A stretch of 64,000 nucleotides of DNA, taken from contig CP158635.1 in NCBI GenBank assembly GCA_050273025.1, positions 5,456,001 through 5,520,000 on the forward strand, written 5' to 3'. The position numbers and the translations under genes were made by a program. Positions 1-64,000 of this stretch are shown here, one piece after another. This DNA is from Cenococcum geophilum (Eukaryota). Position 1 is the first letter of the stretch. The number at the start of each line of letters is the position of its first letter. Below the pieces are notes generated by a model. That model saw only the letters and a program-made list of their open reading frames with translations. It searched no databases and had not been told where the DNA came from.

Positions 1-322
1 ATTAGTGGAGCTATATAATAAGGAATAGTAACCGAGGTTACGTAATATAATCTATATAATCTGTAGAATCTATATAATTCGTAATAGAGTAAATAGAGCA
101 CACATATATTATGTATAAGAAGGATTTTATAGGAGTATAGTTGTGTATTTAAGGACCCTTAGTCCCTACCTAGATAGTTCCTTCCTTATAGTAATTCTTA
201 GAATATAATTAGAGTTAATCTGTTAGGCAACCACTCTACCAGTTATTATTACTCGTTAACCTCTATACTTGCATTACCTACATACCTAGCCCAATAACGA
301 GCCTATTGTAGTTCTTGCTACA
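1..322 (+). mobile_element. 3' part of a Gypsy-family LTR inserted into a Copia RT
   Basis: Ends in ...GTTCTTGCTACA and is followed directly by Copia RT codons. Its reverse complement aligns with the LTR at 13032-13134/19175-19300 (gggctaggtat, actggtagagtggttgcctaacagattaac, gaactatctaggtag). Confidence 0.7.
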
Positions 323-1560
323 AGGTTCCGTTATAAGAAGGACGGCGTTACTTTTATAGGCCTACTGCTTAAGGCTCTCTATAGTCTTAAGTAGGCGCTA
401 TATCTTTAGTATAAGGAGCTTAAGAGCTTCCTTATTACCCTTAAATATATACCAATTCTAGCTAACCTATACGTCTTTATTAGCCAGCAAAGCGGCCAAA
501 TTATTATCGTCTACGTTAACAATTTTATCTTAATTAGACGAGATATACGGATAAATAAACTGCTTAAAGAAGCACTTAAGAATAAGTATAAAGTAAAAGA
601 CTTAGGCCCAATTGCGTACTACCTAAGTATTCAAATTATAAGGAACCGCTAGGCGCGATTAACTCAACTAGTATAAGACGCCTATATTAGAAAAATCCTA
701 CATACGTTCTATATAGAAGACTACGTACTAGCCTCTATACTAATTTACCCATTTATAGTAGACTTTAAGCTACATAAGCTTAAGGATTAAGCTCCGCTAG
801 AGCTAGTAAAACGGTATTAATTGCTAATAGGCTCTCTACTATATCTATATAATTAGACTCGGCCTAATATAGCCTAGGCTATAGGAAAGCTCTATTAGTT
901 TCTATATAATCCTACCAAACTATATATAGACGCCGCGATATAGATACTCACCTACTATATAGGGATAATCGACTTAGGTATAGAGTTTGGCTTACCCTAA
1001 GGGTAGCAGCCACCTCTAAAAGCCTTCGCTAAAGTGTTAGCTATAGACTATACTATGCCTAATTACAATAGGGAGTATAGCGGAAGCGCACTAGGTAATA
1101 TACCTAACCTATAACTACACGGCTATAGCGATACAGTATTCGCAGATGCGGTCGATAGAAAGTTAACTTCTAGCTATATTTATAAGCTAGTAGGTAGCCT
1201 AGTTTTATATAAATTAAATAAGTAGTTAATTCTTACAACCTCTACTATAGAGGCTAAGTACGTAGCAATAACGTATGCGGCTAAGGAAGCCTTATAGCTC
1301 TATTAATTGCTTACTAATTTAGGCTACACCGGAAAGGATTTACTACCGATATATTTATATGGCGATAATTAACCAGCTATAAGCCTTACTAAAAGCGACG
1401 ACTACCACGCGCGTACTAAGCACTTTAAGCTATACTAGCACTATATTTATAACAAGGTTTAAAGCGGCGTAATCCACTTATGGCACGTTTCTATAAGCAG
1501 TATAGTAGCAGACAGTCTTAGTTATAAAGCTACTATTAACGACTTAGTTTAGGAACTTTG
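323..1560 (+). pseudogene. Ty1/Copia reverse transcriptase-RNase H remnant (RIP-inactivated)
   Basis: De-RIP motifs in order: KALYGLKQAP, IIVYVDD, KDLGP, IGSLLYL..TRPDIA, GYSDA.FAD, STxEAEYVA, GDNQPAI, RTKHF, VADGL. Confidence 0.9.
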
Positions 1561-1859
1561 TTAAGCAGCTAGGCCTTATTTAATGCGATATAGACACTAA
1601 ACCTAAGTAGGAAATTATATATAGGTCGGCAAAACCTCGGAGGGTACGCCATTTAATAACTCTAACTAATGCTAACGACTTTTAAATAGGGGATGGGAAC
1701 GATGTAGAGCTTATAATAAGTAATTGATTACAGATTAGGGAGAGGTTAAATAGGACCTATAATACACTCGGAGGATTATAAGGTATTTCTTTTATATATA
1801 AACAAGTTTAATACTAATTTAGCAAGGATCTGCTTCTGTTTTAGTGGAGCACTAGGGGG

Positions 1860-2162
1860 TATAACGATAGTACTAGAGGAGTCCTCCACATGCGTCTCCT
1901 GCTTACATAAGCAGAGTCCCTTCTTATTTAGTCTCCGCAGCAACTACTTCGGTATCCATAGTAGTCACTCCGGACCCCGTAGATATAGGCCTATATTAAG
2001 GCCTATATTCCTTATAGACAGATTCTATAGCTTTATTCATTTATTTAATATCATTCAGTTTATTAAATTCAAGGCACTATAGCACTAGGAAATACGTTAA
2101 GATAGGGCAAATAGTAGGGCGACGTCGGCTTTAACTTACTAACTAATAATAGGGACGTTATA
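1860..2162 (+). repeat. 3' LTR of the Copia element
   Basis: Follows a purine tract (AGGGGG). Starts TATAACG and ends CGTTATA, which are RIP versions of TGTAACG...CGTTACA. Confidence 0.6.
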
Positions 2163-2292
2163 TCGATAATAAGGCGCGTTTAACGTGGAAATGAGTTAGT
2201 TATCTCACAGTTTTACACATTAGGTTGGGCGCAAAAATCGGGGATCTACATGCCAAGGATTCTAATTCATTTTGCAAACGACTAATACAATA

Positions 2293-4657
2293 CTCGGGCC
2301 CCGTCGGGTTCTTCGAATGCTGCGCAGCCCCCACCTAGTGGGGGCCTACGCCCTCAACACAAAAACACCCTCAATACAAAATAATTCGTAACTTTATATA
2401 TATTAGGCCAATTGCCACCAAACTAGGTTAGAATTGAAGCTATTCGCAAGGCGAATCTATTGGAAGGGTCCCTTCTATCTAATCTTCTTCTGGTGTTGCA
2501 CTTCGGGGCCGTTTTACCACGGCGTACGCTTTTATCTTAGCTACGCGTTTTCTTCCTACCTGGGTTATTAGGCCCATAGCTTTACGTATAAAGCCCCTTG
2601 TGCATATAGGAAGGGCCTCGGGCCTATAGTTATGCACCTAAAACACGCGCGATAGAGGGCGGTAATTGCCCTTAAAGATATATACGGGTTGGAGTTTCTT
2701 CTGGGTGAACTTTATAAGCGTAGGAAGAACCTCTATATAGAACTTTTGCTCGGCCCTTTTTCTTTAGAGTTCTAGCTTAGCTATAAAAGCTAAAGCTTCT
2801 TCCTATTAAGCGTTATTTTGGCGTTATTTCTTCATACGCCGAGCGTCCTTAGCGTATACAGGCACTCCAGCTAGGAGGATCTTCCGGCTGCCCAATTTAC
2901 GGCTATTATACGCAGCCTGCGCAGCCTGCGTCTTTAATAGCTCTCCTTTAAATAAGGCGCTAGTATAGGCTTATGCACGGGCGCCTTTAAGAGTCGTCTT
3001 AATTGCTTTAAACGAACGATAAGGTAACTTAGGCCAAATCTTGTCATCTAAAAGAGCGTTAGATTGGCGCTTTAATATATAAACAGTTAACGGAGTATGC
3101 TAACCTTGGCCGCCAGGTGATGGAGGTATAGGCCCTCTACCTACCTCGGCCATACGTCGGTTAAAATTCTGTATATCTTAGGGGACCTAATATATATCAT
3201 CCGTTCTAGGGCTAGATTGCCCTATAGAAGGGCCTCTAAGGGCCTTTAAGGCCCTCTCTAGTTTATCTAGGATGGAAGGATCGACGTATGGGTGCTTAGC
3301 TTTCTTATGTACTTATACTTCTTAGCGCTATAGCCACGTAAGAATAACCTTAGGTTTAAATGGAACTATTCTAGTCTTCTGCCAGGCGCCTATAATAGTA
3401 TACTAGGTAAAGGTCTTATAACGGATCTAGCCTATAGCTGCTAGGAACTTAGTTTTTGTAAATTCCCTTCCGGTATACCGAGCTGCCGTATTAAGAGCCT
3501 GGCTATAATGATATTTAAGTGGCTAAAAACAACCTACATCCAATAGCTGCAGAAAATGTGTTGTATGAGGGGGTAGCCCATATAGATGTATTCTATGGCC
3601 TTAAGCGTATATTATAACTTCGTATATGTTATAAGAGCCGTAACCGTCTATTAAGAGGAGCCGATTTCTGCCTTAGATTAAGCCCTTAATTTAGTAATAA
3701 AAATGGCGTATATAATTAAGGGCTAATTTATTATTACTGTAACCAGTTTCTAATCTGGCTACTAAATAGCTAGCTAGCAAGTCCGTAAACCATTCCTCCA
3801 TTAAATTCTGGCTAGAAATAATTATTATTAGAGTAATACAATCACTAATTAAGTGTATAGTTTCCACTAGAGTTATAAGCTCTCGACTATTTAAATAAGG
3901 AATAAATATCTCTTATCCTTTCTTTGTCCAAACTAATTAATTCTTTATAATACTAAGACATACGCCGCACTTATTAAAGTTCTAAAAATTAGCTGGTATA
4001 ATTTTATGTTCTTGGTAATAGACTAAGAAGTCATTAAACTATCCTTTAATGTAGGTAGGCTCCTGTGCCTTTTTCTAGGCAGTCTCTATAGGCTTGGCCT
4101 TTGTATGCTTATATAAGGACTTATCCAGATAACGTTATAGCCAGTATATTCCAACCTGTGGAGGAAGTTCGTTGTTATTGTATAGGGTAGTGTAATTTTA
4201 GGCCAAAATTAAATTGGCCGTATTGCGCACTATCTCCTTTCGAATTCCAAATCTAATACTATCTATATGGTTAAGAAATTGCTTTAAGGCAAGCTCCTCT
4301 ACATTATCTAAGCGCCTATTAGGTGCACGACGCGTAGACTTGCTGTTATAGCCTCGATAGGCCCTCTAGAGCTTATTATAGTCGCATTTCTAATCATCTA
4401 AAACTTGCTTTAAATTGGGCTTATGTGGCAGGGCCTTAAGCTCCTTTACAATTTCTATAATCCTCTAAGCTTCAATAGTATATGCATTAACCTTCCGTTT
4501 CGTCATTTTGGGTGCGCAGGAAGGTTATGGCTGTAAAAATACGTGTAGGATTGTATATATAGGATTAATTTTGTATTGAGGGTGTTTTTGTGTTGAGGGT
4601 GTAGGCCCCCACTAGGTGGGGGCTGCGCAGCATTCGAAGAACCCGACGGGGCCCGAG
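2293..4657 (-). mobile_element. pogo/Fot1-type Tc1-mariner DNA transposon, RIP-inactivated
   Basis: 90-bp TIRs (2293-2382 and 4568-4657, CTCGGGCCCCGTCGGG...) with TA on both sides. The minus-strand transposase starts at ATG 4506 and has an HTH-like N-terminus, NFDECG, RLLLMDGHGSH and LPPHTTHFLQPLDVGCF. Confidence 0.95.
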
Positions 4658-4782
4658 TACGCCTGTTGGCGAATTCTTACAGTAACACGCGGTCTTTTGC
4701 ACCTAGCCCACCTGACCAATATGTACTCTAGCAATCGTGTTGCTGAATGCCTTTGAACCCTGTAGTCGATCTCGCGTTATTT

Positions 4783-5259
4783 TCATCTTTCGGCTGCAGA
4801 GTTCGAATCGGTATGAGCTAGGAGTTCGTGTCGCGTTCCGTTTTCGTGGCACTGGTGCACGTTGAAGGATAAAAGGCAGCTGTCAACTCGATGGAAGTCG
4901 ACCCAGAGAGGAGCATTGTATGACAATTCCACCAGATAAGCTTTTGATATCCGGATATGGACTGCTTTACCTCTTAAGCTGGGGAATGAAAGTAAAGGTG
5001 GAATACTACCATCACACTCGAAGCACGCCCACCCTTTAAGCCCTGGCGCATCCGGTTGAAAGCGCGTGTTGATCTTGGTGATCAAACGGCGGAGTTTATA
5101 CCTTTTGAAGTAATACGCACGGCCATTTTAACGTATTTTTTACCTGTTTTTCGGGGTCGTTCGGTTGCATCCCACATTGTAACCGAAATGGGGCTCAGAC
5201 CTGAATATGAGGCTGTTGTTCGGTAGATCTAACGACTTTTGAATATGGAGCTCCTCCAT
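4783..5259 (-). pseudogene. Unidentified ORF in a CpA-retaining (weakly RIPed) island
   Basis: The 100-aa ORF 4783-5085 continues in frame upstream to an ATG near 5259 (MEELHIQK...) through two TAA stops that could be RIPed CAA. No motif recognised. Confidence 0.3.
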
Positions 5260-6454
5260 ATCGGTAAGCGTGTCAAATTTGCAAGCTATACTGTATACAG
5301 TAGTTGAAATGAGGTTTTTTTTTTTAAAAAAAAAACCCCCCCCTATAAAAGGGATATATCTAACTATTATAGTTATTAGTAGGATACTTAGTACTATTTA
5401 TACTAAAGAAAAACGGAAAACTTAGGCTATATATTAACTGTAGATAGTTAAATAGCATTACTAAAAAGGATAGATGTCCTTTACCCTTAATTAGTAAAAT
5501 CTAAAATAGAATAAGTAATATATAAATCTTTATAAAGATAGATCTAAAATAGTAATACTATTAAATTAGAATTAAGGAAGGTAATAAATAAAAAGCAGCC
5601 TTTAGATTAAAGGAAGGACTATATAAACTATTAGTTATATAATTTAGGTTTATAAATATATTAGCGACGTTTTAAAAGCAAATTAATAGTATATTAGGAG
5701 AATACTTTATTATTATTATTATCTACTTAATGACTAAGGAGGAATATAGGGAATATATTAAATAGGTTTTAAAGAGGCTATAGAAAGAATAGATACTAGT
5801 AGTAGTTAAGAAATATAAGTTCTTTATAAGGAAGACCAATTTTATAGGATTTATTATTAAACTAAGTTATATTAGTATAGACCTATAGAAAGTTAAAGCT
5901 ATAATAAACTAGTAAGAACTAGAGAATATTATATAGTTAAGATCGTTTCTAGGATTTTATATTTACTATAAGAGGTTTATAGTATAGTAGTTAAAGAATA
6001 TTAAACCCTTTATAAGGGTTACTAAAAAAGAGGAACTATAGGTATAGGAAAATAAGTAAAGAAAGCTATTTATAGAACTAAAGAGGTTATTTACCTAGGA
6101 ACTAATCCTTAAGATCTATTAATTAAAGCTAAATACAGTTATAGAAACGAGTGTATTAAACTTTATACTAGGAGTATATTTACTATAGAAGCACTATAAC
6201 GTATAGCACCTAATAATATACTATAGTTAAAAGATAACACTACTAAAACTAAACTATAACATCCATGACAAGGAGTTATTAGGTATAGTTATAGTACTTA
6301 AGAAATAAAAAGTATTCTTATAAAGTATAAAGAAACTATTTATAATAAACCCGGATTATAAGAACTTAATAGGGTTCCTAATAATAAAGGAACTTAATTA
6401 AAGATAAGTTAGATAGGTAGAGATGCTTATAGAATACTATTTTAAAAACTAGTA

Positions 6455-8305
6455 ACGTAATCCACAAGCTAGTGGCCTACACAAGCAAGTGGCCCACCCC
6501 ACTAAACAAACACGCGATCGCAAAACGAGGTAATTAGTCAACCACAAATAACTATATTTGGTGTAGCTATATACTAGCTAGCTACCTGCCGTCTAGGGCA
6601 CGTACGTGCTATGTGTTCTGTTAATTTGCATATACTATACTTACGCACTGCCCATTGCGGTCGCTTAGCCGCTGCCTCTGCTACCCCCTCTACTGCCCCC
6701 TTCTAGGCAGCTTGTGTATAAGATAGCCCTTCTACTCTTGATAAAACACCCCCCCTAGCTATATACGTGCGCCTAGTTACCCTCTTTCGTTTTTAGCGCT
6801 AGTTTTCTATATATAGCTTTTAGTTTTCGGTTGCAAGCAGGACAGCGCTTAATATTGCTATTTCGCAACCCTTAATAAGCTAGGTAAGGGCTTACTCTAT
6901 TAGACTTAGTGGACTATATATACGCTATTTGAGATAGCGCCTTAGCAGAACCGTCTACTTTTATAGCTTAGTAATATTATAGGGTGTTTCAGCTGCCTAG
7001 GATACATTTAATCGCGAATATTAGGGTAATAGTGTCTAATATTTAGTATGCAGTAGTAATAGTACGCAATCTGGATTGTATAGAACTAGGCTAGTAGTTG
7101 CAAATCCTGCCTATATATTATTCTAATGTATTACTACCTACCTGGCCTACCTATATATAGGTAGGAATTCGCGTTTATTAATATAGTTAACGCCGCGGCT
7201 TATAATCTATTTAACGAGGTGTCTATAGGCCTACTTTAGTACTAAGAAATAGCCTATGTCTAGTAGCTGCAGTAGATACGATAAATACGCTAGTATATAA
7301 AGAATAACTATCTAGTGATCTAGGCAGAACTAATTAAATTTAGGCGATATATGGCTATTATAGCCATTTAGTACTAGCAGCTAATGCGTGCTAATAGTGC
7401 GATCCTTTATATACTTGTAGAATACCTCTATTAGCCAGGTTAGACCAATCTTATTTATTATCTAGCCATTGTTACTAATACTAATTAACTAGTTGTATAG
7501 TATAATATCATCTTTATACTAAGCAGCCTAATATATTACTACCTTAAAGATAATAAGTAGTGGAATTGCGATCCCTTAGGCATTAATATATTTAATAATT
7601 ATAACCCATTTTTAATTGCCTGGCTATATAGTTTTAGGCTAGCCAGCCCTATTAGTTCTAGTAACGACTTTTACAGTTATAATAACACCTATTTAGTAGC
7701 TGGTTTTATTAAAATTCTAGATATTATTATCTAGAATATTATACTGTATTTTTATATCTTAAACGCATTTAAACCAGGCTTAAATAAGCACAGAATCCTC
7801 GCATTTTGCCCATTAATAGTCGTACTTATAATTATATTTAGATTTTAGATTGTTATAGCGGTTAATAAAATTTTATACCTAGTTCTAGCTAACAGTAATA
7901 GGGTCGGTTTATCTAGTGTATTAGGTAGCTAGAATACTAGCCATCTACTATATGGTCGCAATCCTAGGCGGTATACCATATTAATCTATTAATAGAATTT
8001 ACTGCTTAAGACTCTCTTTTTATATTAGTGTAAGACGGCGATTTAAGGCAGTAGAACCGCGCTATAGTTTAATGCCGCTGACGCGTCACTTAACTATCTT
8101 TCGGGATACGTTATATACCCTCTTAACACCTCGCAAGGATGTAATTTGGCCTAGCTTATAGGCTTAAACACCTAGGTTAACTCTGCCCTCTCGAAAAAGG
8201 TCCTCTTGCTGTTATGGTGCTGCCATTTAGGTAGTTAAATAACGCGTCGCGTGTTTGGTGGGGTGGGCCACTTGCTTATATAGGCCACTAGCTTGTAGAT
8301 CACGT
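6455..8305 (-). mobile_element. Fot1/Pot2-like pogo transposon (1851 bp)
   Basis: About 54-bp TIRs starting ACGT(A/G)ATC with TA TSDs (6453-6454, 8306-8307). The transposase starts at ATG 8226 and shows NFDETG, LDGH.SH, HLLQPLD and a C-terminal CxxC...H...C knuckle. The host Gypsy coding sequence resumes across it. Confidence 0.95.
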
Positions 8306-8720
8306 TATACTAAGGGTACTAAAAAATAAGAGCTGACGCGCTTAGTAGAAAGGCCAAATTATAGAATAATAAGAAGCTATTAGAAGTAATACTACGTAAA
8401 GATAAGGATAGAGCGATTAAATATAATTACCCTAAAATAGCAGCAACTTAAGAAAAAGAAGTAGAAAGAATCTATAAAATACTAAAGAGCTTTTAGGTAT
8501 AAAGAATTTTAGAGGTATATCTAAAAGATTTATAGATAGATATATATAAAAATTAAGAAGCGAAGTATATCTTAAAAAGTATAGTAGAGTATTTTATAGA
8601 AGATTTTTATAAGGGGATAACCTAAGGATATAATAGAGCTATAGGCTTAGTATTAAGACTCTAAAAGGAGTATATTATTAATAGAATCTAGGGCATAGTA
8701 TAAAAAGTTATAAAGGAATA

Positions 8721-8822
8721 TGTAAGAGTACATATATTAAATCCCGCCGCGCTTGTAAATAAGTTCGCGAGCATTCCGTATCTTTTTGGCTATATGGCGA
8801 CGTTAGGGCGGGAAACGTTACA
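8721..8822. mobile_element. 102-bp solo LTR-like insertion
   Basis: TGTAA...TTACA ends with a perfect 5-bp TSD GAATA (8716-8720, 8823-8827), inside the Gypsy integrase region. Confidence 0.85.
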
Positions 8823-10827
8823 GAATATCTAGATTGTTAAAGAAATAAACTAATAAGGTATAAGCCGTATAGAGGGCTATAACCTATTAAAATACTAAAA
8901 AGACTATAGGAGGTTATATTATAAGACTTTATTATTAAGCTCTTAAAATTAAGAGGCCCTATTATAGGATAAGATTATAACTTAATCTTAGTAATAGTAG
9001 ATAAGTTAACTAAGTAGGGCTACTTTATAGTATATATAGAAGGGATATTAATAGAAGATATCGCTAGAATCTATATTAAAGAAGTGTTTATAAGACATAG
9101 AGTACTAAGTAAAATTATATTAGATAGAGACCTAGGATTTATAGTAGTAATTTAGGAGATATTCTTAGCAGAATAAGGGGTTTAAGTAGTAACTTCTATT
9201 ATATATTACCTATAAATGGGCAGTTAAACAGAGAGACTAAACTAGATATTAAAATAGTATCTAAGGCATTATATAAACTACGTATAGAATAATTAGATAT
9301 CACTATTACTAGTTATATAGTTTATATATAATATAATACTATAAAAAGAAATTAATATATTAGTATTTAAGATATATTATAGGCATAAACCTAGAATATT
9401 ATTATCGCTATAATAAGTAAAGAAAATAAGTAGTATAGCTATAAAAAAAGAATAAAGATACTAATAAATCTTTATATAGACCTTATTAAAATAGCTAAGG
9501 TACTATAATATAGAATAAAAAGGTACTATAATACTAAGAGGTCTAAGGGACTAGATCTTAAGGAGGGAGATAAAGTATAGCTACTATATAAAAGTTTTAA
9601 GAGTTAATAACTAAGTAAGAAATTATATTATGTTAGACTAGGACCTTTTAGAATTATATAAAGGATTTTACTAGTTACGTTTAAATTAGATCTATTAGCT
9701 AAGATAAAGATTTACCCTATATAGCATAATATAATACTAAAGCTAGTATACGGGAATATTAAGCTACTAGTTTATAAAGTAAATATATATAGAGGATAAG
9801 AGGATAATAAGTAGAAAAATTTAAAGATTATTAGTTATAAGGATATTAATAATATAATATAAGGTAAAGTAAATAGGCTATAATAAGACTACTTAAAAGC
9901 TATTATAGAACCTAAAAGCGCTATAGGAAAGGTATAGGAGTATTAGGAGAAAATAGGTTAAGTAATATTAAGAAGGAGCTAAAATTAAGAGGATTAGTTA
10001 AGGGTAATAAAGAAGCTATAGGACTAGAGGAATCCACTACTAGCGTATAAACTATTTCTATCTCTTCTTAATTAGAATCCTTTTTAGCCTCCTTAGCCTT
10101 AAGCTTTTACTCTTTTAAATAAACCTTTTTATAAACCTTTTTAAGACGGAGTAACTAAGTGTAAATAGCTAATTAAGTATTAAATATACGCTGCTTTTTA
10201 GTATAAATACGCTTCCTATTATTTTAAAGCTTTTATACTGTATAATTATAGCACTTATTGCACAAAGGAAATACATAAGAAATCCCTCCCGAGTGCCTTC
10301 TAGGCTGCCTTCCAAACGGTGCTTCAAGCTGGCCGTAAGTCCTGCTTACGGCCCGTAAAATAAACCGTACGGCCTTTTAACGGGCCGTAAATAAACCATG
10401 CAGCCTTCTGACAGGCTGTAAAATATAAAAGAAATACGCAAGAAATAAAACTATAAAACACGAGAAATATATATAAAATTCCTCCGTATAACAGGTGCTG
10501 TAATTATACACTGGCGGTACTTGAAAAATAGAACCGCTTGTATATAGCCTCCGTAATTTGCTTTAATAAAACCATAAAATGCAAAATATATAAAAATAAA
10601 ACCATAAAATATAAAAGAAATGCGTAAAAATAAAACTATAAAACATAAAGAAATACATAGGAAATTCCTTCTAAGGTGCCGTTTAGGCTGCCTTCCTAAC
10701 GGTGCTTTAAGCTGGCTGTAAGTCCTGCTTACGGTCCGTAAATAAACCGTACGGCCTTCCGATAGGCCGTAAATGAACCATAAGTACTCCGTAAAGCTAG
10801 GTAAGCTCACTTAATAAGCCTAACGGG

Positions 10828-12339
10828 CTAATACGCCTCAACTGGAACGGCTTTTCGGCTGACGGGTGGTCGAAACGGCGGTGCAGGCGGTGGGTTTTGG
10901 TACTGCTGGCGGTAGCGGCGGTCCGTGAAGAAGGTAGTATATGCTCCTTGACTGGAGTGTTCCTTCTCCCATATAACGGGCTCCTTAGCTATAGGCTTTG
11001 CCTTATGTAGCTCGTTTTGGGGAAGGCAGGGGTCGTACATAGGTTGGTCCATATGCAGTGGGGGGAGGGTAGAGGCGGTTGCCGCAGGTAGTGATTGCTG
11101 GGCAGGTTGCGGAGGTTTGTACGAGCTTGGCTGCCGTGGCTCCTTGGCCTTGGTTAACGAATAGGGTAAGACTAGCGGAGCTTGCGCGGATAGGTCTTGC
11201 GCGGATGGGGCTTGCGCAGGCGGAGCTTGTACAGGCGGAGCTTGTGCGGACGGAGCTTGTATGGGTGGAGCTTGTACGGGCGGAGTTTGTATAGGCGGGG
11301 CTTGTGCGGGTAGGGCTTGCGCGGACGAGGCTTGCGCAGGCGGAGGTTGCGCGGACGGAGGTTGCGTAGGCGGAGCTTGTAGGGACGGAGCTTGCGCGGG
11401 CGGAGCTTGTATAGGCGGGGCTTGTGCGGGTAGGGCTTGCGCGGACGAGGCTTGCGCAGGCGGAGGTTGCGCGGACGGAGGTTGCGTAGGCGGAGCTTGT
11501 AGGGACGGAGCTTGCGCGGGCGGAGCTTGCGCAGACGGAGCTTGTGCGGGTAGAGCTTGTGTAGACGGAGCTTGTCCGGACGGAGCTTGTGTAGACGGAG
11601 CTTGCGCAGGCGGAGCTTATACGGACGGAGCTTATAGGCCTATTACGTTATCGTCTTGAGGGTTAAGCTCCTTTTGATCGGTCGCTTGATCTTGATTTCT
11701 ACCAGAGTCCACCTGTCGATTTCCACTGGAGTCTACCTGTCGATTTCCACCAGAGTCCACTTGTTGATTTCCACCAGAGTCCACTTGTCGATTTCCACTA
11801 GAGTCTACCTGAGTCTCGTCCTTATCTGACGTTTCAATAGTCTCTTCCTTTATCGTCTCGTCTAGTTCTTCTTTTGACGTTGTATATAGCAAAAGTCCTA
11901 TTTCTCCAGGCAATGGTGGATTTATAAGTATTGAAGGTCCTATAAAGATCCAGTTAAGTTTCATAGAGGCAAAGAATCCATTGGTATTGATGTGGTCTAG
12001 GACTTCCTCTTTAGTCCATTCCGTTTGGTCCTCCTCACACAGTGTATCGTATAAAGACTGTGCAATGGTAACTCGCTTGTTGACCCATACACCTCGGTAA
12101 CGTAAAAGGGTTCGTAAGTTATAGGTAGCTATACGGTCGCAAGTCTTAAAGATAGCTTCCGTAAAGTCCGCGAAGTCTTCCTAGTATTGCTCCTATAGGT
12201 CAACATTCATAAGCTTAAAATATTCATATTCAAGAACTTTAAATTTAATGTAGTTGTTAACGTTAGGTATAGACATAAGGTCGACTCCCTGCCTCCACTT
12301 TTCCTAACCTTCATCGACTTGCTTTCTTAGGTCTGCCAT
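10828..12339 (-). pseudogene. Truncated Gag fused to QVDSGGN and QAPPA repeats and a short integrase fragment (about 504 codons with RIP stops)
   Basis: ATG 12339, ORF 11632-11964 and ORF 10828-11052 are in one frame. The N-terminus matches gag at 18512, FTDRRYRQQY matches about 17240-17265, and KAVPVEA matches the integrase at about 15845-15866. Confidence 0.75.
11175..11635 (-). repeat. 15-bp minisatellite (GGCGGAGCTTGCGCA-like) encoding QAPPA pentapeptides, with a 120-bp higher-order duplication
   Basis: Direct tandem units. 11290-11409 is repeated at 11410-11529. Confidence 0.9.
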
Positions 12340-13134
12340 ACTATATTGTGTAGTATAGTACGTAGTGGGTGGGAGGGGTCTTGTAGTGGTCCGTAAAGGC
12401 GGTTGGCGGGTCCGTAACGGTTCGTAGAAGGGTGGGAGGTCTCCGTAAGGGGTCTTGACAGGTCCGTAGTGGTTCGCAGAAGGGTAGGGGGTCTCCGTAA
12501 GGGGTCCGAAAAGAGGTTGGGGGAGGTATAGTAGGAATAGGGGTTCGAGGTTTAAGGGTAGGGGTTCTGTACAGGTCTGTATTCGCGTCTATTATACTTC
12601 CGGTAAACCGTACTAAGACTTAAATAAGTATACAGAGTTAGAGATAGTTCCGTAATCCCCGACTTCCGACCTTCCAGCAGGTCGTACTAGGAGTCTGAAC
12701 GGGTGGTCGCTGTCGTGTGTATCGCTCGGGGGAGGTGTCGAGTGATTGCTGATCTGTGCGCGCTCACTGATCAGTGTTCGTACTAACTTAATAGCACGAG
12801 TGAGTCGTATCCACGGGCACGAAATACATGTAGTATCGTATGCTTGTTTGGATGGTGACTTGTTCTTCTAATCGTACATGAAGTGGTAGAATTTAAGGGG
12901 TTTCCTGAGCTCGCTTAGCTCACGTGACTGCGACCACAAATTCCTGTTCGAACTCGTTCAGACATATACCTTAGTAAGGGCTAAGGCTAATTTACCTTTA
13001 AGATAGGAGGCCTTAAATTAAATAAGCTACTTATAATAAAGAGTTATAGGAAATACTATAGTGGACTTATTAATGGGCTAGGTATATAGTATAAAATAGT
13101 TAATAATATAAATATAACTAGTAGAGTAGGTTAC

Positions 13135-16100
13135 TGTTTATACCAACTTAATAGTATAAGTAAGTTATATCCCGGGGCACGAAATACGTATAGTATTGTA
13201 TGCTCTTTGGGATAGTGGTAACTGTCCATTCTATTAAGGTAGACTATGTGGTCTATATACTGACGCACCCCCCCCCTAATTAGTTAGCACGTAGGTGGTT
13301 AGTGCATAAATGTGTAAATACGCGTTTGTATACTAGGTGCTATAATTATATACTAGCGGTACTTAGAAAATAAAACCACTTATATACAGCCTCCGTAATT
13401 GCCTTAATAGAACTATAAAACATGTAAGGAAATATATAGGAAATCCCTCCTGAGGTGCCTTCTGGGCTGCCTCCTAAACGGTGCTTTAAGCTGGCCGTAA
13501 GTCCTGCTTACGGTCTGTAAAATAAACTATACGGCCCTTTAATGGGCCGTAAATAAACTATACGGCCTTCCGGCGGGCCGTAACTAAACCATAAATGCTC
13601 CGTTAGTCTCGCTCTACCTATTCTATAACCTTTAGGTTGAGCTTATTTATGTTAATTAGGGTTTTAAGAGCTTAGTATAGCTTTGCCTTAGTTATAGCGT
13701 CTACTAGGTTGTCTCCGCTGCTAATCTATTTAACCTCTATAATCTTACGTCGTTTATAGGCCTAATATAAGCACATTAGGTCGACTATAAGCCTCTTTTT
13801 TTGTATCGTACCTAGTTTAACTAGGTAGTTGTAGAGGGACTTTAAATCGGCGTATAAAACTAGGGGTAACTACTCTAGTTATAGAATCTTCTGGACCGTT
13901 AATTTAATTACGGCTGCTATATCAAATTTATAAGCTAGTATATATAGTTTAGAAGCTAGTACACTACGGGTTACTCGTTTATACTTAATTAAAGACTAAT
14001 ATAGTATATTTGCGTCTTAATTATGGTCCATAAGTACAATTATAAAGCCAATTTATAATAATAGGTCCCTATTATTAGTAAAGAGGTATCCGTAAATACC
14101 ATTACGCTAAGGGAATTTTGGTCTAGTAGTATAAAAGTAAGTCCTCTTATCGCGTTATTAATTTGCTATTAAATGCGCTTATTAAGCTGCTTAATATTTT
14201 CTTCTTATAGATCTACTGCCTGGGCCGCAAAGGATAAGTTGTAGGCAGATTTGGGTTAGCAGACTATAGCTATATAGGCGCCTCTTATACGCTATACAGC
14301 GTATTAGTCCTTTATATTTACGGTCTTACAGGTCTCTCTACGGGAACTAGTAAGGTCTGTAGGCTTTACTATAACGGGCTTTAGGTTTTAAGCTTGGCAT
14401 TCCTAAATTAGCTTAATTAAGTTACCCTTTTATATAATTAGGCCTCTATTAAACTTAATTAGATTCTACTTAGTTAACTACTCTTATAGCTTTACTAAGA
14501 ACTTAGCCTTTTATAGTTTAGTTTCTTTAGCGTCCGTAAAAGTCTAGTCCGCTAAAAAGAGAGTATTATTTATTTAGAGTCCGATAATACTAAGGCCGTT
14601 TAATAGGGTATATAGGAGGCAGGGGTTATAGGTCGACTGCTCTATCCTAAGTTTACGGACGTGGTGCTAGTGGTATGTTTTAAACTAATGGTTTCCAGCT
14701 TCTAGTACTCTATAAAGTGGTTTTATAACCCGTAAAATTATTCCTAGTTATAAATTAAGCTCGAGCGGTGGTCGTATAAAAATGTCCCTACTTAGGTAAG
14801 TATTAGACTGCACGTAGGCTTATAAGATATCCTGTAAGTAAAGGGCTATAGATCTAGTTTGCTGTAGTCTAGGCATAAGTGCAAGTATAATCCGTTAACT
14901 GACTCGTTAAATTATAGACGATTGCGTAAGGACTAAGCCCTTTCCCTGGTCGTTATAAGCTTGTATAATAAGCCTTAATTTCTTAAAGGCTTTATTAGTA
15001 CTAGGGTGCTTAATCTTATTAATAAAGCGTAAGTTGAATATATAGACGCCTTATAGGACGTCTTTCTCCGTTATAACCGCAAAGACCCCCTTTTTAAGTA
15101 GTCCGTTAATCTCTTTGCGTCTTAAGTCTATAAAAGGGTTTTCCTATACTAAAACTAATATATCCGTAGGCGGAGGTTGCCTTATAAATATACTTGCGGA
15201 GGTTAGGTAATTCTCCATTACGGGGTTCTTTTGGGGGCGTCCTCGACCACGCTTTATGGCAGGTTTAGTAGGTTTAGTAGGTTTCTAAGAAACTTCTATA
15301 GTAGGTAGAGGTGCTTCTAGTTCGTCTAGTTTAATAGTATAGGTATTTTCGGACTAAAAGTAGGGTTTTATAGACGTGCTTCTAAAGTTAGTTAGTCCGC
15401 TAGGAAGTTATACGCAGCATATTTTGTCTTCTATAGCCAATAAATAATAAGGTCCGGTCTAATTGCCGCTCTTACGCTATATAAGGACTTTAGAATTAAG
15501 CGGGAGGTTATATACTAAGGTTGTATTAGGTCCGTTACAGTAGTATAAAGCGTTATTAACAGTTTGTTTAGCCCGTAATTTAACTATTTCGGCTATTGCC
15601 TTCCGTATTATAGCTGCTCGTTCCGTAATAGATGGGGTAGGAGGGCCTAGATTGCTTATCTTTGGGTAGGCTCCGTAAACTAAGAGGGTAGGTACTAGTC
15701 CGTTAGGGCTAGTGGTGTTATTAACCGCTTTTATGGCCATCTGTAAAGCCAGTTCCTTTTAAATATCCTTACATTTGTTTATAATAATCTAGTAGGCTCT
15801 CTATAAAGCTAGGTAAGCTCGCTTAATAAGCCTAATAAACTAGTACGCCTTAACTAGAACGGCTTTTGTTAAAATAGCTATAGCCGTAGTATACTGTTAG
15901 AATTCCTTACTAATAAAGTTCCTACCGGCGTTGTGGGTAATATACTTAGGAGGTTTAAGGTATATGTTAATCTAATAGGTCCGTAAAATATCCTAAGTAT
16001 ATTTTATAGATATATTTTGCAACTAACGGGCGGCTTAATAGCGGGTTGCCTCGTTAATTATATATAATACTAGACTGCCGTTAATATATATAATGTCCAC

Positions 16101-19100
16101 GTATACTAGGTAGTTAAAGTTAAGGTCCTTGCGAAGGGTGAACTTAAATTGGCCTAGGGAACGTCCGTATTTCTAGCAAAAAGAGTAGTATTTAGTTAGG
16201 TGGTTGATTGCCTTCCTATTAATGTTATTATATCTAGAACGTTTAAGGACTCTATATAGCTTTTCGGCTAATAGGTAGCCAAAGCAGCGGTATAGGCGGT
16301 AGATCTTAGTACTAGTAAGGTAGTATAGGTTATAGTCAAAAGATTCCTAAATATAGGTCCGTAAAGTCTCTCCCTATATAAGGAACGGGTGTCCGAATCG
16401 TTGTATAATTAGTAGGGTAATATACTTACTTCCTAGGGCAGTTATGGAGCCAATTACGGTATCCGTAACATTGTTATAGTAGCCCTATAGCCTATCTATG
16501 TCTATAAGGTAGAGTAGAAAAGGGGTGTCCGCTTTTACTATATAGAAGTTAACTAGGCTAATTAGGGTCTTAACTGCAACTAATTTAATTAATGTGGTTA
16601 AGCTAATGCCGAATTAGACGTTTATGGCCTCAGTTTACATAGTATTAATGTCTATATTATTATTTACGGTGGTCTTATATATAAGGTATTGTCCATAACC
16701 TACAGTAGACTTCTTAGAGGCACCTATATCGATTATAACGCTATAGAATTCTTTAGGGGTATAGCGTTCCGTAGTAATATATGTAAATAGGTCTTATTCG
16801 CGGTCCGTAACATCTATAACGGGTCTAGCGGGTATATTTATGGGCTAGTTTTTAGGTGCAATTAAGTATATAAAGGAGCGGTCGGCTAATACGGTTATAG
16901 TGTTAAAGGCTTAGCTATCTATAAAAGGTCTAAAAGTGGTTAGGAACGTCTCTAAGGTCTCTTATTCCTAAGTATCCGAGTTAAAGTTAATTATAAGGGC
17001 TTCTATTAACTTATTAAGAGACTCCTCTACTTCCTCTCCTTCGTACTCTAAAATAAACTGGTTAATATAGCTATTAAGTCTCTTTCTAGACTTGTTACGT
17101 TCTTTTTGGGTATGCCTTATAGACTAATATCCTTCCTTACCGCACACGAAGCACTTCTAGCTAGTTTGTCTACGGGGGTATATTTTTGTACAGGAGTTAT
17201 TATAGGGGTTGCGGGTAGGACCTAGTCGATGCGGGTACTGCTAGCGGTAGCGGCGGTCTGTAAAGTAGGCATCTAAGTCAGTTTATGGATTTTATAGGTC
17301 CGTAATAAAGGCTTAAGTACTGCCTAGCGGGTTTAAGGCTTCGTACATTATAATAAAGGACCGTAAATCGTTAATAAGGCTAGCTATAGTGTCTGCGGGC
17401 TTATAATAGGCGTATTTATAGGGTTCTATTTCCTAGTAAGCCGTAATAAGTTTATTATATAGGAAGTCGTCCGTTTAAAGCTTAATATTAAGACCGTGCT
17501 ATAGGTAGCGGAGGTCTTTAATAAGGATTTGCAGGCACTCTATAGTCAATTTTTTAGTATTCTTGTCTATTACGGTCCGTAACTTGGTTGCATTCCATTA
17601 GGTAAGGATATCACGCTTATACTCCGGTCCTTTAAAGTAGTTATATATAGCTTTGTATAGTTTATTAAAGGGAATACTAAGGGGGTTGCTTTTAAGGTTA
17701 GTGTAGTAGTAATTAAGTGCTAGGCCGCGTAGTATAGTAGAGTAGGCTTGACTAAACTCCTATTTAGGAATGTTAGCCTTCTAACAGAGGTCTATAAAGA
17801 TGGTCAGTTTAAAGTTAAAGTTATCGTTTTCACCGCTATACTTAAATTCGTTGGTATAGAGCTTAGCTAAATTAGCTAGCTCCTTGCCGTAGGTCTTTAC
17901 TTAGGTAGTTTGCGGATCTATAACTTAAATAATAGAAGGGGTTTAGTCCGTAATTTAATTTGCGGGGGTATTATAGTCCGTAATTTGGGTTATGGGGGTA
18001 TTACGGTCCGTAACTTCAGTACTAGGTATACTTTAGTCCGTAAGATTAATTCTAAAATCGCTTAGGTTTATAGGACGAATTTAGTTAAGTAGGTTAGGTA
18101 TAAGGCTAGCAATGCTATTAAGTTTGGGAGAAGTAAAGAGTTTATTAGTGGCTTTAACCTAGTCTAGGATTTCCTCTTTAGTCTATTCTATTTGGTCCTC
18201 CTTCTGTATTGTATTGTATAAGGACTATATAATAGTAACTTATTTATCCTTTTTAACCCATATACCTTGGTGACGTAAAAGGGTTCGTAGGTTATGGATA
18301 GTAGTAGGGTTATAAGCCTTAAGAATAGCTTCCGTAAAGTCCGCAAAGTCTTCCTTATATTGCTCCTATAGGTTATTATTTAGAAGCTTATAGTATTTGT
18401 ATTTAAGGATTTTAAAATTAATATAGTCGTTAACGCCGTCCGTAGACGTAAGGTCGACTCCCTAATTCCACTTCTTTTGACCTTCACTAATTTGCTTAGT
18501 TATATCTGCCATATTATATAGCGTAGTATGTCTATATAAGCTGTAGCGGGTAGTAGTAGCTTATAGCGGGTGGAGGAGGTCTTATAACAGTCCGTAAAAT
18601 TAATTAGCGGGTCCATAACAGTTTAAGAGGTCTTATAGTAGTCCGTAAAGGCGATTAATGGGTCTATAATAGTTTATAGAAGGGTAAGGGGTTTCCGTAA
18701 GGTCCGAAAAGTTTTAAGGTTTAAGGGGGTTAAAAATAGGGGGTTTCGTAAAGGTCTGTATTCGCGTTTATAAACTTCTAGTAAACTATACTAAGACTTA
18801 AATAAGTATATAGAGTTAGTAATAGGTCCGTAATCCCCGACTTCTAACCTTCTAGTAGGTCGTACTAGGAGTCTAAACGGGTGGTCGCTGTCGTATATCG
18901 CTTGGTAGGAGGTATTAAGTAATTACTAATCTATGCGCGCTTACTAATCAGTGTTTATACTAACTTAATAGTATAAGTAAGTTATATCCCGGGGCACGAA
19001 ATACGTATAGTATCGTATGCTCTTTAGGATAGTGGTGACTGTCTATTCTATTAAGGTAGACTACGTAGTCTATATACTGACGCGCCTCCCCCCTAATTAG

Positions 19101-19169
19101 TTAGCACGTAGGTGGTTAGTGCATAAACGCGTAAATACGCGTTCGTATACTAGGTGCTGTAATTATACA
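13135..19169 (-). mobile_element. Full-length GalEa-type Copia retrotransposon #1 (RIP-inactivated)
   Basis: 218-bp LTRs (13135-13352, 18952-19169) and TSD GTTAC. Gag-pol runs about 18512 to 13603 with a CCHC knuckle, IDTGAS, MAVKAVNDTAGPDGLVPTLLVYGAYP, KPLYGVPEAGNHW and GLQTDDTL. A CACTGATCAGTG-like hairpin replaces the PBS. Confidence 0.92.
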
Positions 19170-19511
19170 GTTACCTAATAAATTAACACTAATTATATTT
19201 TAAGATTTACTATTAAAAAGAGAACTATCTAAGTAGAGATTAAGGTTCTTTAAATATATAATACTATACCTATAAAATATACTAAGTACATTAGTATATT
19301 AGTATATTAGTACGTTAATATATTCTATATTCCTATATTTATATATATTTTTATTTTAAACTTATAACGTAACTAGCTATATAACTTAGCTACCTTTTAT
19401 ACTATTTTAACTAACCTATTTATATATCTTTTAGTAGTTATACTACTGCTAATATAAGGTCTATAATACTACCCCCCTTCTCTTTATCTTTAAGTTATTT
19501 ATTAGAGGTAT

Positions 19512-22500
19512 TATTACGAACAGTGACGATCTAGTAATAATTGGAGCAGAGAAGGACTTACCGCCTTATACGGAGCCTAAGTGGACCTAAGTCAGAATAA
19601 CAAGGTATATCTGGTCCAAGCTATAAATAGAATTGGACCGATTAGAGGCTTTGCCTTAATCTAGTAAAGTCCTAACTAGACGGCGCTAGATAAAACCACG
19701 AGCAGCTGCTCTAGTAGGGAGATAGCTGTTTATAATGTGTTAAATACAGACAGTATCCTCTATTAATATATCGGTCTGTACCCTTATTGATTATAGAGCG
19801 GAAGCCAATATTATTACCCCGTCCTTACTAGCACGTAGCGGACTAAATTATAACAGGTAGAGGCTAGGAGGGTATAAGACCCCTAACTACTAACCTCTAG
19901 CTATATACGGAACGGCTAGTATACTATATAAGGTCACTAACTCGTTTAGATTAAAGCAAGGCGGAGTAGACTCCTTTCTTATAGGAGAGGTAGCCGGATT
20001 TAATATAGTCCTAGGTATGCCTTAGTTGTCTAAATATGACCCAATTTTAAGCTTTATATAGAAGACTCTACGGCTTTAAAGGGCCAAAGGGAATAAGAAA
20101 TACTAAAAGGTTATAATAGAAGGACTAAGATTCTTTACAGCAAGTCTATAATACGCGGACTTAGATCTTTTTATTATATATATAACCATTACGGCGCTTA
20201 AAGGGCCGGTAGATACTCTGCCGGAAGCCTATAAGGACTATATAAATATATTTAATAAGAAAGAAGCTAGGTTATTACCAGACCACGGTCTATATAAGCT
20301 AGTAATTAAATTAATAAAAGGTAAACAACCCCTATTTAATCCACTATATAACCTTTTAAAAGCTAAACTAAAGGTTTTAAGGGAGTATCTAGACAAGAGT
20401 CTATAACGCGGGTAGATCCGCAAGTTATAATCTCCCGCTAGTACTCTAATCCTCTTTATTAAAAAGAAGAATAGAGGCTTACGTCTTTATATAAACTATA
20501 AAGGGTTAAACACAATTACCGAAAAAAATTAGTACCTACTCCCCCTAATTTAGGAATCCTTAGACCAGTTATATAGGGCATCCTACTACACTAAATTAGA
20601 TCTAAGAGATGCGTATTATTACATTAGGATTAAAGAGGGCGATAAGTAAAAAATAGCGTTTAGGACCAGATACGGGCCTTTTAAATATACTATAGTCCTA
20701 TTTAGACTAAGTAATACCCCTAGCACCTTTTAAGGGTATATTAATAGCGCCCTATTAGACCTATTAGATATAACCTATATTATATACCTTAATAACATCC
20801 TAATCTTCTCTAAGAGGGTAGAAAATTATAAGGCCTATATAAAGGAGGTCTTAGAGAGACTCTAAGCACATAAATTATATACTAAACTATCTAAATATAA
20901 CTTCCATAAGAATAATATAAACTTTTTAGGGGTTATAGTAACCTAAAATAGCGTAATAAGAGAGCCTAAATGGGTCTAAATTATTAAGGAATGGCCCATG
21001 CCTAAGAGTATATAAGAAGTAAGAATCTTTATTAAATTCGCCAATTATTACCGCCGTTTTATTAAGGGCTTCTCCTATATTACAGCACCCTTAAATAAAG
21101 TAACTAAATATAGTCGTGGCGCGGCTAAAGGAGGCTAGAGACAGAGATAAGAAGAATTAAAGGAACTTAAACTAGACCTAAAAGCGTTAAAGGCCTTTAA
21201 ACTATTAAAGAAGCAGTTTAAATTAACCCCCCTATTGATCTATTTTAGGCTAGGGATACCTATAAGAATTAAAACGGACGCTTTTAGATTTATAATCTTA
21301 GGTATATTAAGCCAGCAAGCTCTAGGGCCTAATAGGAAGCTATAATAGCACCCAGTAGCATTCTTTTTAAGAAAGCTAATTGCGGCAGAATATAACTACA
21401 ATATGTATAATACAGAGTTGCTAGTAATAGTAGCCAGTTTTAAGCACTAGAGACACTATTTAGAAGGGGCGCAATATTAGGTCGAATTGATAACCAATTA
21501 CGCTAATTTACGGCCTTTTATAATAATAAAAGAGCTATTACAGAGACAGATAAGATAGGCTAAATGGCTAGCTATCTTCAATTTCCGTATTATGCACTAA
21601 AAAGGCGCAAGTAACCCAGTAGACGCCCTATTATAGTAACCAAATTATAAGGAGATAGACTAAACTATCCCCCTTACTAATAGAGAACCAAATACGATTT
21701 TTTAAAGTCTTTAATTATAGCTTAATATGAGCTAATCTAATAAAATAGGCGGCTAGCTATTAATAGGAGCAATTATAGGCCGATTGGGCCGTACTAGTGT
21801 AGGTAGTGCGTAATACTAAGCGCTATAGACTAAACTGGCTAGGATAGTAGCAGAAGAGTCCGAAACGGTATATACCCTAAAAGACTTACTTTTAAAAGAG
21901 GCAAAGAAAGCCTTATCCACCAATTTAATAGCCTAAAAGATTTAGGCATAATTAGATAAAGTAAAGGAGAAAAAGCGCTAATAGGGCAGCTAGAGTTAGA
22001 GTAATTACACTATCCTAATCTGGCTAAAAGATTGGAAGGATAATAACGGTATGCTCCGCCACTAAGGAAGGCTATATATCCTAAGTAAAAGACTACAGCT
22101 TAAGGTAATATAGCGTTACTATAATGGCAAGCTAGTAGGACATTTTAGCATAATAAAAACGTTAGAACTGGTTTGATGTTAGTACTACTAGCTGGAAGTA
22201 AGATAATACGTTAAAGATTAGATCTAAGGCTGCTATACCTATAGCTAGATTAAGCCGTTAAGACACCAACTATATAGGGTATTATACCCCCTACTAGTCC
22301 TAAAAAGCCCCTAAGAAAATATTACACTTAATTTTATTACGGAACTACCTCTAAGCGAGTATATAGGTATTTAGTATAATATAGTTCTAGTAATAGTAGA
22401 CCAATTTATAAAAATGGCCCACTATATTTCTATAAGAGGGGACTTAAAGGCTTAAGGTCTAGCGAACCTACTTATAAGAGAGGTAATTAGACTATATAAA

Positions 22501-25500
22501 GTTCTACGGTTTATTATATTAGACTAAGGACTAATTCTAACCTTTAAATTCTAGTTTTTACTATACTTCTATTTAGGAATTAAGCAAAACTTATCTATTA
22601 TATTTTACCCTTAAATAGATAAGCAGATAAAAAGGTAAAATTAAACTATAGAGCAGTACCTTAGGACATTTTATAACTTTAAACAGACAAACTAGGCCAG
22701 TCTCCTTACTATAGCGGAGTTTACTTATAACAACTTAATCCACGCCTTTATAGGAATAACCCCATTTTAGGTAAATAAGGCTAAAACGCTATTTAAAGGC
22801 AAGAGTCTAAAAGAAGCTTATAGAGGTAGTATATTAAAGTACGCTAAAGAATTTGCCAATAAATTAAAGACAATTTATAACAATTTAAGGCAATCTTTAG
22901 TTAAGGCTTAAGACTTTTAAGCAAAATACTATAATATAGGTTATAAACCTATAGAATTTAAGGAAGGAGACTATATATAGCTAGTGGGTAAGTATATATG
23001 GACAAGTAGACCCAAAAAAAGCTAAATTATAAAAACTTTAGACCCTTTAAGGTCACAAGGGTAATTAATACGCAGGCGTATTAGCTTAAATTGCCAAAAA
23101 ATTAGAATATCTATAATATATTCTACGTGTCCCTTTTAGAAAAATATATACCAAATATAGTTAGCGGGAGACAATAACCTATACTTTATTTTGTAGATAT
23201 ACCTAAATGAAAATAATAGTATATTAAGGCCATTCTAGGCTAGATAGAAGACAAAAATAGAATTATAAAGTACTAAATATATTAAAAAGGATATAGTCTA
23301 GAAGATAATATATAGGAACTAGCCGAAAACCTATTAAAAACTATAATAAGAGCTTATAGGCGCACTTTAGAATAAAATAGGCTATAGACTACCTTATAAC
23401 TTAGACCTTAAAAGCAAGAACTATAATAGACTAAAACGGCCCCTAAAAAAGAGGAAGGGCGCTAAATAGTAACTCTTTCTTAATTTCCCCCCAAATAGGG
23501 TTTTATAGGTTTTAGTAAGACTATAAAAGGACTTAGTTAGTCTAACTGGAATAATAAGGCAATTAGGAATAAATTAAAACTAATATAGTAGAATTTAGTT
23601 TAGGGAGCACTAATAGTGCTATATAGCTAAAAGAGCCAGTTTATACCTACCTAGGTAAGAAGTATAAAAGAAAAGGGCTAACTTATTACTATTTTTCGCC
23701 AACTAACCTAAATATAATAAAAGAAACTAAATTAAAGAAGGCCGCCGCTTAAAGGGACCTATAAGATATTAACCTAGCTAAAAAGGGTCAAGAAAGGACC
23801 ACTTACTAAGCGCTAGTACTAAATCCCGCCAAACTAAAGCTATTCGCTAAATCGTCCTTAACTAAAGAAAAATAAGCCATATTGGCACTAGAATTACGCT
23901 TAGGATTCCCTAAAGTATTAGGAGAAGTTATATCGCCACTAATTGGCTTAGGATAGTTAAGGGGATTAGCTTAAAGTATAGAAGGGGCTATAAGGGTTAG
24001 AGTGCTGCTAATAAGCTCCGTATTATTAAAACGGTCGGTAATACGGTATAAAGTAGTGTTAATGCTAGTTATACTCCCTTTAAGAAAATTAAGCCGGGCC
24101 CCTAGGTCCTTAATATTATAAAAAAGGCTCTAAAGGAGGTTAGTATAACCATTAAGCTCTATAATAACCTTAGTAGGAGCAGCTAGAGTATATTATACCT
24201 AAAATAGACTAATTAGTATTAAGAATAGCTAAAAGGATACTAATAAGACCTATAGTGGTAAGAGCTTCCTAGAGACGTTCCGAGTTCTATTTTAGTAAAT
24301 TTAATACACCGTTTAACTAAATAGATAAGACCCTATTAAAAGAAGTTAGAGCTAATTCTTATAGAAAGGACAAGATAAGAGCTAAAATGTCCCTTTATAG
24401 AGTAAAAGTCAACTTACTAGGCTTAGTAAGAGTAATAGGGTTAAATAAGATAGTATAAGACTTTTTAGTAGTAGTAGAGCTAAATCCGGCCGAAAAGCTA
24501 AAATAGATCCTAGCAGTGCTAAAATGGGGCACCTTAGTTATAATCACCTTGTTAACTCCAGAAAGGTCCTTTTTAGAAAAATTAAGGTTAATTTTAACCC
24601 GCTTATATTTAGGTATAGCCTTATAGCGCCGTTTACTACTAAATAAGGGTAGATAGGGTATAAAAGTAGTAAATAAGGTACCAAAGGTAATAGAGCTAAA
24701 AGACGCCTTAGTAACGCCGTGTTTAGCTAAAGCGGCCCTAACAAAGTAATTATAACGCGGAAGTTTCTTATTAGACCTATTAAAGTAATAAGTGCCTATA
24801 TAGGCCGTAAGATTATTATTTTTAAGAATATAGTAGCTATTAGGGTTAATAGGAAACTAAAAGGACTAGAAAAAATTACTTACGTATAAAGCGCCTTTAT
24901 TAAAACTATATAAGCACTATTTATATTGCCTTAAAGAGTCTTAATCTAGTCCGCATCTCTTTAGTTAATAGCTAAAATTAGGTCCTAAGCAAGCTTCTAA
25001 AATTTAACAGATTAGTTAAATAAGTATTTAGGGATCTATAGGACTAGTTAGTCTAATAAGCGCAACACTTAACTAAAAAGGTATAATTTAGATTTAATAG
25101 GAACTAACCTAGCCGTAATAAAGCAAACTGTCTCTAAAGTACCTATAATAGCAAAAACCGGAAACAAACTGGGCCGTATTAAGACCGGCCGCAGTAAAGA
25201 TAGAACAGACTATATTAAACTATTAAACCTCCTTATTCTAGAACCATTTAAGCCACTTTAAGAACTTTAAGAAATAATTATAGCAACCGTTAATCGTTGG
25301 GGTCTATTTTAACTTATTATTATAGATTTGGGCATAACTTTCTTCTATTACTACTATATTAGGCTAAAGGATAATAGACTTAGGCAAGTAGGTCCTAGAC
25401 AAAAAAGAGAAAAAAAAACTAAAAAGAAGCAAACCATCGCCAATTAAAGTTAGTTAGAATATTTGGGACTATAAGGGTTAGAAGTATTAGTAGAATTATT

Positions 25501-26064
25501 AGTAAGGGCTAAAAGAGCTTATAAAGAGCTAGAGAGAAGTAAATTAGACTAAAGGTAGGATAAAATCTAAGAATAAGTCACTAAGATTAATAAAAGAATA
25601 ACTAAAAAGCTTAAAGATTTAAATTCTAGAACTATCTTATAAGATAGTGCTAAGCCACTAGTCCCTAGCCTCTTAGCTAAGAAAGCTTAATTTTTAAAGA
25701 GCTATATTAAGGATTTCGGGGTCGCAATCCGTAAGGAGGGGGGCTTTATTATAAACAGTAACGATCTAGTAATAATTAGAGCAGAGGAGGACTTACCGCC
25801 TTATATAGAGCCTAAGTAGACCTAAGTTAAAATAACAAGGTATATCTAGTCTAAGCTATAAATAGAATTGGATTAATTAGAGGCTTTATCCTAATCTAGT
25901 AAAGTCCTAACTAGATAGCGCTAGATAAAACTATAAGTAGCTGCTCTAGTAAGGAGATAGCTGTTTATAATATGTTAAATACAGATAGTATCCTCTATTG
26001 ACTAATCGTACCGAGTTAAGCCTTTTTTTACTATATTAACCTTAGGAACTCCTAGTTCCTTATA
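19512..26064 (+). mobile_element. Gypsy/chromovirus with gag deleted and a long 3' region
   Basis: TSD GGTAT (19507-19511, 26065-26069), and a 3' LTR at 25747-26064 after the PPT GGAGGGGGG. The 5' LTR matches only to about 19768 and then joins the protease (LIDCGAEANII). RT (KLDLRDAY, AFRTRYG, YLDDILIFS), RNase H, integrase and chromodomain (about 23210-23340) follow. Confidence 0.92.
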
Positions 26065-26225
26065 GGTATAGTATTCCCATCTTTAATTTAATAACCTTTA
26101 TTATTTTTAATGCCTTTTATTAGATCTTTTATATCTAACTATTATAATTAGCTAGTAACTATAATTTTTTTATTTAGTAAAGTTATACTATTCTATTCTT
26201 ATTATATAGAGAAAAAATTAGTATA

Positions 26226-29200
26226 TATTGGGAATAAAGGCAAGTGGTCACTATATAAGGCATATTGCCGTTATATGTGGTAAGTTGCCGTTATATGCGG
26301 CAGGTTGCCGTTACGTGTTGCCGCGGCACTAGCGTGGCGAGGAGCCTTAAACTCCTCGCCCTCCCTTATTAAGATATAAGAAGAATAATTATTATACTAT
26401 CTATAAACCGTAGCTATGTAATATTACCTTATATAACTAATACTAATTAGTAGTTAACTTTACTATTATACTACAGAGTAGCTAGGTATTCCACTAAGAA
26501 GAGATAAGCCACTATACTAGTGCTACTTATGCTAGAGGAAGCTGTCTTTTAAGGTTAGAACTGGTCCTAAACCTTAAATAGAACTCTTCTATAAATCTAA
26601 GGATCTAAAGGCTAAAACTAGTCCTAAGCCTTTCTAAGATTATAGATTTTTACGTTTATTACGTAGAATAACACGCTTTATAAGTCTTTGTAATTTAAGG
26701 CTAGAACTAGTCCTAAACCCTATAACCGTAAATATATGTTATAAACGCATACTAAACGACAATCCCTATACTAATAATACTTCCCTCCCTCCGAAAATAT
26801 GGCTACGCCTACTTTAAATAACTAGAAAGACTCCTTACTACTAGGGGTAGCTAAGCACATAAAACTTATTAATAAAGATTAGGACGAATTCGCCTTTAAT
26901 ATAACAACTTATACCGCAAAATAAGTTAACGGCTTTCTTTTACACTATATTATATTCTACCGAAATAGATACTACGCCGATTTATAACTATAGGAGTATT
27001 TTAAGGAGGATTTTATAGGATGGACTGCTAATACCTAGGCACTTAGTAACGTTAATATTATTTAGGATTTTTAAGACTTCCTCTATAGGAATAGGGTATA
27101 TATTACTAAGAATAGTAACCTAATTGCTAGTAATATTTAGGCCGTTATTACTAGTATAGAAGAACTAATATAGACGGAAGTTAAGATTATACGTTAACTA
27201 TGGAAACCTAAAAACAACCTATATTCTTTAGAAGGCAACTTTAATTTATATTAAAACCCTTAGAACGCTAACCCCCTACCTAAAGCTGCTCTCCTACCTA
27301 GAGGTGCTCTCCTACTTAGAGTTGCTTCGCCTTTACCCCCTTTACTCTAGCTAACTAGTAAGCCTCTATTATAAGAGGTTACAAATTTAATAAAGGTATA
27401 TTTAGACGAAGAAAAGAAGTTTAAAGGAGAACTATATAATATGCTTAGAGCAAAACTATAGGTCTTTTATAACTGTTGTAATAAGGTTAGAATTTAATAC
27501 TACTAGTACTACTATGCTTTCTCCATTATATTAAAGGGACGGGTAGTAATATTCTATTATAACTATATTACGGGTAAAAACTATAACTTTAATATAATAC
27601 TTTAGCTTACTAAAGCCTACTTTAAGACTAATAAGAATTGTTAACTTTATATATCTAAATAGCGGGAGACTATATTCTAGAGAGTTATTACTTCTAACCT
27701 AATAAAGACTTATTTAGAGTGCCTTTAACTACTCTTTAATAAACTCTAGAAAATCTAATATAGCCTTACTAAAACCTACTAAAATAAGAATAGCCTAAGG
27801 GACTAGGTTATCTTAGTATGCTATAGCGTTTTTAAGTATAACTTAGCGCTATATAAACCTATAGATATATTTAAAGGAGTATATACTAAGCTACGCTTTG
27901 CTATAGGTACTATAATATAAATATAAGAATCTTAATAGTTCTATACCGAAAACCCTACCTAACTAAGTATTCCTAACTAATACGATTATAACTAGACTAA
28001 TTAAATATATAGTAGCCGTAGTAGGGAATACGGAAGAGGGTATAATTAATATTAACTATAAGGTAATTATAGAGGTCCTTATAGAGGTTTATTTCAAAAT
28101 AATCGCTAAAAAAAGTGCTATATTTATAAGAAGCTAAATTGCTAGTTAACTAGACACTCCCTTAATAAGCGAAAGGAGATATATAATAAGTTCCGTTAGA
28201 GTATAAGAAATATTAAAAATTATAAGGTTACTATAGCCTACTTCTAAAGCTTCCTGGTTTAATATAAAGGCGTAAAAGATCTTAAGGGTAAGGTTAATAA
28301 GACCAAATAGCTTCTTATAGATATAGAAATTGAGGACTATTTACCTAACTAATACTTTACTAAGTATAGTAAGGTAGATGGTATACAAACTGTTGCTATT
28401 CTTAATAACTAATCTACGCTCCATTCTATTATAAAGTTAGATATCTTTAATAAGCTAAAGAAGAGCTCCGCGTTCTCCTTTAATAATAGATACTTAGCGA
28501 ATATCTTCTATAGTATTATACTAGATACTGGAGCCATAGGAGTATCTATAGTAGGAGAACCTTAAGTTTAAGCTCTCTAGCAGCTTAATAGCTCTATTTA
28601 AATCGACTAATTAACGGCAGGCTAATATATAATTTGTTTTAGCAAAGGTACTATAATTTCTCTTAGCATAATTAGGGTTTAAACCCCTTTAGGGTATATT
28701 ACCTTTTACGTTGTTCCTATAAATACCCTATTTTTATTTTGCATTAGAGATATAGATAAATTAGGCGTTAAGCTTAATAACCTTAAGAATGTACTTATTT
28801 AAGGAGATAATTAGGTACCCGTTATATGCAAATAGGGTTACCCCTAGTTACTCCTTTATTAACTAGAAAAGAGTATTACTTAAAGCTACTTAATTAAGTT
28901 AGAGTTACGCCAATTATACCATCGTTTTAGCTACCTATCCGTTTATTAATTACTTAGGGTTCTTTAGTAAGTAGGCTATAAAGTTAAGGTTAAGGTAATT
29001 AAGCATCTTATAAAGTATTACTATTACTACTAAATAAACTAGAAGTCCCCTAGCCGATTTAAGTTTACCCTTAAGGATAACTATAACTTTAACTTCTATA
29101 TTATTATTAATATTATATATTTTAGCGGTAAACTAGTGCTTTAAGTTATTAACTTCTTAACCTTCTTCTAAGACGCACGTTTTTTAAAAGATATATTAGC

Positions 29201-32200
29201 TAAAAACGCATAGGATACCCTTTAGTTATACTAGATTAATATTTATTTAGAACCCCCTAATTAAATTATCTATAATATAGAAAAGAACTTCTTATCTATA
29301 GAGTTCTAATAATAGATAAAGGTAATAGTAATTAAGGTTAAGGAAGTCCCCGTTAAGGCATATAATAGTATTAAAAAAGTAGAGTAATATTATGCGCTAT
29401 TACGCCATATATATAAGATTATCTCTTTAAAACTAAAGGATGCTAGCAAAGAACTTACCTTATAAATAGCTATTAAAGCTATTAACGATTCCGCTAGCCT
29501 AGATAGACTTATACCTATATTACTAGTCTTTAGCGCCTACCCTTAAATAACTAATAATTCTTTATTATCTCCCTCCATTATATAATAAGCCGAGGCTATT
29601 TATAAGGCAATAAAGGAGGTGCGACGTCTTTACGCTATACGCTAGGTTAATAACGCACTAGGAATAAGAAATAGCCTAAATACCTTAACTACGCTTAATC
29701 TACCACTTTAGTCTAAAGTACGCGTATAGCGTAAAAAGGGAGGATAGTTAGGCCTATACTAACTCATTATAATTAATAGTTAAACTTATACTATTTAAAT
29801 GCCTTATAGACCCACTTAATTCCATTTAACTGTTATTAAGCCTTATTATAAAGATAATAATTCTAAGCCTTTATAGGATGCCCTAGAAGATACTTTAGAG
29901 GAGAACTATAATTAACGTGCTCTAGAAGGCGACTACAATCCTAATATAATTATAGTAGATACGCCACAACTATAACGCGGTAGAGGTCGCCTAAAGGGAT
30001 TATAAAATTACTAATATCTTATTAATTTTAAAGAACAATTTATTGCTGCTATTAAGAATAAAGTTAAGTTATTAATGGCCTTTATAATAGCCAAAGAGAA
30101 GGCTAACTTTAAGCTTATAAAATAGCTTTAAAAAGAAGGTTATATTATAACCCTAAGAGCTCCTTTCTAAGTATCTAATAAGCAGGAGATTAACGGTCTT
30201 ATTATAAGAGGAGTCTTTAAATTTAAGAAGTATAACCCTACTAAGTTTAATAAAGTTCGTATCTTTAAGTTAAGGATAGTTAATGAGATTAAGGGCAAGG
30301 CTATTAACGCCCTATTTAAGAAATTAAGGCTTATTATCTAAGGTTATAATAATAATAGTAAGGAGATAATTCTTATATAATCTCCTATAATTTAACAAGC
30401 TAGTTAACGAGTTATTATTATATTAGCTCTCTCTTTAATAAAGAATAGAATGGCGGTCTATTTATAAGATATTACCTAGGCCTACACCTAATTAAAGACG
30501 CACCTTTAGCACTTAATATTAGCACACCTTCCAGAGCAAATTCGCCACTAATATCCTAAAGATACGATTATAGTTATGCTTAAGCCATTATACGAAATCG
30601 CAGAGGTAGGAACTTATTAGTGGGCTACCTATAATAAGCACCATAAAGAAAAGCTTTTAATAACTATATCTATATTCAATCCTTACTTCCTTATTATAAC
30701 TATAGGAACTTTGTTTAGAATTATTGGTATATAGACTAATAATATAATTATCTTAGAAGATGACTAATTCTTAGCTCTTAAAGAAGATAAGCTAGTAAAG
30801 GCAAATCTTATAGCAAAGCCAAATAAAAGCTTAATTTAATAACACTATTACTCTTTAATAAATATATCCTCTCCCTAAATAAGGGTTCCATTACTTTACG
30901 CCAAAAGGGTTAAGGTAAGAAGATTAACGTTATTAACGTTAATTCTCTAAAGTAGGGATATATAGAGCAACGTGCTTACGGAGCTTATATTACTTCTATC
31001 TATTAACCTAAGGCTTTATTTAATCTTTCTGTTATGGCTTAATACTAGGAACTAACTAAGGATAATATCCTTATCCTAAATAAGCGTCTTTTTTAGTAAA
31101 TAAACCATCTTAATCGGGGACTACTCTATATGCCTATTAATCTTCCCACCGCTAAGCTCTTTATATTTATTAATAGATCGTTTATAAATAATAAAGTTTT
31201 TAGTTTTTAGTTAGGATATAAGATTATTATTACAAATAAATCTATTAGAGAGAATAACTTTACAATCTACGGCAACCTTATTTATTAGAGCTTAACTAAG
31301 AATAAGCGTGTTATTTAAAGCGTTTTAGCGTTAGAGATATATAGAATAGTTGGCGGAGTTAATATAGTAATTACAATTAGAACTACCTTAAAGATAATTA
31401 TAGATTAACTCGAACTTCCTATTATCCCTATAATCGTATACACCGACTTATATTCCCTTTATAAGTATTTAGTTAAGCTTAGTACTATAAAGGAGAAGCG
31501 CCTTATAATCGATATTATAGCACTTTAGCAATCCTATAAGTATTAAGAACTCTTTAAAATTTAATAAATTAATAGCTAAGATAACCTAGTAGATATAATA
31601 ATAAAGGCAAACCCAAATAAGGCACTAGAGACGTTTATTAACATAAATACTCTACGTGTAAAAGTTAAAGGTTAGGTTAAAAGGGAGTCCCTAGAAATTT
31701 CTTAGTTATGTAAGGTCTTAAAATATCTAGGAACTTTAACCGGCGGTTAAAGTTATTTAATTAGTTAGATTCTCTTACTAAGACTTTTTTAAAGGGGGGA
31801 GTATAATAGTCTATAGACCCTAACTTAACCTAGTTAATTAAGATTTTCTATCCCTAGGATAGAAAATCGCTATTAGCTCGCTTACTACTAGTGCCTTAGC
31901 GGCCCTCCGAATAAAATACCTACCCATAACTTATAAGTAAAAAAGCACTACGTACTAAGAGGCAAATTTTAGGATAGTAAGACTTATATTATAATGGTAA
32001 TAGTAAATAAGGAGGATTAATATTTGTTTTAATAGTTAAGCGGTATATATATATAGATAGCAACTATAAAAGAAGAGTTGCTAGTGTTAGGAATAAAGGC
32101 AAGTAGTTACTATATAAGGTATATTGCCGTTATATATAGTAAGTTGCCGTTACGTGCGGCAAGTTGCCGTTACGTGTTGCCGCGGCACTAGCGTGGCGAG

Positions 32201-32301
32201 GAGCTTTAAACTCCTTGCCCTCCCTTATTAAGATATAAGAAGAACAATTATTATACTATCTACGAACCGTAGCTACGTGATATTACCTTGTGTAACCAAC
32301 A
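26226..32301 (+). mobile_element. Full-length GalEa-type Copia retrotransposon #2
   Basis: 217-bp LTRs (26226-26442, 32085-32301) and TSD GTATA. De-RIP motifs MPDTGAAGVST, RQLHRRFGHPSV, KPLYGIAEAGTHWW, GMQTDD, EKRLMIDIMALRQ. Confidence 0.92.
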
Positions 32302-34214
32302 GTATATATTATAATCGCGGCTCTATCTAGTTACTAGCCTTTTTTATATACTAAGTATATAAAAGCGAATATAAAATCGTCCTATAATATTTAATCTGTC
32401 CTTAACGCTAAATATATACGTTTTATTATTTTTTATAACTATCTAGTTCCTTATCTAATCTATTTTAGGGTTTTATATTTAATTTAAGGCGTCCCGCCTT
32501 AAGAATAAACTAGTATTAGCCCTTACTAAAATATAAAAGCTTTAAGATAATAGGGAGCGGATTTATGCTAAAGAGTAGAAAGTATTTAAAGCTTAATAGA
32601 CTGCTTATACTTAGTTAGTCCGTTTTAAAAAGGTATACTTAAAAAAGTAGCGTCTTACTAAATAAGGTCTCCGTAAACTTAAGGCTAAAAAGGCTAAAAA
32701 GGATTCTAATTAAGAAAAGGCAGAAATAACTAATATATTAATAGTAGATCCCCTAGATACCCTAACTCGTCTATTATCTTTAATTAATTATTTTAGTTTT
32801 AGCTCCTTCTTAATATTATATAACCTATTTTCTTCTAATACTCCTATACCTTTCCTATAGCGTTTTTTAAGTTATATAGTAGCTCCTAGGTAGTTTTATT
32901 ATAGTCTATCTACTTAACCTTATACTATATTTTATTATTAATATCCTTATAACTAACAATCTTTAAAACTTACTATTTATCTTTTTCTTACCCATTATAT
33001 ATATCTACTTTATAAACCAGTGGCTTAATATTCCTATATAATAGCTCTAGTATCGTAATATACTATATAGGGTAGATCTTTATTTTAGCTAGTAGGTTTA
33101 ACTTAAATATAACTAGTAAAATTCTTTATATAATTTTAAAAGGTTCTAGTCTAATATAGTCTAGTAGTCATTAAGCGTTTTACCGTAATTTACTATTAGA
33201 TACTGCAAATTTATTATAAAACACGCGGTTTACACAAATCGCTAATAACTATATACGACCGCCGCAACCCTATATTTTGTAGCAATTTGCTATAAACTGT
33301 AAAAACTAGCCTAAAAAATCCTAATATAGGTCACCCCCTATTAGGTTTGTTATAGTATTATATCTTTCTATATATCGACCTACCTTTAAGTCTACTACGA
33401 CCCTTTTATATTGCGAAGACTTTCTAGCTATGTTACGTGTATTAGTTTTAGGGTATATTATGCCGTAGATTTAATTAAAAGTAGTTATTTCTTTATTAAG
33501 TAAGTAGTGGACGTATTCTACTACTATAGCGGCTTTATATATATATATTAGCGGTTTAACTAATAAAGTGGTAAAATATTTAAATATATTTATAGCTTAG
33601 CTATAAGTAGTATTTATAAGGGGACTTTATAGATAGGGAGCTATAAGGTATAATTATAGGAATAGATAGATTATAGAGGAGATAAATCCTTAAGGGGGTA
33701 AGGCCTCTAAGATTGTAGAGACTATATACTATAGGCATATACCTCTGGCATATAATCAACGCTATTTAAGGGATGCCTAGGGGTTGTCTTAAGGGCAACC
33801 TAAGGTAACCGCAATAATATCCTTTACAGTATTATAATATAAAGGGATTTTATAGATAGGGAGCTATTAAAGTATAATTATAAAATAAAATAGACTAAAG
33901 AGAGATAAATCCTTAAAAATCAAGGCTTTTAGAATTAAAGAGAACTTAAACCTATAAAGGATAGGCTAAATAGCCTTTTTAGATAATAAACTTATTAACT
34001 AATAGTTTTTAAATAGTCTTAGTCATATTTTTTAGTATGCAATTATTTAAAACTTAAAGAGGTCTAAATGTCTATAATAAAGGAAATATTCATCTTTATA
34101 AAAATTATATTTATTAGCTAAGTAACGTAGGTAATAGGGTTATAACGGTCGGTATAAGTATAACGGTTCCTACCAAATTTCGTCTATGCGCAGTTTTAAT
34201 ATTCTAAACTATTA

Positions 34215-34983
34215 CAGTCCCTCGTCAAAAGTCTCCGTGCGAGCGCATTTTTTAGACAACCTACCTTGCTAAATTACTATATAATAACCACATAATTAAT
34301 TCTAAAGCTATAAAAAATATTTAAAGTTTATATTATATATAAAATCTAGCTATTATACCCTTTTTTAAAATTTAAAATCTATAACTCCTTTAGAAATCCT
34401 ATTAATTCTTTCCTAAAATCTAAAATCTATAATATATATTTTCTACTACTAAATATTAAAATTATTTTTTAAAAATTTCATATCTTATAGATATTTAGGT
34501 TTACTATAACTTTTTTTACTTATAATTTTATTTTAAAAGTGTGAAAGTTTATTATAACCCTTTGTACCCTTAATTTTTCAAATTTGTATGGGAAATTGCA
34601 TTTTTTTACTCTTTTTTAAGTTTATAACCTTATAATAATTTTTTATACTTTTTAATTAAAAATTTAAATAGAGAGAGTTTTAATAAAGCAAATCCCTATA
34701 AGATATTAAATTTTTAAGCAATATTTTTAATATCTAGTAATAGAAAATATATGCTTAATGTAGTAAGTTTTAGTAGGAAGTCGGTAAAACCTAGAGACTT
34801 TTAATAAAGGACTATAGATTTTAAATGCTAAAAAAGTATCGCGATTACTAGATTATATATCTGTAAGTAGCTTTAGATATTTTTTTAAGCTCTAGAATTA
34901 ATTATGTGACTTTTATATAGTATTTTAGCAAAAAGTGTCATTTTTAGCGTGACCTCGGCACGGACACTTTTGACGAGGGACTG
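34215..34983. mobile_element. Tc1/mariner-type foldback MITE (769 bp)
   Basis: TIRs CAGTCCCTCGTCAAAAGT(C/G)TCCGTGC with TA TSDs. The internal AT-rich halves are also imperfect inverted repeats, and there is no ORF. Confidence 0.9.
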
Positions 34984-37900
34984 TATATATCGGGAATAAG
35001 GCAAGCGGTCGTCACGTATCGTCACGTGTCGCCGCGGCACTAGCGTGGTGAGGAACCTTAGGTTCCTCACCTACCCCCTAATTCTAAACAATAAGCTTTA
35101 TTAACCAACATCACTATAACCCTACTCAAGTAGTCGTTATTAGTAAGTCACCCTATATAACCAACACTAATCAGTGGTTGAATATACAGTCAACTATAGA
35201 GCAGCTAGGTTATTAACAGAAGAGATAATCTTATATAGGGGTGCTATATGCGCTTATATGTATAGATCCCAGCGATACTATACTACCTTAGACTTGCGGA
35301 AAACTAGTAACAGAAGTGTTATTGAGTACTAGGAGATACCAAGTTGCGTCTATTATGTAGAACAATCACGTTTATAAAGATTTGGTCGAGTACTTTAGGT
35401 TAGAAGTGTTACTAAACCTAAAGTCCTAAGTTGACGTCCGAAACGCGTTAAACAATATCTTAAATTGCCCACCTTTAGATAGCAAACCTACGAGATTCTA
35501 TAAAACCGAAAATCCTGCCTATCTTTAATATATAACACCTTGTCGATTCTACCTACTATAGCGTTAATCTATTTAAAGAAGTATAAGAAAGATATTAACC
35601 TGGAGATATAGGACAGAGCTATAACTAACTTTATAACCGCCAAGTAATAGAACCTAAATAGATTCTTAGTATACTGTATAGAACACTATAAAGACAGCAA
35701 ATATAATAATACCGCGCTATAGTATTATATAAAGGAGGACTTTATTAGATAGATAAAGGAAACATAGGTTCCTATAAATAAAGATATTATATAGGACTTC
35801 CGTAACTTCCTTTAAGAGTATAGAGTATTTGTCCCTATAGATGGGGGTAGTATTAAAGACAATATTTAGGAACACGTTATTAATATAAAGGAAGAGTATA
35901 AATAGACTCTATAAGAGATTAAGCACTAACTATATACTATAAAGAAGCTTAAATTATAATAGAACCTAAGTAATACACTACTAAAGACACGTTCTAACTC
36001 TATTGCTCTAGGCATAAGTTCTAATATTCTATATCTATCACCTTTACCTCTATTTTTAACTCCCCTATATTAACTAGCTTAACCTATAGCCTTAATTAAC
36101 AACCCCTAATAAGCGTAAGATCCCCTTACTTCGCGGTCTAATAACCTTTAAACTCCGCCAACTAGATCTATATTACTATTGTAGCCTATAATATAATACA
36201 GCCAAACACTAATTAGAGGCACCTTAAAAATACTTATAGAGCTTATAAAGCTCTATTTAGAATAGGAGAAGAAGTTTAGCGGAGAACTGTATAATATCCT
36301 TAATTTAAAGTTACGTATCTTCTACGACTATTGCTAGAAGGTTAGACTAGAACCTAATTAATACTATATTACTTATTTAGTTATGCTTAAGGGCCGAGCT
36401 AGTACCTTCTATTATAATCGTTTGGTAGGAAAAGGATATAATTTTAACCGAATAATATATAAAATAAGATACTACTTTAAAATAGAGGAGAATAAGCAGC
36501 AGTATATGTTAGAGTAGAGAGAGACTACCTTCCTAAAAATTATTGCTATAAACCTAGGTGCCTCTTAACTTAATTATCTTTAAAAGCTCTTTAATCAACT
36601 TTAGATAATTTAGCGTGGTTTATCTAAATTATATTAAGAGAACTTTAGCTTACGCGATTAAGTTATTAGCGTATATTAAGGTGTTAAAGAATATAACCTT
36701 ACTCTCTTTAACCCTATAAGTACTTATAAAGGAGTGTATACTTAATTAAGATCCTCTATTAGCACTACCCTACGCTCTTAAAAAGTATAGTAATTTAACG
36801 CCTAACTCTAACCTACTTTAATTGACCTAGCTGACTAACACGATTATAACTAAACTGATTAAATATATAGTAGTTATAGTAGGGGATATAGTAGAGGGTA
36901 TAATTAATGTTAACTATAAAGCAATTATAGAGGTCCTTATAGAGGTTTATTTTGTAATAATTAGTAGAAGAAATACTACGTTTATAAGAAGCCAAATTGC
37001 TAGTTAACTAGATACCCCCTTAATAGATAAAAGAAGGCATATAATAAGTTTCGCTAGAGTATATAAAACGTTAGAAACTAAGAAGTTACTATAGCCTACT
37101 TCTAAAGCTTTTTGGTTTAATATAAAGGCGAAGAAGATCTTAAGGGTAAAATTAATGAGGCTGAACAGCTCCTTATGGATATAGAAATTAAGGACTACTC
37201 TTTTAACTAATACTTTACTAAGTATAGTAAGGTAAATGGCGCACAAACCATTGCTATCCTTAATGACTAATCTATACTCTATTCTATTATAAGGTTAAAT
37301 ATCTTTAATAAGCTAAAGGAAAGTTCCGCGTTCTTTTTTAATAATAAATACTCGGCAAACGTCTTTTATAGTATTATGCCAGATACTAGAGCCGCAGGAG
37401 TATCTATAGCAGGAGAACCTTAAGTCTAAGCTCTTTAGTAGCTTAATAGTTCTATCTAGATTAACTAATTAACGGTAGGCTAATATACAATTCGCTTTAG
37501 TAAGGGTACTATAATCTCTTTTGGCACAATTAAGGTCTAAACCCCATTAGGATATATCACTTTCTATATTATTCCCGCGAATACCCCGTTCCTATTCTAT
37601 ATCTAAGATATAGATAAATTAGGTATTAAGCTTAACAACCTTAAGAATATACTTGTTTAGGGAGATAATTAGGTGCCCGTCGTACGCAAGTAGGGTCACC
37701 CTTAGTTGCTCCTTTAATAGCCAGAAAGGAGCGTTGCTTAGAGTCACTTAACCAAGTTAGAGCTATATTAACTATATCGTCGTTTTAGCCACCTATCCGT
37801 TTACTAACTACTTAGGGTTTTTTAATAAGCAGGTTATAAAGTTAAGGTTAAGGCAATTAAACATCTTATAAAGTACTATTATTACTACTAAATAAACCAG

Positions 37901-39549
37901 AAGTCCCCCGGCCGATTTAAGTTTACCCTTAAAAATAACTACAACTTTAACTTCTATATTATTATAGATGTTATATATCTTAGCGGCAAGCCAGTACTCT
38001 AAGTTATTAACTTTTTAACCTCCTTTTAAGCCGTACGCTTTTTAAAAGATATATTAGCTAGGAATATATAGGATACTCTTTAATTATACTAGATTAATGT
38101 CTACCTAGAACCCCCTAATTAAATTGTTTATAACATAGGAAAGAACTTCTTATCTATAGAGTTTCGATAATAGGTAAAGGTAATAACAATTAAGGTTAAG
38201 GAAGTCCCTGTTAAGGTATATAATGGTGTTAAAAAGGTAGAATAATACCATACGCCATTACGCCGCATATATAAGATTATTTCTTTAAAACTAGAGGGTA
38301 CTAGCAAAGAGCTTATCCTATAAATGGCTGTTAAGGCTGTTAATAATACCGCTAGCCCAGATGGGCTTATACCTACATTACTAGTCTTTAGCGCTTACCC
38401 TTAAATAACTAACAATTCTCTACTATCTCCCTCTATTATGCAATAAGCTAAGGCGATTTATAAGGTAATAAAAGAGGTATAACGTCTCTACACTACGCGC
38501 CAGGTTAATAACGTACTAGGAATAAGAAATAGCCCAAATACCTTAATTATACTTAATCTACCACTCTAATCTAAGGTATGCGTATGGCGTAAAAAGGGAG
38601 GATAGTTAGGCCTATATAAACTTATTATAATTAATAGTTAGACTTATACTTTTTAGATACCCCATAAACCTACTTAATTCCATTTAACTGTCATTAAGCC
38701 TTACTATAAAGATAATAGTTCTAAGCCTTTATAGGATACCCCAGAAGATACCCTAGAAGATACCCTAAAGGAGAACCACAATTAATGTGCCCTAGAAGGC
38801 AACTATAACCCTAATATAACTATAGTAGATACGCCGCAACTATGACGCAGTAGAGGTCGCCCGAAGGGATTACAAAACTGCTAATACCTTATCAATTTTA
38901 AAGAGCAACTCATTACCACCATCAAGAATAGAGTTAAGCTATTAATGGCCTTTATAATAGCTAAAGAGAAGGCTAACTTTAAGCTCGTAAAATAGCTTTA
39001 AAAGAAAGGCCGTATTATAACTTTAGAAGCTCCTTTCTAAGCATCTAATAAGTAGGAGATTAACGGTCTTATTATAAGAAAAGTCTTTAAGTTTAAGAAG
39101 TATAACCCTACTAAGTTTAATAGGGTTCGCATATTTAGGTTAAGAATGATTAATAAGATTAAAGGTAAAGCTACCAATACCCCATTTAAGAAGTTAAGGC
39201 TAGTTATTTAAGGTTATAACAATAATAGTAAGGAAGTAATTTTTATATAATCCCCTATAATTTAACGAGCTAGTTAGCAAGTTATTATTGCGCTAGCTCC
39301 CTCTTTAATAAAGAATAGAATAGCGGTTTATTTATAAAATATTACCTAGGCCTATACCCAATCAGAGATACGCCTTTAGCGCTTAATACTAGCATACTTT
39401 CCAGAGCAAATTCGCCACCAATATCCCGAAGATACGATTATAGTTGTGCTTAAGCCACTATATAAAATCGTAAAGGCAGGAACTTATTACATCAGGAAAA
39501 TATTCGCAGGATGAGATTTAAGTAGACTTTGGTTTTCGCGTTTCGCGTA

Positions 39550-39965
39550 ATTAACATGCAATTTAATTAACTCAACACGCAATTAACCAACTTAACACGC
39601 AGTTAACCTACTTAATATACAATTTAACTAACTTAACACGCAGTTAACCTACTTAATATGCAATTTAACTAACTTAACATATAGTTAACCTACTTAACAT
39701 GCAATTTAACCAACTTAACACGTAGTTAACCTATTTAACATGTAATTTAACTAACTCAACACGCAGTTAACCTACTTAATATACAATTTAACTAACTTAA
39801 TACGCAGTTAACCTACTTAATATACAATTTAACCAACTTAACACGTAGTTAACCTACTTAATATATAATTTAACTAACTTAACACGCAGTTAACCTACTT
39901 AATATATAGTTAACCTACTTAATATACAATTTAACTAACTTAATATGCAGTTAACCTACTTAACA
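39550..39965. repeat. 21/42-bp tandem array (ACGCAGTTAACCTACTTAAT / ATGCAATTTAACCAACTTAAC)
   Basis: Alternating direct units seen directly. Confidence 0.9.
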
Positions 39966-40094
39966 ACTTTAAAAGCTAACTGTATATTTCTTAACGTGCG
40001 ATTAAGGTAAAGTTATATACTATATATTTAACTATTATATATAATCTTATACAATCTTATACAATCTTATACAATCTTATAGTCTTATTACTTG

Positions 40095-40436
40095 GAGGCT
40101 CTGCATAAGGCTCTACACGAAGCTCTACACGAAGCTCTGCGTACAGAGGCTCTGCACGAAGCTCTGCGCATAGAGGCTCTGCACAAAGCTCTGCACGAAG
40201 CTTCGCATAAGGCTCTACACGAGGCTCTACACGAAGCTCTGCGTACAGAGGCTCTGCACGAAGCTCTGCACGAAGCTCTGCACGAGGGTCTGCGCGAGGG
40301 TCTGCGCGAGGGTCTGCGCGAAGCTCTGCGTACAGAGGCTCTGCACGAGGCTCTGCGAGAAGCTCTGCGTACAGAGGCTCTGCACGAGGCTCTGCGCGAA
40401 GCTCTGCGTACAGAGGCTCTACACGAAGCTCTGCAT
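40095..40436. repeat. 12/15-bp tandem array (GAGGCTCTGCAC / GAAGCTCTGCGTACA)
   Basis: Direct units. They produce the EALH-repeat ORF 40092-40538. Confidence 0.9.
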
Positions 40437-40564
40437 CGGGTCCCCGCTATATTCCCGATAGCCTCTACACGTGCCTCTACCCTATGTAGCCACCTTATTT
40501 TTTACCCTTCCTTCCTTCTTTATATCCTCCCTACCTAGGGAGGCACCAGAACGGCAGCTAGTAG

Positions 40565-41370
40565 AGGACCGTTGCTAGAACTAGACGACCGTCGCCAGAA
40601 CCAGATGACCGTTACCAGAACTAGACGACTATCGCCAGCTAGACGACCGTTGCCAGAACCAGACGACCGTTGCCAGAGCTAGACGATCGTCGCCAGAACC
40701 AGACGACTGTTGCTAGCCAGACGACCGTTACCAGAACCAGACGACCGTCGCTAGCTAGACGACCGTTACCAGAACTAGACGACTGTTGCTAGAACCAGAC
40801 GACCGTCGCCAGCTAGACGACCGTTACTAGAACTAGACGACCGTTGCTAGAGCTAGACGACCGTCGCTAGAACCAGACGACTGTCACCAGAACCAGACGA
40901 CCGTCGCCAGAACCAGACGACCGTCGCCAGCCAGACGACCGTTACTAGAACCAGACGACCGTTGCCAGAGCCAGACGATCGTCGCTAGAACCAGACGACC
41001 GTCGCCAGCCAGACGACCGTTACTAGAATTAGACGACCGTTGCCAGAGCTAGACGATTGTCGCCAGAACCAGACGACCGTCGCCAGCCAGACGACCGTTA
41101 CTAGAACTAGACGACCGTCGCTAGCCAGACGACCGTTACCAGAACCAGACGACTGTTGCTAGAACCAGACGACCGTCGCCAGCCAGACGACCGTTACCAG
41201 AACTAGACGACCGTCGCCAGAACCAGACGACCGTTACTAGAACTAGATGACCGTCGCCAGAACCAGACGACCGTTACCAGAACTAGACGACCGTTGCTAG
41301 AGCTAGACGACCGTTGCCAGAACTAGACGACCGTCGCTAGAACTAGACAACCGTCGCCAGAGCTAGACGA
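40565..41370. repeat. 20/16-bp tandem array (CCAGACGACCGTCGCCAGAA)
   Basis: About 40 direct units with RIP variants. Confidence 0.9.
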
Positions 41371-41429
41371 CAACGACTAGCCAGCCAATACTATAAACGA
41401 TTCGATCGATCAATCGAATTAAGGTAGCA

Positions 41430-41790
41430 TAGACAGGTAGGCATAAACAGGTAGATGCTGACGGGTAGGTAGATGTAGACAGGTAGGTAGATGCAGACAG
41501 GTAAGCAGATATAGATAGGCAGGCAGATGTAGATAGGTAAGTAGATGCAGATAGGCAAGCAGATATAGATAGGTAGGTAGATGCTGACGGGTAGGTAGAT
41601 ATAAATAGGTAGGTAAATGCAGACAAGTAGATATAAATAGGTAGGTAGATGCAGATAGGTAAGCAGATGCAGATAGGTAGGTAGATGCTAACAGGTAGGT
41701 AAATATAGATAGGTAGGTAGATGTAGATAGGTAGGCGATGTAAATAGGTAGGCGATGCAGGCAGGTAGGTAAGTCAATAGGTAGATAGGT
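41430..41790. repeat. 18-bp tandem array (AGACAGGTAGGTAGATGC)
   Basis: Direct units seen directly. Confidence 0.9.
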
Positions 41791-43740
41791 AGAAGAGAAC
41801 CATCGCTGTATTATATTAAATTATCTAAAATAATAATATTTATTTTGCTAGCCTTATAAATAGCTTTAAAATAGCTTTTATTTATTTAAAATATATTATT
41901 AGTATAAAAGAGGTAAATATAATTATGGTTGCCAAATGCGCAGATTACTAGCAGGTTGCGCGCAGGTTGCGCGTAGGCTGCGCGCAGGCTGCGTGTCAAA
42001 AAAACACGACATAGGCTAGTCGGTCGAGTTGCCAAATGCCCTCAACTGCGCGCCAATTGCGTCAACCACCAACCATTGAGGCCATTGAAAGGGTACCATA
42101 TTTTGCCGATGTAGTAGGCTACTTATAGCAAGCACTATAAAGAGAAGCTTTTAATAACTACTTCTATATTTAATCCCTGCTTCCTTATTATAGCTATAGG
42201 AACTCCATTTGGAATCGTCGGCATATAAATAAACAATATAATTATCTTAGGAGATGACTAATTTTCAGCTCTTAAAGAAGATGAGCTAGTAAAGGTAAAC
42301 CTTATAGTAAAGCCAAAGGAAAGACTTAATTTAATAATACCATTACTCTTTAATAGATGCATTATTTCCCTAAACAAGGATTCCATTGCCCTACGCCAGA
42401 AAGGTTAAGGCAAAAAGATTAACGTTATTAACGTTAATTCTTTAAAGTAAGGATATATAGAGTAACGCGCTTATGGAGCTTATATAGCTTCTATCTATTA
42501 ACCTAAAGCTTTCTTTAATCTCTTTATTGCCGCCTAACACTAGGAACCAACTAAGGATAATATTTTTAACCTAAATAAGCGTCTTTCCTAGTAAATAAAC
42601 TATCTTAATTAGGGACTACTCTATATGCCTATTAATCTTCCTACTACTAAGCTATTTGTGTTTATTAATAGATCGTTTATAAATAATAAAGATTTTAGCT
42701 CTTAGCTAGGATATAAAATTATTATAGCAAACGAATCTACTGAAGAGAATAACTTTATAATCTACGGCAATCTTATCTATTAGAGCTTAACTAAGAGTAA
42801 ATATGTTACTTAAAGTGTTCTAGTGTTAGAGATATATAGAATAGTTAGTAGAGTTAATATAGCAATTACAATTGGAACTACCCTTAAGATAATTATAGAT
42901 TAACTCAAACTTCCTATTATCCCTACAATTATATACACCAACTTATATTCCCTCTACGAGTGTTTAGTTAAGCTTAGTACTATAAAGGAGAAGCGCCTTA
43001 TAATCGATATTATAGTACTTTAGTAGTTTTATAAGCGTTAAGAACTCTTTAAGATCTAATAGATTAATAGCTAAGATAACCCAGTAGATATAATAACGAA
43101 GGTAAACCCAAATAAGGCACTAGAGACGTTTGTTAATATAAATACTCTATATATGCGAGTTAAAGGTTAGGTTAAAAGGGAAATTTAAAGAAGTTAAAAT
43201 CTTATAGAACTTTAACCGCCGGTTAAAGTTGTTTAATTAGTTAGATTCTTGCTAAGAGCGCTACACCTAATTAATTTAGGTGGTGGTATAGAGTTCTACT
43301 AACGCTATTTGTTAAGCTGGCCAATTAGGATTTTCTATCCCTAGGATGGAAAATCGCCATTAGCTTAGCTAAGAGCGGTAAGCGGAACTAATATCTTCGT
43401 ATGAACCCGTACATCTACCTACGCTACCTCTTCCCCTTCATTTCTTCTTCTTCTTCTCCTTAGCTTTGTATCTTTATATGGTAGCAATCTATAAGTGTAT
43501 ATAGATGGTAACTACAAAAGAAGAGTTGCCAGTGTCGGGAATAAGGCAAGCGGTCGTCACGTGTCGTCACGTGTCGCCGCGGCACTAGCGTGGTAAGGAA
43601 CCTTAAATTCCTCACCCACCCCCTAATTCTAAATAATAAGCTTTATTAACCAATATCACTGTAACCCTACTCGAGTAGTCGTTATTGGTGAGTCACCCTA
43701 TATAACCAATAGTATAACTCTATTACGTATATTAGTTATA

Positions 43741-44166
43741 ACGTATTCCACCACCAAGCTGGCAGAACCACCGAGCCAGCAAGTCCATTTCCCTACTAAA
43801 AATCGTAAAAATCATAATATAATATCTTAACAACCACTTAATAATAAATTTTAAAAATTTATATTTAGACTTTCATATACGCTTTGCAGCTTCTATTAAA
43901 GTTGCATAATAATTAGTTTAGTAGTTTTTAAGATATAGTAATTTGGCTATATTTTGGCCCCCAAATTATAATATTTTAAAAACCACTCAACTAATTACTA
44001 TACAACTTTAATAGAAGCTGCAAAGCGTATATAAAAGTCTAAATATAAATTTTTAAAATTTATTATTAAGTGGTTGTTAAGATATTATATTGTGATTTTT
44101 ACGATTTTTAGTGGGGAAATGGACTTGCCGGCTCGGTGGTTCTGCCGGCTCGGTGGTGGAATACGT
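43741..44166. mobile_element. pogo-type foldback MITE (426 bp)
   Basis: ACGTATTCCACCACC...GGTGGTGGAATACGT with TA TSDs. The near-perfect inverted arms are about 188 bp around a spacer of about 50 bp. Confidence 0.93.
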
Positions 44167-44375
44167 TATATATATTTATATTATATAAAGGCTTTATATA
44201 AAACTTTGTATATAGAGGCTCTGCGCAAAGCTCTGTACAAAGCTTTTATATAGAGCCTCCGTAGTAGAGCCGTCGTACGCAGAGCCGTCGTGCAGAGCCT
44301 CCGTACGCAGAGCTTCGTGCAGGGCCTTAGTAAATATATTTCTGTTTCTTTAAATCATATATTGGCTCTCCTTTA

Positions 44376-45018
44376 CGAAGGCGCACGACTGTGAAATCCG
44401 TCCATTTTCACCGGTTGCCCAAGCGAGGATTTTTCCTAGCGAACCCCACTAAACTCTCCTCGCCCCACCAACCTTAATTAATTACATTTTCAGCATTTTT
44501 GCTATGGGAAAGCATGCTACGGACGTCGATAAGGCCATCTTCTTAACTTACTTGCTTTATGTTCATTAAGCTGAAGCTGCGCGCAGAGCAGGGCTTGCTA
44601 AATCGACTGCTACGGATATCAAGAATGCCGCTGCCGACGTTTAGGACGCAACGGAGGCTACAAAAAGAGGGCATTCCCCTACTTGAGCACATTGGTAACT
44701 CTCTTGAAATGAACGCAATTAAAGGGGTATGGATGCCATTAAGAATAGAGATTACATAGCAGTGGAATGCCCCACATATGATAGAATGGACTAATCGCGC
44801 GTGGAGAGCAGAGTGGGAGAAGTTTCCGCAAGAGAGGATACGTGCTTTAGTTACGAGAATGGCCGCTATCAATAACCTTATTACAGAGTTTGAAGGAGGG
44901 AATGAATTTCATGGTTAATACTTTATTTTATATACAATTTACTATAGTCTCTTTGGTGTTCTAGATTCGCGTGCGTAGCCAATTAAAAATGGACGGATTT
45001 CACCGTCGCGCGCCTTCG
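44376..45018 (+). mobile_element. Internally deleted Tc1-like transposon (643 bp)
   Basis: About 33-bp TIRs CGAAGGCGC(A/G)CGAC.GTGAAATCCGTCCATTTT with TA TSDs. An HTH-like N-terminus from ATG 44504 (AEAARRAGLAKSTA) is joined out of frame to a C-terminus with GNS(P)EMNAI(E)..W (the SPDLNPIE motif) ending ...EGGNEFHG* at 44918. Confidence 0.88.
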
Positions 45019-45400
45019 TATGTAGTTTAGTTGAAATTTTATGGATGCCAAGCCTTACCCAGATATTATCCGGATATTATCCGATATCCGGGCTATCCTC
45101 GGATATGATCATTATCCGCCTGACTAGATAGGATAATCTATCCTCCGCAGGTCTGGTCCCGCACGTTCGCGTAGTGCACCTACCAACGATTCACCGAAGT
45201 CTGATTTATAAGATAAAGATAAGCAACCTATCAGATTCGTTAGGGATCTTGGCGTAGGCTGAAGCTGAGTCACATGTAGCACCAACAAGACAAGATAGGC
45301 ATTAGTATTTCATCTCTGCCTAGGCTGCAACGGGTTGAATAGTCCTTTCTCTGCACGCAACCCGGTGTCAAAACTACTAGACTTTACACCGACGACAGCG

Positions 45401-46684
45401 ATGACTTCAACCGCTCCTGGGCCCCATTTTGGCCCCACGGCTGAAAGTTCACGACTGGCACTCCTAAACACAGCGCAAGACACAAAAGCTGTTTTTTTGG
45501 TACCACCCACAAGCCTAGGTTTCCAGGGCGAGCCACTGTCAAATAGGCAAGTTTCGACTATTGATTCTATCCTCCCAGCTTCAGAGTCCGGATCGGAGCG
45601 CAATATCACCTATTGCAGGCCGCCGGACCCATATCCGTCAAGTAAAGAGGGTAGTAGGGCAACTGATCCCGAGAGTAAGGGGCAGAATCATCAGATATGG
45701 GCAGCTGCTCATGAAATCGGACCTGAAAGGGCACCACAAAAGACAAGGCGGTGCATTGTATGCGATGAAGACATGTCAGAGGATCACTTCCCATCGCAAG
45801 TGACCCAGCATTGTAGTCACGACACATACACCTGCAAGTCATGCATCCAAGCCTGGCTGGCCTCGCAGCTTCAACAAAGAGGATGGGACATGATTGTATG
45901 TCCAGAGTGTTCTAGCCGTCTGCATCAAGATGATATGCAAAATCACGCGGATAGAGACACGTATGACAGGTGCGTTAAACAAATCTAGAATGGGTTTTAA
46001 TGCACACTAGTATTTAAGTATTGACTGTAAGCAGGTATAGTATACTCGCTAAGCGTGCAGCCTTCAGCGCAAATCCTAGTGTCCGCTGGTGTCTTCGTGC
46101 AGGCTGCACATCTGGTCAGATTCACAAGCCGACAGTTGATGGTCCAATGTTTGAATGTCAGGACTGTCATTCCCAATTCTGTATAGTACATAACGTGACC
46201 TGGCACACTGGAGAAACCTGTGAGCAGTATGAGCACCAACATAAGAACGAGGTCAAGAAAATAAATAAACAGCGCAAGAAGTCAGAAAACTGGAAGATCA
46301 CTTGGACAAGATTATGTCCACAATGCAGGGCGCCGATTCAAAAGACCGGAGGTTGTAAAATGATGCTTTGTAAGTTCCCTTGTTAGGGGTTTTGCAAATT
46401 GTTTTGCTGCAGGGTTTGCAAGGACTTATTGCGAAGCTAACATACCAATAGGTAGTAAATGCTCCTATCGTTTTAAATGGAACAAAGCTTTAAAGTACAC
46501 TCAAGGGGAAGACGATTGCGATATGTCAAAGCAGCTCCTTGGGAGTTTTAGGTCCAAGGTCATTCATTGGATATACCAGCCAACAAAAATCCAAGAATTT
46601 TGGGATGCAACAAAGCAGGGAGGAGCTTTTGTTATATTAGTCCCTAGTCAATATCTTATACGACTGGTAAAGAGGCGTAGATAA
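45401..46684 (+). CDS. RBR (RING1-IBR-RING2/Rcat) E3 ubiquitin ligase-like protein; exons 45401-45969, 46035-46369, 46452-46684
   Basis: RING1 CIVC...CSH...CKSC...CPEC, IBR WCLRAGC...CQDC...FCIVHNVTWHTGETC, and Rcat CPQCRAPIQKTGGCKMMLCSKC. Both GT..AG introns keep the frame, and the second has GTAAGT and a GCTAAC branch site. CpA is retained. The start codon and last exon are inferred. Confidence 0.85.
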
Positions 46685-46769
46685 TATTATAGCTTATTAT
46701 TTCTAGCCTTTATAGCTAGTAAATCACAATATAAATATTATAAATAGTAGTACTAAAAATTAATAAGTG

Positions 46770-47360
46770 TTATCTATCTATCGTAGTTACGTAAGGGGAT
46801 TTTTTTTTATAACTATATAATTGGGAGGTATAGGGCTATAAGGTCACTCTAGGGCCAGTTCTTAGCAGTTGTACTAGTACCTAGCACTTAAATCTGCTAA
46901 GGATTTGCCTTAAAGCAACTAAATGTCCCTAACTATAAGCCTATAGCTATAAAGCTATCTAACTATAATAGTCGCACTAAAGTAGGTTTTTAGCGGTTTT
47001 GCTAGTTCCTAGTACCTATTAAAGAATTACCTTAAAGCGCTATCTATATATAATATATACTAAGTATAAAGGATAGTAGGTAAGAAAAGTAAATTAGCTA
47101 TATAGTAATTACGTTTAATATTCGCAAATATTATAGGAGGTTTTAGTATTATATATTACTAAAATAGATACTATTAAGTAATATATAAACGCTAGTATCT
47201 ATCTATCGCAGTTATATAAGGGAATATAATTTTTTTTAACTATATAATTAGGAGGTATAGGGCTATACGGCTACTCTAGGGCTAGTTTTTAGCGGTTTTG
47301 CTAGTACCTAACTCTTAAATATACTAAGGATTTGCCCTAAAGCGACTAAATATTCTTAAG
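46770..47360 (+). repeat. RIPed direct duplication of about 165 bp (46770-46935 and 47195-47360) with a partial third copy between
   Basis: Shared tatctatctatcg.agtta..., ggaggtatagggctata, ctagtacc and taaggatttgcc.taaagc blocks. Confidence 0.8.
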
Positions 47361-48289
47361 CAAAGCTCTTACACCTAATAAGATACTACTACATTCTGCT
47401 ATATTCTGCTATATTACCGTATTCTACTATATTCTACTATATTATCGCATTTTACTATTTTTTATAGACCCTAACTTACAGACATAGCAATAATTAGTTA
47501 GTTAATTACAGTTATATTCAATTATATAGTAACATAACTAATCGAATTATAATTGCACCTAGTGATTTTGTTACGTAGATATAATAATATAATTATCCGC
47601 GGTAAGAATAGGTAGTAGTAATAAGAGAGCTATAGTGTTAAGTACTAGATCTAGCGCATATATCGCTAGTAGTAATCTATATATCTATACGTAGCTCTAA
47701 ACTAATTAAAATATATACAATATACGTCTATATGGGCCTGTAGAAGAGTAAGCGTATATAACGCGTCGTGGGTACTATATATAGCTCCCTTACCTTTTTA
47801 TCTACTACTAATCTGCCTTACCTTTACTACCTACGCTTTAAGCTATACCTCCCTTAGCTAATTCCTCTATACCACCTGCTACCCAAAAGAGAACCCATAA
47901 AGAAGCCACTACTAGCTCAATACTCAGCGATTACGATTTGCGTAAGTTTAATGATGTTATAGCTGCTCGCGAGGATCCTAATTACTAGATTAGTGAGCCA
48001 CTACTAAAGCGACGGTGCGCCCGTGAGGATGAGGCTCTTTAATCATTCGCCCTTAATAAGGCTTTAGTAGGCTTACTAGTAAGAGGCAAATTAAAACAAG
48101 AGCTCTCTTACTGTAAGTGGTGTTCCAATCATGGTGTTATAAAATCTTCCTTAAGTATAACTGCTTTCCGTTAACACCTTAAGAATATATATAGAATCCT
48201 TACTATACTAAAGCGATTTAAAGTTAATATGAATACCAAAGCTATACTTACTACATTATTTAATTAATAAGCTAAGAAATAAGTAACTA

Positions 48290-51200
48290 CCCGTGGCGTT
48301 TTAATTTTCGTAAACTTTAACTAACACTACCTCGCTAGCTTGGTGGTTGCTAGTACAGTATATAGGCTACTAAGGAACCTGTTACAGTGCTGTAATAAAG
48401 TAGACTAAATAACTACGTTATGGTATAAAGAGGGGAAGAAGGTAGAAAGGGGGTATTGTATACAAATAGTAGGGCCGGCCGCTAAGTCGCTAGTGGTGGG
48501 CCAGCCAATAGTAGGGAATAGTACGAGACAGTATAAAATAGTATGCGTTAGGTTAGTGCCGTAACAGTACTCCTCTCCCCTAGATGGTTTGGTCCCTAAA
48601 CTAAATAAATAACTTAAAAATAGGCAGTGTACGGGGTTGTTTATTTTCTACCGTAAAGATATTAGTTCCGCTTACCGCCCTTAATTAAGCTAATAGCAAT
48701 TTTCTATGCCGGGCATGGAAAATCCTAATTGGTTAGTTTAGTGAGTAAGGTCGGTAGAACTCTATACCGCCACCTAAATCGGTCCGTATGGCGTTTCTTA
48801 GCAAGAATTTGGCTAATTAGACAACTTTGACCGCCGGTTAAAGTTCTATAACATCTTAACTACTATAAATTTTAATGCGGTGGTCGGCCGCGACCTTAGC
48901 GTGACTTTTCCTTATCTTATACCCAGTCTAGGGGTCCTAGCTTCTTAGGGTGTTGCTTATAAAAGCGCTGTATAGCTTATTCGCAACCCTTTAGGTCTTC
49001 CTCTAGCTGCTAGGTTATATCCTTATAATATTTCCATTTAATCTTATAAGTTAGGCCCTAGGGGTCTTCGTTATATATATTAAGGATTTTCTTAAACTCC
49101 TATTTGTCTTCTATATTGCTATTATTATCTCTCTCTACTACTCGTCCTTGTATATTACAGCGCTTTATAGTATTAATATTTGCTTAGCCAGGGATCTCTT
49201 TAGTAGCCTAGAGGCGGACCTTAGATGTATAAAAGGATTTATTTACTTAGATGTGGTCCGGGAGGTCTATTATAACTGCCCTTTAGTATACTACGAGTAC
49301 GGGGTATAGGCCGTCCCATTTATTGTCCCATTTCTTCTTAGGTCTGTTTGTCTTTATATTTTCTAAGCTAACTATAACTATATTACCTTCATAGAATAAC
49401 GCGCTCTCGTCCTTATAGGTATTAGTATTATCTTTATAGCGTTGCTATAAAATCCAGGCTAGGGCCTTAAGCTATATTAATATCCGCTTAAAGCGGTTGG
49501 CCACAGAGTTTACGTAGAAGAACTCCTTCTTTGCTTGTGCTAATAGTGTCGGTAGGTAGGGGCCAGCAGGCTTAATTCTAAGGTGAGGGTTAAAGCCATA
49601 ATTTGCAAAAAACGGGGAGATGCCTATGCTCTCGTTGACTTGGTTATTCGTGGTAAACTTAGTAAGCGGTAGGTAGTTAACCTAGTCATCCTATATAAAG
49701 CTAACAAAAGCATAAAGGTATTTATTTACGGCGGCGTTAATAATTTTGGTTTAGCCGTCCGTTTCTAGGTGCTAGGCTAAGCTTAGTTGCAAGGTTATCT
49801 TAAGGTATTTACTTAGTTATCGCTAAAAGTCGCTAATAAATTATATGCCGCGATTGGAGATAATTGTGCTTAGTGCACCATGGAGCTTATATACGTTATT
49901 AATAAAGCCATTAACTAACTCCTTTATTAAGAGTCCTGTTACTAGAACGAGGTATTACATTTTAGTTAGGCAGTCTATAATAATAAGGATATATTTATAT
50001 ACCTTGCCATAGCGTTAATATACTAGCAGCGTTATAATATAGTTAATTAAGATATCGGTCTATAGGCGGGCGGGTAATTCTAGTAGCTTTAGGAAACCGG
50101 GCGGGGCAGAATAGGGGGTCTTAGTGCGAAAGTATAGGGCATAGTCTTTAATAAAGGTAGCTATAAACTGGGAGATTCCTAGCCACTAGTATGTTTGGTT
50201 TAAGAAGTTAAGAGTCTTAACCCGGCTAGGGTAACCAGCGGGGCCGCTGCTATAAGAGTAATAGGTAATTTCTAGGCGGAGGTCTAGGGCGTTAGGGATA
50301 AAGAGACGTTGGTGGAAGTAGATCTATCTGTCAATAATACTATATTCTAACTTATTATAATAGAGTAATTTCCTAATTTTCTTTAGCTAATGGCGAGCTT
50401 TCCAATTACGTAGGGCTATTACTATATCTCTTATAAGTTCGTTCTCCTAGTATTCTAGCTAGATTAACTTATCTAGTAACTTTTCGGCTATTTTAGGGTC
50501 TAGAGCGGCTATAAACTCCGCGTTATTAGAGTTACGGGACTTATATAGTAATTCTTCTAAGATTATAGGGTTAACTTTCTAGGGCGGTATAATAACTTAG
50601 GCTTAGTGGCGGAGGCGTTTATTATTAGCGTCCTTAGGCCTTATTCCTAGTAGCCGGCTTAGGGCGTTAGGGAGCGTGGCTTTGCTGCTAGGTCTATATA
50701 TAATTACAAAGTTAAACTATAAAAGGAACTCTGCCCACCGGACTTAGCACTAGTTTAGCTACTTAGTAGTTATAAACGTCTATAGATTCTTATAGTCGGT
50801 AATAATTTTAAACAGCTCCTTAGTCCCTTATAGCTTAGGACACTATTTCTCTAAAGCCTTAACAATAGCTAGGAGTTCTTTATCGTAGATCTTATAGTTA
50901 TATTCCAGCGCGGAGTGCTTTACAAAGAAGAATGCGACCGGTTTTAATTTTCTATTATTATTATACTGGGAAAGGACTCCGCTAGAAGCCTAATTCAATA
51001 CATCTATCTCTACTACTGTTTTCTTCGTATAGTTATAGTATGCTAGTATTAGTGCTGAAGTAAAGGCTCCCTTAAGGGCCTTAAACGATTTAGCTTATTC
51101 TGGTCCCCATAGCCATCTAATATCCTTCTTTAGAAGTTTTATTATAGGTGTAGTAATAGCAGAGTAGCCTTAGATAAATCGTTAGTAGAAGTTCGCGAAG

Positions 51201-54200
51201 CTAAGAAATTATTATAGTTCTTTAATTAATATCGGGTCCTTCCATTCCTATAAGGCCTATATCTTCTTAGGGTCCATAGTTATACTATTAGTTAAGATAA
51301 TTAAGCCGAGGTATTTTGTTTTAGTAGAGTAGAACTTAGACTTATTAATATTAATCTAAAGTCTAACATTGCCGAGTTTTTAGATGACTTCATTTACATA
51401 CTTAGTGTACTCGGCGCGTGTTTTAGAAAAGATAAGAATATTATTAAGGTAGGCAGTATAGTAGTCGTTAAGGGCGTTATATAGAATATAGTTAATATAG
51501 TTCTAAAATATAGCGGGTGCGTTATAGAGGCTAAATAGTATAACTAGTATCTTATAGAGTCCGAACCAGGTAATAAATACTATAAGCTACTTATAGCCCT
51601 CTGCAATCCGGATCTAGTTAAACGCAGTAATTATATCAAGTTTAGTAAAGTACTTAGCGCCATAAAGTGCGTTAAGTGTCTTGCGGATTAGTAGCAGTAG
51701 GTATTAATTCTTAATAGTAACTATATTTAGGCCTTAGTAGTTATAGTAGATTTATACACCACCACTAGGCTTAGTAGCGAGGAGGAGTAGTATAGTAGCT
51801 GGTAAGGTCGATTTGCGGATAAAACCCTTATCTAGCATCTTATTAATCCACTTCTTTATACACCTAAGTTTAGCAGGTAAGAGTGGTCTATTTTTATAAT
51901 ATAGGGCCTAGTTTCCAGGGGTAATCTTAATTTTATAGTCCCATAGTTGGTAAGGGGGCAGCTTATCTATATTCTTAGGGAGGAAGTGCTTAATATATTT
52001 ACTAAACTCCTTTAGTAGGCGTTATAAAATATCTTCGCGGGTTAATCCTAGTTTACCTTTTAGGAATTTTTTAATATCGGTATTAACTATCTTCTGATGT
52101 AAAAGCTTGGGTTTAGTTTTTAGATTTATTTTAAGGAAGTTGTAAAAATAGGGGGGGAGCGCTTTACGGGCTTCCTTTATTGTATAGTCGCCTTCTACTA
52201 GCTAGCAGAAAGACCTTTTTAATAGGTTCGGTACTTCTATTAGGCCTATAGGCAGCTCTTTAAGCAGCTATTAGTGCTTATCTTATTTAACCAGTTCTAC
52301 TAGCTCCGCTATATAGATCCTTATTACCTTTATATCTTTTTATTTATAGAACTGGGTAAAATTAATAGTATAGGTATATTTAATATTGTCCAGGTTAAGG
52401 TATATCTGGCTCTCTAGTACTACGGCTAGGCTAGTACAGCTTAGTTAGCCCAGGGGGGCAGAAATAAGGCGGCGGCCCTATATGGTACGCGCAGGAGACG
52501 GGTATAAGGTTAGGCGTTACAGTGGCGCGGTTTTTATTATCCGGGTCTTAGTAGTTCTATAGCTAATCCTTACTATAACGCGAGCTGTTGTGTGCGCATA
52601 TAGCATATAGCTTAGTTCTAGGTATTAGGCTAGGCGGCTAGGGTTTAAATAGTACCTGGGTTAGGGTTAGTTTCTTAGTAGTAGCGGCATAAAGCGGACC
52701 TTCTTCCTTGGTCTTAGCAGGGCTAGCTAGCCCATTATTTTAGTCTTAAGTGCTAGGTTAGTCCAGTTTTCCACTATCTCATTTCTTTACAGCTGTATAG
52801 GCTCCCCTTTATTAGGAACGTCTTTTACTATTAGGGCTTTATATATAGTCCTAGGCACTAGGCTTAGTAGTACTAAGTGTCTATATAGGGCGTCCCTACT
52901 AACGTCGGCTATCCCCTACAGGAGGTAGTGCCTAGAGTAGTAGTTTAAGTTAAAGCAGATCTTGAGTTTCCTAAAGCTAGGACGGGGCTTATGCTTCTAA
53001 AGCCAGGGCATACCTAGGATAATTAGGGTAGTAGGCGAGAGTTTAGTAATAAAAAAGAGTATGGCTTTAGTATAGAGGCCGATTAACATTTAGGCGGTAA
53101 AGTAGTCCGTAATAAGCGAAGTTAGAATACTATCTACGAGGCGTAGTGGCCTAGGTGCTAGCAGCTTCTTAGTTATAACGTTATACTTTCTTATAATAGA
53201 CTCTATATTAGCAAATACTATTATAGTACTACCGGAGTCCACTAGGCTTACTATATTAATATAAACTTAGGGGTATAGATTACGTAATAAGGAGAGTTAG
53301 GTTTAAACAAGGATTAATTTTTTGTTACTATTTATTAATCTAAGATTAAGTGGCAGTTTACTAATAGAAAGGACTAATTAATCTAGTAATAGGGACCTAA
53401 TCTTCTCGTCTTCCTCCTTATATGGTTTAGACCCTTAGGCGCAACTTAGTCTAAGGGTCTACCTTTTAACAACTAGGGTATAGGGCTGTCTTAGCAGGGC
53501 GGTCCAGTGTCCATCTAGCTGGCGGTGTCTATCTTTATTTCAGTCGGGGTATAGGAAGATAATACCTCACCAATAACATGGCCGTGTTCGTATTCGCTAG
53601 CGTAAAGTCGCTAATACTAGGCATTATTAACGGGTTAGGCTCCTATATAGGGCATAGTTTAGAGTAACTGAGCTATAGGGTTAAAGGGGGGGGGTCGTCC
53701 GCCGCGGCCATAATAGGCTCCACGGTCGCCGCGTCTATAATAGACTTCACGGTCGCCACGTCCGCGGTTATTTATTTACGTCGTTTAATAGGGTAGTATT
53801 AGGACTAGGTTTACTGTCTTAGCGGGGTTATAGGCATCCTTTTAATAGCTGGGCAGGCTATAGGCAAGGCATAGTCTATTATTAACACGGCGCTTATACT
53901 CTATGTCTAAGATTCTATTAAGGTCCATAGGTTCTCTAGTTATTGCTAGGGTTAGGGTTAACATAAGGGTAGAGGCTTAGGCAGGTAGGCGGTGGTTAGC
54001 GTTCTTCTTAAGGTTGGCTTAGTATGTATAGTTTACAAAGTTCTTAGCAAATATATCCATCTGCTTACTCTAACCTATATAGTCACTATTATTAATTTTA
54101 TAGGCTAGTTTAAGTACTAGCTCTTCTATCTTTAGAGAGATAAACTTTTAGAGTAGGTCCACCTTCTGTTTATCTATCTTCTTAGCGCGGACTATTAGCT

Positions 54201-56914
54201 TATTAAGCTCTCCCTTCTAGGACTAGTAATTACGCTCGCCTTAGGGGAAATAGTTAAGCTTATTCTTTGCAACCTAGGTTATATTAAGGACCTCATAGTA
54301 GGCAGTAAGGTCTTTAAGCATATCTTCCTTAGTAGGCCATTTCCACGCAAATATATTATTTGGGTTCTTGTGTATAAGCTCTAGGCCCTACTTAATAAAC
54401 TCATAGGCCTTATCCTCTAGCATATCCGAGATATAAAGGATCTAGGACTAAACTATGTTAAAGTAGTCCCAGTCCTAGTTAAAGACTCCCTTAATCTTAA
54501 TATGCCAGGTTTTAAAATTAGCTTATTATTCTAGCGGGGTGCCTTTTCCGCTAAATATTAGCGGGTCTTTAGATCTCTATTTTTTCTGCTAGGTTACTAC
54601 CATTATTATAGGGGTTAATTGTTTTAGAACGGTAATAGTCTCTACTTAGGAGTTAATAGTTCCTATCTAGGAAGTAATAAGGGCACTAAGGTTTTCGTTA
54701 GCTTTCTTATTAGCGGTGTTTATATTATATATACACTATAGTCCTACTTTAATATTATTAAGGAACTCATTAGTATAGTTAACAAGGGTAAGGTAAGCTT
54801 TGCTAGGCTTAAAGGTCTTAAAGTATAGTAGGGAGCGGCGGATTATCCACGCGATATTGGGGTATGTCTCTATAAATAGGTCTATAAAAACGTCGCAGGG
54901 GTTCTAGGTTTTAGCCATTTCGGCGTTATTAGTATTACCTATTTAGGCGCTAGGTAAAAACTAAGGATTGTTCTAGGACTATACTAGGGACGTATTAGTT
55001 TTAGTAGAGGCGCGTATAGGTCGCGATTACTCTAGGGTAGAGGTCAATTAGCTAAAGTATAGGGAATTAGTGATTGCGACAGGGCCTAAATTAAAAATAC
55101 TATAAACTGTCACAGTGCTGCAATAAAGTAGACTAAATAACTACGTTATAGTATAAAGAGGGAAAGAAGGTAGAAAGGGGGTATTGTATACAAATAGTAG
55201 GGCCGGCCGCTAAGTCGCTAGTGGTGGGCCAGCCAATAGTAGGGAATAGTACGAGACAGTATAAAACAGTATGCGTTAGGTCAGTGCCGTAACAGAACCC
55301 AGAAAATCACGATATATTTACTACTTCTTTTTATAAGGCCCTCGCTGTACTACAATTCTATTAGCCTTATTGTAGGCCCTTATAACTTTACGCGTATTTA
55401 TTTCTTTACGCTTCTAGGCCTTAATTACCTTATTAGCAGCCTTAGCTATAACCGCAATTGCTAGGCTACTATATATAAACTTTTCGTACGGAATATGCTA
55501 TGTATCCTCATCCTCCTCCTAATCTAGTAGATTAGCTAGTACTGCAAGCGTACACGCACAAGCTAGTATCTCTAGAAGGTGATTCTCTATAAAACCTGCA
55601 TCTACAGGCGTTATTGCCCATAGTAATAGCATTTGAATTTAGCTTAGTATAATAGCGGGATTAAAAGGAATTAGCCCTGATTTTGCCCAGGCGCTTAGGA
55701 CTATACTTCTTTTAAATGTGTTAAGGCGAACTTTATATAGAGCTTATAGAAATTCTATCTTATTAAAATCTATATAGCTATTTCAAAAGGCCCTAGCTAC
55801 AGCTTACTCGTACTAGTGCTTATATAGCTAAAAAAAACTATAATATTAAGAGGCTAATAAATATGCGTTATATACGGAATTGTAGCAAATAAGATAATTA
55901 AATAGTCGTCGTAGAACTGTATAAATTGCCTAGTAAAATAGCTGGTGTGGCCATCTAGGATAAGGAGTCAATTTTTGCTAATTTAGCGCTTCTTAAACCA
56001 CTTTTCAAAGTAAATAGCCCACTTTAATAGTAGCTGATTGTTAATATATATAGTGTTGCTTACTGCTAGCAAGTAATTGCCTGGCAGCTTATCTATATAG
56101 TTTTACCTACTAAAATAACAAGTAGAGGCCCTATAACTCCATCACTAGAAATTACCTCTGCGACCGTAGCTAATTCGCGGCTGGTATCCTTTACAGCAGT
56201 AATTTAAAAGGCCTTTAAAGTTATAATTACCTTCTCTTTCTTACCTACGCCTAGGCGTACGCCTATTTCATTATAATTATATATATCTCCCACTATAATT
56301 TTATAAAGCCCTACCACGCGATTATAGTCCTCGTACTAGCGCGATAGCGCTATTAGGTCTTCTACCGCCTACCTTTCTAGCTCCTTAGGATTCTTAGTAC
56401 GTAGGCTAAATTTAGGGTAGCGCTTAAGAAATCTGTTGGTCTAATAGCCGCCACAAAGTGGTGGTTCTTCTAGGCCGGTGTAACGCGATTTAAGTATATA
56501 ATTACACTCCCACTTAAGCTTCTAGACTGTCGCACGCGTTCTAAGCGCGTCATGGCGATGTAGCCATATTATAAGGCCCTTCTCCTTATGTAGAGTAAGT
56601 AGTAGATTATAAGCTAGTAGTCTAAGCTATGCAGGGAGTCCATTGACGCGATTCTTAACGCGGTCGTATTTAGCGCAGAAATGGCGCGCAGCAGCAGCAA
56701 TAGAAGGAAACTTATTAGCTGTATAGGCAGCAAAGGCCTTTTAGACCTTAGCCTCATCTTTAAGAGAATTAGAAGTTATAGTTGTGGTATAATTATCACG
56801 GTTAAAGTTCAAAGTTGTTTTCTGGGTTCCTTAGTGGCCTATATACCGTACTAGCAGCCACTAAGCTAGTAAGGTAGTGTTAGTTAAAGTTTACAAAAAT
56901 TAAAACGCTACGGG
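48290..56914 (-). mobile_element. pogo-type transposon (about 1.7 kb net) nested in the hAT
   Basis: About 98-bp TIRs starting CCCGT(G/A)GCGTTTT with TA TSDs. The minus-strand transposase from about 56780 has YNYDETG, LLILDGHTSH and HTTHICQPLD. Confidence 0.92.
48380..55294 (-). mobile_element. Full-length Gypsy/chromovirus nested in the pogo TIR
   Basis: 187-bp LTRs (48380-48566, 55108-55294), TSD GAACC and PPT GGGGAGAGGAG. Gag, protease LVDSG, RT KLDIITAFN and YLDDILIFS, RNase H, integrase and chromodomain are all present. Confidence 0.95.
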
Positions 56915-59719
56915 TAGGTAAGATCTAAGAACTATAAAAGCCCTATAAGAGTTGGTAAATAAGAAGACCTTTTTTAACTCCCTTATATACTTAATCGTCA
57001 CTCGCAATCTCCCCCATATAATTATTAAGTGGCTAGAGTTTTAAGCCTTTTTATAAATCTGTAACTATACGTTAATAGAAGAGGGCAGGCCCTTATATAA
57101 ATCTCGCAGGAGCGTACCTATTCTAATTAGCAAGACGTTTATAATTTTAAAGGATTATATAAAGTTAAGGCTCTAGAGAGCTAAGTTAAAGATCTACGTT
57201 ACTATTAACTGTTAGACGGCTCTAAATAAGACAGCTTTCTAAGTAGTTACTACTTATTTTATAAACAAATTAAACCAGCTATTAAAAGCTATAATTGTAT
57301 TAAAAGAGCATAAAAAGGTATATGGAGGTAAATAGTAGGCGGAGGTAATAATAAAGGTAATTAAGGAGTACGAGATTCCTAAGAGCTAAATTAGTTACCT
57401 TACTAGTAGGCTTTATTTCCTACCTCTGCTACTATTAAGTTCTATACTAAATATACCTAATTTAGGTAATAACTACGGTAGCAATAATAAGCTCTATTAA
57501 ATTCTGTAAAAGCGCTTCCCTTTTTAAAATACTATACAGCACCGAATTCACTATATTAGCTATATTATTAACCTTATAGTATAAGCCTTCCTTTTTTATA
57601 AAGACAAAGAAGCTATTAAAGTTGTAATTTAGGCAGTAGAGGAACTCCAGCGGGAGGAGTAATACTTAAATATTTACTTTAAAGGAGAGTATAACTAAGA
57701 CGAAGCTACCTAAGAGAAGTGGCGAGAGATTGGAGCCCTAGGTAAGATATATAATATCGCCGTATAGTTAAGGCGTTTAATAGAGCGATATTAAGCCTTC
57801 CTAAAGCTAGCTAAGAAGATACTAAAGCGCGATAATAATATAAGGTGGAACTTATAGCTTCTTATACTAGAGTTAGCAATAAAGCTTAAGACTATAATTT
57901 AAGCCTTTTTAGATTTATACTATAAAGAGATAAGTGCTAATGCTCTTAGTTGCGATAAATAGGACATAATCTATAAGACAATCGCGATTTTACTACCGTT
58001 TAAAGATATAATAAAGGCCTTAAAAGGCGATTTAATAACTCTAAATAAGGTTCTTTAGAGTATAGATTTCCTTATTAAATATATAAAAGAGATACAGCAG
58101 GAGCATATCTTTAACGCTTACCTCTTAGCGTCTTTTTTAACGATTTGGTTTGCTTTTAATAAGTACTATACCTTAATTAATAAAACACTAGTATATGCGG
58201 TAGCCTTACTACTTAATTTAACGCTTTAATGGGCCTATCTTAATAAAAGCTAGAAGACGATTAATAAGCGTTACCCTAGTATAATTAAGTAAGCGATTAA
58301 GGCTACGCGAAAGCTATAGTAGAAGGAATATAAGTTTAAGCTAATTAATGGTAGGTTAACTAGGCAAGTAGATCTAGATCTAATTAAGAATAAATATAAG
58401 AGGTGGTAATATATAAGGGAGCTTAAGAGCCTATCTAATGACGATAAATTTAAACGATTTATTACTGTAAGATCTGCCTTTAATATTTATAATACTACCT
58501 AACTTCTTATAGGCAAATCCTCTACAATTAATTGCCGGCTTCTCCCTTACTTAGTAGCTTAAGCCCTTTTAGTAAAAGCTCTATCTAAGGCTCTCTTAAA
58601 TGGCTATTAATATCCTCTTTATACTAGCAATATCTACTAAAGTAAAACAAGTCTTTTCGGGTGTACAGCGAATGATATTATAGTTATAATATAGGCTTAG
58701 AGCCACGGTAGTTAAATAAATAAAGTGCTTAAAAAGCTAGGTACGCGAAGTCGTTAAATCTAGTAATTTTATGTCGGCAGAGGTAGTAGCTAAGGTGTTA
58801 AATATTAAGGGAGGAGTTAGTAATATGGGTAGTAATAATATAGGCAATAGCTAGGTATTAAATAAGGAAGATTGGCACAATTAAGAGCCTTCCTAAACAC
58901 TAAGAGGCTATTACTAATTTTAAGTAAATGTAGGAAGATCTAGGTAAGCCCTATAGAGCTATCTACTATATTAAAAATTAGATTCTAACCCTAAATATAG
59001 GTAATTAATATAACTACGCAATTAAATCGCAATCGCCTCTCGTGATTATATAATAATCGCAATTAAACGGCTGATTATAATTATATAGTTATTGCTATGT
59101 CTGCTAACTTATAAGCTAATTAATTAGGATTTTCTATACCTAGTATAGAAAATCGCTATTAGCTCGCTTACTATCAGCGCCTTAGCAGCCCTTTTAATAT
59201 TTTTAACCTACTACCTAGTAATCCTTATACTAAGAGCGGTATACTATACTAGAAGTAAGAGTTAAGGTAATAAAGGTTAGTAGTTTTAGTTTTAGTATAT
59301 AGGTAAAAGGCTTTTAATAACTATTATATATAATACTACGTATGCAGCCTCTAGGCTATAGCGCTATAGTTCTATATATATAAATCCTTTTTAGGCAACT
59401 TAATATATACTAGTAGCTAAGTAAACAATCTTACCTAATTTTTACCCGAGGAGTTCTAGTTCGTACTAAGGGAATCCTAGCTCTTTTATCTATTTCTACT
59501 ATATTTTACCGTTTTTAGAGCAGAAAAAGCGCTCTAAAAAATAGACTTTAAGTTTAATAAAATAGTTTTATATATAAAAATAAGAGAAACCTAATAGCTT
59601 GCTAGCTTTAAAGCGCCACCAATTACCTTTATATAACCTTTTTTAATTCTATATCCTATTTCTTCTCCTTACTTAAGAAATAGATAGGGAATTAGTAATA
59701 GTGGTAGCAGTTATTGTCT

Positions 59720-59905
59720 GCGTCTACGGCGCGTCTGCGGTGCGTCTACGGTACCTCTACCGTGCGCCTATAGCGTTGTAGTTGTCTATAATACGACAGC
59801 TATATACTAGTTATAGTAGAGGTCGTCTATAGCGCGATAGCTATAGACTGGTTATAGTGGAGGTTATCTATAGCGTAATAGCTATAGACTAGTTATAGTA
59901 GATAT
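59720..59905. repeat. Short tandem repeats (11-bp GCGTCTACGGT-like and about 41-bp units)
   Basis: Direct units visible. The parent element was not identified. Confidence 0.6.
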
Positions 59906-60286
59906 TGTAATATACTAGTATTAGACGTCTAGTAATATGTCTTTAGGGGCCATATAGCCTATAACGCTAGGGAAGCGACGGCTAAAAAAACTTATATATA
60001 TTAGTCTAATTAATATAGAACTATAGAACTATATAAACAACCCTAAATTAAACTTCACCTACTATATATTAATATACCCTTTAGCTAGACCAATATAATA
60101 TTACTTTTTAATATTAGAAAAGTAAAATAAGTTAATATAATATAATATAATATAATAATATATTACTTATGTTTACTAAAGTTAAAAAATATTTATATTA
60201 TAATTTTTAAACCCTTTTTATAATTTATAACTACTATAGTTTTTATAATTACTATAACTTTATAACAGGCTCTTCTAAAAGGTATA

Positions 60287-60458
60287 TATCACGGATTCCG
60301 ACCGTAGCACCGCCAAGGGCTCGCCTAGCGAGCCTTGGCACCCACAGTATATAGAGCCACGGTGCCTTCGCACCTCTTTGCACCTTCGTGCAATATCCTG
60401 TCGTGTACATAGCCAATGCTACGACGTTCCCAGAGCCTCCTGACCGCGCTCCGTGACA
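60287..60458. mobile_element. 172-bp solo LTR
   Basis: T(A/G)TCACGGA...TCCGTGACA inverted ends, TSD GTATA on both sides, and an internal TATATA. Confidence 0.9.
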
Positions 60459-62215
60459 GTATATTAGATAAAATAGTAGTTAAATAAATAAAAGTTTTAC
60501 TAATGTCCTACTAATATCCTAAAGAAGATATAGTTAGGTAAATAAGGGGTAATAGGTTTTATGTAACGTGTCCCGCACTACGTCGCTATATAGCTAAAAT
60601 AATAGAGACTAATCGCGAATCTATCGCGACTCTTGCGGGACCCAATATATATACTTTTATATTTTATTAGTGTTTTAAAAGGATTATAAAGGGAGCTAGT
60701 TCTCATTTAGAGAAGAATTAGCAATTAGTCTCTAAATAGAAGAGGTTAGAATGCAATTGTCCTTTAAATACGTAAAGCTTATTCTACCTTCTACTTACCT
60801 TTTACTTACCTTCGGCTTACCTATAACTCTTATTTAATACTATTAATTAGATAATTATACGTTCTAATTAAACTAACCTCTTACAACAATATAGTTAACT
60901 CTCGTTATACCAATACCCGATTTAGCAATATTCTTAATTAAATTTTACTTGTCCATTATAAATTACCCTACCTACTAATATTTAATATATTGCTGCTAAA
61001 CCACCATTTTTTATTATGTTAAATTGACTAACACTGCGGTATACTCTTAAGATAGGCCGTAAGGGTATTACTAACGTTTACCGTAAAGCTCTATAAGACT
61101 AGTATAATTACTAATATCCTCGCCCGCGTTAAAAAGCGAATATTATATAGTTTAAGAAGAAGCTTTAATACTAAATAAACTAGTTAATAGTCTTAGAAAG
61201 TTATAGTAACTATTACCAATACCTTAACACAATATCCTCCTTATTAGCGACTTAGTTAATTAAGGCACGGATATATTAAGAGAGACGCGTAAGCCTGTAT
61301 AATTAGATTGTCTATAAACGAGGATCTAGAGCTAGAAAAAGGAAAGAAGAAGAAGAGTGGCGCTGGTTAAAGTAGGGTTCTTTTATACAGTCTTCTAGTT
61401 ACGTAACTATAGCAATTTTCTATACCAGGTATAGAAAATCCTAATTAGTTAGTAGAAGTTAGGGTCCGTAGAATATAGCAAGTAGTATACCCTAGCACTA
61501 TTATAGTTAGATTCTTAATATAGGAAGCCTATAGAAATTTCTTAATCTACCTAAGGAGAATAGCATTAAATAAAGGGGGAAGATAAGCCCTAAGCAGTAA
61601 TTAATTATTATACTAGTGTAGAGGTATTTAGTAACGACGATTAGGAGTATATTGTTATAGGATACCCCCATAACATCTTGTACACATCTACCTGTTTTTA
61701 CCGACTTAGCAATTAGAAATTAACCGCGAAATAGTAATCTAATAGCAATCTAATAGCAATCTAACGGTAATCTACGGCATTCTGCTATATTCTGCTAAGT
61801 TCTACTAAATTCTACTAAGTTCTGCTAGGATTATAACCTAAACCCTATTCTACCCTATGTACATATTAACTAAGCAACTAAGTTAATAATATATGCCCTT
61901 TTTTCCCATTTTCCTACCTTCTCTCCTTACGCAACGTCTTAACCTCCTTATATAGTTTATATATATATAGCTTAATAATATCTACTTTGCTATATATTAT
62001 CGCCGCTTATACTTACTCTGCAATACTATATTACGTTAACTTTATATACCACCACTAAAATATAAAGCAACTCTAAAACCCCTATAATAGCCGCCGGCAT
62101 TATATCTATACTTTAAAAATAACTAGTAGAGATATAGAAGTCTTTTATAAACGCTCTTATATAAAACTAAGTCACTTTAAATTAATAATAAGCCGAATAA
62201 GAAGCATAATACTAG

Positions 62216-62453
62216 TGTAGGAGGGTACGACCTCTCTAAGATGAGAAAGTCATAGTGCTGTTAGTCAGTCAGTCAGTCGGTCAGTTAGTCGGTTAGTTGT
62301 AATTAGTTAGTAGAATAGTTAGTAAGAAAGAAAAGAGTGTATTTCTGGTAACTAGTAGAGTCGTAATATATATAATAGAGGGAAGAAGGAAGGAAGCCGA
62401 AGGCTTTATAAATATAGGAAAATGCTAAGATAGTAGGCGACGTCCAATCTACA
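62216..62453. mobile_element. Probable 238-bp solo LTR with a (GTCA)n tract
   Basis: TGTAG...CTACA ends interrupting the start of a Gypsy gag. The TSD could not be resolved. Confidence 0.55.
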
Positions 62454-64000
62454 CCACCACACTAGTAACTAATTAAGGACCTCTAAGAAGAAATCCGTAC
62501 GCTTAAGATATCTATATTAAGGCCTTAAGACCAAATACTATCCCTAGAGATAAATATATAGAACATAAGCCCTAAACATATAATAGCTATTTACCCTAAA
62601 CCAGCTATTGCACTATAACGATCGAATAATTACCTAACCCCCTAGTATTTACTAGTAAACGGCAAGAGCTCTAATTATTAAGCTAGCTTAAGAATAAGCT
62701 AACTAGTAACGCTAACCGTTACCTAACTAAAGCTAACTAACTCTACTACACCCTAAGCTAACTAGGAGGAAAGGTAGCTAACCTTATTAAACCCCTTTAA
62801 CTAAACTTAGTATAAAGCCTAGTTATACTTCTTAAAGCTATATATAGGGATTTAAACCGCTAAGCTACTACTTAGAGAAAGATAAACTATATAGCTTAAG
62901 GAATAAAGAGTTTCCCAGTATACTTCTCCGAATTTAATTATTACGTAAAGACAACTGGCTAGAACGACTCTATACTAGTTAACAGCCTTATTAAATCTTT
63001 AAGCCCTAAACTAAAAACCTCCCTAATAGGCGTAGACCTACTAGGAGCCCTTAATGCCTACGCAAACGTTATTAATAAACGGTATAATAATATACTACGC
63101 CTAACACCGAAATACGCTCCTTAATATAATATAATAGCCCCGCGAACGTCTACTAAGTTATCTTAGCTTAAGCACCCTAATGCTATAGATATTAACACTA
63201 GGACCCTAGAATACGCCCTACTAGGGTCCTTTAAATATAAAAGTAACTCCTACTTCTCTAACTACTACTCTATCCTTATACCTAAACACTATTTATAAAC
63301 GGCTAATACTAGTAACCATTTACCGTATTAATCTTCCTGTTACTATCCCTAATTTTTACCTAGTTCTAGCCCCGTGTCTAGTAAGCACTACTTATAAGGA
63401 TAAAGCTATAACTAATATTCTATAGAAACCCCTTCCCACTTACTACTAAAAGGTATATTTTAGAGTTAAGTTGCTTTCTAGAACGGTTCTGCCTTAGGAT
63501 CTTATTAAATGCTTTAGATATTACAAACCCTAACTCTTAGAAGCGTAGCATAACTATTAACTATTATCTATAGTAGAATAATTAATAGGCTAATATTTAA
63601 GTCCTAATTAATATAGGAGCTAGTAATATAGGATTTATTAACAAGACCTTTACGTAAGATAATAGTTTTACCTTAACCCCCCTTAACCGGCATATTAACA
63701 TATTTGGATTTAATGGCAAACGTATAGTTTTAAGCTAAATTACCTATATAGTATACCTAAGACTTTAATACCTAAACTATAAAGAACTAATTAAACTTTT
63801 CGTTACTACCCTAGATTACTTAGTAATCCTTAAATAACCCTAGATAAAGCTATATAAGGTAACTATTAATTAGAACAACCTTAAGCTTCTATTTACCGCC
63901 TCCCGTTATAAGTAGAAGTGCCTTATAACTTATTACTTAAACCTAAATCTAAAATCTAAAAAATCTACTAAGATCTACTAGTCTAAAATTTCTATAACTG
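62454..64000 (+). mobile_element. Gypsy gag-protease region (RIPed), continuing beyond the window
   Basis: De-RIP motifs PDPPVFTGKRQEL, LKNKLTGNADRYP, YFSEF, PDAMDID, VLIDTGAS..GFID, VIL..PW.K.H. Confidence 0.85.

Follow-up and report, generated by a model that had tools for sequence, protein, structure and literature searches.

Two palindromic units shared by Gypsy, Copia and Ngaro-like retroelements of Cenococcum geophilum: candidate enhancers exchanged through recombination

As far as non-coding DNA is concerned, the Copia, Gypsy and YR groups of retroelements are usually regarded as distinct lineages. A stretch of 64,000 bp from Cenococcum geophilum (contig CP158635.1, positions 5,456,001 to 5,520,000; hereafter the window) raises the question of why two palindromes, P1 and P2, recur at the 3′ ends of retroelements that belong to different groups. 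In a preliminary description they were taken for one double module present in five copies. All eight palindromes reported there were confirmed by coordinates, and they were found in or near the following features of the window:

26226..32301, + strand: host A, a GalEa (Copia) element with LTRs at ~26226-26442 and ~32085-32301 and the TSD GTATA
26443-26451, + strand: CHS-type 9-mer of host A
31688..31799, + strand: Gypsy-derived block in host A, aligned to Gypsy L052 and to the P1-less Gypsy L124
31732..31754, + strand: P1 copy A, with a mutated CCAAT box at 31760-31764 (−)
31842..31868, + strand: P2 copy A, C..G form, with mutated boxes at 31834-31838 (+) and 31872-31876 (−)
34988..43711, + strand: host B, a GalEa element with LTRs at ~34988-35166 and ~43533-43711 and the TSD GTATA
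35167-35175, + strand: CHS-type 9-mer of host B
43208..43230, + strand: P1 copy B, with a mutated CCAAT box at 43236-43240 (−)
43329..43355, + strand: P2 copy B, C..G form, with an intact CCAAT at 43321-43325 and a mutated box at 43359-43363 (−)
43448..43495, + strand: pyrimidine-rich tail in the 3′ UTR of host B, matching the 3′ half of a P2-bearing Gypsy LTR (aligned to the L040 LTR)
48380..55294, − strand: host C, a Gypsy element with LTRs at ~55106-55294 and ~48380-48566 and the TSD GAACC; pol ends near 48917
48698..48724, − strand: P2 copy C, G..C form, with an intact CCAAT at 48728-48732 (−)
48823..48845, − strand: P1 copy C
59104..59326, − strand: 3′-end remnant of a tyrosine-recombinase (Ngaro-like) retroelement, 78-86% identical to L137, L177 and L063
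61242..61505, − strand: chimeric Gypsy-type LTR composed of a P2-bearing U3 half and the TATA-bearing half of another LTR lineage

Hosts A and B were assigned to the GalEa group of Copia by a Copia-type reverse transcriptase in L256, a close relative of host A (RVT_2 match, E 3e-10), and by the CHS sequences CTAATTAGT and CTAATCAGT, which in hosts A and B directly follow the 5′ LTR in place of a PBS. Host B is interrupted at ~39490-42111. The pol of host C matched Gypsy references over ~930-1000 aa, and a putative chromodomain gave only a weak Chromo match below the cut-off (E 0.018). Centre to centre, P1 and P2 are 112 bp apart in copy A and 123 bp apart in copies B and C. The alignment previously noted between the Copia copy at 43208 and the Gypsy copy at 48845 was shown to be real (255 columns, 76%). 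The shared module of P1 and P2 in Copia and Gypsy 3′ UTRs was recovered for three copies in the window, but not for those at 59128 and 61414. The P2 at 59128-59154 stands alone and is inverted relative to its host remnant. The P2 at 61414-61440 lies inside the chimeric LTR, 26 nt before a TATA box (TATAAAAG at 61380-61387), and this LTR was seen only there among the loci examined.

The host of the P2 at 59128 appears to be a Ngaro-type YR retroelement with reverse transcriptase and tyrosine recombinase. Its relative L137 contains the reverse transcriptase (RVT_1, E 2e-7), and the recombinase was recognized through a YR relative, P0006, with PF00589 at 43%; direct Pfam, PHROG, PDB and protein atlas searches of the recombinase were blank or unspecific. 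Ngaro-type elements have the repeat order A-pol-B-A-B (PMC3783388). A duplicated 3′ repeat was detected in L059, L063 and L177, with the 5′ copy outside these loci.

A RIP-tolerant pattern search of genome G000 yielded 2,846 P1 and 2,002 P2 sites, and reversed control patterns gave no match in the same genome. Most of these copies have RIP-damaged boxes and are probably dead. The least-mutated P1 copies (L039, L257, L268) read AACTTCGACCG-S-CGGTCGAAGTT, and the TTTGAC form described earlier is therefore half-mutated. The centre of P1 was C or G in 144/144 copies, and a variant with a 2-nt centre occurs at 21 sites. The arms reach 11 bp in P1 and 13 bp in P2, and the 7-bp GC-rich cores are CCG-S-CGG and SCC-C-GGS, respectively. 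The covariation proposed for the x/y positions of P2 was concordant in all 291 distinct copies. However, the C/G and G/C forms do not distinguish Copia from Gypsy, since both were present in 12 of 30 two-flank context classes, and superfamily-specific forms were thereby excluded. The units occur alone, paired, inverted and in tandem or doubled, and not always in sense orientation as had been supposed; P1 and P2 are two separable, independent units and not one fixed module exchanged as a whole. Neither palindrome was found in its exact form in viral contigs, nor was exact P2 in genomes of prokaryotes. No earlier description of the units was found in a literature search (subscription journals, Repbase, Dfam and supplements lay outside its scope).

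CCAAT-like boxes flank the palindromes as previously noted, but they are not restricted to the inner side, since P2 has one on both sides. In copies chosen without a CCAAT pattern (124 of P1 and 123 of P2), a CCAAT box stands 3 nt away from P2 on either side (122/123 and 113/123 copies), and P1 has a single box (122/124 copies) that is never found at the mirror position (0/124) and is without a pairing partner. In unmutated copies the three boxes read CCAATCA, CCAATGG and CCAATAG, all fitting CCAATVR, which is given as the CBC box consensus in PMC7144946. The 7-bp cores of both unrelated palindromes lie at +14..+20 from such a box, and several deletions (L039, L345, L347, L353) end exactly at boxes. 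This arrangement resembles the Aspergillus CBC:HapX sites as far as they are described in PMC7144946 (section 25 for the +14..+20 stretch), in which CBC, with a CCAATVR box, lies over 13 bp and its partner HapX is assigned to the 7 bp at +14..+20; the P1 variant with a 2-nt centre likewise parallels the overlapping versus adjacent half-sites given there. In contrast to the Aspergillus sites, the cores do not correspond to TTAN/TGAN half-sites, RWT is absent at +13..+15, the arms are as long as 11 and 13 bp, and the sites are in retroelements. The HapX sequence motifs (RWT after 12 bp and a TKAN half-site) were absent from unmutated P1 and P2, and identity with CBC:HapX sites by sequence was rejected. 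A half-site search with a strict pattern gave 4 hits, all of them damaged P2 copies in elements, so that by this pattern there is no precedent in host promoters. The ERSE motif, described from animals and plants, is CCAAT-N9-CCACG. P2 comes close to it on both strands with CCAAT-N9-CCAT(G/C), but has one mismatch in the partner half, and P1 does not match; with CCAAT-N9-CCACG absent, P1 and P2 were not identified as ERSE.

Without exception, the 74 sites in position-picked loci belong to retroelements. The 3′ UTRs of Gypsy elements hold 44 of them and those of GalEa elements 22; a further 4 lie within the U3 of Gypsy LTRs, 2 in an element with a tyrosine recombinase (Ngaro-like) and 2 in other families. 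No LINE or DNA transposon carrying a site was seen among these loci. P2 was found inside paired and solo Gypsy LTRs (its share in LTRs comes from samples of loci) and belongs partly to the usual U3 sequence of such LTRs; P1 was seen in no LTR. Among GalEa elements picked by pol, P2 was kept in 30/30, in about a dozen different UTR mosaics and once inverted; these 30 represent one close clade, and shared descent therefore explains part of the count. The units are not required, since 15 of 18 young elements lacked both and 21 of 30 chromodomain-picked loci were without units within 1.3 kb. A 795-aa ORF of L182 had no Pfam or PHROG match, and L147 gave only sub-threshold protease hits.

The junctions show the direction of exchange. 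In GalEa UTRs, ends of Gypsy LTRs are retained together with a polypurine tract of Gypsy origin. The pol stop of host A (31703-31705) and its P1 both come from the Gypsy-derived block, as does the relic of a Gypsy polypurine tract at 31786-31799. The alignments show that GalEa, other Copia, other Gypsy and Ngaro-like elements took up pieces of Gypsy LTRs and 3′ UTRs with the units in them, and that these pieces were afterwards shortened and rearranged. This supports the previously proposed cis-cassette with a 3′-end bias that is exchanged between classes, and widens it to include LTRs and a third order of retroelements. Neither a MITE with TSDs at random positions nor a lack of covariation or positional bias was found. 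LTR U3 enhancers with CCAAT boxes are known, and enhancers or LTRs are exchanged between related retroelements. The occurrence of P2 in U3 of several Gypsy families, its capture by recombination and its tandem duplication agree with this, whereas the exchange crosses superfamilies and orders (Gypsy, GalEa, other Copia, Ngaro-like) and the units mostly end up in the 3′ UTR, outside the LTR.

P1-P2 spacings of 42-133 bp favour whole turns of ~10.35 bp (p 0.0002-0.03 depending on the set), and this weakens to p 0.006-0.37 when any period of 6-20 bp is allowed. The distances thus tend to whole helical turns, though a phasing prediction (10.15-bp period, set before the census) missed, the only new class (7 copies) having a spacing of 127 bp.

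Of the roles proposed earlier, an enhancer fits best, and we regard it as probable, judging from sequence, that P1 and P2 are composite DNA enhancer sites, which recombination distributed among retroelements and selection then maintained. This is suggested by the presence of P2 inside Gypsy LTRs and before the TATA box in the copy at 61414, by the fit and retention of the CCAATVR boxes with both cores at the same distance, by units that occur in all arrangements with spacings favouring whole turns, and by the retention of P2 in GalEa, the deletions that stop at boxes and the footprints of capture. The CCAAT box of each unit would bind the host CCAAT-binding complex (CBC/HAP/NF-Y), and the GC-rich dyad core, directly after the 13 bp under CBC, would bind a putative dimeric partner; P2 would offer this arrangement on both strands, and in some Gypsy families it lies in U3, where the promoter is usually located. 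Capture may have occurred by nested insertion followed by microhomology deletion, together with template switching during reverse transcription. With an intact unit retained near its 3′ end, an element may have been transcribed or kept open better and therefore amplified, which would have preserved cores, boxes and roughly in-phase spacing while spacers turned over. Action at ~5-6 kb from the 5′ LTR might involve LTR-LTR looping, chromatin opening or antisense transcription; long-range enhancers placed downstream are unusual in fungi. Several points were counted against the enhancer explanation: the missed phasing prediction and the weaker significance over all periods, the absent HapX motifs, the lack of a host-promoter precedent under the strict pattern, the families without units, the shared descent of the 30 GalEa, and the location of all sites at the 3′ end of the element RNA, with none seen in LINEs or DNA transposons, a pattern that would suit an RNA or particle-based account. 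The 29 raw reads on L257 in run X21 formed no cluster of starts or ends.

A neutral or selfish hitch-hiker, the hairpins of which stall reverse transcriptase or form cruciforms and so act as recombination hot spots that copy themselves without benefit to the host element, is an unlikely alternative. In the 12 classes mentioned, each P2 haplotype is met again although the two flanks are constant; together with the C or G centre of P1, this points to conversion having happened repeatedly at the apex. Many young families have been successful without the units, the copies have a common ancestry, and the loci were sampled by the palindromes themselves, so that apparent conservation is inflated. However, neutrality does not account for the retention of CCAAT boxes that lie beyond the palindromes, next to spacers that vary, for the equal box-to-core distance in two unrelated palindromes and for the whole-turn tendency.

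Similarly low in probability is an RNA element, in which P1 and P2 form hairpins at the 3′ end of genomic RNA that serve its export, stability, packaging or dimerisation and pass from one co-packaged RNA to another. U3 and 3′ UTR are both RNA 3′ ends, all hosts are LTR or YR elements and thus depend on reverse transcription, and P2 was present in contigs of high depth from two RNA libraries (633 and 1056). The inversions do not speak against such a role, since a palindrome is the same in both orientations. Folding of the L257 UTR gave z −2.94, with P2 extended by CCAAT/ATTGG pairing, but this low energy is due to the palindromes themselves, and the x/y concordance, which also favours RNA, concerns one covarying pair and two haplotypes 6 bp apart and is therefore weak evidence for structure. 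Against an RNA element, the box of P1 is conserved without a pairing partner, the C-type copies of Gypsy have a disrupted version of the small hairpin next to it, and the +14..+20 geometry in both units and the turn-spaced distances have no RNA rationale. Moreover, retroviral dimer signals are unlike odd-length palindromes at a 3′ position (loop location after PMC5445492). Rfam gave no match at gathering score for the window, the copies of which are RIP-mutated.

A nested mini-transposon (MITE or similar) inserting into retroelement 3′ ends, as in the earlier suggestion of a hitch-hiking mini-element, is highly improbable in spite of the high copy number and internal palindromes, since constant ends, terminal inverted repeats and TSDs around the units are all absent, ends vary by context, P1 and P2 are found separately, and 74/74 sites are in retroelement contexts common to whole subfamilies and not at unrelated positions.

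Exchange among Copia, Gypsy and YR elements is thus documented at nucleotide level over thousands of copies, with its direction visible at junctions. If the units are enhancers, they allow a direct test of whether a shared host-factor site drove a genome-wide burst of retroelements in a fungus capable of RIP, they predict that CBC has a new partner for a GC-rich dyad core, and they would exemplify enhancers of filamentous fungi that act from a 3′ location. Should they be neutral, they still mark which elements meet during reverse transcription. We also put forward, as a doubtful possibility, that the retroelements share a pool of two tradeable control units (predicted sites for CBC and a dimeric factor) acting from the 3′ end, helically phased and taken repeatedly among three retroelement orders, by which unrelated families would be co-activated or shielded from silencing and genome expansion would have ridden on one cis-regulatory innovation. 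Non-coding protein-binding motifs that aid expression or shield an element from within are known from the VANC-bound VANDAL motifs and the gypsy insulator. Those are family-specific, whereas P1 and P2 are common to unrelated groups and their binding protein is only postulated.

The GalEa CHS, described in PMC5445492 as a GalEa-specific 9-bp palindrome right after the 5′ LTR, is likewise a non-coding palindromic feature common to families within a species. P1 and P2 are distinct from it, as they lie 3′ of pol and hosts A and B carry CHS separately. A RIP-mutated P1 flank, CTAATTAG, resembles CHSeq1 (PMC5445492).

All eight palindromes of the preliminary description were found at their coordinates in the window. 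Six palindromes of such size were detected in the window, five of them P1 or P2, compared with 0–2 in 15 resamplings. Thus, P1/P2-sized palindromes as such exceed chance modestly, and their significance lies in recurrence in unrelated hosts. The proposed location in Copia and Gypsy 3′ UTRs held for three elements (hosts A, B and C) and failed for the copies at 59128 and 61414:

26226–32301: host A, Copia-type, 5-bp TSD, GalEa Conserved Hairpin Site (CHS) 9-mer right behind the 5′ LTR
34988–43711: host B, Copia-type, 5-bp TSD, GalEa CHS 9-mer right behind the 5′ LTR
48380–55294, minus strand: host C, Gypsy
59128: P2 without P1, inverted, in a 220-bp remnant showing 78–86% identity to the 3′ end of a Ngaro-like family
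61414: P2 within an LTR, the P2-bearing half fused to the TATA-bearing half of a different LTR lineage

The CHS 9-mer was defined according to PMC5445492. The family matched by the 59128 remnant contains a gag-like ORF, RT, a tyrosine recombinase (YR) and a duplicated 3′ repeat, and was therefore classified as Ngaro-like. The chimeric LTR at 61414, with a TATA box 26 nt beyond the P2 end, was seen in the window only.

Besides, a Gypsy element without P1 and P2 (19511–26008) adjoins host A, and an odd-length palindrome with GTGAGGAACC arms (35048–35070) lies in a GalEa LTR, as one does in other GalEa LTRs. Host B contains an insertion (39490–42111) with several tandem arrays (units of 12, 18, 20 and 41 bp), and a fold-back just past host B (43737–44332; 210-nt arms, 94%) shares the 12-bp repeat in inverted orientation. 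Inverted repeats of 96 nt (48284–48379 and 56825–56920; 91%) flank host C and possibly belong to a DNA transposon into which it inserted. At 11130–11708, a GC-rich tandem array of 15-bp units contains open frames on either strand.

The source assembly (178 Mb, 7 contigs) showed strong RIP-type dinucleotide bias. RIP-tolerant patterns matched 2,002 P2 and 2,846 P1 sites in it, and reversed control patterns none. The least-mutated natural forms were AACTTCGACCG-S-CGGTCGAAGTT for P1 (loci L039, L257 and L268) and GATTTTCCAT-SCC-C-GGS-ATGGAAAATC for P2. An Rfam search of the window, whose copies are RIP-mutated, gave no match. A form of P1 whose centre is 2 nt long was counted by pattern at 21 sites (e.g., L355 and L356), many little mutated; RNA contigs of 948 and 1460 nt contain it too. 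Among 41 unmutated P2 copies, an unclassified family (L182, L147, L044, L319–L346) with a 795-aa ORF, a protease-like ORF and inverted P2 was well represented.

Sixty loci surrounding those P1 and P2 sites that were listed first on contig C1, picked irrespective of family, contained 74 sites: 44 in Gypsy 3′ UTRs (six context families), 22 in GalEa 3′ UTRs, four in Gypsy LTRs, two in Ngaro-like elements, and one each in another Copia element and an unclassified gag/protease-like family. No LINE or DNA transposon was host to any of these 74 sites, and no P1 was seen in an LTR among the loci classified. A pol match lay within 900 bp upstream of 60/74 sites, at least one of these matches being a neighbour's. 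When GalEa elements were picked by pol (the best 30 of 150 scored matches, forming one close clade), P2 was present in 30/30 and P1 in 23/30; their UTRs otherwise formed roughly a dozen different mosaics, in one of which P2 was inverted. P1 and P2 are shown to be two separable CCAAT-linked palindromic units confined to 3′ ends and LTRs of retroelements. Of 30 chromodomain-picked loci, two of which resemble host genes, nine contained P1 and seven P2 within 1.3 kb and the others neither, and 3/18 young elements carried a unit, which argues against the units being necessary.

Those Gypsy, GalEa and LINE copies that are best preserved concentrate at C7:1–1000000, as if this contig start had largely escaped RIP. 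Loci L137, L177, L063 and L059 represent a Ngaro-like retroelement in a filamentous ascomycete; the main text of PMC3783388, from which the Ngaro definition was taken, contains neither "Pezizomycotina" nor "Dothideomycetes".

The reported sharing between superfamilies was confirmed, as the P1+P2 block of host B matches Gypsy host C, and exchange of the units was shown between Gypsy, Copia and YR retroelements. The LTRs of a large Gypsy group contain P2 at 45–105 bp from their TG start, in 5′, 3′ and solo copies alike. Pieces of such LTRs occur in GalEa UTRs: entire (L074), trimmed (L146 group), as the last bases (L161 group) or as the pyrimidine-rich tail (host B). Sister LTRs (L121, host C) have the downstream box and no P2. 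Locus L253 corresponds to the Copia family of L117 with roughly 100 bp inserted around P2; L117, L119 and L132 do not have this insert. The P1 block of host A aligns with the 3′ end of the Gypsy element L052, provides the identical stop codon and has a relic Gypsy purine tract at its end, a pattern pointing to transfer from Gypsy to GalEa. The junctions would be compatible with nested insertion and microhomology deletion, and also with template switching.

The exact CCAAT+P2 pattern was found at 123 or more metagenome loci, among the matches listed mostly in families already known here; viral contigs gave no match to exact P1 or P2, and prokaryote genomes none to exact P2. L257 occurred in sequencing runs under two organism codes linked by species label and in root and fungus metagenomes, which does not demonstrate P1/P2 in further species. 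A search of the openly accessible literature found no account of such units: PMC5445492, in the passages covered, describes the 5′ CHS only, and PMC12910237, which surveys the TEs of an ascomycete with comparable repeat richness and RIP, contains no "palindrom", "CCAAT", "enhancer" or "UTR" in its main text.

CCAAT boxes lie on both sides of P2, each 3 nt beyond the palindrome end, and P1 has a single box on one side, 5 nt beyond. In own-genome copies not chosen by CCAAT pattern, the P2 boxes were kept in 122/123 and 113/123 copies and the P1 box in 122/124 (RIP allowed). Spacers slightly beyond the boxes differ between contexts, and several deletions stop at the boxes. All boxes conform to CCAATVR, the consensus in PMC7144946. 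According to section 25 of that paper, the 13 nt behind CCAAT are covered by the CCAAT-binding complex (CBC), and HapX, the Aspergillus partner of CBC, prefers the following 7 bp; a 7-bp GC-rich core lies at exactly this position in P1 and on both P2 strands. The box-to-core geometry is thus like that of CBC:HapX, whereas P1 and P2 are unlike each other in sequence and HapX motifs are absent from both. We consider it fairly probable that P1 and P2 are composite DNA sites for CBC and a partner, retained for benefit to the carrier.

Distances between palindrome centres (42, 72, 73, 83, 94, 102 [P2-P2], 104, 105, 112–115, 123 and 133 bp) were periodic at about 10.15 bp (R 0.83–0.90). A phasing prediction was fixed in advance of a census of two unsampled ranges: 40–70 bp contained the known 42 only, and the sole new class in 126–156 bp, at 127 bp (7 copies), missed the prediction. 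With this class added, the whole-turn fit was about 10.35 bp (p 0.00015–0.031 over four ways of counting classes, which are partly kin by descent), and a period free between 6 and 20 bp gave p 0.006–0.37. Whole-turn spacing is supportive, not decisive.

Neutral spread driven by hairpins is an unlikely explanation of the units. In its favour, both P2 forms occurred between the same two flanks in 12/30 classes, so the P2 centre has undergone repeated swapping or conversion. Function at the RNA level ranks next and is doubtful. The reported x/y covariation was concordant in 291/291 distinct P2 copies, and the P1 centre was C or G in 144/144; a single covarying pair in two states supports RNA structure weakly. 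The L257 UTR folded well (z −2.94), as palindromes must. A 177-nt contig with P2 and flanks of the L120 Copia family reached depths of 633 and 1056 in two metatranscriptome assemblies, compared with 2–28 for GalEa pieces, in contigs that are strandless and possibly part DNA and at depths silent on DNA versus RNA function; run X21 gave 29 raw reads, an insufficient number. This young family (L120, L045, L327; LTRs 99.4% identical, inverted P2 just ahead of the 3′ LTR) dominates the P2 RNA signal. That the units are a MITE is highly improbable. Their arrangements include single P1, single P2, P1+P2 (with neither, P2 or both inverted) and P2-P2.

In several P2 contexts (L137, L145, L205 and others), TTCTGCCA repeats of 10 bp lie upstream of P2 and GCCAAG motifs, which are PacC-like, recur; together these suggest additional phased sites.
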